Positions 1-64,000 of a DNA stretch of 64,000 bases are shown piece after piece. Below the pieces are notes generated by a model that had not been told where the DNA came from, made no database searches, and saw only the letters and a program-made list of their open reading frames with translations. Both the position numbers and the translations under genes were made by a program. Numbering within the stretch: the first letter of the stretch is position 1; each line of letters begins with the position of its first letter. The DNA is from Nemertoderma westbladi (taxonomy: Eukaryota; Animalia; Xenacoelomorpha), in the NCBI GenBank assembly GCA_032718475.1, contig JAUCBJ010007613.1, forward strand, positions 62,001 to 126,000, given 5' to 3'.

Positions 1-3000
1 GTGTATACTTGCAGATATTTTAGGCACTCCGCCTGCGTCAAGTTCTTTGTTAGTATTTCGTTACTATACATGCGCCGAAACTGTAGATATTCTTCCGGCC
101 TACTCCCATCGAATTTGAATGGTTCCACGGGTGGTAACTCGATCCTCGTTTTTAACGCATCGATCAACGTGGCCATCCCCATCGCCTGCGCTTCCAATGG
201 GTTCGATGGATGTTGTATAGTTTCTCCTGTTGGGTGTGGTCCGTCCGTCCTATTTCCTGCCTTCCTTTGGCTTGGGTATATCATTGGGGGTAGCGGCCCC
301 CTCCATATTTCTGTGTCGCATGATCCTATTTTCATCCAAGGGTCTCGTTGTTCTTGCTCCTATCGGGGTATATTGTTGATATTGTGATGGGGGAATGTCA
401 CCCTGTCCCCCCCCCCCCCCCCCACCGGTATGTTTGGTACTGGGGTTGATGTTAATATATTGGGGCCCATGCACCTATCCGCAATAGTTCCCCCCTCCCC
501 TGGGTATATGTTATGTCCTTGCATGCTGTAGTCATACTGCTGTGACTGGTACCGGTATAGGCCTATCAGCTTCTGGCCTACCTGCCGGTATGTACTCCGC
601 GACCTCCGGGTTCAATCCCGTCGACCGCGCTATCCTATCGCCTACATTATTCCTGTCAGCATGGCCTATGGTATGTGCAGTAAGGCCTACAGTATGTCCT
701 ACAGTCTGTATGTGTCGCTCGGGATCGAAGTTTATTCTTCTCGAATAATCCTCCCCGCGGCTACCGTATTCTCGATCGGCAGGTATATCCCGTCGGAAAG
801 TTTCTCTTCGACCCCCTCTACTGCTCTCGTCTTCGTACCGGTACATCGTGTACCCCTCTCTCGACGCGTAATGCGCCTCGTCAGGTCGCGTCTCTCCGGG
901 ACGACGGCAATCTCCCGAAGTTCGACCCCACCGACACTCTCTTTCCATCTCGACTACCGACGGCTCGCTATCCGTCCTCGCTCTCCTATCGTTCGCGGCG
1001 ATACTTCTCCTACTGTCTTCTCTTCTTCTCCTTTCAGTGCAGTATTCCCGCTCGTGAGATCTCTCGTCGACCTCCCGGTTAAACTCCACTGTTCTTCTTC
1101 CCTCTTCTGATCGGGCTCGACGCTCCGTCCGCCCTCTCGCGACGTCAACCTGCCTCTCTCTGCTCGATCGCACGCCGCTGGGGATACTCGCAATCCCCCT
1201 ATCACTCTCCGTCGCCGGGTGTTGCGGTTTACCTAATTCGGCCCGCGCATTATCCGCCGACGCCTGTGGGACACTCTCTGCCCCCCCCCCCCCCCTCTCG
1301 CCACTAACTTCTCGCTGTGGGGCTCCTATAGCCCCCCCCCCCCCACTCACCACATATCACGCCGCTACCTCTTACTTCACTTCTACACCCCTCTCCAGTC
1401 GACACAATGTTTCTACTGCGGCTGGGTTCGCTTACCCCTGCCTCTCTCTCCACTACTACTTGGCCTACCGGGCCTACTCCGGGTTGGCTCAACCCCGCCA
1501 CCTCCTGCCTACTAATCACGTGGCCTACCAGGCCCACCTCGGGTTGACTCAACCCCGTCGCTTCCTGCCTACTAATTACGTGGCCTACCAGGCCCACCCC
1601 GGGTTGGCTCAACCCTGCCACCTCCTGCCTACTAACTACGTGGCCTACCAGGCCTACCCCGGGTTGGCTCAACCCCGCCACCTCCTGCCTACTAATCACG
1701 CGGTCCACGCTTCCAGACTATACACGCCCGACGCGTTCACATTAATAGCACCACAGGTACAGTTATTGGTTAAATCAATTAAATCTTCCACCCCAGTTAA
1801 ATTATTTTGTGTACCCAAATTAGAAACGGAATTATTTTGTTCGTTCAAAATAAAGCTAGTCGGATTATTTTGTGCAATTGCGTTACTTGGATTATTTTGT
1901 AAATTCGAATTCGGGTTATTATTTAGATTATTTGGATTATTTTGCGTAACTACATTAATATTAGAATTATTCGGATTTAAATTTAAATTACTACTACTAG
2001 GTAAAATATTTCCTGCAATAAAAGTTTGGTTAGAGTTATCCAATACGGTACTATTAATATTAACGTCGTCTACTGTAGTATTATTATTACTCCCCCCCCC
2101 CCCCCCGCCCGTACGGTTACACCAGTCTCGGGTCTGTCGTGCGGTTCCTGTAAGTGGGGTATTAACAAATGTTTCCTCGGCCCTTGGCTCCTCGAAAGCA
2201 CTCGACCCAGCCTCACTCTCTGACAACCCCAATCGCGCCAATTTCAGTATGCGTTCCTGTCTGGTTTGGTACGGGCATGTAAACCATCCCGCATACGCCT
2301 CCCATCTGCTATCATTTCCCGATTAATCATTTCCCGACTCTCCCGCGCGCTCTGTTCGGCCAGTTCCTTCTCTCTCTCAATTCTCTCCGTTCGTCTCGCC
2401 TCGCGCTCTTTACGTTCCGCCTTGCGCTCTCTACGCTCACTCTCCTCCCTTGCCTCACACTCCCTACGCTCATTATCCTTTCTCGCCTCGCGCTCTTTAC
2501 GCTCATTATCCTCTCTCGCTTCACGCTCCTCTTGTTCCTTCCTCCCTATTTCCTCACTCTCCCTAAAGCTTCTCGCGGCTCTCTCGGCCCTCTCTCCGGT
2601 CTCTTTAACCAGTTCCATCTCTTTCTCTAATAGCGCTTTCCCCTCCTCTAACTGTCTCTCTACCTCTCTCTGGCCCTGCGCTATCAGATCGAGATGGTAC
2701 ACCGCGTTTATTTCCCTCACCCGTCTTCCTTTTACGGAGGATGTAGCAGACTTATCGGTTGTGACGGATTCCCTCCGCCTTCCCGTCCTACTAACTCTCC
2801 CCCGCCTCCCGGAACTGGAATTCCCTCCGACCGACGAGACCGAATCCTCGGGGTTAACCTCGGATTCGCCCTCCTCAGGTCTCCTCCAACCCACTAATTT
2901 TATACCCCGGGCATCGACTAAGTATGGCCCTATGTACACTACACTAGGTTGCATACCCCTACACCGCCATAAATCACACAGTTCCTCGGCAACCCCTCTC

Positions 3001-3536
3001 GCTCTCTCCTTGGCCAGTTCTCTCTGCCCGAAGCGCATTAGATAACTAAAATGTTTATCCGACTCACCTAGTCCTTTTGTCAACTTTACCTCGTCTATCC
3101 TCGCCCCCTCCTTGGCCTCCTTAAGTAGCTTCCGGGTCGCGTTGTAGGCCCGTCGAAGTCGATCAGAAACCCCGACGTCCTCGTCGCCAACCTCTCCTCC
3201 ATCTCTCTGGGTCCGACATTGTACCGGCGGCCCCACCGTCGCCGTTCCGGTGGGCCGTCCGTCGCCCTCGGCCTGTGGCTGGCCGGCGACATCGGCACAT
3301 CGACCGTCGTCGTGTGTCGACTCGTCTCTTTCTCCTTCCAACTCGCCCTCACCTTCTCTCAACTCGACTCCCCCTCCTCTCGACTCGACTTCTGGCTCCA
3401 GACCGCCCCCCTCATCCCGAACTGCCGGATGACCCGTTACCGATGGGTCCGGCGTCGTAGGCCTATACCGTCTGGTCGCGGCCTCGCGGATCGTTAGCTC
3501 TTTGTCCGGGGTCCGCGTTGGCGTTACGTCGCTCAT
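1..3536 (-). mobile_element. Bel/Pao LTR retrotransposon copy 1, frameshifted gag region (runs off the window's left edge)
   Basis: Chain of minus-strand ORFs 2244-3536, 1696-2241, 1304-1708, 532-1353 and 250-474, ending in ...LPPVEPFKFDGSRPEEYLQFRRMYSNEILTKNLTQAECLKYLQVY, a DUF1759/Bel-Pao gag-like motif. Collinear with copy 2. Several breaks lie at poly-C runs. Confidence 0.8.
1450..1700 (-). repeat. 60-bp coding tandem repeat (~4 copies, VGLVGHVISRQEVAGLSQP) in gag
   Basis: Near-identical lines at 60-bp period. Copy 2 has a related ~57-bp repeat at ~6110-6300. Confidence 0.85.
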
Positions 3537-3578
3537 CTTCCTTTAGATCGGTAGCTGGTAGGTTCTGGATTCTAATAC

Positions 3579-4137
3579 TGTGACGGGATCCAAGGAGGAT
3601 CCCGGTTTATCCGGATATTATAATTACGCGTCCCCGCCGTGTGTATGTGAAAAAAGTCTGAGAGTTTTGATGTTATTGATTCTCCGATATATGTATAATG
3701 TAATGGATATAGTACAAATGGATACAGTATAGATGGTTGAAATATAAAGAGTTATTGCAGTATGTACAGATAAAATGGCGGTAGGCAAGGGCGGTATTAG
3801 AAGTCTCCGCTCTACCCTAGCTAACCGACTAACACAATGAGATAACTGATTACAATAACGTGATACCTAATAATATATATTGCACGGTTTGGCCGTTGTT
3901 ACACTACCTAGCCGGTGCCTTCCCCCCATTGGTTAATAACCTTGTTGGCGCCCTTTGGAGTGTTTCCCCTCACTCCTGCTATTCTCTCTCTGTCAGGGGT
4001 ATGGCCCCTGATCCCTATTGTGCATTTCTCCTTCCCACTTTGTCGGGGTGGCATGAGGTTGGGTAATCAACCTCGTGCTCCCAATATTGCTTAATGGCTC
4101 ATTTTGTGGGGTGTTAGCGGAATTGGATAAGCTAACA
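3579..4137 (-). repeat. Putative 5' LTR of Bel/Pao copy 1
   Basis: TG...CA bounded (minus strand TGTTAGC...GTCACA) and just upstream of the gag ATG. The outer end abuts RTE sequence sharply. Both ends resemble 8051-8698. The inner boundary is uncertain because no PBS is seen. Confidence 0.55.
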
Positions 4138-4373
4138 ACCAGCCAGTGCATAATCTTGTACTTTGGCAGCCTTATGGAGTGAATAAGCATGGTGAACAGC
4201 CCATGACTTTCTTGAGACGCATCTTAAAGGACACTGGTCTTGAAGATGCGGATGATCTAGCAAATGTCATGGGTGATAGGGAGTTGTGGCGGCGCAATTT
4301 TGTCGACAAGCCAGCACAGCATTCTTTAAAATGCAGCTGCAATGCAGCATGACGATACTAGTAGTAGTAGTAG
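4138..4373 (+). mobile_element. 3' end of RTE-type LINE with (TAG)n tail
   Basis: Near-identical to 52877-53110 (HNLVLWQP...DKPAQHS); ends in tagtagtagtag. Confidence 0.9.
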
Positions 4374-7300
4374 GGTGGAGAATGCGATATTTCTACATTT
4401 ATTGCGCAGCCAGATTGGCAGTGCCTGCGCTATTGTGGTGATATTATTAGATGTGTTGAGTTCGTATGGCGCGTCTATTGTCTTCAGCACGATTAACGCC
4501 TTCTCGACCTTGTTCGCAAACGTCTTTATGCTAACAGGGTTGTCTTGTAGGCCACCTGATGTTATACCCCTTAAGGTCTGCCGGATGATCTTGGCAGGGT
4601 GTCCGTATTCCCTGTCTAGGGCCCGCCATGCAGTCGTGAAGCCACCCTCGATGCCCTGATACTGCCTCATGATGTCGTACGCTGGGCCTCCTGTGTATAC
4701 CTGTAAATATTTTAGGCACTCCACCTGCGTCAGGTTCTTAGTTAATATCTCATTGCTGTACATGCGCCGGAATTGCAGGTATTCTTCCAGCCTACTTCTG
4801 TCTAATTTAAATGGCTCTACAGGTGGTAGCTCGATTCTGGTCTTGAGCGCATCGATTAGTGAAGCCATTCCCATCGCCTGTGCTTCCAATGGGTTCGAAG
4901 GATGCTGTACAGATTCTCCCGTTGGCTGCGGTCCGCCTGTCCGGCCTGTTGACTTCCTTTGCGTCGGATATACCATTGGGGGTAATGGCCCCCTCCTTAT
5001 TTCCGTGTCGCAAGATCTGCTCTCGTCCAGGGGGTTCGATGTTCTTATTTCTGTTTGAATGTATTGTTGATATTGTAATGGGGGAATGTCACCCTGCCCC
5101 CCCCCCCCCCCCCCCGGTATGTTTGGTACTGGGGTTGATGTTAGTATATTGGGGTCCATACACCTATCCGCAATAACTCTCCCCTCCCCTGGATATATGT
5201 TATGTCCCTGCATATTATAGTCACACTGTTGTGCTGGTACCGGTATAGGCCTATCCACTTCTTGCATACCTATCGGTATATATGCCGCAACTTCCAGATC
5301 TAATCCCGTTGTTCGCGCTACCCTATCGCCTACACTATCTCTCCCAGCATGGCCTATAGTATGTGCAGTAAGGCCTACAGTATGCCCTGCAGTCTGTATG
5401 TGTCCCTCTGGACCGAAGTTTAACCTTCTCGAATAATCCCAGAAGTTCTCCCCGCGACTACCGAACCCTCGATCATCGGCAGCTATATCCCGTCGGGAAG
5501 TTTCTCTTCGATCCCCTCTCCTGTTCTCGTCCTCGTACCGGTACGTCCTGTACCCCTCTCTCGGCGTATAATATATCTCGCCAGGCTGCGTCTCTCTGGG
5601 GCGATGGCAATCTCCTGGAGTTCGACCCCACTGACTCTCCAACTCCATCTCCACCACCGACGGCTCGCTATCCGTCCTCGCTCTCCGGTTGCTCGTAGTA
5701 ACGCTTCTTCTACTCTCTTCTCTTCTTCTCTCTTCAGTGTAGCGTCCCCGCTCGTGAGATCTCTCGTCGACCTCCCGGTTAAACTCCACTGTTCTTCTTC
5801 CCTCTTCTGACTGGTCTCGACGTCTCGTTGCTCGCGACGCCAACCTCCCTCTATCTAGCCGGTCGGATGCTGCTGGGGATATTCGTAATCCCCCTACTAT
5901 TCTCCGTCGCCGGGTGCTGCAGTTCACCTAACTCACCCCGTGCATTATCCGCCGACGCCTGTGGGACACTCTCTGCCCCCCCCCCCCCCCCCCACTCGCC
6001 ACTTATTACTTGACCATCTCTTACTTCGCTTCTACGCCCCTCTCTAGCCAACGCACTATCTCTACTGCGGCCGGGTCTATTCACCCCCGCCTCTCCCTCT
6101 ACCACTGGGTGGCCTGGCAGGCTCCCGTCGGGTTGACTCACCCCCGCTGCTCCCTGCCTAACTATGTGGCCTTGTAGGCTCCCGTCGGGTTGACTCACCC
6201 CCGCTGCTCCCTGCCTATCTACGTGGCCTTGCAGGCTCCCGTTGGGGTCCCTCACCCCCGCTACTCCCTGCGTACTAACTACGTGGCCTTGCAGGCTCTC
6301 GCTGGCCAGACCACCTGTGTCTGCTGCGTTTATATTAATAGCACCACTATCAACATTATTTTTCAAATTATTTAAATTATTGGAATTATTCTGTACTGAA
6401 TTCGGATTATTATTTAAATTATTTTGTATATTTGAATTAGAATCGGGATTATTTTGCATATTTAGATTTAAATTATTCGAATTACTTTGTATATTTGAAT
6501 TATTTTATATATTTGGGTTTAAATTATTATTTGAATTATTTTGTGCATTTAAATTAGAGATATTCGGATTTAGATTATTATTGTCGGTCAAAATATTATT
6601 TCCTGGAATGAAAGTTTGATTAGGGTTGTCTACTACGGTACTATTAATATTAAAGTCTTCTAACGTATTATTATTACCCCCCCCCCCCCCCCCCCCACCC
6701 GTACGGTCCCACCAGTCCTGGGTCTGTCGTCCGGTCCCTGTAAGTGGGGTATTAACAAACATTTCCATAACCTCTGGCTCCTCGTAAATACTACCCGAGC
6801 CAGCCTCACTCTCAGATAATCCCAACTGCGCCAGTTCCAGTCGGCGCTTCTGTTTGGCCTGATATTGCATAAGCCCCCTCAACCGGGCATGCACATCATC
6901 CCACATGCGCTTTCCCGCTCTCTCTCTCTCTCTATCCTCTCTCAAACTCTGGTTTGCCAGCTCTGTCTCTCACGCCACCCGCTCTCTACGCTCGCTCTCT
7001 ACTCTCGCTCTCTACTCTCGTTTCTCACTCCTTACGTTCCTTCTCTACTCTCGTTTCTCACTCCTTATGTTCCTCTGCCTCTCTCTCTTCTTGCTCTCTA
7101 CAATTTCTCGCTACCCTCTTAGCCCTCTCTCTACACTCCCTCGCCAACTCCCCTCTCACGCAGTTCCCTCATTCAACTGCCTCTCTAATTCTTTCTGGTC
7201 TTGTGCCACCATGTCTAATTGACATGCCAGATCTATCTCTAACACCCTTCGTAGCGGACTTATCGGTCGCGACGGACTCCCGTCGCCTCTCTGTCCTACT

Positions 7301-8025
7301 AATTTTCCCCCGCTTTCTGGGGTTCTCGCTAACCGACAAGACCGAATCCTCGGGGTTAACCTCGGGTTCGCCCTCGTGCGGATCTGCCCAACCCACTAAC
7401 TTAATTCCCCTAGCATCCACTAAATACGGCCCTACGTACACCACTTCAGGCTCCATAACCTCGGATCGCCACAGTTCGAATAGTTCGGTGGCAACCCCCC
7501 TCGCTCTCTCACTCATCAATTCTCCCTGCCCGAAACGAACTAGATATCGGAAATGTTTATTCGACTCACCTAGTCGCTGGCTCAACTTCCCCTGATTTAC
7601 CTTCTCTCCCTCTTTGGCCTACTTCAATAGTTTATTGGTGGCATTGTAGGCCCGTCGAAGCCGATCGCTGGTCCCGACGTCCTCTTCGCCGACATCTCCT
7701 CCTCCTCTCCTGGTTCGGCATCGTACCGGTGGCCCCCCGTCACCGTTCCAGTGGGCCGTCCGTCGCCCTCGGCCTGTGGCTGGCCGGCAATTTCGGTACT
7801 CCAACTGCCGTCGTGCGTCGACTCGTCCCTTCCTCGTGGTAGACGGCCGCCCTCCGCCTGGGATGCCGGATCGTCCCTCATCGGCGAATCCAGCGTCACA
7901 GGTCGGTACCGTCGCGTCGCGGCCTCACGGATTGTTTGGTTGGTATCGGCAGGGGTTCGCGGCGGTGTCCTCTCTCCCTCTGATAGTTGGGGTCCTCCTG
8001 CACTCATCTTTACTCTTACAGTCAC
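4374..8025 (-). mobile_element. Bel/Pao LTR retrotransposon copy 2, gag region, truncated by the RTE insertion
   Basis: ORFs 7624-8025, 7169-7585, 6505-6945, 5851-6459 and 4326-5927. The C-terminal part PFKLDRSRLEEYLQFRRMY...YLQVYTGGPAYDIM...AWRALDREYGHP matches the Bel/Pao gag (DUF1759) pattern. Confidence 0.85.
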
Positions 8026-8050
8026 AGTTCAGTAGTTGGTAGTTTTACAC

Positions 8051-8698
8051 TGTGATGGGATCAAGGGATCCCAACCGGATTTGTTGACTATGCGTCACCG
8101 CGTTTACCTTAGGGTTGCTGATATTTAGGCCGAGGCCGTTGTGCCGAAAATAATAGAAATAAATGTTGTCTCTTGATATTTAGATAAAATATATGTAATA
8201 GCACAGTAAAGATTGCAGATAAGCAGCATTTGACAATGTATGATGGATACTGGTAGGTGTGCGTGTGTTGGTGACCGTGGCGATGACGATGACGGTGTAA
8301 AACATCACTGGTCTGCACTAAAGCTGATGACTGAGTAAACTGAACCGGTATGGTAATATGCATTGACAATATATGTAATCACTCCTACGCTGCTGTGGCC
8401 TTTCATCCAATGGATGCTCTCCCTCTCCCCTATTGGCTGATAATCTACTTCACGCCTCTCCCCTCTCTGGGAGTGCTTCCCCCCCCCCCCCCCCCTGTTG
8501 GCCCCTGCTGGTTGTTTCCCTTCCCGAGGTGATTTGACCTCTTACCTCCCTTTGTGTGTCTTTGGGGTTGTGTTGTCCCCGGTGTTGGATTGTGATACGA
8601 GATTGGTTATTGCCAATCTCGTACCTCCAACATATTGCAGAAAAAAGGTGCCACTTCCCATTTATGAGGGTAATGCAGCGGAACTGAATCCGCTTACA
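8051..8698 (-). repeat. Putative 5' LTR of Bel/Pao copy 2
   Basis: Minus strand TGTAAGCGG...ATCACA; terminal motifs shared with 3579-4137. Confidence 0.55.
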
Positions 8699-9724
8699 GG
8701 TTCAGCATACATATTATTATATTAATACATACATATACATACATATTAATACGATTAAAATCGATATTTTCCATCCCTCTTGTGTGACGCTATATTTAAA
8801 CGAAGTCAAAATGTTTAGAAAGGTTTGAGGATTATGGCATCTTTTTCATAAAACTGTGGCAACTATTTGTCAAGACCCAGCATCGCCCTGCAGAGACGCC
8901 ACCTGCGTTCACTCTGCTGGCGCCGTGTTGACCAATGGATAGATAGGAGCGGTTGCTTACAGACCATAAGATTTCTTATTTCGGCTACTACGTAATTATC
9001 TAATTAGAGGCCTGGGGAAAACATCCAATAACAGGCTAGCAACTAGCTAACCTACCACCCTTACAAACGAATGTACACAAAATCGGCATCAGTTACATTA
9101 TCACCTGTATCGGTGGAACAGTTTTATTATGAGACCTTGTTGTATTCAGTAGACAGTAGGGTAGGAACGAAACCATGTTGTTAGATTGAGCTATAATATT
9201 TGATTGATTATCTATTTGCTGACTACTTCAAACCTACCTAATGGACAGACCACAATAATGTTCAGATTGACGAAACCAGATCAACTAAGCTCAATAGAGG
9301 AAACAGTAGTTCAGTAGATACAACATTTTGCTGATAACTGTGGCCTACAGTACTTCACACCAATAAGGATTCAAATTTTATTTCTATGTCGCTTTCCAAT
9401 ACTATATGCCGCTTTGATGAATGCATGATCGGAGAGTTGGGCCAAACACATTTGGGCAAAAAATTAACCACAAGTAACCACATTTGGCCCAAGTGTGTTC
9501 CACATCTAGGCCAAAGTAGGCTCTATCACACTACAGGCGCCACTTTTTATATAGAAATAGATACAGCGTTATTTTTACTTGGCTGACTTGGTTTACTTGA
9601 TTGCTTGGGTATTGGGGTTTTTTGTAGGTACAGACTGGGATGTTGGTTTGTTTTTTTGGGTTAGGGTTTGCTGGTCATTTACAAACCAGCAGTAATTTAA
9701 CTGAGAAGAATAGGAGCAGATGAA

Positions 9725-12500
9725 GTGAAGGTATGTACATTAAATACTCATGGATTTTTAACAAACATGGACTATATCAAGGACCTCCTCTCGCAGTGTG
9801 ACTTTCTTGCTCTCCAGGAGCACTGGCTTGCCGATATGGAGTGCCAAAGTCTTCTTTTCAACTCTCTTCAGGGAAAACGAAGCGATTTAAAATATAGCAG
9901 GGCATCTACTCAAGGATCTTATCTGAACAGTTTCGTTTTATCTACAATAAATTCATCTTATATACATCTTATAATAAATTTATCGGACCAACCACTACAT
10001 TTCGCGGGGCTAATGGTGGCGCATCATGTATGTATAGATCACATAACAACATCACATAGTAGACTCAAACAAATATCGTTTGGCTCAGTACTTCATGATG
10101 ATCCTGCAAAAACTACTCAGAACACACCCCTGTTACCGCAACATTTAACTTCACCACAAAGGGCTATCCACCTAAAATAGAACACACTCGCACACCGAAG
10201 TTTAGGCAAGTCAGATTCAACTGGTCTAGGGCGTCCAGCTCTAACAGAGAAGAATACAAAACTGCCATTGATGCAATAATTGTAAAGAGGATAGCAGAGT
10301 TGAAGAGAATAAGGCTAGATGACCCCAGCATCGATCTGCTTAATGCAATCATGGAAGGAATTAAATCAGCCATTATCAGCACTGCCAAACAGTTCATTCC
10401 AGTTCTCCAGCCAAAGCGTAAATCCAGGAATTTTAGAATCTGCTCGAAACCCTTAAAGGACAGTTTCAAAGCAACATGTGACCTTTATAAACTCTGGAGT
10501 GACAATGGTAGAGATCAAAAAGATCCCATTCACTATGAATTCAAAGAATCACAGCGACGTACTAAAAGAATCAAAAATTTCTTAAGTAAAAACCTAGTTA
10601 GATGCACAAATAATAATTGGTCTCATAATATCAACAGCAACCCTAAGTCCTTCTGGTCCAATGTGAACAGATGCACCTACATCTATGGAGCCCACTATAC
10701 GGGAGCACATCACTGCTAAGCTCAGTAGGAACCAAGGGCCAATTAACAACAACCTCAATGATGAATTAAATACAGCCTGTGCACATTCCATATGCCCATA
10801 AATATCAGTGCTGTCAGTAAAACGGGCGTTATCAAATTTATCTACTGGAAAATCTCCTGACTTTGCCTCAATAACCGCTGAACGTTTGCTGCAGATGAAC
10901 CCGGACCCCATTTGTAGCTTTCTTGCTGATACTATAAACTTCTACCTCCAGCTGAAACAGGTCCCTTAGATATTCGGTTATTCTGTGTTGACTAATATTT
11001 ATAAGGGGAAGCAGCGTGACAACTACAACCCTAAGTCATATCGGCCTATAGCCTAAATTAGCCTATGGGCCAAGATATTTGTGAGGGTCATGCTTAGCGA
11101 TTTCCTCATAAACATTAAGGTGCAGGATAAAATCGGAACAGACATTGCCATAACAATGGTCCTGGAATGCCTGAACCAAAATCTACACATGAAGAGCTCG
11201 GTTTTCCTTTGCCAACTCGACATTGAGTCAGCATTTGACTCAGTGGATTTCACAATACTGGGTAAGAAGATGCTGGAATACGTCAATCCACACATAGTTA
11301 CCATATTCTTGAAGTTCGGGATGTGGGTGGATGGAGAGGGTATAACAGTATTACAAGGAGTTAAGCAAGGATCACTATTGTCAACACTCCACTTTAACCT
11401 TTACACCACCAACATATTGGTTGAACTGGAAGCATCAAAACTCGGCTGCCATATTGGTGCGACATGGATAGGGGTGCTATCTTACGCAGACGACTTTTTG
11501 TTGATGAGTAATACTGTGAAGGATCTTGAAGCCCTATACAGAGTTTTCCTACAAAGTGCAGCTAGAATCAACCTGTCAATAGAGGAATCAAAGTCGAGCT
11601 GGTCGGTTCATACAGGACTGGCTGGCACTCATAAACCCACCTTTGCTCGGTTAGGCGACCAACTAGTCACAAAAAAGGTATTAACATTCCTGGGCTATGA
11701 CTTAGCACCATCTAACACCAACAATGCTCTTAAGCAGTCCCTACAATCGATCTCCACACTTGGGCACGTATTTAGTCACAAAGGATGGACAACCAAGTGG
11801 CTACCAGTATCGGCTGTCTTCCATCTATGGAGAAGTCTGGCTCTCCCACCAGTAGTTCTCTACCGCCTTAAATTCGATATTGGCTCAATGTGTCAACAAG
11901 ATCTCGATGCTCTCGACACTGCCTATAGGGTTGCATTGAGAAGCCTCCTAAATACGGGGAACTACGTTGGAAACTCCACACTCTACCATCTAGCTGGAAC
12001 TATGTCAATAACTCTGGAGGCCTTCAAACATAGTATTGGAACATTGGCGCGTGCTATTGAATGTCCAATCCAATCACTACACAGATGCATCTCCACTGTA
12101 ATCATCAACAGAATCACCTCTGCACAAGCTGAACCCAAACGGAGAACTAAAGGGGTCATCAGTGGCTACAATAGAGTATCGACCATGTTTCCCCTTCCAC
12201 AACTAAACTCATTACTGATGTACCAATACCACAGGAAGAAGCTCACTAAACGCATTGTCACCAGGTCACCATCCTTAAAAGACCTCACTAATTCAAACTT
12301 CATCACGAACTGTTTCGTTCTTGATGCGCCTACTCTGAATCAAAAACTAGGTAACATTAGGAACTACTTTGGTATTGTGTGAATTAGTATTTTATTGATG
12401 ATATCCTAGGGTATCTTTTTAGCTACTACGGTGATTTTATTTAAATATTTTTAATTTGTCGGGGCTGCCCGAATTAAACCACCAATAATAATAATAATAA
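9725..12500 (+). pseudogene. Decayed non-LTR retrotransposon ORF2 (AP endonuclease + reverse transcriptase), RTEX/CR1-like
   Basis: KVCTLNTHG...LALQEHWL (APE N-terminus); SYRPI at ~11040; LDIESAFDSV, QGVKQGSLLS and LSYADD (RT motifs); stops and frameshifts; (TAA)n tail at ~12485-12500. Confidence 0.85.
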
Positions 12501-14387
12501 TTAACCCTAAGTCATGAGGCTCTAATCTTAGAAATGTTGTGGAATTTCGTACTTTTTGCCCGAATTTACACAAAATGTTTAAACTTACAATCAACTACAT
12601 TACTACATTACTACAATCAACTACAATAAAACGGATTGTATTTTAATTGGTTCAAATCAGCGTGTCACTTCATCCCCTGAGTTGAAAGTATTTTGCAACA
12701 ACTCAAAACGATTAGATCTAGAACGGTTAAATACCTAGATGCAGACCTAAACGAATCGAATGTATGACTGACGCAGAGATGGCTGCTAAAATCATCAAAA
12801 AAGGTAACAACCAACTCAAGTTTTGCACTGCAATGCAATGCAATGGTGCGGTATTAGATCAGCAAATGAGATGTTTCCTCTGCAACACCCTCATACAACC
12901 ACATATGTACTGTGTATATACTACGCAGCGACCACATGGTACCACCCACTATCACAGAAATACAACTATCATCAACTTGCTATGTTGAAGCATTATCTAT
13001 GCTTTCAATTTTACTGACATTGTGCAGATTCTCTTGAGAAATTGAAACAAACATTTGATTTGATTTGATTTGATTTTGATGTGGTATGGCAGCGGGCTTG
13101 TGAAAATAGACGTGGTGGGGTGGACATCCATTGAATTATGTTAACTAACTGTCTCGTTGCAGTCGCCCAAGTACTAGATATTGAAGAGGAATAGTTTGTA
13201 GTAGCTGCAGTCCCCTTTCCGCATTCCCGCACTTGATTCGAGAATTGAACAAACCAGGTTGTTCAGACTTCCATAGCATATTGTTATATGAACATGCTAA
13301 GCAACTGTCTCCAGTATGGCATCCGACGAAGTGAACTAAGTGCATTTCTAAAGTCTTTAGAAGCACAACATCAGGATTACTTGTTGATGATGGCACCGAC
13401 CACCCGGGACTGGATTTAATAACTCCAATGTTGAACGATTTAGATTGACAAGTTTTAGAAATATCCAACGTTTCACTGTGTCATAATCGCGCGTTTGCAA
13501 TAGTGGTAAGGAATTTATGGGTCAAAACGGATTCAGAGAGAGATTGATGACAATTATTGTCCCTCTGACCCATTGGAGATTGGCCGTAAACAACTAAAAT
13601 ATTGACTTAATGTAACATATCAATATGATTCGACTCAATGGAATCCCAATTTACTTATACTTAATGCAACATGTTGTTTAGCAACAAATAAATAATTAAG
13701 CTGGACATGGTGTATAGCGGCAGCTAAAGTTCAAGGTCCTTCCTTCTCATGAAATGTAATTTAGTTATTAATGAAAGTAAATAAAATCCCTACCATACCC
13801 GACCCTATACCGGATCTACGAATGAAAGATCTTCTGATTCGAACTTCCAGTTTCTGAAGGTGCGATAGAATTGTACAATAAATATACTATCTATAGGTCA
13901 GCTGATAGCAGATAACAGTTTTAAACAAATAAGTTAATCTTAGGGACGAAGTTTGAGTTGCGACACAAATAATCACAGTGGTGATGTATTTATTATAGTG
14001 TTCGGGACAATAATGAGATATTGCTTGTAATCTTTGATATCTTTTATATATTTAGTATTGAATATTACAAATTAAATTCATTAAGAATTGTTAGAAACAT
14101 TTATAAATTCATAAAAATTGATTTTAGATATATATTATTTAATATATTAATTACATTGATATTTATTTATAACGCAGGCGTTATTTATATCATTCTGTTT
14201 AACTTTGTCGTAAAATTTTGTAGAAACAGATATAACGATTGTGTGAAATTAAAGACATATTATATTAATCATATCAATAATGATAATAATTAAATTATGT
14301 CTATAAACTGATTTATATTATCTATCATGCTGTCATCCAATGAGTTTCCTATATTTATTCATTTATTAAATGCGTCATTAGTATTTA

Positions 14388-17300
14388 ATGACTTTAATGG
14401 CAGAGAGACGCCATTTGACTTATTATTTAATACAATATTTAGTGTTTCTGTTAATACTGTTGATCATCAGTTCCAGCGATATCTCAGGAAGTCAACATTT
14501 ACGAGAGGCTTTAACAAACCCTAATGATTGCAACAATTTCACTGACATATGCCTTGTCTGTAAACCTGGGTTCTTCTCAAATGACAGTAAGTAAGTACAG
14601 TAGGATTATGTTGCATTTTGCATTAATTAATATCAGATAAGGGATCAGCTATACCCACCCTTACCTTTATGAACGGTATGGATTCCATATGTGGCCTCTG
14701 GTTTGCCGTACTGATCGCTTTATTGGAGTTCAACTATTTAGGCTTAGGGCAGCAGTAGAACCAGCTCTTACTGCTAAGGACAGCAAATCTCTGGATGGCA
14801 CATTCACAAGAAACCTACGTCGGGTTCACTGTATCAAATACAATGCACAGCACACATACCCAACCAGACATTACATAACATTGGAGGTGTCCCATTGTTT
14901 CTAGAACAAAGCCGCCTCCACTTCGCAGTACATTGCATTCCCCTAGAGGACCAGCCAGTGCATAATCGTGCTTTGGCAGTCAAATGGAGGAAATAGGCAA
15001 GGTGGTCCGATGACTTTCTTAAGATGCCTCTTTAAGGACACTGTCCTTGAAGATGCGGATAATCTCGCGAACGGAGTTGTGGCGGTGCAATTTTATCCAC
15101 AACAACAAGCCGCCGGCATAGCATTCTCAATTGACGTGAGGATGGCAAAAATGTTTTTCATAAGCCATCATAGCATCTCAATGTGCCGCAGCAATACAGC
15201 AGGCCGATTACAGTATTATAGATAGATACAGTAGGTAGTTGAGCTCAACAAATTTGCAACTCAACTGCGTTGCGATGGCTAAACTGAACTGGGTGAACTG
15301 GGTGGGACTAACCAGTAGCCTGCATAGACGAATATCCTATTTTATTTGTTGAGATAAGTTCCACAAACATATTCTTCACCCAGCCAACGCAAATACCTAC
15401 GATGTTTAGTCCTACATTCAATTACATCGTTTTTGTACTTATGGAATTAATAATTTTGCAAAAGATTGTAATGATTGGGGTTGAATGGAAGAAGTTCAGA
15501 GCCAACCTTCTGCCGTAATTTTGCCATGGTACCTTCCAAACTTCGGATCAAACTCCAATCTAATATTACGTTTCCTTTCACAATATCGCATTTAATCTAG
15601 AAGAGTCAACCCTAACCCTACCTATTAACTGGCGTTGTTTCTGTTTTAGGTGATCTGGGTTGTTCATGTTGTCTAGCACAAGGATTTTGTAAGAAAGGCT
15701 CATGCAAAATATGTTCCCCCGGTTACTACCAATCAAATGCAGGACAAGGTGAATGTATTCCGTGTCCGTCTGGAAGTACGAGTCTTAGTAAGCATACAGC
15801 CTGTCTGCCATGTCCTGTAGGTTAGTCTCTGTACACAGCTGTCTTAAAAATACCTAACTAATCATAAAAACTAACAAAACTAAAAATCTTCGATTATTCA
15901 TATTCCATTTAACTTGTGCCAATTCTTATCTAAAAAACGGCTTAGGATATTATTAAATTTGTGTCATACATAATACAGTCATTTAAAGTACCTTATGTAA
16001 TATTTAGGTCATTACGCTCCACTCCCTGGGTCCAGTCAGTGCTTTCCATGTCCGGCCGGAACATTCCAGGATAAAACAAATCAAACTGGCTGCAACTCTT
16101 GCCCTCTAGGTCAATATTCTCCGTCGCCTGGGTCATATCAGTGTGACAAGTGCCTTTCAGGTTAGTAGTAATTCAGATCAGTTGAAGATATTATTCACAG
16201 GAAAATTTACAATAGCTCATAAATATTAATATTGCCTGAAAAAATAGATCAGTTCAGATCTATGAATATCCAGCCTATTAATTACTGTCTAATGTATCTT
16301 TTATAATTACTGGTCTGCAGGAACATACAGTGACAATGTGAATGCAACGGAATGTACCAACTGCACTGCCGGTTGGTTCCAGAACAAAACATCACAAACG
16401 AGTTGTATAAGCTGTCTCCCTGGTTACTATAATAACCAATCATCATCGACGTCTTGCAAATCATGTGACCCAGGTATGTATGTATGTAGGCCTAAGGATA
16501 AAAGAATAACTAATTATAATTGCCATTTATTACATGTGAATTACCACATGTTAAACAGCTCTACGTGGGATATTGGTACCCACTACGCCCGTTTGATTTG
16601 CAATGTAATATTTTCGTTAGCAAAGCAGTGCTGAATAACCGGCTGATAGGCAATTAGCTCTAGCGGCATTGACAGGAGAGTTAGGCAGCTCAGTTGCTGA
16701 CTGCATAGAGCTACTACTACAAGCAGTGGAGTATTTATGGTGGCCACTGCCACAGTACTTTCACATCACGACAAGATGTATTGATAATATGTTCCTGTGG
16801 TAGGCAACTTTTAATCTTGATATCATGCTTATTTCATGAACTCTTACTGAGACTGAGATGACACATGTAGAGGATGAAGATGTAGAGACTCTTTGTGCAA
16901 TAACAGGTTCACCGCGACGCCATGTACCATAATAATCGTTATAAACATAAGACAGTAAAAAGTTGGGAAGTTTATTCAATACAATCTTTGAAGAATCCTT
17001 CAAAGAATCATATTTCTATGGTTCATAGAATGTAAACAGGTGCAATCATCACCCAACAAGCAGTGTAGCTATTTTTTATTATTCTTTGAAAGTAGTCAAA
17101 AAAATTGGGATGATTAAATAATATTTAAGCCAGTTTTGTACAAGCACTACTATTTTATCATCTTCGCTATTTTTATGATACCTACTGGTACCACATTATT
17201 GTAGGTCTATGTGAAAAATAGTATGACACAAATTAAACAACGTAACAATTATTGTCCTATTTATTATCTATCCTCTCAGGAACATTTAACCAACATAAGG

Positions 17301-17402
17301 CGTCAACAAACTGCACCGAATGTAAAAAAGGTAAATCACAGCCCTTAAGTGGACAGACGGAATGCATTGCTTGTGATCCAGGGAAATATAGCAACACAAC
17401 AG
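14388..17402 (+). CDS. Host gene, 5' part: secreted Cys-rich protein with GCC2/GCC3-like repeats; exons 14388-14586, 15650-15820, 16008-16160, 16321-16473, 17280-17402
   Basis: All introns GT-AG and phase 1. The spliced frame is open for 266 codons: hydrophobic signal-like segment (YLVFLLILLIISSS), then 17-aa CxxCxxG[YF] repeats (CFPCPAGTFQDKTNQTGCNSCPLGQY). No further Cys-repeat exon was found in the window. Confidence 0.85.
14726..15100 (+). mobile_element. Old degenerate RTE 3' fragment in host intron 1
   Basis: Similar to 52620-53060 (aaatctctggatggcacattcacaag; ccagtgcataat; atgactttctt). Confidence 0.8.
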
Positions 17403-17889
17403 GTAATAAAAGTATAACTTATTATCATTGTAAAAATTAATAAAATATTTTGCAAGAAAAGTAGCAACTGAGTATTGGGTAAAAATGTTTTTTTTTTTAA
17501 ATAAATAAATATAAATCGTTCAAACATGGTTTGGTCTTTAGATGTCAACTTGCCACTCAGCCTCAAAACATGACATTGGGGTGGCTTCCAGTCAGCCCCA
17601 AAACATGACATTGGGGTGGGGCTACCCGGCAAAGATTCACGGCGTTAAATTAAAAGTTGCTCGCCCCAATATTTTTAACTATAGTATCCTGGTTATCATC
17701 CACTTTTCTTACAACCCATCACAGTTGTAGTTGTCCATTGGCGAACTTTTTTTTAGAGGCTTACCTGCTCTGGGGCGAGTTGGGCGGAAGGTGTTGGTAC
17801 AGAAGAAACTCAGAAAGGGGTGGATTGAAATCTATCCGCAGCCGTAAGCCACTAACTTAAAATTACTTCCTCGCCAAAGTTAAAGAAAA

Positions 17890-18007
17890 ATAAGTAAAGA
17901 TTTCTTTGGCCTTTAGGCCAGGAATTACGTACACAGTCTGACGCTTATTTCCATTGAGGTCCCCCCAGAAGTATACTCCCCAGAGAAAACTGGTACTCAT
18001 TTAGCTA
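17890..18007 (-). mobile_element. SINE 3' fragment, same family as 27648-27970
   Basis: Reverse complement matches 27822-27970 (tagctaaatg.gtac...ctctggggagta...gaaataag.gtcagact). Confidence 0.6.
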
Positions 18008-19758
18008 TCATGCAAGGCAAATGTGCGCCCTGGAAAGTCATTTTAAATCATTCGTGCAGAATCGAAAACGTCAAAACTCAATATCGCATTCGCACGGATT
18101 TCAATGATGTAGGCACAGGCAACCAGTATGACGTCACCTGGTGGCCTGTAAAATGACAAAATGACACTTCCGGTATCCATCAGATAGCAGACAGCAGAAG
18201 TGACAGGACACGACTGCACTACTCCTGCAACACAGAGAGTAGCCTACCGATGTAGGCATACTGCAGTACTGCTAATTACTGACTGGGAAAATTCATATAG
18301 TTCTTATGGGATTTGTTCCCAATCCTACAATAACAGACAACATTACTCACCAGCGCCTAGAACAATCCACCAGGTCACCGGGTCCGTCGTCCGTTCTCTA
18401 TTATATCGTGGGTTACAACTTATATTTCCGTCACTCTATTCCGCCGTGGGGAGGGGCTTCACTCGCGGTCAAGCGAGCAAGGTAACTTTGGCAATCAGGT
18501 AACTCTATTGGCTGATTGGGTTTGGCAGTTTGGGTATTTATATTAAGGTGCAGGGAGAGCCTGGAGTCTGTTTGGGAGGTTTGGACATCCTTATAAAAGG
18601 AGCTCTAGAATTATCAGCCCAGTCAAGGCTTACACGTGGCCCAGGGGAAGAAATACTTGGAGTACCGCAACCGGCCCTCCTTATTTCCTTCCCGGCTATA
18701 GAATCTTCACAAAGGATTCTTTTAGCCAACGTGATAATAAGAACTTTTGAATTTAAAATAAAATCGCAGTTCTTCACAATTTCGTCGGCTCAGCAGCCTT
18801 GGTGATTAGTGGACTACGGCAGCTCTTCACCAAAGACTCTGTAGTCTGTAGTCTGCGATCAATTTACTTTAGATTACCTCGCATATCGAGTGTCTTTTGT
18901 CAGTTGGTCATCAACCAGTGTATATGCGCTGGGTAGGACAGACGTTCGCTTCCGCAACGGGTCGAAAATTTGCCCTGGAAAAATTATAATCAATCCAAGT
19001 CATTATTATTGTTTTTCCGCCAAATTTAATTTAATTTTTGGCACAAACCTATATGTTTACCGGCTGAATCAAACTGTCAATGTCAAACCGCGTTCTGACA
19101 TTTAATTGGCCAAACCTGCAAACATCCTTTTATATTGCGACATTTCTGCTGGGAACGTACCGGTCTGTCGGTAGTTTACCGTGTAGATTTGCAATATATA
19201 TAATTACCGGTACGGTACCTGTAATAAATTTTATACTGGTACCTATACTCTAAACACAACCCTATTCATACATTAGGGAACTAAGCTCAATCAGCGGTAG
19301 TTTTTGTGAATGAGTAGACCTAAACTTTCAGGTGTATTTGAGTTGTTTATGGTTTTGCACTTTTGTGTGTGTGTTTGTTTTATATACAGATATAGGCCTA
19401 CCTAGGCCAATACAGTCTTGATCCTGTTTTCTATCAGTCTGTGTCCCTGCTACCGTACATTTGCGAGTAGCCTAGGCCTACCGGTCTTAAATATCTAATC
19501 TGAACACAGGTAGGCCTAATATTTTAGTTATTCATGATTATAATCTGATGATCTGTGAAGTTGTGCATTTTCACATTCCCACATTCAGATTAATTCAAAT
19601 TTTAATTCCAAGAAATTTCAAATTTAAATTCTGAGTACCGGTACTGGTAATATTTTGCATAAATTAAATAAATATATACCTTCTGCTTCTGTTCAGATTT
19701 AGTGGTATACCGGTATCAGGAGTTTTGCCTATCAGCCTATACTGCTATATATACCGGT

Positions 19759-19778
19759 ATATATATATATATATATAT
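19759..19778. repeat. (TA)n microsatellite, left flank of element A
   Basis: Direct reading. Confidence 0.95.
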
Positions 19779-20810
19779 CTTAAACGACACCATAAGGCCA
19801 TGATATATACAGATGTGGCCTTTGTGTGAAATTTGATTTATATCGGGGCCATATAGTGTAAATTGTGGCGGTAGTGCGTAACGCCTATATGGCCATGTGG
19901 CTATTGTGACAGAGGCCGGATATTATTGAAATTAAGAAATTTTTTGATTGATTTTACATAAATTTTGTGAGTCAGAAATATATCACATATTAGATTATTC
20001 GTACATTTATGATACTTAACGTGTAAAAATAAGCATAAATAATTTATCGGTCATGCTTATTATTAGACAACTTGTATTGTTAATGTTTCGATGTGTAAAG
20101 TGGTCATTGCCACGACCTAATACTGTATTATTTTAATTCTTAACTAACTATTATTAGGGACTTATAACATCTGTCTATCTATCAAATAATTAATAAACAA
20201 CTTAATTTTTCAATTACAGGCCCATTTTTACAGCCATTTAAATATTGCGGGACGAAACGCCCTAGAATGCCTAGATCCATAACGCCTGTTACGCCCATTA
20301 TCCAAATTATTATCCGACGAAATACCCGTTATCGAAATACTGACACTGATGCCGGTCAGTCACAATCTAATACTAAGTCCTCCTAAAGGGGGCGGGGCGA
20401 GCAATGAGAAATGCAAATAAATTGTCTAAAAACTAATTTTAATTATTATTAAATTTAAAAGAATTAGAATAAAAAAGCACAAAGAATTGAATTATTAAGA
20501 AGATAGGCCTAACTAAACTATATGATTAAAATACAACTAGACGATTAGATTCCAAGAATCAAATATTTCGGGGATGGTTCTATAACTCTGAAAAACTAAA
20601 CTAAATAACTTGGAATTATTTGTTTATAATCATTTATAGATCATATTTTTATATGCAGAAACATTATACATTTTTCCAATAAAATTGGGTCCAAATATGA
20701 GGCTTGCCAACAACAATGTTCAGGATTAGCTCTTGTGAGTTATAGAACCCCCACTTCACTTAACTATGAATTTAACTAGGCCGACAGATATGATATAACG
20801 TTCGGTTTGT

Positions 20811-23800
20811 TTAAGGTTTGGCATGTTTCATCTTTAGTTTGAGAACGTTGAGTCGTTGGTATATTTGTTTGTCAGTTTTTCCGGGAAATAGACGACGGAC
20901 AGAGGCAATTTTGGTATTATTTCTCGGAATCCGCTTTCCGTTTATCTCTTCTCTGAAGGCTTCGCAGAGACGTACAGATGAATTCGGTGACCAAACAGCC
21001 CGCTTGGATTTCAGCAGTTGTTTAATCTTCCTCGTATTATTCACATTCCTAAACAAGAAAGTATGAAATATGTAAGATTACATGAGAATGTATGAATGAA
21101 TATAAAAAAAACAATACGATGGGATAATACTGTAATTAATAAGCGGACAATTCCGACCCGAACACTTGCGACCCGGAAAATGCAACACCGACAATTCCGA
21201 CCCGAACACTTGCGACCCGGAAAATCCAACACCGACAATTCCGACCCGAACACTTGCGACCCGGAAAATCCAACACCGACAATTCCGACCCGAGCACTTG
21301 CGACCCGGAAAATCCAACACCGACAATTCCGACCCGAACACTTGCGACCCGGAAAATCCAACACCGACAATTCCGACCCGAACACTTGCGACCCGGAAAA
21401 TCCAACACCGACAATTCCGACCCGAACACTTGCGACCCGGAAAATCCAACACCGACAATTCCGACCCGAACACTTGCGACCCGGAAAATCCAACACCGAC
21501 AATTCCGACCCGAACACTTGCGACCCGGAAAATCCAACACCGACAATTCCGACCCGAACACTTGCGACCCGGAAAATCCAACACCGACAATTCCGACCCG
21601 AACACTTGCGACCAGGAAAATCCAACACCGACAATTCCGACCAGAACACTTGCGACCCGGAAAATCCAACACCGACAATTCCGACCCGAACACTTGCGAC
21701 CCGGAAAATCCAACACCGACAATTCCGACCCGAACACTTGCGACCCGGAAAATCCAACACCGACAATTCCGACCACCAAACCGACAATTCCGACCCGAAC
21801 ACTTGCGACCCGGAAAATCCAACACCGACAATTCCGACCCGACCACTTGCGACCCGGAAAATCCAACACCGACAATTCCGACCTGAACACTTGCGACCCG
21901 GAAAATCCAACACCGACAATTCCGACCAGAACACTTGCGACCCGGAAAATCCAACACCGACAATTCCGACCCGAACACTTGCGACCCGGAAAATCCAACA
22001 CCGACAATTCCGACCCGAACACTTGCGACCCGGAAAATCCAACACCGACAATTCCGACCACCAAACCGACAATTCCGACCCGAACACTTGCGACCCGGAA
22101 AATCCAACACCGACAATTCCGACCCGAACACTTGCGACCCGGAAAATCCAACACCGACAATTCCGACACGACCACTTGCGACCCGGAAAATCCAACACCG
22201 ACAATTCCGACCCGAACACTTGCGACCCGGAAAATCCAACACCGACAATTCCGACCCGAACACTTGCGACCCGGAAAATCCAACACCGACTATTGCGGCC
22301 CAATTAAGTTTCATGGATATTTTAGTGGGTCGGAATTAGCTGTCCTTGTTAATAAGCATTTAGACTATTTGTAGTAAATCGTTCTTAATTAAAATTTATC
22401 GCTATTTTACATGTAATATTCGATATACTGTGCTCGTTTATAAGTTGTTCGCTGCAAGAAGTCAATAAAATCTCAATCTATATTATTATGTGGGTAGGAT
22501 ATAGGGTTGATTGTCTGGGTCATAATTAATTGACAGTATACCATAAACACCAACAACAAAATTTTATAGTAGCATATTATAATTTGCATTGTTTGTGTTT
22601 TTATGGTGGTGATATAATAAATATTAATAAATAAATAATATTGGCCTGAAGTCAAAACAAAACTATAATTATATAAATAAAAAACAAACTTTTCTCTTGA
22701 AGGTGAAACGTCTATAGCATTGGAATCTGGTCCTATAGCATTGGAATCTGGTCCTATAGCATTGGAATCTGGTCCTATAGCATTGGAATCTGGTCCTATA
22801 GCATTGGAATCTGGTCCTGTAGCATTGGAATCTGGTCCTGTAGCATTGGAATCTGGTCCTGTAGCATTGGAATCTGGTCCTATAGCATTGGAATCTGGTC
22901 CTATAGCATTGGAATCTGGTCCTATAGCATTGGAATCTGGTCCTATAGCATTGGAATCTGGTCCTATAGCATTGGAATCTGGTCCTATAGCATTGGAATC
23001 TGGTCCTGTAGCATTGGAATCTGGTCCTATAGCATTGAAATCTGGTCCTATAGCATTGGAATCTGGTCCTATAGCATTGGAATCTGGTCCTGTAGCATTG
23101 GAATCTGGTCCTATAGCATTGGAATCTGGTCCTGTAGCATTGGAATCTGGTCCTGTAGCATTGGAATCTGGTCCTGTAGCATTGGAATCTGGTCCTGTAG
23201 CATTGGAATCTGGTCCTGTAGCATTGGAATCTGGTCCTGTAGCATTGGAATCTGGTCCTGTAGCATTGGAATCTGGTCCTGTAGCATTGGAATCTGGTCC
23301 TATAGCATTGGTGTCTGGAGCAGTAGAACCAGGATGTGAAAGAGCAAAGTTGAATGCCCTTTGATGTCTATCACGTGCTGATAAAGCCTCACTGGTTGAC
23401 TGAACAGCCTCATATATCCGTAATTGTGTTTCCCTAGAATGACCCATTGAGTGAGCAGCGTTTTCTTTTTCATGGACTTCTCCTGGTAGTCTTTGGTTGA
23501 AAAAACTCTTGGCGTGCCGAAAACTAGTCGATCCTGCCTTCGACTTGGAACCTGGGACGAGTTTTTGCCACAGGTTATTAAGTGGGATGCTGGTGTTGCT
23601 AAGTTGCTCTCCATTACGTGTCACAAATACGAAACTTGAATCAGAAGACAACGTACGAGAAGTGTATAATGTGCGACCGATATAAACCCATTTCTTTAAT
23701 AAAACGTAATCCTTATAGCTAATGATAATTTTCTGTGGTCCATAAAATCCTGAGGTCTTGTGATTTGGTACTTGAAAAATAAACACATTATTACCGCTGA

Positions 23801-26800
23801 TATCTGTGGTTACAAAACCCTCCTTGAAATGTTTCACTTTTAAGTTCTTTACAACACACTCTCGCAATCCCAGGTCGTATATTATTAGACTTATAAGATA
23901 CGTTTGCATTTCTGTCAGTTCGTCTTTGTCATCAACGTCAGGTAACCTTGTAATATTGTCGCGAATTTTATCAATATATGAAGACGTCTGAAACTTATTT
24001 ATCTCCTCAGCTGTAGGCATGGTTTCCGTAGCCCTTTGGCGAACTGTATAGGCGTGCTTTCTAACATCGGACTTCTGTCGCCGTTGTAAATCTTTTGTCA
24101 CTGTCAGGCCTTTCACGGCCCCGCTAACATCATTTAAGACAAGAAATTCAAAGTATCTCTGAAGTCTCCTTAGTACGGCTTTCAGTGTATTGGCAGACCG
24201 GGTGCCACCACCACGAATTTTCTCAGAAGCTACTTGACAGTATGCATTATGTAATTTTTGTGGATCACTTATCTCATCGAACCTTAGTATGTAGTTCTCT
24301 TTATTATCACCCATATGTTTAAAGAATGTTCTCACACTCGAAGCTATCATTAAGATATCCCTCTCTCTTTCTTTTAATGATTCTTCATTATAATCTGCTT
24401 TCAAATAATCCATAAATTGATCCATCATAGGAGGTTCACCTGGTTCACCAGCGTCAATAGCAGGTAGTATATAACGACTTGGATCATGTAACATTCGTTC
24501 ACGCTCTGGATCTCCGGGTAGAAGATTGTGTTTACAAGTCAGATGGTCACCAATCTTATAAAAACATTTATTGCAAATTAAGCACCGCGATATTCGACGA
24601 TTCGGTTTCTTTTTACCACTTTTATATAATCTTATCACACCAGATTTCTTAAAATATAGTTCTTTACTCTCCAGAGACAGCCGGCTTAAAACCCCGGCAT
24701 GTTGTATTTGGTGTCGATTGCGTAGATGATCATTAATTCGAAGCGTTTCTTTGTGACAGAGTTTACAGATTCTAGGTATATGAGAGTCTTTTGATTTTTG
24801 TGGCATGGAAACATCATCACAATCTCCATTGGTATCAATGCAATCTACGGAGAAAAAAACAAATGATATAATGAAGTATAAATAATTTGAATACTGGAGG
24901 GCTTATCTGAACTAAGTTAATGTATAATCAACTCAATATATAACTGACTGGGACTGTATTGTCGAGCCACGAAGTGAGCGAAGCCTTAGCATATGGGTAC
25001 CATTAACGAGTTGTCTGTCGTAGTCGTCACACGTCTAACTTTTGATCACTAATAACTTTGTAATTCCTTGATGATATTAAACCAAACTTTGTATGTACTG
25101 TATGTAGTACGTCAAAAGTTTAGAAAGAATATGAGGTTTGGTCAAAAATCAGACAGTCTGTCAGTCGGTACCGGTAGGTATTCTAGCGGTACCGCATCAC
25201 TTCGTCTAGGTTTAATAACTTTAGCATTGCATCAATTTTGATGAAACTTTCACAGATTGACGTATGGAATATTCGTAATTCAATGAGTACATAGAGTTTA
25301 TAGCTTCCCACAATTTCACGGTCCGTCACTAGGAGGCGCTAAATATCCACTTCGTCTAGACGCCGTACCTGGGCGGGAAATTTACAAATTGTCCCTCCAT
25401 CCACTAATTGCATTCATAAGAGAGGCAGGTGTATGCTGGCCCGGTTGATGTTTACATACTTACTGTATATAGAAGCTCAGCTGAGAAGTGGATTGGTTGC
25501 AAGTACTATAGATTACAGCTTCTCAGGTTAACTGAGTCTCGTGCTGCGCGAAAGCCCCACAAACATGTATCTTACTGTATTTACGCGAATAAGTTATACC
25601 CCACCCACCCCGCCCGGGGGTGGGGTATAGGCAGGGCCGCATTTAGGAAAAGACCAACTACGCCAGAAATAGTAAATAATAAATGTAGTATAACTAGTAA
25701 GCTAAATTATATATTACCAACAAACTGAGGGGGTAGATTCTGGGGTCTAATCTACGCCGCTAACAGATATGATACCAACCATTCTGCTGGGTCGTAGCCG
25801 CATCAAACTCCTCCTGTGTCGTGGCCGCATCAAACTCCTCCTGTGTCGTGGCCGCATCAAGCTCCTGAAAAATATCACCGACACCCTGGTAACATGTGTC
25901 ATTGTTGGCCATCTGTTGCATGGCAATGCCTGCGTTCGGCAGTGTAGATGGTTGTGGAACATCATGCCACGATGCAGAAGCGTTAACCGATGGACCTGCG
26001 TTAAAATATAGGGCAACAAAATATACAATCACAGTAAGGAAGGATGGAATGTGCCCTTTGTTATGAAACTGGCGTTTGTGACACTTAGAAAAACACCATC
26101 GACATTTGACACTCTAAGCAAGATTATATTTTACTTCTCGATATATGGCTTGGCTGTCTGTCTGTCTACCCGATAGTCTATTTTAAAAAGTTTAAACCTA
26201 CCTCCATGTTTTTCTGAACTTCCATCATCTTCATCCAATAAACTTTCTAGTTCTTCTAAGTCAGGTGGTATTTCTGAACTTCCATCAACTTCATCCAATA
26301 AACTTTCTGGTTCTTCTAAGTTAGGTGGTGCGACGCTGTTATCTGTAATAAATTAATTGGTGTTGAGCTAATGAAACTAAAAATTAAGGAACAGTCATGT
26401 TTCAGGTGCCGAAAAATGCTACACCAGACCAGACCGTACAGTTACGTATACAAGTATACAATTAATACAGCAATACAGAATTACTAAAATATTATTAATT
26501 TATGAGTTTGTACAGTGAATTTGAACAGGCTAGGGGGGGGGGGGGGGGGGGAGCTAGAGTATTATTGGTTCATTATTTTGGGCATGGTTAGTCAGCCCCC
26601 AATCCTAATTAAAACTGTCATGCAAAAATGCTCAATGCTTACATAGGGTTAGGTATTTGACTAAAAATGCTGGTACCGGTAACAAAATTCACCTGACTCA
26701 CCTCGATCGAGATCTAGCCCCAACTCAATAAGAGTATTTCGATTTTGAATTGTATTAACCGGTGTATCTATTCGCCCGGACGAATAAACGAATGAACCCC

Positions 26801-28440
26801 TGCAAATATATAAAGTTCATTGCAGGACGCAATTCACTGAATTTCAGGGCGTACAGTTCTCTTAAATACCGGTAGGCCTATATCAGATCTGTACATATTA
26901 TCATATAAATAAGAAAAATATATAATAATTAATAATAACATAATAATAATAATATATAATAATAGCCATACATCCATGAAAAAATTTAGCTTCCTATACG
27001 TTAGGCGTAATTTGGGACATCATATAGGCTATAGGTTTAAAAAATAAATATTGTGATTGTAAAAAATTGTGATTGTGCTTTACTATTTTCAGTTTTTTGT
27101 CTGTCTGTATCAGTAGGCTACCTGTTGTAGCATACTGATCACTGATGCGCTTTGAAATCACCCAATATACAAAACTAGCAACTACCGGTAGTACATTTTA
27201 CACCCTACACATTTTACCCTGTACATTTTTCACATATTTTTCTAAAATGTTTTATGTCCCAAATTCCCCCAGTTGACCCTATCTTTAATTCAATGACCAC
27301 CTAAACCTAACAATGAGACCAGTATTACATCGCCCTAACCTACTACCGGTATTGTAGACTCACTCATTCACATAAGGAGATATATTTTAACCAGCCAATA
27401 TGATGCTCATGCCTTTACATCATAGTTCTTACCTTTGAACGGGAACAACTGCTCTTTTTTTCGAAGGTGTAAAGCAATCCTTGGCTCTAATCAATTGTTC
27501 CTCCGCCAGGTTGAACGAATCTGTAATATAAATTAAACTCATGTCATGGTACCGTTATCTAAAGTAAAGCATAGTACTGTAGTACATAGTAGGTCGTCAA
27601 CCCGGTCCCACTTGGTGTAGTAGTAAAACTGGTAACAGTTAAATACCTTGGTGTAGTGGTTGCATTTGCATTGAATTCACATCTCTCTGTAGGTCGCGGG
27701 TTCAATCCCCCCCCCCCCCCCCCCCCCCCCACATGCCACATGGGCAAGGGCAGTTTTCGTTTCGGCACGAATGCTTTAAAGGGGACTAGCCAGGGCGCAT
27801 CTGAGCCTTTCATCCTTAATTGGTAGCTAAATGGGTACAGGTACTGCAGTTTCCTCTGGGGAGTAAAGTTCTGGGGGGACCGCACTGGAAATAAGTCGTC
27901 AGACTTTGTGTGTAAACCCGCCCCCGGCACCCGGCTAACGGCCGAAGAAAATTTACTTCACTTTACTTTAGGGCTACCGGCAGACCGGTACTTTTTACAG
28001 TGTTTTACTAAAAAATATCTGCCGGTAGGTAAAGGTCTGCCACTCTGCCAGGCTAGTAGCCTGGCAGAGTGGCAGACCTTTACCTTTACCTACCTTTACC
28101 TACAGGTAGGGTAGCCTGAGGCTACCCTACCTGTCACCTGTACAGGCAGACATGTACCGGTAATTATTCAGTAGAGCTAGACAGCTAGAGGCTTACCTTT
28201 TTGATCGATAATAAAAACATCGTAATGTTCCCAGTCCAGCATATCAGATGGTTCCAACATTGATTGTTTCCTAAGTTTTTTAAACTTTTCATTAGATAAT
28301 CTCTGGATGTTTGAAGGGTAAGGGCAGTAAGTTACCCGTACCGTTTCGCCATTTCCATCCACCTCATTATCAGTCGACAACCAACGGGTCGGGACTGTTA
28401 ATAGACTATTATCGACAATAAACTTCACCACGGAGAACAT
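20811..28440 (-). CDS. 7-exon zinc-finger tyrosine recombinase, 1059 aa; exons 28440-28197, 27520-27433, 26799-26702, 26342-26202, 25995-25780, 24844-22690, 21048-20811
   Basis: All six introns are GT-AG with matching phases (1,2,1,1,1,2); total 3180 nt, no stops. Two CxxC-x9-H-x4-H fingers; YR motifs GLRE, HKT, SFRH and MGHSRETQLRIY; (GPDSNA[TI])n; C-terminal Myb/SANT-like exon (VWSPNSSVRLCEAF...KTDKQIYQRL). Confidence 0.8.
21145..22348. mobile_element. MULE-like non-autonomous insertion with an internal 44-bp tandem array (~26 copies) in the last YR intron
   Basis: 9-bp direct repeat TTAATAAGC at 21136-21144 and 22349-22357. Ends GGACAATTCCGACCC / GGGTCGGAATTAGCTGTCC. Unit ccgacaattccgacccgaacacttgcgacccggaaaatccaaca. 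Confidence 0.7.
22714..23310 (-). repeat. 21-bp coding minisatellite (~28 copies), (GPDSNAT/I)n
   Basis: Direct reading; in frame with the YR ORF. Confidence 0.95.
27648..27970 (+). mobile_element. tRNA-derived SINE in YR intron 1
   Basis: A-box-like ggtgtagtggtt, B-box gggttcaatccc, tttac(t)-type tail; second copy at 17890-18007. Confidence 0.65.
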
Positions 28441-29029
28441 TATGCCAAGCGCCAAGGTTAATTATGTAGGCCTAAAGGAAATGCATTTAGGAAATGCGCA
28501 AATGTGAAGTTAAGGGCTAAATGCTGAAATGCTTTACAGCTTTAGGCTGTTAGGCCTACGACTTTCATTCAGACTACCGGTAAGAGAGAACAAGTTTGCA
28601 GCACTGCATTTACTGTACTACCATGGCCATGGTACTACTGCATTAACGCGGATGAATATTACAACAATACAACAGAAATCTAATATTCCATTAAGACAAT
28701 GATGAACTTCAATTATATTGCTTTGAAAACACCTGTTTTCAAGATAAAGATTTAATATGATAACTTTCATACCAGTAGCCAAACGTAACATATTTAGAAT
28801 GACAAAATTATTCTCTTCAAAATATCCTATTTCAAAATCAAAAACAATTTAACCCAGCAAAATATGTCTTAGGGCGTACTACATTATTAACGAAATTGTG
28901 ATAAGGGGGGGGGGGGGGGGGGGGGGGGGGGTGGTGGTGGTGCTGCCGGGTAGTGGCCTACGTAGTATTCTTCACATGGGGAAAACTGCGAAGTGAAATA
29001 TAACAGCAGAAAGTTTGGTGTACTTTACA

Positions 29030-31390
29030 TGACGTTAGTTATTGAATTGGGAAACTACTTGTTTGGGGTATGAATTCGGATATGATTACAAATGAAAAAA
29101 TAATGTTACAAACGTTTAAATAGACTAACGCGAAATGATATATCTCAAATCTATATAAAGTGTCCATATAGGGTAACTTTATATCAACACTAAATGGCCA
29201 GTATTATACAGTATGTAGTTCCAGGCACACAGGCATACCGAGATATCAAACTTTATTTGATATGGCCATAGTGGCAAATTTCGACGGAATTGGGTAAGTC
29301 TCAAAGGTCACAGTTTCCATACAGTGAAAACACATAAATCAGGGAAATAAGTATTCTTATAGCTGGAAAAATGTCCCTTTTGGTATAGAGTAAAAAGCGA
29401 TGAGATGACGCTTTTAATTATTCATCATTGATCATTCATTATTCGTCATCACGTTATTCTAACCAAAATAATAAACTAAAGTCAGTAGAACATGTTACAG
29501 TTTCATTTTTTCGAGTAATCAGCTGTTTTTTTGCCGTGTGAAGAATACCAGGTTTTTACTTTCGGTCGAAATTTTATTGGAATTGTATATGTGAAGAATA
29601 TAACCTCTACAGATACTAAATCGTTTATTGTTTTGGTTAGATTCAGCCCTTCTGTAACCTGCATTTTTAGTGAAAACCTGTATTCTTCACATTGCATTGG
29701 GCTTAACTGCAAAGTACAGCAAAGTACCTGGAGAGGGATTAATTTTGATTGCATCGTAAATCCCCCTAGCTATCCGTCATGGTTAGAAACGCTATGACAA
29801 AGTTTCAATTCCTTAGACTAAATTATATATCACAAACCTACATAAAGTGTCCATATAGGGTAATTTATTAATCAACACTAAATGGCCAGTGTACAGTAGT
29901 TCCAGGCATACTGAGAAATCAAATTTACATTGATCTGGCCATAATGGCGAATTTCCACATGATATTGACTACGGATTTATGGCCACAGTGGCCATACAGA
30001 GAAATGGCACAGAAGATATCACCATAAAAGATGAAAGCCCACAACTAAAGTGATTTCTTACATACTGTATATTTAATCTGTCTGTATTTAAGGTCTGTAT
30101 TTAAATCTGTATTTAAGGTCGGTCGGTCGGTCGGTCGGTCGGTCGGTCGGTCGGTCGGTCGGTCGGTCGGTCGGTCGGTCGGTCGGTCGGTCGGTCGGTC
30201 GGTCGGTCGGTCGGTCGGTCGGTCGGTCGGTCGGTCGGTCGGTCGGTCGGTCGGTCGGTCGGTCGGTCGGTCGGTCGGTCGGTCGGTCGGTCGGTCGGTC
30301 GGTCGGTCGGTCGGTCGGTCGGTCGGTCGGTCGGTCGGTCGGTCGGTCGGTCGGTCGGTCGGTCGGTCGGTCGGTCGGTCGGTCGGTCGGTCGGTCGGTC
30401 GGTCGGTCGGTCGGTCGGTCGGTCGGTCGGTCGGTCGGTCGGTCGGTCGGTCGGTCGGTCGGTCGGTCGGTCGGTCGGTCGGTCGGTCGGTCGGTCGGTC
30501 GGTCGGTCGGTCGGTCGGTCGGTCGGTCGCCACTATACGGCCATATCAAATAAATTTTGATATCTCGGTATGCCTGGAACTACAAAACACTGTTCATTAA
30601 GTAGTGTTGAGTTAAATTTACCCTATATATGGACACTTTATATAGATTTGGGATATGTAATTTAGTCTAAGGAATTGAAACTTTGTAACAGCGTTTCTAA
30701 CCATAAACAATAATTGCCGTTACTTTACCAACAGTATTTTTTTTCATTATTGTAATCATACCCCAAACAAGCAGATCCCCAATTCAATAACTAAAAGTCA
30801 GGAGATAGGCCTACTCTCATTACGTGACTAACATACTGTAGCTTCGGGTACTCACAATAAAATTGTTAGCATGATGATCTCATTAACTTCTAAATTATTC
30901 TTCAAATGTAACTTTGAATTCATTTAACTCTCAAAATTACTGTAAATCCAAACAAGACTAGTATATAACATCTCTACATTGTATTATCTAAAAAAAATAC
31001 AAATTTCCGATGAGAACTATTATTATAGCTAGCTGCCTGTACCCATACAGATTAAATAAATGTAAGAAATCACTTTAGTTGTGGGCTTGCATCTTTTAAT
31101 GTGATATCTTCTCTGCCATGGCCACTGTGGCCATAAATCCGTAGTCAATATCATGTGGAAATTCGCCATTATGGCCAGATCAATGTAAATTTGATTTCTC
31201 TGTATGCCCGGAACTACTGTTTAACACTGGCCATTTAGTGTTGATAAATAAATTACCCTATATGGACACTTTATATAGGTTTGTAATATTTAATTAAGTC
31301 TAAGGAAATGAAACCTTGTCACAGAGTTTCTAACCATGACAGCTAGCTAGGGGGACTTTCGATGCAATCAAAATTAATTCCTCTCCTCCA
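29030..31390. repeat. Dispersed direct and inverted repeats (~270-340 bp) around a (GGTC)n tract
   Basis: 29030-29280 is inverted at 30530-30795; 29730-30065 is inverted at 31060-31385; the two units share a core (taaagtgtccatatagggtaa...aaatggccagt). Confidence 0.8.
30117..30528. repeat. Perfect (GGTC)n microsatellite, ~103 units
   Basis: Direct reading. Confidence 0.97.
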
Positions 31391-32646
31391 GGGGAAAATC
31401 CTGGGTAAATAACAGCTGAACTGTTGTTACCTGTTCTATTAAATTAAATTTTTGTATTGTTAGAATAACGAGCCATTGTGACCTGCTCCTTTCCATTAAT
31501 TGTTTATTTAACAATGAGGCGAGATTTTCAATTCTTCAATATTCCAGACCTCAAATGGTCCAAATAAAATCAAAGTAATATAAACGTGTGTAATCACAAA
31601 AGATATTAAAATTATGTAAGTATGTATTTATTGAAATGATGAGTAAAATACATTTTGATATTAATTTAGCAGTAGCAATATTAAATTAGCAGATTCGAAT
31701 TCAATAACTAACGCCAGGAGATACTCTCATTACGTGACTAACATTTATCTTTCAATTTAAGTGATTGTATATTTCTTAGTAAAGAAACATATGATACAGA
31801 GATAGGTTCATTATAAGAACCAAAATAATAAACCACCTAGAGGAAATATTGACGCACGACCCAACGATGCAATGTAGAAGCAATGGATGTACAGTAGGAT
31901 GTACAGTAGGACCTACACCCCCTATGAATGGAGCAGTATTTCATCAATTTAATGGCATGTCCTAATTGTATGGGAATGAATCGTCCTCTTGTTTAGATTA
32001 TCAACGATAAGAGGTTGAGACTGATCTACTATCAAATTAAAAATGACGAGTGAAAATTGAGTTGCCAATATTTCAGCCACTACAGTTTTTTTTAAACAAT
32101 ACGAGTATTTTTAATTAAAACTGTTTAGGGCTTACTAAATAGTAAATCTCGTTTTATTATAATTTTTAAAATATTATTTTAACTATTAAATTAGCTTTTT
32201 GTTCATTAAATCATCTCCTGAATAGTCATAAACCACATTAGTATAATAATTACAGCCGTTCCATAAAAATTTCGTTGTAAGTACTCTCACCATTAAATCA
32301 TAAAGAAACAACAATTGCCCTTTTGCAATACCTTAACATGCCGTCAGGGGGTGCTCCAATTTACACTTATTCACTGTCATTATTTTATATATATATATTG
32401 CACATAATGGACACGTGGCCCTAGTGTGTATCTTTTGAAACTAAAAGCAAATAGCAACTAAACGCAATATGGCCACTTTTACTTGACAATCAATTTTGGA
32501 AAGTTTCTATGATTAAAAATACACCTTATCATTTGTAGTGCCATATTTCAAGGACACAGAGGTTCTGAAAACGTTTCAAGTCTTAAAATTAATATAAAGG
32601 GCAATATATTCACTTTGTTAAATGTGGCCATATTGACCGTTTTAAG

Positions 32647-32660
32647 ATATATATATATAT
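32647..32660. repeat. (AT)7 spacer shared between elements A and B
   Basis: Direct reading: ...ttttaag atatatatatatat g tacgttc... Confidence 0.9.
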
Positions 32661-32899
32661 GTACGTTCTGCCTAAAGGGCCATAGATATGTATCTTTGAA
32701 ATGAAGGGTATTATGTACCTATATAATACAGAATGGAAGTAAAAAGGGCCATTAGTATATCTACATATCTTGTGTATATATGTTCCTACATATACCATTT
32801 TAATATACATACATAAAGATGAAATAACGAGCGAAAGGGCCAACTTATATATCTATATAGTGAGATATGTAGGTATAGTGTACCTATATAACTCAATGG

Positions 32900-35800
32900 C
32901 CCTATCTTATTTCTCTTCATTCTTACAGTTCAGTTTATTTGTAAGATCAATTTGGATGGAAATGGGCCACTGTAAATGATGTATATTTGTGGCCCTAATG
33001 TAAATCATCTCATTCTTTATGATAGTAAAGGTGGCCCTTTTCCCGTTCATTTAATTTAATAAATCAATTTTGAAACAAATGGGCCAGTCAAACTTTCTCA
33101 AAAAATGACATGAATAGTAACATGAATTGTAAGACTTGCAATGTAATTACCACAGTTAAGTAAACTAAAATAATAAAAGTTTTAATTATGCATTATTTTT
33201 GTTTGAACATATTTTATGTATGGTTGATATATCTTCTTGAAATTTGGTAAGAGTGACCTACACCTACAAGCATTGTTTATTTAGAAATTCTAAATTCAGA
33301 CAGACTTTAAAGTTCCCCTGTCTGCCGCTAGGGGGGCGTATTGACAGAATCGTAGAAGTAGCTGTGTAATTATAGAACCAACCACCAGATTCCATCTGAA
33401 ATTTGGTAGGAGTGAACAAGGAGAATTGCATAATTATAAATTCTATGCCTAGACGGACTTTTATAGTTCTTATGTTCGTTATTCGTTACTATGTTCTAGC
33501 TCTAAAGAGCCTTGTCCATAAATATCTCCATGGCGCTACAGTATGGCCCTAATGCTGTTAAGCTCATTGTATTTCATTCTGGCCCTTTTTCAGTTCAGTT
33601 TATTGGTAAGATCAATTTGGATGCAAAAGGCCACTGTAAAAGATGTATATTTGTGGCCCTAATGTAAATCATCTCATTCTTTATGATAGTAAAGGTGGCC
33701 CTTGTCCCGTTCATTTAATTTAATAAATCAATTTTGAATCAAATGGGCCAGTCAAACTTTCTCAAAAAATGACATGAATAGTAACATGATTTGTAAGACT
33801 TGCAATGTAATATTTACCTCAGTTAACCTAAAACTAAAATAATGTAGATTTTAATAAACATTATTTTTGTTTGAACATATTTTATGTACTGTACGGTTAG
33901 ACTTTCAAGTTCCCATGTCTTCAACGGGCAGTTATCGCCGTTGCTTAAGTAGAAATTATACACACAGACAGACTTTAAAGTTCCCCTGTCTGCCGCTAGG
34001 CGGGCGAATTGACAGAATCGTAGAAGTAGCTGTGTAATTATAGAACCAACCATCAGATTCCATCTGAAATTTGGTATGAGTGAACAAGGAGAATTGCATA
34101 ATTATAAATTCTATGCCTAGACGGACTTTTATAGTTCTTATGGTCGTTATTCGTTACTATGTTCTAGCTCTAAAGAGCCTTGTCCATAAATATCTCCATG
34201 GCGCTACAGTATGGCCCTACCCTAATGCTGTTAAGCTCATTGTATTTCATTCTGGCCCTTTTTCATCTCAGTTTATTGGTAAGATCAATTTGGATGCAAA
34301 AGGCCACTGTAAAAGATGTATATTTGTGGCCCTAATGTAAATCATCTCATTCTTTATGATTGTAAAGGTGGCCCTTTTCCCGTTCATTTAATTTAATAAA
34401 TCAATTTTGAATCAAATGGGCCAGTCAAACTTTCTCAAAAAATGACATGAATAGTAACATGATTTGTAAGACTTGCAATGTAATATTTACCTCAGTTAAC
34501 CTAAAACTAAAATAATGTAGATTTTAATAAACATTATTTTTGTTTGAACATATTTTATGTACTGTACGGTTAGACTTTCAAGTTCCCATGTCTTCAACGG
34601 GCAGTTATCGCCGTTGCTTAAGTAGAAATTATACACACAGACAGACTTTAAAGTTCACCTGTCTGCCGCTAGGGAGGCGAATTGACAGAAACGTAGAAGT
34701 AGCTGTGTAATTATAGAACCAACCATCAGATTCCATCTGAAATTTGATAGGAGTGAACAAGGAGAATTGCATAATTATAAATTCTATGCCTAGACGGACT
34801 TTTATAGTTCTTATGGTCGTTATTCGTTACTATGTTCTAGCTCTAAAGAGCCTTGTCCATAAATATCTCCATGGCGCTACAGTATGGCCCTAATGCTGTT
34901 AAGCTCATTGTATTTCATTCTGGCCCTTTTTCATCTCAGTTTATTGGTAAGATCAATTTGGATCTGAAATTTGGTAGGAGTGAACAAGGAGAATTGCATA
35001 ATTATAAATTCTATGCCTAGACGGACTTTTATAGTTCTTATGTTCGTTATTCGTTACTATGTTCTAGCTCTAAAGAGCCTTGTCCATAAATATCTCCATG
35101 GCGCTACAGTATGGCCCTAATGCTGTTAAGCTCATTGTATTTCATTCTGGCCCTTTTTCAGTTCAGTTTATTGGTAAGATCAATTTGGATGCAAAAGGCC
35201 ACTGTAAAAGATGTATATTTGTGGCCCTAATGTAAATCATCTCATTCTTTATGATAGTAAAGGTGGCCCTTTTCCCGTTCATTTAATTTAATAAATCAAT
35301 TTTGAATCAAATGGGCCAGTCAAACTTTCTCAAAAAATGACATGAAAAGTAACATGATTTGTAAGACTTGCAATGTAATATTTACCTCAGTTAACTTAAA
35401 ACTAAAATAATGTAGATTTTAATAAACATTATTTTTGTTTGAACATATTTTATGTACTGTACGGTTAGACTTTTCAAGTTCCCATGTCTTCAACGGGCAG
35501 TTATCGCCGTTGCTTAAGTAGAAATTATACACACAGACAGACTTTAAAGTTCACCTGTCTGCCGCTAGGGAGGCGAATTGACATAAACTTAGAAGTAGCT
35601 GTGTAATTATAGAACCAACCATCAGATTCATCTGAAATTTGGTAGGAGTGAACAAGGAGCATTGCATAATTATAAATTCTATGCCTAGACGGACTTTTAT
35701 AGCTCTTATGTTCGTTATTCGTTACTATGTTCTAGCTCTAAAGAGCCTTGTCCATAAATATCTCCATGGCGCTACAGTATGGCCCTAATGCTGTTAAGCT

Positions 35801-38340
35801 CATTGTATTTCATTCTGGCCCTTTTTCATCTCAGTTTATTGGTAAGATCAATTTGGATGCAAAAGGCCACTGTAAAAGATGTATATTTGTGGCCCTAATG
35901 TAAATCATCTCATTCTTTATGATAGTAAAGGTGGCCCTTTTCCCGTTCATTTAATTTAATAAATCAATTTTGAATCAAATGGGCCAGTCAAACTTTCTCA
36001 AAAAATGACATGAAAAGTAACATGATTTGTAAGACTTGCAATGTAATATTTACCTCAGTTAACTTAAAACTAAAATAATGTAGATTTTAATAAACATTAT
36101 TTTTGTTTGAACATATTTTATGTACTGTACGGTTAGACTTTTCAAGTTCCCATGTCTTCAACGGGCAGTTATCGCCGTTGCTTAAGTAGAAATTATACGA
36201 ACAGACAGACTTTAAAGTTCACCTGTCTGCCGCTAGGGAGGCGAATTGGCAGAAACGTAGAAGTAGCTGTGTAATTATAGAACCAACCATCAGATTCATC
36301 TGAAATTTGGTAGGAGTGAACAAGGAGCATTGCATAATTATAAATTCTATGCCTAGAAGGACTTTTATAGCTCTTATGTTCGTTATTCGTTACTATGTTC
36401 TAGCTCTAAAGAGCCTTGTCCATAAATATCTCCATGGCGCTACAGTATGGCCCTAATGCTGTTAAGCTCATTGTATTTCATTCTGGCCCTTTTTCATCTC
36501 AGTTTATTGGTAAGATCAATTTGGATGCAAAAGGCCACTGTAAAAGATGTATATTTGTGGCCCTAATGTAAATCATCTCATTCTTTATGATAGTAAAGGT
36601 GGCCCTTTTCCCGTTCATTTAATTTAATAAATCAATTTTGAATCAAATGGGCCAGTCAAACTTTCTCAAAAAATGAAATGAATAGTAACATGATTTGTAA
36701 GACTTGCAATGTAATATTTACCTCAGTTAACTTAAAACTAAAATAATGTAGATTTTAATAAACATTATTTTTGTTTGAACATATTTTATGTACTGTACGG
36801 TTAGACTTTTCAAGTTCCCATGTCTTCAACGGGCAGTTATCGCCGTTGCTTAAGTAGAAATTATACGCACAGACAGACTTTAAAGTTCACCTGTCTGCCG
36901 CTAGGGAGGCGAATTGACAGAAACGTAGAAGTAGCTGTGTAATTATAGAACCAACCATCAGATTCATCTGAAATTTGGTAGGAGTGAACGAGGGGCATTG
37001 CATAATTATAAATTATATGCCTAGACGGACTTTTATAGTTCTTATGTTCGTTATTCGGTACTATGTTCTAGCTCTAAAGACCCTTATCCATAAATATCTC
37101 CATGGCGCTACAGTATGGCCCTAATGCTGTTAAGCTCATTGTGTTTCATTCTGGCCCTTTTTCATCTCAGTTTATTGGTAAGATCAATTTGGATGGAAAT
37201 GGGCCACTGTAAATGATGTATATTTGTGGCCCTAATGTAAATCATCTCATTCTTTATGATAGTAAAGGTGGCCCTTTTCCCGTTCATTTAATTTAATAAA
37301 TCAATTTTGAATCAAATGGGCCAGTCAAACTTTCTCAAAAAATGAAATGAATAGTAACATGATTTGTAAGACTTGCAATGTAATATTTACCTCAGTTAAA
37401 CTAAAACTAAAATAATGTAGATTTTAATAAACATTATTTTTGTTTGAACATATTTTATGTACTGTATGGTTAGACTTTCAAGTTCCCATGTCTTCAACGG
37501 GCAGTTATCGCCGTTGCTTAAGTAGAAATTATACACACAGACAGACTTTAAAGTTCACCTGTCTGCCGCTAGGGAGGCGAATTGACAGAAACGTAGAAGT
37601 AGCTGTGTAATTATAGAACCAACCATCAGATTCATCTGAAATTTGGTAGGAGTGAACAAGGAGCATTGCATAATTATAAATTCTATGCTTAGACGGACTT
37701 TTATACTGTAGTTCTTATGTTCGTTATTCGTTACTATGTTCGAGCTCTAAAGAGCCTTGTCCATAAATATCTCCATGGCGCTACAGTATGGCCCTAATGC
37801 TGTTAAGCTCATTGTATTTCATTCTGGCCCTTTTTCATCTCAGTTTATTGGTAAGATCAATTTGGATGCAAAAGGCCACTGTAAAAGATGTATATTTGTG
37901 GCCCTAATGTAAATCATCTCATTCTTTATGATAGTAAAGGTGGCCCTTTTCCCGTTCATTTAATTTAATAAATCAATTTTGAATCAAATGGGCCAGTCAA
38001 ACTTTCTCAAAAAATGACATAAATAGTAACATGATTTGTAAGACTTGCAATGTAATATTTACCTCAGTTAAACTAAAACTAAAATAATGTAGATTTTAAT
38101 AAACATTATTTTTGTTTGAACATATTTTATGTACTGTACGGTTAGACTTTTCAAGTTCCCATGTATTCAACGGGCAGTTATCGCCGTTGCTTAAGTAGAA
38201 ATTATACGAACAGACAGACTTTAAAGTTCACCTGTCTGCCGCTAGGGAGGCGAATTGACAGAAACGTAGAAGTAGCTGTGTAATTACAGTATGGCCCTAA
38301 TGCTGTTAAGCTCATTGTATTTGATTCTGGCCCTTTTTCA
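32900..38340. repeat. ~668-bp satellite, ~8 copies, left subterminal region of element B
   Basis: Marker ggccctaatgtaaatcatctc recurs at ~32992, 33655, 34328, 35223, 35891, 36559, 37228 and 37900. A diverged copy lies at ~50430-50650. Confidence 0.95.
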
Positions 38341-38369
38341 AAGGAAATTGTCCTAAGGAAATTGTTTAA

Positions 38370-38715
38370 ATTGGGATCTAAGTCTACCTAAGATCTAAGT
38401 ACGCTTTGCTTTCAACGTGGGGATCTATAAGTTCGCCTTGCGACTAGCATGATGATTTCCAAAGGCTTTTAATAGCATAAATTGGGATCTAAGTTCACCT
38501 AGTTAGGATCTAAGTTCACCTAGTTAGGATCTAAGTTCACCTAGTTAGGATCTAAGTTCACCTAGTTATGATCTAAGTTCCCCCAGGCAGGATCTAAGTT
38601 CACCTAGTTAGGATATAAGTTCACCTAGCTAGGATCTAAGTTCACCCAGATAGGACCTAAGTTCGGAAAGATCTAAATTCATCAAAGTCAGACCTTGCAG
38701 GATCTAAGTTCGTTT
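38370..38715. repeat. 21-bp tandem repeat ggatctaagttcacctagtta upstream of the element-B YR gene
   Basis: Direct reading; about 8 good copies plus degenerate ones. Confidence 0.9.
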
Positions 38716-38916
38716 TACCGTAGCCTGGTAGCACAAGTATCGGTAGAGTACCGTTACCATATGCAGTAAGCAGTACGTGGTACACCAGCAGAGCAGTAGT
38801 CCTGTACAGCTGTAGTCCTACAGAAGTAGTAGGCCTGCATATATAGACCCACCCCAGCACCCTGCCACCCCACCAGTCAGCCAGTGCTGCAGCCTGCAGA
38901 GCAGCAGTTCAGCAGA

Positions 38917-41900
38917 ATGCCCAAATCAAAGAAGAAAAATTTCCGAATTAATAGAAAGTTGGTCGTTTACAATAATACCCTTACACCTACCAAATTGTCT
39001 GATGGATCGCCCATTACATCCACACCACGCAGGACTACACGCGAACCACAAGATCAAGAAGGTAAGTTTACCTGTTTACTGTTGTGTAGGGTCCGTCTAA
39101 CCGGTAAACACCCAAATCACACCAAATCACAAACCAAATCTGCAAATCACCAATCACAAATCACGGTCCTTCGAACAACGAATTACCGGTACTCAAAAAA
39201 AAAACAAAATTATCCAAAAATACGCAATTTTTTTGGGTAGGCCTACCGGCTGACCGGTAATTCGTATCGTAGGACCCACCAACAGACCAAATCACAAACT
39301 GACAAACCAAACCGCCAAATCACAAAAAATAATCCCAAAAGGGGCCAAAACCAAATCACTCCAAAGTCCAAACCAGATCCAGAGATCACACCGAACAGCC
39401 TTAAATGATAGGCCCTACCAAATCACAACAAATCACACCAAATCACAAAAACAAATTTAAAAGTAAAGGCATGAAAGGAGCAGGTTACAGTTTAGTGTAC
39501 AGTGACAGTGCTGCAGTGCAGCAGTGGTAGCCAGAAGAAACCAAAACAATAAACGATTAGAAAAAAATAAAAATTAGGATTTTTTGTGTGATTTGGCATT
39601 TGGGCTGTTGGGTGTTTGGTGTGATTTGGTCAATTTTGTGTGATTTTGGCTGTTGGGTGTTCAGGCTGTCAGGTCATCAGGTGTTTAGACGGACCGGTCT
39701 GCCGCCCTGCCGGTCTGGTTGTTGCAGTGTTGGTCTGTTGGTTGTGTAAGAAAACATTACCAGATTACAGCATTAATGGCTCTATCCTGTTTGGTACACT
39801 GTGCACTGCCTGACTGCCACTGCACTAGGCGGGTCCGACGAATTTGTACAAAAAAGTACAAAAAAATACAAAATAGTAGGCCTACAAAAGAATACAAAAG
39901 AGTAGGCCTACAATAAAGTGCAAAAATAGTACAAGAGTGCCATAATAGTACAAAAGAGTACAAACGAGTGAGAAACGCTTGCAAAACGTGTAGGCCTATC
40001 CAACTGTAGTTCAAATCGTTTAGAGAGGCGCACATGACAGCATGATGTGCAAATTAAAATAAAGCCTTGTCTGATTGTGGGGCGAACCATGCATTGAGCG
40101 GGGGCTGATCTAGCTGTCTAGCAGTCAGAGAGTACGCCCCTATTACAATACAATCTTATGAGTTTTAATGCAGCCTTTTGTGTTGAAAAAACACAAAAAA
40201 CGGTCCCAAGCCCGCAAAGTTGCAGAGGGAGAACTCAATAAAGTTGCAGATAGAGGCGTACATACAGACATACATAGCCTACATAATGTACAGTAGCATA
40301 CAGTCTATCCTATCCTTCAGTATATGGGCTACTTTAAGACTATGACCTAAATTTTGATTCTCAGTTATAGGAGTTAAATCTACCCACTGCATAGTATTGC
40401 ATTATATTGTATTATACGAACTGTAGCCTGCTATTTCTACTTGTAAGCCAGTCAAAATCTACATGAATCAAAGTCCTGTCAATCATTTCATACTGACCAC
40501 AGAACCAAGGCCGCTAGTCAGCTAGTGATTGACACTGTAGCGGCGCATATTTCGGTCCCGTTGCATTTGCTTACAATTAATTATATTTATATACAAGTGT
40601 AGTGTGTAGTGTAGTGTAGTAGACTACACTGGTATAAACGTTTTGTATGCGTTTCTCACTCGTTTGTACTCTTTTGTACTATTTTTGCACTTTATTGTAG
40701 GCCTACTCTTTTGTACTGTATTGTACTATTTTGTACAGATTGGTCGGACCGCACTAGGCAGCTAGGGCCTACCGCTCTGTTCACAAACCTGTAACCGGTA
40801 GGACTACCGGTCACCAGTAGCGCGGTAGGCCTTTCTTCCAACTAATTTCCACTGATTCAGGCTGTCAGGGTTCCGACTTCCATTAGACCCTAGCCCATTA
40901 GACCCTAGGTTAGGGTTAGAAAAGGTCCAAACTCTAGACAAAAAGTGTCTGAAACCCTACCTGGAACCCTTTGTTAATTTGGGCCCGAAGGGGGAAGGGC
41001 CCAAAATGACAAAAATCTGATTTCAGGGTTCCAACAGCAACAAGGGCTGAAGGATTAGCAGCATGAGGGTTCCAGGTAGGGTTAAGGTTTCAGACCCTTT
41101 TTGTCTAGAGTTTGGACTTGCCGAGTAACAAGTAACTGGAAGTCCGTAAAAAATGGCGCCCCAGGCTGCAGCTGCAGGGCGCCTGCTGCCTGCAGTATAC
41201 CAAACATGATATACCCGCATTACAGCATTACCTACCGGTTACGACACTGCGACAGCCTAACAAATCTGCCACATTCATGTGTAGGGCCTACTCTTTACTC
41301 TACATTTTCTCAGTTATCCGTTTAATTTAGTATAGCCTAGGCCTACTCATTGGACAGTCTGAGTAGGAGGCGTAGGCCTATGGTACCAAAGGCCAATGGT
41401 ACCAAACCAATACCGAATTTTTTTTCATATAGGTGTTTGTATTTGAGTTAAAAATATTTTTTTGTAAAATTTATTTTATCAGCATAAGAAGCGTTACATA
41501 AAGAAGTCCCATGCCAAATTTCAGTCAATTAGGCCTACCTCTTTTCGTTCTCACACACTAACACAAAAACCAAGTTAAAATCTTAATTAAAATCTTAATT
41601 AATTAGGTTTGGTTGGTGCTTGTAGGATAGTCTAATTATGTAGCCTAATTAATTTTACTAATTATAGATTAGACCTACCTGTATTACTAGTTCGGTAGGC
41701 TACCATGCAGCCATGGAAGCACCAGACTTAAGTATCCACCAGACTTAAATGAAATTATCCAGTATTGGCATTGATACGATTTTGTTGCCTGTCTCATAAA
41801 CTTTAATATATACAGGCCCTATATACTCTCCTTTGCCTCAATTTCTAATTGGAACCCCTCTAATGCCCAGTTATCAGGGCCTCTCACTCATTAATTATTG

Positions 41901-43504
41901 TTTCTTTATTTTACACTATAGAATCAAATATGCAAAGGGATGTTGACGAAGAATGTTATTTGCATGAAGCTGAAATTATCCTTGAACCAATTGAAAGTGT
42001 TAGACCTATAGTAGAGAGTGCAAGTGAGAGTGACACTGAAACTGTTGCTTATCAAGTACCGGTCCAAGAAGCATTGAAACCTTCAACATGTGACATGTTT
42101 GGAGATATGCTTGATTTTGATTCGTCTGATAGCGATGACCCCGATTACATTCCCGATGACAGTTCCACCGATTCGGAAGACACTGAATTTGATGTCGTTT
42201 CAGATATTGACATTGCAATGTTGAGTGATGGTTGCTCTCCATTCGATCTTATTTCTCCTTATTTTGGAGCATCATCCGAGCAGAATAGTGATGAGGATGA
42301 CCCCGATTACATTCCCGATGACAGTTCCACCGATTCGGAAGACAATGAATATGATTTCGTTTCAGATGTCGACATATCTACCGGTATGTTGTCTGATGGT
42401 TTCACTCCATCATGTGAACCTCACCTTCTCCCTGATTTCTTCACTAGATTTGACCACAATCGCGATGACCCCGATTACATTCTAACTAACAGTGAGTGTT
42501 CCATGGATTCGGGGGGAAGTGACAATAATTATGTTCCCTCCGAATCAGACTGTCATTCGGAATCTCCCAAGGGTAGTAGCTCTAGTTCTAAAAAGAAAGC
42601 TCGCTCGACATGCCTCATTTGTAAAAGAAAAGTGCAGAGTCGTAACATATCTCAGCATATGAAGCGAGTTCATCATATAAAGGGGAAGAAAGCTCTTGGT
42701 TACTCGAGGGTGATGTCTCGCAAGAGGCGTGGTAAATACAAACGCAAGGAATCTGTTTGTTCCTTGTGTAATGCCGTTGTTGAGCGGCTAGCAAATCATC
42801 TAACGAATAAACATAAACTCCCCGTCTTCATTATTGATTCTTATGGTAATAAAATCAAAAATACAGAACGTCAAGATGTTCTGAAAGATTCCCACAGATT
42901 TAACTTTAACGATGTACAGCAAATTTTAGTCGAAGCTGAACCTGAAGTCAAAGTTCCTTTGTTGGATGAATTTCGTGTATATTTGAGTAATAAGCGGCAT
43001 GGGTTCAAATCCCGGGATGTTGAATTCATAATTGGGCTCGTCACTCATTTTTTTAGGCTCATGTCTAAAGGCATTGATAGTGCTGAAAGGTTAAGTGTTA
43101 CCCATATGTTCAATGCAGATCTTCTTGAGACCACTTTCGATCGACTAACAGAGGAAGTAGTACGTGGGGGTAAAGTTCGGGAAGTGACTTCATTATCTGT
43201 GTATGCACAGAAACTCCTTCTCTGGGAGCGCTTTGCTAGTCGTTATTACCGCCGGTTGAATATTCAAGGAGATGACATAGCTCAGGAAACTATTATCCTC
43301 TGTAAAACCGTATTCGAAGAGATCCAACGGTCTTTAAGGCGAGGAGTTCGGGTCCAACATGCTGTGAGACTTCAAGAGGCAACTGCTAATATGCCGACTA
43401 AGGAGGAACTAGGATCTTTCTTCAATTCAGAGATCGTGAGTGAAATTAAAAGCGCGATAAAACAACCGTTTATTATTTTGGTTCCCCATTATTTTGGTAT
43501 GTAA
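38917..43504 (+). CDS. Element-B YR gene, N-terminal half (exons 38917-39061 and 41922-~43466): acidic repeats, 2 C2H2 fingers and pre-catalytic region; truncated
   Basis: Phase-1 intron G|gtaagt...ctatag|AA joins in frame. Fingers CLICKRKVQSRNISQHMKRVH and CSLCNAVVERLANHLTNKH. ATANMPTKEE is homologous to element A ATETMPTAEE. Homology stops at 43466. Confidence 0.8.
39090..39695. mobile_element. MITE-like element
   Basis: GGTCCGTCTAA / TTAGACGGACC termini; subterminal caaatcac repeats inverted between the two halves. Confidence 0.6.
39825..40757. mobile_element. MITE-like element with long (~120-160 bp) imperfect TIRs
   Basis: ggtccgac...tacaaaagagtacaaacgagtgagaaacgc is inverted at 40637-40757. 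Confidence 0.7.
40925..41117. mobile_element. Small foldback/MITE
   Basis: gtccaaactctagacaaaaag..tctgaaacc..cctacctggaaccct is inverted at the other end. Confidence 0.7.
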
Positions 43505-43585
43505 ACCTGTTCCCTTTACCAACATGCTTGATATACTGTAATAATGTAAAGGTCTACTGTAGTGTACTTACTGTGTGTAACTATA

Positions 43586-43793
43586 ACTGTAGGCTAGGTG
43601 AGATAAATAATGACAACATAAAACTACTGTATTAACTTAAGGAACTACAGTATGTAGGCATACTTATAGTATGTAGGCATCCCCCCCCCCCCCCCCCCCA
43701 CCCGTAGTTTTAGCCCCTGTACAGTAGTACTCATTTCCCAAAGTTATTACAGTAGTTTTATGTTGTCATTATTTATCTCACCTGGCCTACAGT
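43586..43793. mobile_element. Small foldback/MITE with ~53-bp arms
   Basis: actgtaggctaggtgagataaataatgacaacataaaactactgta is inverted at 43741-43793. Confidence 0.75.
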
Positions 43794-45739
43794 ACAGTAC
43801 CAATACATATTATAAAGCATGTGGCATTGTTATTAAATTGTTCGTGTGTATGGTGATATTTTCACACAGTTTCTTAGGCCTCCAGGTCGAATTTGTTTAA
43901 TTCACTATAAAACGCCACTAAAAAGTCTACTGATATACTGTACAGTACCAGTTAATTAACGGTAACTGCTACAGTAGGCCCTACACTTATTAATGGTAAA
44001 AAAATCTTACAGACAAAATACATCAAATGCATACATTTTATGAGATGTATCAACATAATTTCAATGATTTTTTTACTTTATTCTAGAATATTAATTCGCT
44101 TTTTTTTCCGATAATAAGTAATAAAATATATATAAAATAATAATAAAAATATATATAATAATAAAATAATATAATATAATAATAAAATAATATAATATAA
44201 TAATAAAATAATGCAGTATAATAATAAAATATCATAAAAAATAATAAACCATCAATAATAATTAATAAGATTGATTAAATTAATTAAAAGCTTGAAATTA
44301 ATATTCTAGATAATAAAATCATCAGAACTATAACGATTTACGTCTGAAATTGCGTGCTCTTGAATTATATCTGAACATTTTTTTTGGGGAAATTGAAAAT
44401 GGCTTTCATATTCGATTCGGAATATCAAGTATATTTAAAAAAAAATAAAATAAAATTGACACGTTTTAACAGTTGTAAACTGTTAGTTAAATCTATGTAA
44501 ACTGTAGCGAAATAATAAAAAAAATAAAAATCCTGCGTTAAACATTCGTATAACATTCGTAAAACATTCGTAACGCATTCGTATAGCGTGGGAAACATTC
44601 GTATATAACATGCGGATATAGCATTCGTATAGTGTGCGGGAAACATTCGTATAAGATTAGGGACGCATTCGTAGAATGTGCGGGATTCGAATAAGGTTCG
44701 TATAACATTCGATATGCGAATAAAGGATGCGTATTTGGTTCGGTTTTCGCATTCGTATCGCATGGTTCATCTATGTAACATTTCAGAATTCGTTACGAAT
44801 GCGTGAAATATGCGCCATCCCATGCGTTACGCATGCGGAGTTTTTTTACTGGGAATTAAAGCCAACACCTATACAATTAGTGCAGGCCCAATTATCGTCG
44901 AATGATCATAAATGCAACTGAAATAAGTTTCAGATATATTTGTACAAATTTTTGGTGTGGCCAAAGTAACCCCGTTGTCCGCCATGGGCACCTGGGTTAC
45001 TTTGTCCAGTGAAAAAATCAATTGAAAATATAACATTTTGAAAATTTTAAATGTTCTATGTGGTGACCTGTTATTTAAGTATATCCACATGCTAGCTGTA
45101 CATTACGTAATAGTCCATGTATATCATATTTCAATCAAAGATTGAAAGTTTTTTTTGCATTGTAATTAAGAAATAATTTAGTTTTAAAAATTATAACTGC
45201 TAAAACTTTTTTAATCTTCCATAACCTATAGAAGTGATGGCTATATAAGTAAGCTCTCCAGTCATGCTGGATATGGCATCAACATGTACATAGTTATTTT
45301 AGAATTGAAAAGAAAAACTCGTTTTTTTCAATTGGCCAAAGTAACCCAGGTGGCCAAAATATCCTATGTTTATGGTACTGGACTCGTGTAGCGCGAAGGC
45401 CAAACGAAAATTTTCAAGTATTGGAACTATCGGTACTGCCCTACAGTACCTATCTTTTCAGCTTTTACTGCTTCACTACAGCGCTAGACTTTTGCTTGTC
45501 TGTCTCTGTCATGTTGTAGGCCTATATCGTAGTACAAGTACCAGTAGAGTACCGTTACCGTAAGCTGGTAAGCAGTACAGGGTACACCAGTAGTCCTACA
45601 GAAGTAAGCTACTTCTGATCTTTCGGTGTTTGAATTGCCTCTTTGTTAAATTTGCGATTCCAGGATTCCGACACCCCAGCATAGGCCAGTACAGCAGTAG
45701 GCCTGCAGACCCACCCCACCAGTGCAGCAGTTCAGCAGA

Positions 45740-47224
45740 ATTATCCTCTGTAAAACCGTAGGCCCTATTATTCGAAGAGATCCAACGGTCTTTAAGACGA
45801 GGAATCCGGGTCCAACATGCTGTGAGACTTCAAGAGGCAACTGCTAATATGCCGACTAAGGAGGAACTAGGATCTTTCTTCAGTTCAGCGATCGTGAGTG
45901 AAATTAAAAGCGCGATAAAACAACTTGACGATCCAAAGATCAATCCAACTGATGTGCCACTTTGGCAAATGCAAAGCCTGCTGTTATGTGAGCTAATTTT
46001 GAAACCATCGATTAGACCTGGAGGTGTATTGAATATGACACTAGATGATGTTACAAAGAGGTGCACTGAGGGAGAGTTTGTAATAATTACTGTACAGGAC
46101 CACAAAACAAACGGTATTTACGGACCATTGAAAGTTGTCATGTCTGCAGAAGTGTATGGACTTCTTAAGAGGTGGATATATTTCGGAAGAAGCCAATATG
46201 CTAAAGAAAACTTGTCTGTTCCAAATGTTTTTACAAACACTCAAGGCCATCAACTTGCAGTTGTGGCACCAAAGCTTCAAGCTCTCTGGTTGGCTGTACT
46301 TCCCGATTCGACAAGTACAATAACACCTACAGAAGTCCGGCATGTGGTTTCAACTCTCAACCAGCAGGAGACAACTACGTATTCTGATCAAAACCTTGTG
46401 TGCAGGTAAGAACAGTTCCTTGATTATTATAGTTAGTATTATTATACAGTACCGGCATTCTCTTTTTTTTTTATATATATAGGTATAAGGTTCTTTGATT
46501 TAGGGGATCAGTTGTTTTAAATTGATGCAATATCTATGCTAGATACCGGTATATAACAATTCAATGTAACTTATTTCCAATATTAATTCTAAATAAAGTT
46601 CTAAAAGTTTATATTTAGGATCAAGCTTTCAGCCCTGAATAGGGGTATTCTTCAGTAAAGCGGGATTACAGCGCAACACACACGAAACTGGTGCTTAAAT
46701 ATCTCATAATTTGCGGGTTCTTGTCACATTTATTTTATTATTCATTCATATTTATTATTATTATTAAAATGGTATTCTTTAATAATGACTTTATTAATAT
46801 ACTTCAATATTATTAAACAGGTTAGGTTAAGGAATAGGATGTCCTGTCCATGTCCAAACCCTAGACTAAAAGTATCCTAAACCCAAACCTATAAAACGAG
46901 ATATATCTGTTCTAAAACTTACCAGGTTCAGATTGACCTACATAACAAAACCTTTCATGCGGTCTCCTTTACCAACAGCCGGTTGTTACAGGCTGTTTTA
47001 GATAGAATTTGATGGAATGTTTATTGCATGATAAGAATGAAATAGTGGAATAATAATATTTACTCAAAATTTTTAATTTGACATCGTTGTTTTATAGGGC
47101 AATGGGGCATTCGATGACGACTCAACGATCTGCTTATGAAGCTTCGTTGTCCAACACTAGAGCTGCTGATGCGTACCGCATCATTGGAGGATTGATTAAT
47201 CTACGGAATAAGAACACTGAATAG
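45740..47224 (+). CDS. Element-B YR gene, catalytic half (exons ~45849-46405 and 47098-47224)
   Basis: SIRPG, HKTNGIYGP and EVRH. Phase-2 intron AG|gtaag...ttatag|G gives RAMGHSMTTQRSAYEAS...NKNTE*, which supplies the catalytic H and Y. First in-frame ATG at 45849. Confidence 0.85.
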
Positions 47225-47876
47225 CCTGAAGTTACCTCAGCTTGACTGATATATAATTAAAATATATTATATTTTAATTAAATATTTTAACTCAAATTAT
47301 ACCGTTACTTCGGTAACAACTCTAATTGTTACTAATGTTTCTATTGAAACTACTAATAACTTTTATTAATTCCGTAAACTCCTTTTAGTAATCATTGTTA
47401 TATTCATGGAATACCTATTAGTAACTTTGTACTTGTTTCACCAATTTTTAGTGGTGGTATACTTTTATGTCCATTAAAAATCTATATTATACCGTTAAAA
47501 CAATATACAGTAGGCTATACTTAAATGTAAATAAATTTTATGATTTTTCAATTCCTAACTTCAAATTGTGCTAAATTCCATATATTTATTTAAAACATTA
47601 CATTGTGCATCTAATATTCTGAATTGTTCTAAAATTCATATTTTTTATTTCGTTTCATCTTTATAATTATTACCTTACCTATTATTGTGCTATATATATT
47701 CAGAATTGTGCTAAATTCCTTATTTATATTTGTCCGTATCTGTCTCTGATGTCCTACAACACACACACACACAGTTTGTCGAGATGCAATAATAAGTAAA
47801 TTACATTATTAACTACGGTATAATTAACATTTTTTATTTTTGGCTCCTAATAGTCGTATTATGAATTTTAATACCT

Positions 47877-49840
47877 ATAGTCAGTTGTTTTAGCTTTTAG
47901 ATACTCAGTTAAATATAGTCAGTTGTTTTAGCTTTTAGATACTCAGTTAAATATAGTCAGTTGTTTTAGCTTTTAGATACTCAGTTGTTCAATATAGTCA
48001 GTTGTTTTAGCTTTTAGATACTCAGTTGTTCAATATAGTCAGTTGTTTTAGCTTTTAGATACTCAGTTGTTCAATATAGTCAGTTGTTTTAGCTTTTAGA
48101 TACTCAGTTAAATATAGTCAGTTGTTTTAGCTTTTAGATACTCAGTTAAATATAGTCAGTTGTTTTAGCTTTTAGATACTCAGTTGTTCAATATAGTCAG
48201 TTGTTTTAGCTTTTAGATACTCAGTTAAATATAGTCAGTTGTTTTAGCTTTTAGATACTCAGTTAAATATAGTCAGTTGTTTTAGCTTTTAGATACTCAG
48301 TTGTTCAATATAGTCAGTTGTTTTAGCTTTTAGATACTCAGTTAAATATAGTCAGTTGTTTTAGCTTTTAGATACTCAGTTGTTCAATATAGTCAGTTGT
48401 TTTAGCTTTTAGATACTCAGTTAAATATAGTCAGTTGTTTTAGCTTTTAGATACTCAGTTAAATATAGTCAGTTGTTTTAGCTTTTAGATACTCAGTTGT
48501 TCAATATAGTCAGTTGTTTTAGCTTTTAGATACTCAGTTAAATATAGTCAGTTGTTTTAGCTTTTAGATACTCAGTTGTTCAATATAGTCAGTTGTTTTA
48601 GCTTTTAGATACTCAGTTAAATATAGTCAGTTGTTTTAGCTTTTAGATACTCAGTTAAATATAGTCAGTTGTTTTAGCTTTTAGATACTCAGTTAAATAT
48701 AGTCAGTTGTTTTAGCTTTTAGATACTCAGTTAAATATAGTCAGTTGTTTTAGCTTTTAGATACTCAGTTGTTCAATATAGTCAGTTGTTTTAGCTTTTA
48801 GATACTCAGTTAAATATAGTCAGTTGTTTTAGCTTTTAGATACTCAGTTAAATATAGTCAGTTGTTTTAGCTTTTAGATACTCAGTTGTTCAATATAGTC
48901 AGTTGTTTTAGCTTTTAGATACTCAGTTGTTCAATATAGTCAGTTGTTTTAGCTTTTAGATACTCAGTTAAATATAGTCAGTTGTTTTAGCTTTTAGATA
49001 CTCAGTTGTTCAATATAGTCAGTTGTTTTAGCTTTTAGATACTCAGTTAAATATAGTCAGTTGTTTTAGCTTTTAGATACTCAGTTAAATATAGTCAGTT
49101 GTTTTAGCTTTTAGATACTCAGTTGTTCAATATAGTCAGTTGTTTTAGCTTTTAGATACTCAGTTAAATATAGTCAGTTGTTTTAGCTTTTAGATACTCA
49201 GTTGTTCAATATAGTCAGTTGTTTTAGCTTTTAGATACTCAGTTAAATATAGTCAGTTGTTTTAGCTTTTAGATACTCAGTTAAATATAGTCAGTTGTTT
49301 TAGCTTTTAGATACTCAGTTAAATATAGTCAGTTGTTTTAGCTTTTAGATACTCAGTTAAATATAGTCAGTTGTTTTAGCTTTTAGATACTCAGTTGTTC
49401 AATATAGTCAGTTGTTTTAGCTTTTAGATACTCAGTTAAATATAGTCAGTTGTTTTAGCTTTTAGATACTCAGTTAAATATAGTCAGTTGTTTTAGCTTT
49501 TAGATACTCAGTTGTTCAATATAGTCAGTTGTTTTAGCTTTTAGATACTCAGTTAAATATAGTCAGTTGTTTTAGCTTTTAGATACTCAGTTGTTCAATA
49601 TAGTCAGTTGTTTTAGCTTTTAGATACTCAGTTAAATATAGTCAGTTGTTTTAGCTTTTAGATACTCAGTTAAATATAGTCAGTTGTTTTAGCTTTTAGA
49701 TACTCAGTTGTTCAATATAGTCAGTTGTTTTAGCTTTTAGATACTCAGTTAAATATAGTCAGTTGTTTTAGCTTTTAGATACTCAGTTGTTCAATATAGT
49801 CAGTTGTTTTAGCTTTTAGATACTCAGTTGTTCAATACTC
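47877..49840. repeat. 38/41-bp minisatellite, ~50 units of two length variants
   Basis: atatagtcagttgttttagcttttagatactcagtt followed by aa or gttca. Confidence 0.97.
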
Positions 49841-51080
49841 TGTTTAATATATACTCCGTTGTTCAATACTCCGTTTTATATGCGGGTCTCGGTCTACGGT
49901 TAAGCGGTTCGGTTGGTGAATGCTGGGTGAACCTAGCTTTTGTTAGCTTTGAATGCTAACAAGTCCATCAACCTTTGTATCAATAAATTAAATAAATAAC
50001 TAAATAGAAAATAATATTTACAATAAACAAGAAAGTTCTAAGATTTAGTTCTATAGAATTAACCACATGACACCCCCTCCCCCCCCCCCCCCCCCCCCCA
50101 AGTGCAAAAACAGCAGTTTTGTCACAAATTTATATCTAGACCCTCTTCCTCATTAATCGTGATGACATTTATAAATCTATAAATATTTATAAAAATATCT
50201 TGCCATCGTAAATTGGTGGCCTATTTAGTTCTCTAGCATTGTCCACATGACACCACCACCACCACCCCAGTAATAATTAGAACCAGTCATTCGATTCATC
50301 TGATATTTGGTAGGAGTGGTAAGTCTCGTGCTGCGCGAATACTCCAGCCCGTATGTGCAAGATAAGGTTGATATCGACTTCGACTAATACCGCTAATTAA
50401 TATTTTTTTCAGTTAATTTGATTAGGTACTAATCAATTTGGATTGAAATCGGGCCATTTTAATCAATGTATATTTATGGCCCTAATGTTGTTAATCTCAT
50501 TCTTTATGATAGTAAAAATGGCCCCTTCTTCGGGTCATTTTATTTAATAAATCAATTTTGAAACAAGTGGGCCACTCAAATTCTCAGCTCAGTTTATTTG
50601 TAGGATCAAATTGGATTCAAAAGGGCCACTGTATAATGGCCCTAATGTTATTTATCTCATTTTCAGTTCGGCCCGTTTCCTTCTCAACTAATTTGATAAA
50701 TTTCATATGAAGTCACATCAAATAGGGCCTGTTATGGCCCTTTCTTTCTTCACTATATAGTAAGCTCAGTTCGGGCCAATGATATATTATTCCAGACAGT
50801 AAGAGGGCCAATTTTGGCAAATTTTGGCCCTTTTGACTTTTTTGGCCCTAATTCCATTTTATACATTTTGGTAAGTGGCCCGAAAATTGTGTTTTCATTT
50901 AGTAATAAAATGAAGGTGCATAACTTTTTAGAGGAAGGATATACACAAAGGGCCATCCAAGCCCGTTTGCGGTTTCGGGCTAAAGGGCCAAAAAGGGGCT
51001 AAAGGGCCACTTTTTAATACCCCCCAAGTCGCAATAGGGCCACTTTTGATATACAAAAGTGGCCCTTCAGCCCGAACGTA

Positions 51081-51120
51081 TATCTATATATATATATATT
51101 GTATATGTATTATATATATT
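51081..51120. repeat. (TA)n-rich right flank of element B
   Basis: Direct reading. Confidence 0.9.
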
Positions 51121-51333
51121 ATTTCTCACAACAATAATATGCTATAAAGCAAAATAAAAACCAATATCTTACAAAAAGAAAATTATTTTTTTACAAATTT
51201 TCGACTCGACATGAGTCTTATTCATGTATTTATTTCCATAAATATGATTACTGTACATTCTAGTAAATATTGTTGCCTAGGTTATTATAAATGTATATAA
51301 TTGAATTTCTTATTATTCAATGTGAGATATTAA

Positions 51334-51660
51334 TCAGTCTGGTTTGAACGCTTCCATTCCTTTAGAATTAATCACGGCTTCGTTTATTGAGTTTAAACCA
51401 TATGGCTCAAGCGTCTGCAAGTTTGTCTGGTAGTAACCTTCTTTTCTTCTCAGTGCCTGTTTCAATGTTTCGCTATTTAGATTTGTAACTCTCTCTATGG
51501 GTGTTATCCTAAAGTCGTTGAAGTTGTGGTCTGCTTGGATAAAGTGCTGGTCAATTTTACAAGATGGTTTCTTCTTGTTTGTTATTTGTGATTTGTAATT
51601 AGATATTCTTGCCTTGAAGTTCATTGCTGATCCGACTCCCTGTTTTCTGCATTTAATTTT
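51334..51660 (-). mobile_element. Penelope-like element 3' fragment, GIY-YIG endonuclease
   Basis: KCRKQGVGS..FKARISNYKS...IDQHF...HNFNDFRITPIE...RRKEGYYQTNLQTLEPYGLN, a typical PLE endonuclease C-terminus. Confidence 0.85.
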
Positions 51661-51775
51661 AAATCTATTAAATTTTACAATTTATAGGGGCCTACACATA
51701 TTGACATTGAGGTCAAATTTCACCTCATCGTGTTTTCTACCTGTACCATTCAATATCAACGAAAACCTTTTTTTG

Positions 51776-53325
51776 AATTTCAACTCAGTTCGCAAATCAG
51801 ATGTCATCAAATGGGCCCAAACTTAGATAGATACAAAAATTTTGATTTGGGGATGAAAGGAAATATTTAGCTAATTTAGCTAATAAAGCTAATTTAGAAC
51901 CGCAATGACCGATTTAGTTGTTGTAGACACCTTCAAAACAAGCATAGAGCGAATAGTGTTTGAGATATTTGTCAGGTATTTGTCAATATCGCATCAAGGC
52001 GCTAATTTTGACTTGTGCCGGACTTTACATTATCTGCTATATCTCAAAAACTATTCGCTCCAGGTAGGTGTCTCGGTAGGCTCGTAGGTGTCTACACCAA
52101 CTAAATCTGTCATTGCGGTGGGGCGTCCTCCAAGGAGACACACTTGCACCATTCTTGTTCATTATTGTGGTTGACTATGTTCTACGCATGTCCTTAGATC
52201 ATCATAATGAAGATGGGGTGATGATAACTCCACCTACTGGCTCCAGAAGTCGAGGAAATCCTGCCAAGTACCTAACTGATCTAGACTTTGCTGATGACTT
52301 AGGAGTACTCTCAGAATCATTAGAGGGAGCCCAGCGGCTCCTCAGCTCATTAGAACATGCTGCTTCTAGTGTTGGTCTTTTTATTAACTCCAGAAAGACC
52401 AAAATTCTGACAGTTAACTTTGAAAGTCCTCAGCAAGTCTCTGATCGGATGAGCATAAGCTCAAAGGATGGTATGCTTGAGCATGTGGACGACTTCTGTT
52501 ACCTGGGATCATGGATCCGGAAGTCAGGTGAGGACCTTCGAATACGTAAGGGAAAGGCATGGGCAGCCTTGAATAGGCTTTCCAGGATTTGGAAGTCACC
52601 TAGAATTAATCGGAAACTTAAGGTCCGATTATTTAGAGCAGCAGTAGTTCCAGTACTCCTCTACGGGAGTCCATGCTGGGCTCTAACTGCTGAGGACACC
52701 AAATCTCTGGATGGCACATTCACAAGAATGCTACGCCGGGTACATTGTGTCAAGTACAATGCACACATCTCCAACCAGACACTATATAACATTGGAGGTG
52801 TCTCATTGGTTCCCCCAAGCTTGACACTAGAACAAAATCGCCTCCGCTTTGCAGGACATTGCTTTCGCCGTGAGGACCAGCCTGTGCATAATCTTGTACT
52901 TTGGCAGCCTCATGGAGTGAATAAGCATGGTGGACAGCCCATGACTTTCTTGAGACGCATCTTAAAGGACACTGGCCTTAAAGATGCGGATGATCTAGCA
53001 AATGTCATGGGTGATAGGGAGTTGTGGCGGTGCAATTTTGTTGACAAGCCGGCACAGCATTCTTAAAAATGCAGCTGCAATGCAGCATGCCGATCCTAGT
53101 AGTAGTAGTAGTCATTGCGGTTCTATTGAGCATAAATATCACTGCAGTAGGAATAATATAAGTTGATGATCACAAAAATGGGGAATATGACTCACTTGCG
53201 CCAAGGATGGGAACTGGCCATGTGCCTGTGGGAATATTTCCTGTCATCCCCAAATCAAAATTTTGGTGTCTATCGAAGATTGGGCTCATTTTATGACATC
53301 TGATGTGCAAACTGAGTTTAAATTT
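51776..53325. mobile_element. Non-autonomous DNA element with ~80-bp inverted repeats, interrupted by an RTE
   Basis: 51776-51856 is inverted at 53243-53325. True termini were not determined. Confidence 0.55.
52120..53110 (+). mobile_element. 5'-truncated RTE LINE (RT C-terminal half) with TSD
   Basis: GVLQGDTLAPFLF and LDFADD; open frame to 53066; (TAG)n tail; TSD GTCATTGCGGT at 52109-52119 and 53111-53121. Confidence 0.92.
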
Positions 53326-53664
53326 GACAAGTTTTTTGGACCACCCCAACCCTCTTATTTACCTGAGGTCAAAATTGATCTCAAAGGAATCATCTGTTTG
53401 AGAAACGAAGGGTTAAGACCTCAGAAAAAGTTTAAATGACACAGCTAATGGTCGAGTACAATTCTGACAAGTTTCAGGTTAAACGGATTAAAGAAATGGG
53501 AGGACATTTAATGCTTAGACATGTAGCCATCTAGCGGGAGACTGTTGAACTATTGGGGTGAAAAGTCGCTAAATAATGTCAAGTTTTGGAGATATTTATG
53601 CCTCCAAATTTTCAATTCGACAGCTTTATTCCCTATTTTTACACTATATTCTAGCCAACAGAGG

Positions 53665-53978
53665 CATTGTCAATATACAGTAGGTAACGGTTATATTATA
53701 ATTACACATAATATATTCCTAGCTACTTTGGCATAGCCAATGAATGCACGCTTAATTGGTGGTAATTCGCCCCACCATTGGCTGATCTATCTTTCCTGGG
53801 CTAATGTACTGGCTTCTACCCTGGGATGAGCTGACACCTCTCCCCCTGGCTGACAATGTATATTGCCCAGGTGTGTCAGTGTGTGATATTATATTGCTAA
53901 TATCACATAGCCGATCATAATTGGTAAATTCCTTTCCCCATTATCCGCTGGGTGGTGCAGCGAATTGGATCTGCTAAA
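53665..53978 (-). repeat. Possible degenerate solo/partial LTR related to the Bel/Pao LTRs
   Basis: The end gggtggtgcagcgaattggatctgctaa resembles 4108-4137 and 8668-8698; internal cattggctga and cctctccc motifs are shared. Confidence 0.4.
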
Positions 53979-56429
53979 AATTTTTGTCCTAAAAGAAGAT
54001 AGAAATATCCTTACTACTCAACTGACAGCACAATATCTGTGTAGATTTGTTATTTTGTTTCTCTAAGATAGACGATTTCTGCAAATCCTTGACAAAAACA
54101 AATACTGTTTTTTGCATCAGATCTATCAAACATTCAGCAAGATATTGTAAATAAAAGTTAATTGAAATAGTGCAATTATACTTAAAAACCTACTAAAACA
54201 GTGGCACAGTGGAATAAGAGTAACATCAGTATGTGAGGTGTGAAAGTACTAACTATGAGCACTATTAAAATTAAAATTGAACTACAAGATACGAGATGTG
54301 GATCATACCAGTAACTACTGGGTAGAACTGAGTTATGAGTTCACAACCCATAGAGAGAGACTTAAACGAATGTGTGAAGTACCGGTACATGGTTTAGATA
54401 GAAAGTCAAAGTAGCAATAGGAACCAGCGGCCAAACCAAGGAGGTATCAGTGGTTGTGCAATCTATCAGTTTTTTCTTCCTTTTCTATTACCAATTTCCA
54501 GTTTTTACTTTCCTTTTTTATTAGGCCTACCACCAGACTTTACTTGCCGTTTTTTCTTACTGCAGAAAGAGAAAGAAAGAGTTCAGAAAGAGATAGCAGC
54601 GGCTGAGGAACAACGTTTCCTTTACCCTTTTCCCCAGGAAAACTGGGAGGAAACAGAAGATTTCAGGGAGGAACCGGTGTAAGTTTTAATTAATACTAAC
54701 ATTCCTTTATAATATGATATAATAAAATAGGTTAAAGCAATAAGCAGATTGAGTAGAAATTAATTTGAGTAATTACAATAATTTTAAAGTTATAAGAATT
54801 ACCAAGATGGCTATAAAGCAATTACTTAAATAATAAATTATTATTTAATTATAAAATAAATTATTTATTTTCTCATAGGCTAAATTATATTCTATCGCTG
54901 AGGGCTCAGAGTTAGTTTTCGCTGGAGCGAGCGAGATGGAAGGATTGGGAGCGCAGTTGTTCTAGAGCGATGACAGTTGGATCTCACTGTGAAAACGGAT
55001 AAATTAGTGTTACTAATGGGGGCTGATGAGTTATAATTCTATGGAGTGGAGAAAAAAAGAGTCATAAAGAACTTTATTTGTTTAATTATACTTTAGCTAT
55101 CCATACTTATTTTATTGTTTCTACGGTATAGGCCACCAGAAAACCCAGATTTGTACAATTGTGAACATATTTTATCAAATGTGTACCAGTGTAATGTTGT
55201 TGAATGGGACAATTGAACATAATTTTCCATCAAAGGATAAAAATTAATAGTTTTGAAACGTTTAGTAATCTGGAAACTCTCTATAGTTTGCCGCGAACTG
55301 TCGCTCATTATAGCTGAAAATGCGATAAGGATTTTGTTTACCTTTATTATAGTGTGCGGTTAATAGTGTCTAGTAGGCCCAGTTCTGGTCTTTCTCTGTG
55401 CCCTCTCGGTGTCAGACTAATGGCGTGACATCTTCCTGCACTAAATTAATTATTCAATGGTCTAGGCTCCTCCATTCACGTAGCCCATCCACTCCTATGC
55501 ACTCCATGGACCTCCATGTGGTCTTATATGTAGTTCTCTCTCTAGCAATATAGCCCATGTTCGCAATGTTACGCCCGGGGGGGGCTCTCTCATCCACCCA
55601 ATATAAGACATAGCGGCACACCGCACACAAAGCCTTTGTCGATCCCAGCAAGTTAGCCTCCTGTGTGATCTTTTATATCCAAATAATCTCTGATGGTTGC
55701 GCACAAAAATTTTGCTTACTATTACATAATTATATTAGTATTAGGACTATTTATCCTTAATAATTATATTAGAATTATAAATGTATTTACCCCCACATTA
55801 TTTATTACTATTAGGTCTATTTATTCAAGAAATTATATGTTTTTATAATATACTTTGGAATATTAGTCGACTAAGTCATAATTTGTAAAACTTTAAATAC
55901 GGGTTGAGTTATTTTATAAAGTTAAGAAGAATGAACCAATAGAGGGAGCCTGAAGTCTAATCTCTTGGCCTTTACTCACATTAACTCCCAAGGTTGCATA
56001 CTATCACTATAGCCAGGAGAGTCAAAGCTAGAGTGTATGCTAGAGTTAACCAAGAGCTACGAAAAAGAATAATGCCCTTCTAGGGTCCAAACTCACATCC
56101 CTACAATTAGAGAACTAAGCAAATGACCAGCTTGAAGGCCTTAGACCCTTAATCGGAGGCATCGAGCAGACAATGAGAGAGCAGATGCGAGTTCAGTGGT
56201 AAAGCCCATCCATAGTGAGATAGCGTTGCACTAGCTCTCAAGGATAGTTATACTCACCATTCAATTATCCCTCGCAAACCAGATTCCCTCAACATCTAAA
56301 GTATTCCACTTCAATGCAAAATATATAATGCAATATAACTCGAATATTTCTGTTTTTTATAATATAAATAATAATTGTAGCATAAATTTATAATTTAACA
56401 TAAATATAATGTGAAAATTCACTTTAACA

Positions 56430-56990
56430 TAGAGTAACTAAACTAAACACAAAATAGGATAAACAGATTGTCATGGGTTCAATCCCTACTCGCGACCAAT
56501 ATAAAACCAACACAAAATAAGTTAAACATAGAATAACTAGAGTACCTAAACTAAACACAAAATAGGATAAACAGATGGTCACAGGTTCGATCCCTAGTCG
56601 TATCCCGTTTTATGGAAAATAAACAGGAGGTCATAGGTTCAATCCCTATTCGCGACCATTATAAATCCAACACAAAATAAGTTAAACCAGGGTTCGAATC
56701 CTAGTCATGAAAATATAAAAAGTAAACATAGAATAACTAGAGTACCTAAACTAAACATAAAATAGGAAAAACATATGCTCACAGGTTCGATCCCTATTCA
56801 TATCCCGTTTTATGGAAAATAAACAGAAGGTCACGGGTTCAATCCCTACTCGCGACCAATATAAAACCAACACAAAATAAGTTAAACCAGGGTTCGAGTC
56901 CTACTAATGCAATTATAAAAAGTAGGTAACACGGATGGTCACGGATTCAAACCCTACTCACGGAAAAATAAAAACCAACACAAAATAAAT
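56430..56990 (+). repeat. 200-bp-period repeat carrying eight tRNA T-arm/B-box motifs
   Basis: GGTTCRAnnCC-like motifs at 56476, 56584, 56636, 56691, 56784, 56836, 56891 and 56943. Confidence 0.85.
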
Positions 56991-57033
56991 AATATAGTAA
57001 ACTTTCATGTATACCATAGTAAATAAACTAATT

Positions 57034-57571
57034 TTATAATAAAGTTTGTAAAATAGATAATGATCCGGGGAATTCACTGGCAGGACACATGGAAACGATT
57101 TTATTACTATGAAATACACTGAAATATGCACGTCCTATATATATTCTAATTACGCAAAATAATTTGGGGGTATAGCTAATAAATATTGCTTTATTATTAC
57201 TGTAATTGTATGATGTCCACATTTTTTCATTAATAATTATTAAATTACATAAATTATAATTTAAAATTAACACTTGGAAAAATAATAGTTTGTGTTTCGG
57301 TATTAAGTTTCAAATTTTGTAATTGCATACCGATAGTTTGTTTTAAATAAAGCAATTCACTAGCTAAATTATTGCACCGGCCTACAATTGTTACTGCACC
57401 GCTGGGAAATAGCATTAAAGTTGAATCGTCACCTTTGTAGATAAACATGTTTGGTTTTAATCAACTTTGACCTGTAATTTGCTGTGAAATTTTCTCTAGT
57501 TCAAATTTGGCAATGTTTTTTCCGGTAAACTGTTTATTGGTTATTTCTATTTTGTTGCTCAATTTCTTATT
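57034..57571 (-). pseudogene. TATA-binding-protein-like ORF (one stop, one frameshift)
   Basis: IEITNKQFTGKNIAKFELEKIS...STLMLFPSGAVTIVG resembles TBP repeat 1 ([20 protein letters not shown]...TALIFSSGKMVCTG). ISYTPKLFCVIRIYIGRAYFSVFHSNKIV resembles repeat 2 (SYEPELFPGLIY...LLIFVSGKVV). Confidence 0.65.
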
Positions 57572-57585
57572 CTAGAAAAATAAAA

Positions 57586-60500
57586 TTAAATCCTAGTAGG
57601 GGGGATTACTACTCGTTTCGCCGGTCTAACAAGCTTAGTGCTATAGTGCCCGTATGGTTTGCTGCTATATTTACTACTCCAATATGATTTCGTATCCCAG
57701 AGCGTTAGTGCCTTCTTATAGACATGACCAGTAAAAATTTGATGCTTTCTAGAAGTGAAGGTAGAGTTATAGCGGAAGAGCATTGCTTCGTTTTCAAAAC
57801 AGTCTGCATAATCCTCGTGTGTTAGTTGCTTAGCGACAACCGATCTAGATACACCTTTGGCGGTTTTCTTGATTGGGGCATCGTAGGATTGAAAACTATA
57901 GACCTTTGGTTTAAGGAAAACCCACTGTTTATACTGCAAACCGCAGCTCTCATCTTTTACGAAGCCGAGAGCCGCTTTGTGTTTAATGGTATAGAGTGGA
58001 TGTGTTATACTGTAGTTGGAAGTATCTAGGAAACCACCCTCAAACATTGCCCGTAGAAAGGTTAGCTGTGGTGTATTAGTTACGCTTAGCATTAGAGAAT
58101 CCGTGTCACCGGCTAGACAGCGAATCTGGCAACCCAGTTTTTGTTCTAGAGGCTTCAGTTTGTTGTAAAATAGATCGTACATCTGTAGCTTAGATAGATC
58201 TAGTATAGTGCAACTGATGAACACGCCCTGATTTAGGCAAACAGCCTCTTTAGTGAAAGTATGACCACTCAAGTTGGGGGTAAAGACAACAAACGATTCG
58301 TGGTTGGGGTTGGCTAAGAGCAAATCGCATTGTTCGTCGCTATTGCATAACCTGAAAGAAACGCGGTCTCTAACCTTTTGGAGGCATTTCCCATACAAGG
58401 CATTATTCATCAACTTATAAAATAGGACCTCGAATGGGTTATTTGCCAACTGTCTTTTATTCGTATTAAAACTAATGTAGTCCTTGAAAATATATTTTTG
58501 TGAGAAAGAGTAGACCCTGTGTTCTTGTGTAAGTTTAAGACCGAGCTCCAAATAGAGCTGAAGTAGCTTAATATGGATACCGTATTCAACCTTATTAAAC
58601 TGATGTAGTAGTAGCTTAGTACAGGTATCGTTGTATGGTCTACAGGTAGCCGTATCGGTGAGATTGTAATGCTCCCAAAGATCTTCCATGTATTCGCTAA
58701 GAAAGGATTTAGGGACTGACATCTTCTCCGCTCCTAGAGGCAGATCGGCGGTCAAATCGTGAATTTCTTTCGGGTAATGTAGATCAACTATGCAATAATA
58801 ACCAGTGTCCCCACTCGCGTCTACTGTAGCTAGGTCTATGGGGGTAGTTATGAGTTTAATATTAGCGTAGAGAAGTTTCTGGCTCAGGGCGCAGCCGTAA
58901 AGGTTATTCGCATCGATGGGAATTAGATATTTCTCGGGGAGACTGGAGTCGTAGTTGGGTTTATTGGGGATATTTGCGTCTACGGAATGTGTATTCAAGA
59001 ATACTAGACCACCCCTAATATTTGTTTCAAAGTCCAAGTAGATGGAAGCGTGTGATAGTAATTGAATTTCTGATTGCGTGAATTTCAGCGCCACGTCGTA
59101 AGTTAATCCTGGGGCATTGAAGTACATTACGGGCTCGAGTTCATAATTAGTAAGACAGAGGGATCGGAACTGCTCGAAAGTATCAGCCAATAGGGTAACG
59201 TCTAGAACCAAATAGCCAATCATATAGTCGAAGATTGTTGCGCAGTTTAATTCATCCCAAGTCCAACGCAAGAAGCCCCTCAATACTCCCCGCTATAATG
59301 ATCGTGATCGCGGACTTTGGTGCTGAGATTGTCATTGAGGTTTAAATTATGAGAATCGGGGGTTAAATTATAGTTGCAGACGTAGCATTGTGTAGTGTTA
59401 TTAAAGTCAGTTTGTTGGCTAGTAGTGAGTTGCATGGGGGCGTGCGTGTTTGTACTAGAAATGGACCAATCGTATAACTCCCTACAATGACTTTCCATAG
59501 TGGTTAGAAAGTCGCGCATTACGTGGTTACTGCCATCGTCACGGAAAATTTGAACATCTGTTTTAGGAGGGTTAATTAATTTCCTTTTTGGTACTGTATA
59601 AAAGGCTGCCGCGCTAGCTATATGTTTCTGTGGGAGTTTAATATTGTTTGTAGGTTCTAGAATAGTTTCAATGTCGGCGTATATACAGAAAGGCGGGGAT
59701 AGAGTCTTATCGTACCTGTCAAATTTAACCAAGAGATTTTCGGGCATATACTCGAGTTGGCGTTTACCCATATAGCAGCGCTCTCGATGTTCTTCCAATG
59801 ATTTGTCAGTGTAAAAGGCTCTGAGACAGCGTTCGCAGTGCGTCTTGTTGCCTTTAGAAGTAGCTTTTGTATTTATTAGTCTATCTATGCTAGTAATAGC
59901 TACGTAGTGGGCGGGGTTTTTGCTTGTGGCTTCGATAAATAATAAGTTTAGTACAGTTTTACCGGAACAGTGCGCTCTATCTGGTTGACTTAGAATGGAG
60001 AGTTCTTCCGTATTACTCCAATAAAGAAGGATTATGCAGTATATAGGGTTTGCTTTCAGAAACTGGGGAATACCAGTTACTCTGTCCACTGGAAACTTAA
60101 ATTGGAAAAATCAAACATGTTTAGGAAAGGAGTATACGTTGAAATTCTACTAATATTATTTTGTTTTCTATCAATTTTCTTATAATTTGCGGCGGCCAAT
60201 ACTGCGTATTTAAAGCATTCCCCCAGCGGGCAGTCTACGCTTACGGTACATTTTTTATTTAATAATAATTTAGAATTATTGAAGCCTTGACCCTTTAAAT
60301 AGGGGTTGCGTTGGGACTGCGCAATCTCAATAGTTATTCGCTCTATGGCTATTATGCGCCAACCCGAGCCGAGGCAGAGAAACACGCTTAACAGTTGATC
60401 GATACGATTGACGGCGCTAGAAAACCAGTTATTAAAGTCGCTATTATTTAGAATTTGATTATTGTTACCGCTAGATTTAAAACAGAATGATTCAATTTGA

Positions 60501-61126
60501 AAACCCTCGCTGGTTTCACGCTCCATTACGATCTTGATTGTAAGCCAGACTCTTAAAAAAGTTCCCAAAGCACTATGTAAATGGCTACTAACGTGTTCTT
60601 GAATATGTGGAAAATTTTCATTTAAAGTTAATTCAGCATCGAGTCTTGTTTCTGCGAGGTCATTGTTATAAGTAAACAGTCGTCCGTGTGCGCTTCCGTT
60701 GGAGGGGGGTTGAAAGGGATTGTTTGGGGAAATAGAGTTATAATCTCGCGAAGTTGAAGGTTCGTTATTGGAGCCGCCGCCGCCGACTTGTTCTGGAGTA
60801 GAGTTGATGGGGGATGAGTGGGAGGTAGCCAGAGTTTTGCGTTTCTGCGAAAAAAGACGAGTGTAGCATTCATGCTTAGTAAAGGATGATAGGGTGAGCG
60901 AATCCCCGCAGCGGCAATTGGCTGGCTCATTTACGTAAGTAAATCCTGTCCCCCCCTGAGGACACGATACCAGATGGCCAACCAGTGTCTTCTTTTCCAA
61001 GGACCAAGTCGGGCAACAGTCGCATCTATAATGCGCGAAATGAATTTTAATGTGGCGGGATAGAGTATCGCTCCGCATCTCTTTGTCGCAGATGGGGCAG
61101 CTAACTTTATTGGTAGACATAGGCAT
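57586..61126 (-). pseudogene. Protein-primed family B DNA polymerase (Polinton/Maverick/adintovirus-like), frameshifted and internally deleted
   Basis: Three consecutive ORFs: N-terminal C2H2 fingers; CFKYAVLAA; HYVAITSIDRL; CERCL; exonuclease IYADIET; CYVC...KVRDHDHYSGEY; then IDANNLYG, YKLMNNALYGK, AGDTDS and KGV. Confidence 0.92.
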
Positions 61127-61647
61127 CTTGAATCTAGAAAAATACGTTGATTATTAGTAAAAAATAAAAAATACTGTATACTTGCTAAAAATAAAGTAAA
61201 ACAGTAGGTATTAATTGGTTACTAGGCAACAATACTGTGTTTGTATAGTTATGCCTATTGCTGTATTGTAGCAATCAGTCAGTGAAACATAAAGCAGACA
61301 GTCGGCAGTGTCTAGTGTGGTAGTGTTAGTGTACCAGCGGTCAGATAGTGGCGATAACCAAGACATAATAGCGATGGCAGTTATTATTCGTGGAAAGAGG
61401 GTCTATAAACATCAGTCAGTCAGTGCAGTAGTGCTAGTGATATAGTCTGCTAGAGGTCAGACGTACCGGTAGCATTAACCAATACAAATCAACAATAGGC
61501 CTAGCTAATCGCTGTATGAGAACTCAGTTAGTCAGTAGGATATATAGTGAAAACTGCAGTATTCATTGTTGTTCAGTAGGGTCTATATCGCTACTACGAT
61601 GGCATTAGGCTAACTCGAATGATCCGGTACTGGTAGTCAGGTAGACA

Positions 61648-62441
61648 AGCAGATAGACAGATGTAGGCCTATTGATCGAATGCTTCGATAACGGTTTAGG
61701 CTATCGCTACCACCACAGTCTGACAGTAATTAATAATGAGCCTACTGCAATACTGTTGTACCGGTAGATAATAAATGTAAATTGTTTGCTACCGGCATCG
61801 ATAGTATAGCTAGATGGTGGAAGGCAGATTTTACTTACGGTGTTAGTAAATATTCACGGAAAGAAGAAGTTTGGAAGTTCGTGAAGAAGTTGGTTGACGT
61901 GGACGACGAGAGTGTTTATTTACCGATATAACGGAATGGTATCGGAAATTAGAAATATTGGAATATTACGCGATGGATACGCGGAAAGTTTGTTGTCGAC
62001 GATGAGCGTTAACGCGGCGAAATGACACTAGAAAAATAAGTTGATTATTTGTAAAAGGATAAAGAATACTGTAAGCAGATAGACAGATGTAGGCCTATTT
62101 ATTGAATGCCTCGATCACGGTTTAGGCTATCGGTACCACCGCAGTCTGACAGTAATTAGTAATGAGCCTACTGCAATACTGTTGTACCGGTAGATAATAA
62201 ATGTAAATTGTTTGCTAGCGGCATCGAAAGTATAGCTAGATGGTGGAAGGCAGATTTTACTTACGGTGGCAGTTAATATTCACGGAAAGAAGAAGTTTGG
62301 AAGTTCGTGAAGAAGTTGGTTGACGTGGACGACGAGAGAATTTATTAACCGATAGAACAGAATGGTATTGGAAAAATATTACGCGGTTATATGACGGATA
62401 CGTGGAAAGTTTGTTCTCGACGATAACGCGGCGAAATGACA
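61648..62441 (-). repeat. ~426-bp tandem duplication upstream of pPolB, each copy ending in a GTAAGT donor (putative leader exons)
   Basis: 61648-62027 matches 62074-62441. Minus-strand CC|gtaagt at 61838 and 62264. Confidence 0.7.
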
Positions 62442-63392
62442 ATAATACAACTGGATTGTTGACTGATGATAATAAATAAATATTCTTAATAAATAATAAT
62501 AAACTCGAAAACAAAATAATGGTAAATGATGTTAATCGTAACTTGCAAATGAAATAATGACGTAATATATTGGTGGGGATGTATTAAATAGCAATTCGGT
62601 TATTAAGGGGCCGTTATCTCTTAAATGAGCCAATCAGGGCGCAGCACCAATCGGATGGCTCGCTAATTGTGTGTTCATGCATAAGCGGTTACCAGGGCAA
62701 CTTCTCATGATGATGAATCTATATTAGAAAACTCCTGTAGGCATCTTGACTAATTATGTTGAGTTGACTGTATAACAGAAGCAGGTCTGGTGCAAAGGAA
62801 TGGGATTAGTAAAGAGGAATGCGTGTTTAGAGGCGCTTCATTGTTATGATACGGGCTGCCTGGATATAGTAAAGGACTCAAGTGATGCCGGCTATAGTGA
62901 GAACAAAGGAGGGCCGCTGGAACATTAGCCTTGGGCGATATTCGGATTTGGTGAAGTCAAGGTCGCGTTGGGATTATTAGTGAGTCATCAAAGGGGCTGC
63001 TAACAGACGGGATCGCTCATTTATATTTGCCTTGGGTGTATATGCATTCAATGCGTGTCGTATCTACTTAATGAATAATGAGGGCAGAGGAGGGGCCCCC
63101 GCCGATGAACGTAGTTGATAGTTGCCGGGAATGTGGTGAACGGGGGATGCAATAGCTAATTATAAAGTTAAATATAGACATTATGTCATAGTGATCTCAT
63201 TGGTAATATAAAAACTAATTAATCTAAAAATATAAATCAATGTATAAAGTAAAAGTAATACAATTAATTAATTTAAAATAAAGTACAAATGAATAAATAA
63301 AGTAAAATAGAATACAAATAATTAATTAAAATTAAATATAAATAAATAGGTATTAATGAATAAAAGAGCTGCGGTGTCACTTATGACACCCT

Positions 63393-63697
63393 CTTGAGCC
63401 GGCTCTGCGACAGTTAGACAACACTGATGACCCATTGTGTGTCAGGGCGCTAATCAGTCTGATTAATTAGGATAATCAATTAAACCCTAATTAGGAGTCA
63501 TATGACACCTGTCAGGGTTTAATTGTACTAATTAATTGATGACACCTGTCAATTATGGTCTAATTAGCCTAATTGGGAGGTGTCACCCAGACAGTCTGGC
63601 GTCAATGACACCCTATGACACCCATAGGGTGATAATTGGGGGTCATATGACACCCAATGGGTGTCAGTGTGGTCTAACTGTCGCAGAGCCGCCCAAG
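63393..63697. mobile_element. Foldback/MITE with ~45-bp TIRs and a 5-bp direct repeat ACCCT
   Basis: CTTGAGCCGGCTCTGCGACAGTTAGAC versus reverse complement CTTGGGCGGCTCTGCGACAGTTAGAC. ACCCT at 63388-63392 and 63698-63702. Confidence 0.7.
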
Positions 63698-64000
63698 ACC
63701 CTACTACTAGCCTAAAATAGGAGTGAACTGCTGGTTTTATCTCCCTATAAACAGTAATTCAACCAAAGCTCTGCTATTGTCAGTATAATATAAAACAACA
63801 CAACTGTACAACACAAGAGCCTTTTCTTAAAGCAAAAAAAACAATAATTTGTAGCATTAAAGCCTTACATGTAGCGGCTGAGCCACTTTTCATATCGCCA
63901 ACAAAAGTAGCACAAGAGCCACTTGATTATACTGTGTGTGAGGTGTTAAAGTAACTGCTTATTACAAAATAAATCCGCACAACCTGCAAATTTCCCACAT

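What the first reader, a model, noticed from the sequence alone, without database searches (positions are those of the whole stretch)
19759..51100. Two large (13 and 18 kb) tyrosine-recombinase transposons stacked in one (TA)n site
Seen: (TA)n | CTTAAACG..GGCCA ... TGGCC..CGTTTTAAG | (AT)7 G | TACGTTCTGCCTAAAGGGCC ... GGCCCTTCAGCCCGAACGTA | (TA)n. Each unit contains its own homologous but clearly diverged ZnF-YR gene (HKTSGFYGP/HKTNGIYGP, LLKKWVYIGR/LLKRWIYFGR, MGHSRETQLRIYEA/MGHSMTTQRSAYEA), in opposite orientations. Knowledge: CryptonV elements are animal YR DNA transposons reported to target microsatellites. Inference: these are two families of unusually large, intron-rich, repeat-carrying members that inserted one after the other into the same TA tract. 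This would make TA microsatellites landing pads for tandem arrays, loosely analogous to fungal Starships.
Basis: partly seen in the sequence, partly recalled or inferred. Interest (0 to 1): 0.88.

Follow-up and report, generated by a model that had tools for sequence, protein, structure and literature searches.

The report
Recombinase transposons stacked in TA tract
Two large jumping genes of an animal genome, each carrying a Cre-like recombinase gene (one with a predicted intact reading frame, one broken), sit side by side in a TA repeat, likely because each insertion leaves fresh TA target on both sides; they carry no cargo genes and most likely belong to the little-described microsatellite-seeking Crypton group.

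Summary
Observation confirmed. A (19779-32646, 12.9 kb) and B (32662-51081, 18.4 kb) have short imperfect inverted ends and abut one (TA)n tract. Both encode tyrosine recombinases (fold: Cre/XerH) that keep R-K-R-H-Y and belong to a large family without its own Pfam model (1,531 clusters; named relatives in a cnidarian, an annelid and a crinoid). A has a predicted intact 7-exon gene, is nearly identical to its sister copies, and its last exon is in an RNA-like run. B's gene is broken by a 2.3-kb interruption with a duplicated piece. So B is likely older, A younger. The Starship analogy fails: no cargo, the size is introns, satellites and inserts. Side-by-side stacking in TA tracts is known for plant MITEs. 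No empty site and no contig across the A-B junction was seen. Likely CryptonV-like, but membership is untestable here. The scan noted similar TA-tract elements in two other genomes.

The parts
19758..19778 (.). Left TA tract (target remnant)
19779..32646 (-). Element A, 12,868 bp, YR DNA transposon
   Evidence: ends; multi-copy both ends
19779..19801 (+). A left inverted arm (CTTAAACG ... GGCC at +17)
20811..21048 (-). Gene A predicted exon 7, weakly Myb/SANT-like; exon and 3' UTR (to about 20449) held by RNA-like run X4
   Evidence: Myb E 0.11; E 0.008 to L001 exon; E 0.13
21146..22301 (.). 44-bp satellite in predicted intron 6
22690..24844 (-). Gene A exon 6: two C2HC/C2H2-like fingers, core-binding region, YR catalytic domain (R590, K625, R705, H731, Y740), 7-aa coding repeat (22712-23318)
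25780..28440 (-). Gene A predicted exons 1-5 (28440-28197, 27520-27433, 26799-26702, 26342-26202, 25995-25780); N-terminal 143 aa found in 0 of 150 relatives
29035..31386 (.). Inverted 300-bp repeats around a (GGTC)103 array in A's right arm
32623..32646 (-). A right inverted arm (GGCC ... CGTTTTAAG)
   Evidence: contigs of X1, X2, X3 end in the TA tract after it
32647..32661 (.). A-B junction, (AT)7G
   Evidence: no listed contig bridges it
32662..51081 (+). Element B, 18,420 bp, YR gene broken; ends ambiguous by the terminal TA
32662..32683 (+). B left inverted arm
   Evidence: multi-copy, X4 contig starts at 32653 inside the TA tract
32923..38289 (+). About 8 copies of a 668-bp GGGCC-rich unit; about 180 bp of it recurs in direct orientation at 50405-50661 (81%)
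38917..43466 (+). Gene B 5' part: predicted exon 38917-39061 and exon 41922-43466 (acidic region, two fingers, core-binding region); frame ends at 43504 before the catalytic domain
43467..45740 (.). 2.3-kb interruption: hairpin and MITE-like pieces, AT-rich run, and a second diverged copy of B's 5' UTR (45527-45740, about 85% to 38728-38791)
45741..47224 (+). Gene B 3' part: repeats 174 bp of 43293-43466 (5 substitutions, 10-bp insert), catalytic domain, GT-AG intron 46406-47097, last exon with H and Y; no start codon or fingers
47876..49837 (.). 38/79/117-bp satellite
51059..51081 (-). B right inverted arm; 19 GGCC in the last 700 bp (2.25 expected)
51082..51120 (.). Right, degenerate TA tract

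Best explanation
A and B are two related tyrosine-recombinase DNA transposons, flanked and separated by TA repeats, that likely inserted one after the other into the same (TA)n tract, B earlier and now broken, A recently and predicted intact. Shown: inverted 22-24-bp ends, multi-copy ends that stop at TA (three of four tested), YR fold and catalytic residues, no other coding cargo found. Inferred from Cre/Tn916-type chemistry: the recombinase binds the two arms, excises a circle whose joint is arm-(TA)n-arm (an att-like site with a TA spacer), and recombines that spacer with a genomic TA tract. The tract is split and kept on both sides, so no target duplication is visible and every insertion leaves two new targets, which would give side-by-side stacks. 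The zinc fingers and GGCC arrays likely form the arm-binding system (untested). The closest named kind is CryptonV (about 0.6, untestable here).
For: Ends and TA flanks. Contig depth relative to the host-gene contig of the same run (rough; the tool warns depth is no copy number): A-left 8.8/7.7/15.2x, A-right 8.2/3.6/4.1x, B-left 23.5/21.6/38.0x in X1/X2/X3. A-right contigs of 1.3-1.5 kb end in the TA tract in 3 of 3 DNA runs; in X3 A-left is at 15x while the window's flank 18168-19663 has no cover; in X1 depth steps from about 70 to 249 across the tract. Age: in X1 A differs from the run's contigs at 5 of 2,443 bp, B-left at 4 of 202, host alleles at 34 of 2,141; in X2 4 of 3,185 against 3 of 239. 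YR: Foldseek PDB hits are all YRs or topoisomerase IB (Cre E 2e-4, XerH, Tn1549 Int); R590/K625/R705/H731/Y740 kept in A and B and in 148/149, 148/149, 145/148, 141/142, 137/140 relatives. Family of 1,531 clusters at E<=1e-3; one 90% cluster holds three Nematostella loci, another lies on many long contigs, as expected for transposons. A and B are sisters among 144 tips (FastTree 0.82). Run X4 joins four host exons across three GT..AG introns, so it behaves as RNA, and holds A's last exon and 3' UTR (0 differences in 454 bp).
Against: No empty or single-element allele was seen, and none of the 32 listed pieces (1,519 not shown) bridges A to B; the left TA junction was skipped as a repeat, so the stack rests on this one assembly. 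B's right end was never laid. In X2 and X3 A-left is 2-4 times deeper than A-right, so not all copies share both arms; X3's A-right differs by 29 of 2,105 bp, so not every A subtype is young. In X2 the flank 19540-19745 is as deep as A-left (150 vs 166), so some copies may extend further left (join not shown). Gene A is a hand model; exon 3 was picked to keep the frame, and X4's contig runs 2 bp past the last acceptor, which does not fit my donor at 22690. Model pLDDT is only 50 overall, 60-80 in the catalytic part. X1 and X3 are one sample, and X2 may be the window's source.
Confidence: 0.75

Rival explanations
1. B is not one element but a composite: the 5' half of one B-family copy and the 3' half of another, internally deleted copy, joined through the 2.3-kb interruption; only A is a simple unit.
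For: Second copy of the 5' UTR fused by an AT microhomology to mid-exon, 174-bp coding duplicate with 5 substitutions and a 10-bp insert, about 85% UTR identity.
Against: No extra B terminus lies in 43467-45400; an old internal duplication plus deletion gives the same picture; the outer ends match as a pair and share a 180-bp module.
Confidence: 0.35
2. The ends belong to non-autonomous elements moved by another (DDE) transposase with TA preference, and the YR genes are passengers or separate inserts.
For: Inverted ends are unusual for described Cryptons (PMC3212892, PMC13465315); B-left is 3-9 times deeper than A-right; TA-targeting TIR elements exist (PMC8449440; Ginger2 in PMC10871703).
Against: Each pair of ends encloses exactly one YR gene; in X1 A-left (249), last exon (223) and A-right (231) have the same depth; no DDE family in 64 internal frames; both elements share the GGCC spacing and sister YRs.
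Confidence: 0.1
3. A, B and the left repeat (18127-19757) move together as one larger unit, or the side-by-side arrangement is an assembly join at TA repeats.
For: Junctions not bridged in the listed pieces; flank 19540-19745 as deep as A-left in X2.
Against: A, B-left and the left repeat have different depths in every run; the repeat is absent from X3; A-right contigs continue with letters that are not the window's G-TACG junction.
Confidence: 0.1

Closest known systems
CryptonV (Kapitonov and Jurka 2012, Repbase Reports 12:2034; seen only as one sentence and a citation in PMC8869645, and as a table entry in PMC4455052 and PMC5753468)
   Same: YR-only DNA transposon of animals, inserted in microsatellites; described from cnidarians, and this family has multi-locus Nematostella members.
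   Different: Its termini, size, gene structure and sequences could not be seen, so sameness of the YR clade, of inverted ends and of 13-18 kb size is unknown.
Cryptons A/F/I/S (PMC3212892, PMC13465315; passages read)
   Same: YR without reverse transcriptase; proposed circle-and-reintegrate mechanism; no true target duplication.
   Different: Described as lacking TIRs and having 4-6-bp direct repeats; here 22-24-bp inverted arms and TA tracts. No DUF3504 or GCR1_C in A, B or 25 relatives.
Nimaviral repeat-targeting YRs (PMC10871703; abstract, passages and Discussion read)
   Same: C2H2 finger plus SAM-like core-binding plus YR; some multi-exon; insertion into microsatellites; related non-viral YRs noted in decapods.
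   Different: Those sit in 200-600-kb viral genomes and target telomere repeats or 28S rDNA; no viral genes inside A or B; kinship not tested by sequence.
Starships (PMC11162782; passages read)
   Same: Large eukaryotic YR elements; DUF3435 clusters score 0.90-0.91 by language-model features.
   Different: No DUF3435, no cargo, YR not at the 5' end, 13-18 kb, animal host.
Microsatellite-targeting MITE clusters of pineapple (PMC8449440; passages read)
   Same: Non-nested neighbours linked by almost pure (TA)n, formed by independent insertions (46.1% of full-length copies in clusters).
   Different: Small, non-autonomous, Mutator-derived (DDE), plants.

Membership tests
Crypton (broad sense) | Encodes a tyrosine recombinase with catalytic residues | tested here: met
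   Fold hits Cre/XerH; R, K, R, H, Y kept; the first His position is Thr as in 119 of 146 relatives
Crypton (broad sense) | No reverse transcriptase, no DDE transposase | tested here: met
   0 of 64 internal frames of 62 aa or more (tandem arrays left out) match such families
Crypton (broad sense) | No terminal inverted repeats (as written for fungal, A, F, S groups) | tested here: not met
   22-24-bp imperfect inverted arms at both elements
Crypton (broad sense) | 4-6-bp terminal direct repeats matching the target | tested here: inconclusive
   Any such repeat would be TA and cannot be told from the tract
Crypton (broad sense) | Circular intermediate | not testable with these tools
   Only assembled contigs of public runs were available
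CryptonV | Insertion into microsatellites | tested here: met
   All four ends abut TA; multi-copy contigs end in the tract for A-left, A-right, B-left; far flanks of other copies not seen
CryptonV | YR falls in the CryptonV clade | not testable with these tools
   No Repbase sequences held; Nematostella multi-locus relatives are indirect only
CryptonA / CryptonF | DUF3504 or GCR1_C domain | tested here: not met
   No hit in A, B or 25 of 150 relatives scanned
Starship | DUF3435 captain at the 5' end | tested here: not met
   No PF11917 hit; genes lie 1-6 kb inside the ends
Starship | Cargo genes | tested here: not met
DIRS / Ngaro / VIPER | RT-RNase H with YR | tested here: not met
   The RT frames of the window lie outside the ends (11057-12382, 52080-53066)
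Nimaviral repeat-targeting YR | Sequence kinship to the viral YR clade | not tested
   No such sequences were fetched; four scans of viral contigs gave no relative

The most novel reading that the evidence does not exclude
A is a young, transcribed, still mobile member of an undescribed superfamily of animal tyrosine-recombinase transposons (over 1,500 protein clusters, no Pfam model) that is distinct from CryptonV: a Cre-like integrase with zinc fingers, a new N-terminal domain and a Myb-like tail that moves 13-18 kb of DNA into TA microsatellites through an att-like arm-(TA)n-arm site, and so builds self-renewing stacks. It would be the first animal YR system open to a direct test of circle excision and repeat-targeted integration of large DNA.
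Probability: 0.25. Interest if true: 0.75.

Novelty: new variant of a known kind. Interest (0 to 1): 0.5.

Why it matters
Animal YR DNA transposons that target microsatellites are known mostly from a database note; in eight searches of the open literature I found no anatomy or mechanism for them. This locus gives defined ends, a predicted intact recombinase gene and signs of recent spread, which makes the circle model directly testable and offers a candidate enzyme for inserting 10-kb-scale DNA into TA repeats. It is not a cargo carrier, and stacking in TA tracts is not new in itself.

Tried and rejected
No whole genome is held, so copies could not be collected by BLAST. Word-index protein searches found nothing for A alone or for alignment A4 and one relative for A5; the HMMER search of all representatives then found the family. 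Four scans of viral contigs, tblastn on phages, PDB by sequence, PHROGs and NCBIfam (XerC E 0.093 only) gave nothing firm. B's left 24-mer has no match in metagenome contigs. The one related locus, L001 (5.5 kb), encodes P0001 but holds no TA tract or ends. The single-sequence fold was useless (pLDDT 33). X4 has little cover on A's right arm, no evidence either way. The Atlas search for A's first exon did not complete; my recalled likeness of that exon to DUF4806/BEN-associated N-terminal domains is untested (Pfam: nothing below E 0.06). YadA and Gp350 Pfam hits are the 7-aa repeat. The second CTTAAACG at 54361 has no TA flank and was rejected as chance. Kojima 2020 (Genes Genet Syst) is not held; supplements of PMC10871703 were listed, not read, and may bear on the YR comparison. 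The profile comes from relatives found and aligned with A and B, so it is not independent. Six of 150 relatives plus none of the window proteins were dropped from the tree for gaps (152 rows, 144 tips: 8 dropped).
Full report
Observation. A spans 19779-32646 and B 32662-51081; they are separated by (AT)7G. Each has 22-24-bp imperfect inverted arms: among the 10 pairings of the window's five TA tracts of 10 bp or more, A's and B's own ends score best, and random pairs reach their scores in 80 and 1 of 100,000 trials (ends chosen by eye). A and B arms do not match each other, but all four carry GGCC 16-17 bp inside, and GGCC is enriched near the ends (19 in B's last 700 bp against 2.25 expected, windows chosen after looking).

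Genes. A holds a predicted seven-exon gene on the minus strand, six GT-AG introns, 1,059 aa without a stop (hand model, exon 3 chosen to keep the frame). It has an N-terminal region found in 0 of 150 relatives, an acidic stretch, two zinc fingers, the recombinase, a 7-aa repeat and a weakly Myb-like last exon. B's gene is on the plus strand and broken: the 5' part stops at 43466-43504 before the catalytic domain, 2.3 kb of other DNA follows, then a second diverged copy of the 5' UTR is fused to a 174-bp duplicate of the exon and the frame continues through the catalytic domain and one intron. A and B are 33% identical over 204 aa of the core. Of B's 18.4 kb, 9.6 kb are a 668-bp array, a satellite and the interruption; A has 2.2 kb of tandem repeats and long introns. 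None of 64 internal frames of 62 aa or more matches a cargo, RT or DDE family.

The enzyme is a tyrosine recombinase. Pfam alone is weak (Phage_integrase E 0.006 for B). A four-row AlphaFold model (mean pLDDT 50, 60-80 in the catalytic part) finds only YRs and topoisomerase IB in the PDB, Cre first, and integrases in the viral library. The Atlas puts unnamed animal clusters first (0.94-0.96), then DUF3435, Myb, ALOG and integrase clusters. A profile search of 1.84 billion representatives finds 1,531 clusters at E<=1e-3 and 434 at 1e-10. In the best 150, R, K, R, H and Y are nearly invariant and A and B keep them; 96 of 150 carry a finger motif; A and B are sisters among 144 tips. Of 25 relatives scanned, none has DUF3504, DUF3435 or GCR1_C; four have weak Phage_integrase and three SAM-like hits. 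Of 20 clusters looked up, three carry species names: Anneissia japonica, Capitella teleta and Nematostella vectensis, the last with three loci in one 90% cluster.

Are the ends real transposon ends? No genome is held, so I laid contigs of four public runs (X1 and X3 are one sample, X2 may be the source) on two stretches. Against host-gene contigs at depth 28.3, 21.6 and 29, A-left is about 9, 8 and 15 times deeper, A-right 8, 4 and 4, B-left 24, 22 and 38. These ratios are rough; the tool warns that depth is not copy number. A-right contigs of 1.3-1.5 kb stop in the TA tract in X1, X2 and X3, with 6, 2 and 2 letters that do not follow the window; an X4 contig starts inside the tract and runs into B. 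In X3 A-left stands at 15x with no cover on the window's flank; in X1 depth steps up across the tract; in X2 a 225-bp flank piece is as deep as A-left, with no join shown. The flank 18127-19757 is thus itself a polymorphic repeat, and X1's host contig leaves the window at 17703. No listed piece bridges A and B, and no empty site was seen. So 'single-copy termini' is refuted for three ends, 'homology stops at TA' holds in most but not all tests, and the stack itself rests on this assembly.

Order and activity. The window's A differs from run contigs at 0.1-0.2% in X1 and X2, less than host alleles in X1 (1.6%), while B-left differs at 1.3-2.2%; X3's A-right is 1.4% off, so older A subtypes exist. 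With B broken and A intact, B first and A later is likely. X4 is on record as guessed DNA, but one contig joins four host exons across three GT..AG introns, so it behaves as RNA; it holds A's last exon and 3' UTR without a difference over 454 bp. That shows transcription of A-family 3' ends, not of the catalytic exon, and the contig's end does not confirm my last splice donor.

Mechanism (inferred). Joining A's ends gives arm-(AT)n-arm, the layout of a YR site: inverted arms around a 6-8-bp spacer (PMC3212892, passage). Excision as a circle and strand exchange within TA would split the target tract and keep it on both sides, hide any target duplication and renew the target, so later elements land beside earlier ones. 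A Tn916-like route without spacer homology (recalled) is possible, and the odd bases in the tracts at 32661 and near 51086 could be its traces or plain mutations.

Comparison. Described Cryptons lack inverted ends (PMC3212892, PMC13465315; passages), so this differs from groups A, F, I and S. CryptonV is said to insert in microsatellites (one sentence in PMC8869645, citing a Repbase report I could not read); it is the likely home, untested. Nimaviral YRs share fingers, introns and repeat targeting but sit in viral genomes (PMC10871703; abstract, passages, Discussion). Starships need DUF3435 and cargo (PMC11162782; passages). Side-by-side clusters linked by (TA)n are known for pineapple MITEs (PMC8449440; passages); a 2018 paper on microsatellite-targeted arrays in guayule and rice was seen only as a reference title there. 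PMC13465017 and PMC10942377 (passages) mention Crypton-V and Crypton-H only as annotation classes. Two earlier notes of this scan describe broken TA-tract YR elements in other genomes; they are leads, not support.

Verdict. Real, correctly seen, and more informative than a broken copy because A looks young and intact; but a variant of a known kind, without cargo. Interest 0.5.

Noticed in passing
window 18127-19757: A polymorphic repeat left of the TA tract: 2-4x host depth in X1, absent in X3, only its last 225 bp (7x) in X2; it ends in the same TA tract and may be a third occupant or the tract's source. No Pfam hit in three frames scanned.
   Followed up: partly
window 51130-51700 (-): Frame 51334-51681 resembles the end of a Penelope GIY-YIG endonuclease (recalled motif; Pfam did not confirm); its 3' side abuts the right TA tract.
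   Followed up: no
window 15631-17402 (+): Host gene exons with Cys-rich Ephrin_rec_like repeats; three introns confirmed by an X4 contig. No further such exons in the window.
   Followed up: partly
window 57586-61150 (-): Broken protein-primed DNA polymerase B frames (PF03175 E 1.6e-7), Polinton-like.
   Followed up: no
window 1-7850: Two diverged copies (68-78%) of a BEL/Pao-like gag region, DUF1759 in 4326-5927.
   Followed up: no
window 11057-12382 and 52080-53066: Non-LTR reverse transcriptase fragments; the second has shorter copies at 4138-4373 and 14764-15130.
   Followed up: no
window 33311-33415 and 31392-31589: Very high-copy short repeats; the first is amplified inside every 668-bp unit of B.
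   Followed up: no
window 28198-28440 (-): A's first exon encodes a compact-looking domain absent from 150 YR relatives; possibly captured from another transposon gene (recalled likeness to DUF4806-associated N-termini, untested).
   Followed up: partly
L001 1653-5004: A relative in a metagenome contig with the same layout (acidic region, two fingers, YR, separate C-terminal exon ending KQIYDR); no ends in 5.5 kb.
   Followed up: partly

What the first reader, a model, noticed from the sequence alone, without database searches (positions are those of the whole stretch)
20811..28440. Hidden 7-exon, 1059-aa multidomain recombinase joining scattered short ORFs
Seen: six phase-consistent GT-AG introns join five small upstream exons and a terminal exon to the main YR ORF with no stop, even though a SINE and a MULE-like array sit in the introns. 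Architecture: N-terminal domain MFSVVKF..LLTVPTRW...YCPYP...W..YDVFI...DSFNLAEEQL, acidic repeats, 2 C2H2 fingers, YR with R/K/R/H/Y motifs, a 28x heptad linker, and a Myb/SANT-like domain. From memory, the N-terminal pattern resembles that of DUF4806/BEN-type accessory proteins of animal DNA transposons. Inference: an apparently intact, possibly active integrase that gained an N-terminal module absent from the element-B protein.
Basis: partly seen in the sequence, partly recalled or inferred. Interest (0 to 1): 0.78.

Follow-up and report, generated by a model that had tools for sequence, protein, structure and literature searches.

The report
Recombinase transposon splices out its enzyme
A spliced gene predicted to encode a DNA cut-and-rejoin enzyme lies in a 12.9-kb, likely mobile element wedged between TA repeats of an animal genome, and transcripts exist that skip the whole enzyme part, giving a short form that likely acts as a brake on jumping.

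Summary
The 7-exon model is in the sequence as described: six phase-matched GT-AG introns, 1059 aa, no stop. Spliced public contigs confirm introns 1 and 4 exactly. That isoform is 189 aa, holds the N-terminal domain and the Myb-like exon, and has no recombinase. The full-length mRNA was not seen (2 of 6 introns shown). The gene lies in a 12.9-kb unit (19778-32647) between (TA)n tracts, with short imperfect inverted ends. A related 18.4-kb unit (element B) follows at the same TA tract, and all four ends carry GGCCA at positions 19-23. Best reading: a multi-copy, microsatellite-seeking, CryptonV-like DNA transposon whose one gene gives a predicted full-length tyrosine recombinase and a short, catalysis-free isoform, likely a repressor by analogy with the P element. 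The DUF4806/BEN likeness and the 'gain' of the N-terminal module are unsupported. No relatives outside the window were found.

The parts
19778..32647 (.). Element A, 12.9 kb, between two (TA)n tracts; imperfect inverted ends, GGCCA at positions 19-23 from each end (ends uncertain by 1-2 nt inside the TA run)
   Evidence: 16 of 23 ungapped matches, reached by 5 of 127,956 window 23-mers including the two ends; X1 depth steps from about 60 to about 250 at the left tract, X2 shows no such step; right end not tested with reads
19758..19777 (.). (TA)n tract at the left end of element A
32647..32660 (.). (TA)n tract shared by the right end of A and the left end of B
28197..28440 (-). Exon 1 (ATG at 28440), beta-rich N-terminal domain of unknown family
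   Evidence: spliced to exon 2 in X4; X4 contig reaches 28594 upstream; model pLDDT 54
27433..27520 (-). Exon 2; its phase-2 donor is spliced to exon 7 in X4
26702..26799 (-). Exon 3, predicted only
   Evidence: strong splice sites; no contig shown on it
26202..26342 (-). Exon 4, acidic repeat
   Evidence: spliced to exon 5 in X5; acceptor probably used, 6 unaligned letters upstream
25780..25995 (-). Exon 5, acidic repeat
   Evidence: acceptor used in X5; donor predicted
22690..24844 (-). Exon 6: two C2H2-like fingers (24767-24527), recombinase region (R590 at 23864, K625 at 23759, R705 at 23519, H731 at 23441, Y740 at 23414), 28 heptads (22712-23318)
   Evidence: 33% identical to element B's YR piece, E 1e-25, which hits PF00589 at E 0.0064, below cut-off; parts covered by X4 and X5 contigs
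20811..21048 (-). Exon 7, basic (pI 11.6) Myb/SANT-like domain and stop
   Evidence: acceptor used in X4; PF00249 E 0.11
20449..20810 (-). Likely 3' untranslated region
   Evidence: covered by X4 contigs
21136..22357 (.). 44-nt array insertion in intron 6 with 9-nt flanking direct repeat (MULE-like, inferred); a form without it exists
   Evidence: X4 loose end at 21131 resumes at 22364
27640..27960 (+). SINE-like high-copy repeat in intron 1 (limits approximate)
   Evidence: depth over 160,000 against about 190 beside it in X1; second copy at 17925-18069
24963..25570 (.). Further high-copy repeats in intron 5 (limits approximate)
32660..51082 (+). Element B, 18.4 kb, related YR gene broken by a partial duplication and insertions; inverted ends 19 of 23 identical

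Best explanation
This is a spliced gene, predicted to encode a tyrosine recombinase, inside a 12.9-kb likely mobile element between TA repeats, and it makes a transcript that skips the whole recombinase part and likely encodes a repressor of jumping. Shown: the reading frame, the TA-flanked inverted ends, a sister element at the same TA tract, introns 1 and 4, and the exon 2 to exon 7 splice. Exons 3-6 form a cassette between two phase-2 introns, so leaving it out keeps the frame. Inferred: when the cassette is included (probably rarely or in the germ line), a protein of about 1059 aa binds the GGCCA-bearing ends through its zinc fingers and Myb-like domain, excises the element through a phosphotyrosine link at Y740, and reinserts it at (TA)n. 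When the cassette is skipped, a 189-aa protein keeps the N-terminal and Myb-like domains, cannot cut DNA, and would compete for the ends or for partners.
For: Frame and phases. Junctions exon 1-2 (X4, 278-nt contig) and exon 4-5 (X5). The X4 loose end at 21050 is the end of exon 2 (20 of 20 letters at 27435); the pieces add up to 278 nt, the length of that contig. Exons 1-2-7 give 189 aa with no stop. X4 also splices two host-gene introns at GT-AG, so it holds RNA. Three of the four (TA)6+ tracts in the window, counting the imperfect one near 51085, are the junctions of A and B. GGCCA/TGGCC occurs 3-11 times in each terminal 400 nt and 0 times in 1.4 kb of exon 6. Contig depth on the YR exon is about 9 times (X1) and 5 times (X2) that on the host gene, a rough sign of several copies. 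Some CryptonV families insert in microsatellites (PMC8869645, passage). Splicing makes a repressor from the P-element transposase gene (PMC4647562, passages).
Against: The full-length mRNA is a prediction: 2 of 6 introns are shown. X4 holds intron-6 sequence joined to exon 7 (21021-21131, depth 41). The YR-bearing contig in X4 comes from a deleted form (28329 joined to 24790 through 12 other letters) that stops after 41 codons. The skip rests on one contig in one run, and contigs give no strand or level. The His of HxxR is Thr, and the acidic residue three after the first Arg is missing, in both A and B, so activity is inferred. The YR call for A is indirect, through B's sub-threshold Pfam hit; the Myb call is weak. 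X2 shows no depth step at the left TA tract, and its deep cover starts at 19540. Of 11 listed exon variants 7 change a residue and 4 do not, which gives no clear sign of selection. Nothing here tests repression.
Confidence: 0.58

Rival explanations
1. Two functional units share one promoter. A small gene (exons 1-2-7) encodes an accessory protein, and the recombinase is made from another splice form (for example exons 1-4-5-6, ending in intron 6), so the 1059-aa protein is never made.
For: The only splice seen into exon 7 is from exon 2; intron-6 sequence is present in X4; donors 5 and 6 are the weakest; several other exon sets keep the frame; element B lacks exons 1-2 and 7.
Confidence: 0.22
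2. The element and full-length gene are real, but the exon 2-7 form is splicing noise or comes from a defective copy and has no regulatory role.
For: One contig in one run; deleted and insertion-variant forms exist in the same run; introns carry inserted repeats that could disturb splicing.
Against: The skip keeps the frame and joins two intact folded-looking domains; of the five single-exon partners for exons 1 and 7, only exons 2 and 6 give a stop-free frame; its contig depth (31) is like that of the other X4 contigs on the gene (26-35).
Confidence: 0.15
3. A domesticated host gene, or the integrase of a virus-like element.
For: Many introns, transcription, and Polinton-like polymerase fragments at 57.6-61.2 kb.
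Against: Several copies with deletions and indels; TA-flanked inverted ends; the polymerase fragments lie outside A and B; no other non-repeat ORF of 130 aa or more in A; no relative in viral contigs.
Confidence: 0.05

Closest known systems
CryptonV (Kapitonov and Jurka 2012, Repbase Reports 12:2034; not seen, known only from one sentence and the citation in PMC8869645 and from tables in PMC4455052 and PMC5753468)
   Same: Animal DNA element whose only enzyme is a tyrosine recombinase; sits in a microsatellite.
   Different: No CryptonV sequence was available, so kinship is untested; in what I could read, no N-terminal module, Myb-like exon, inverted ends or skipping isoform is described.
CryptonA / CryptonI (Kojima and Jurka 2011, PMC3212892, parts 1-3 of 7 read)
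   Same: YR-only DNA transposons of animals.
   Different: Described as having no C-terminal domain and no terminal repeats, with a DUF3504-type YR; here there are zinc fingers, a C-terminal domain and inverted ends, and no PF12012 hit.
CryptonF (same paper)
   Same: YR followed by a C-terminal DNA-binding domain.
   Different: That domain is GCR1_C, ends are 6-bp direct repeats, hosts are fungi and oomycetes.
Drosophila P element (PMC4647562, passages)
   Same: One transposon gene gives an active enzyme and a shorter catalysis-free form by alternative splicing.
   Different: DDE transposase; the repressor comes from intron retention and truncation, not from skipping an internal four-exon cassette; repression is proven there and only inferred here.

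Membership tests
Tyrosine recombinase superfamily | Catalytic R, K, HxxR, H/W, Y in order | tested here: inconclusive
   R590, K625, R705, H731, Y740 present and shared with B; His of HxxR is Thr in both
Tyrosine recombinase superfamily | Profile or fold match | tested here: inconclusive
   A: no Pfam hit; B piece PF00589 E 0.0064 and XerC E 0.09, below cut-offs; A to B E 1e-25; single-sequence model unusable, pLDDT 34.5
CryptonV | DNA element encoding a YR and no reverse transcriptase | tested here: met
   no other non-repeat ORF of 130 aa or more in 19778-32647
CryptonV | Insertion in microsatellites (some families) | tested here: met
   A and B each flanked by (TA)n; two elements in one window only
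CryptonV | YR groups with Repbase CryptonV proteins | not testable with these tools
   no reference sequence or homologue obtained
CryptonA/I | No C-terminal domain and no terminal repeats | tested here: not met
   exon 7 and inverted ends
CryptonA/I | DUF3504 (PF12012) YR | tested here: inconclusive
   no PF12012 hit for A or B, and B's best hit is PF00589, but A hits neither
CryptonF | GCR1_C C-terminal domain | tested here: not met
   exon 7 hits only PF00249, weakly
DIRS/Ngaro YR retrotransposons | Reverse transcriptase in the element | tested here: not met
   RT-like ORFs of the window lie outside A and B
DUF4806/BEN-type accessory proteins | Profile or fold match of the N-terminal domain | tested here: inconclusive
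   exon 1 only (81 of about 110 residues): no relevant Pfam hit, no true homologue, best Z 2.6 on a pLDDT-54 model
Myb/SANT domain | PF00249 match | tested here: inconclusive
   E 0.11, 13 bits against cut-off 24.4; no PDB sequence hit; not folded

The most novel reading that the evidence does not exclude
A tyrosine-recombinase transposon of animals that controls itself by splicing: its entire catalytic part is one phase-2 exon cassette nested between two DNA- or chromatin-binding domains, so exon choice switches between a TA-microsatellite integrase and a 189-aa repressor or targeting factor. This would be a P-element-like switch evolved independently in a recombinase element, and a natural integrase for TA repeats.
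Probability: 0.3. Interest if true: 0.72.

Novelty: new variant of a known kind. Interest (0 to 1): 0.5.

Why it matters
CryptonV-type elements are barely described in the open literature: 3 papers held both terms, each in passing. This locus gives defined ends, a target repeat, an intact frame and a natural catalysis-free isoform, which makes both the transposition mechanism and its control testable. I found no paper on a splice-made short isoform of a Crypton in searches (listings only); Repbase Reports and subscription journals were not searchable.

Tried and rejected
No whole genome is held, so copies and empty sites could not be counted. No RNA holder listed: runs are labelled 'DNA?', but X4 and X5 proved spliced when laid. 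Junctions 2-3, 3-4 (donor side), 5-6 and 6-7 were not seen. X4 has no cover on exons 4-5, X5 none on exon 3 or the start of exon 6, and X4's exon-7 contig runs unbroken past 21048. Contigs show presence only, and tables were cut (83 joints and 5777 pieces not shown), so this is no evidence of absence. Homologue searches were blank: word index, viral contigs (46, 89), metagenome contigs (59, 66), phages, PDB sequences, PHROGs and NCBIfam (only weak unrelated rows). The three HMMER hits to exon 1 are repeat proteins and were rejected. The single HMMER job went to exon 1, so the YR was never searched sensitively. The protein atlas gave no result. Fold searches of exon 1 gave nothing at E 0.001 or Z 5. 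YadA and Gp350 Pfam hits are heptad artefacts. The hairpin at 18115-18149 and the points 18127 and 19540 were considered as left ends; they have no partner on the right. Rfam miRNA rows are repeat artefacts. Earlier-finding look-ups by place and sequence were blank.

Full report
Observation. Joining the seven minus-strand exons gives 1059 aa without a stop, through six GT-AG introns of phases 1,2,1,1,1,2. Donor sites match the consensus at 6-8 of 9 positions, with introns 5 and 6 weakest. In resampled sequence a chain of four or more such exons arose in 7 of 150 trials with lenient donors and 0 of 150 with strict ones. Under the strict rule the real chain is only 3, and under the lenient rule 5. 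The model is therefore better than chance but not unique.

Protein. Exons 1-2 form a beta-rich domain with no family match (only exon 1 could be tested). Exons 3-5 are an acidic linker. Exon 6 holds two C2H2-like fingers, the recombinase region and 28 heptads; exon 7 is basic and weakly Myb-like. The recombinase call rests on motifs and on 33% identity to element B's piece (E 1e-25), which hits PF00589 below cut-off. The HxxR histidine is Thr in both proteins, so it looks like a family trait rather than damage, but activity is inferred. The canonical motif is from my own knowledge and from PMC3212892 and PMC13465315 (passages).

RNA evidence. Six runs of one organism were listed; I laid four. 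X4 splices two host introns at GT-AG and X5 shows one exact junction, so both are taken as RNA despite their label. X4 joins 28197 to 27520 and X5 joins 26202 to 25995. The X4 contig that holds exons 1-2 ends with exon 7: its loose end at 21050 matches exon 2 at 27435, and the three pieces sum to its 278 nt. That form keeps the frame and encodes 189 aa, because introns 2 and 6 share phase 2. So 2 of 6 predicted introns and 6 of 12 splice sites are shown, the exon-4 acceptor is probable, and exons 1-2 and 7 bracket the recombinase in one transcription unit. Against the simple model: X4 also holds intron-6 sequence joined to exon 7, and its YR contig comes from a deleted form that stops after 41 codons. 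That join is not at GT-AG and carries 12 letters resembling the sequence next to the break, which suggests a DNA repair event (inference). Contigs give neither strand nor level.

The element. The motif that starts element A occurs only twice in the window, inverted, each time against a (TA)n tract. B's ends are likewise inverted (19 of 23, unique in the window) and TA-flanked, and B starts at the tract where A ends. All four ends have GGCCA at positions 19-23; I registered them on that motif, and the TA runs then fall in line. A's ends are weaker (16 of 23; three other window 23-mers reach this). X1 depth rises about fourfold at the left tract; X2 does not show this step and is deep from 19540. 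Depth on the YR exon is 250 against 28 on the host gene in X1, and 110-140 against 22 in X2; exons 1-5 are lower (125-190 and 20-60). This roughly suggests several copies, some lacking the upstream exons, though depth is no copy number. The right end was not tested with reads. The 11 exon variants listed include no stop; 4 are silent and 7 are not.

Mechanism. Shown: frame, ends, target repeat, sister element, two introns, the skip. Inferred: the full-length enzyme binds the end motifs, excises a circle and reintegrates at (TA)n, following the circle model proposed for Cryptons (PMC3212892, part 1). The short isoform lacks all catalytic residues but keeps the basic Myb-like domain, so it would most simply compete at the ends, as the spliced-short P-element protein represses transposition (PMC4647562, passages). 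Repression is untested.

Comparison. It works like a Crypton and fits the one CryptonV trait I could read, insertion in microsatellites (PMC8869645, passage). Membership cannot be tested without reference sequences. It fails the published description of CryptonA/I (no C-terminal domain, no terminal repeats) and lacks GCR1_C and reverse transcriptase. PMC5753468 and PMC4455052 (passages) only list CryptonV. No supplements were read; the original Repbase report was not seen and may already describe the ends and domains. Unchecked notes from this scan describe similar elements in other genomes. I saw one of them before I looked for the TA ends; they are leads, not support.

The gene model stands and is partly confirmed. 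The DUF4806/BEN likeness was a recollection that my tests neither support nor exclude. B lacks exons 1-2 and 7 but has its own predicted short first exon at 38917-39061 in phase with 41922; with two proteins and no outgroup, gain cannot be told from loss.

Verdict. A real, transcribed, multi-copy recombinase element of a little-described kind, with one new feature seen directly: an in-frame isoform that omits the enzyme. New variant of a known kind; interest 0.5.

Noticed in passing
window 32660-51082: Element B: related TA-flanked YR element. Its gene has an intron inside the catalytic domain (about 46409-47097), a duplicated piece (43292-43466 and 45740-45924, 170 of 185 identical) and a 668-nt tandem array near its left end with a diverged copy near its right end.
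   Followed up: partly
window 40162-40233: Twister-P1-like Rfam match (E 7.5e-7, 44.5 bits, cut-off 67.2) inside an inverted-repeat insertion (39825-40757) in element B's first predicted intron.
   Followed up: no
window 16005-17403: Spliced exons of a cysteine-rich host gene on the + strand. Its next exon is not in the window, and X1 and X2 contigs leave the window sequence at 17703, so the region beyond may be polymorphic insertions in one large intron.
   Followed up: partly
window 18127-19745: Multi-copy segment left of element A: 18127-19657 is deep in X1 and not covered in X2, 19540-19745 is deep in X2; an imperfect hairpin lies at 18115-18149. Unexplained.
   Followed up: partly
window 57589-61150: Broken Polinton-like type B DNA polymerase in three frames (PF03175 E 1.6e-7), outside A and B.
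   Followed up: no
window 29035-31386: Nested inverted-repeat element with a (GGTC)103 microsatellite inside element A.
   Followed up: no
window 535-8039: Two related copies of a gag-like retroelement region, about 4.7 kb apart; RT-like ORFs at 11057-12379 and 52080-53063.
   Followed up: no
window 20449-20626: Other copies carry a tandem duplication of this part of the 3' region, seen in both X1 and X4.
   Followed up: no
window 23381-23430: One X2 contig has four residue-changing variants within 50 nt around the catalytic tyrosine codon.
   Followed up: no
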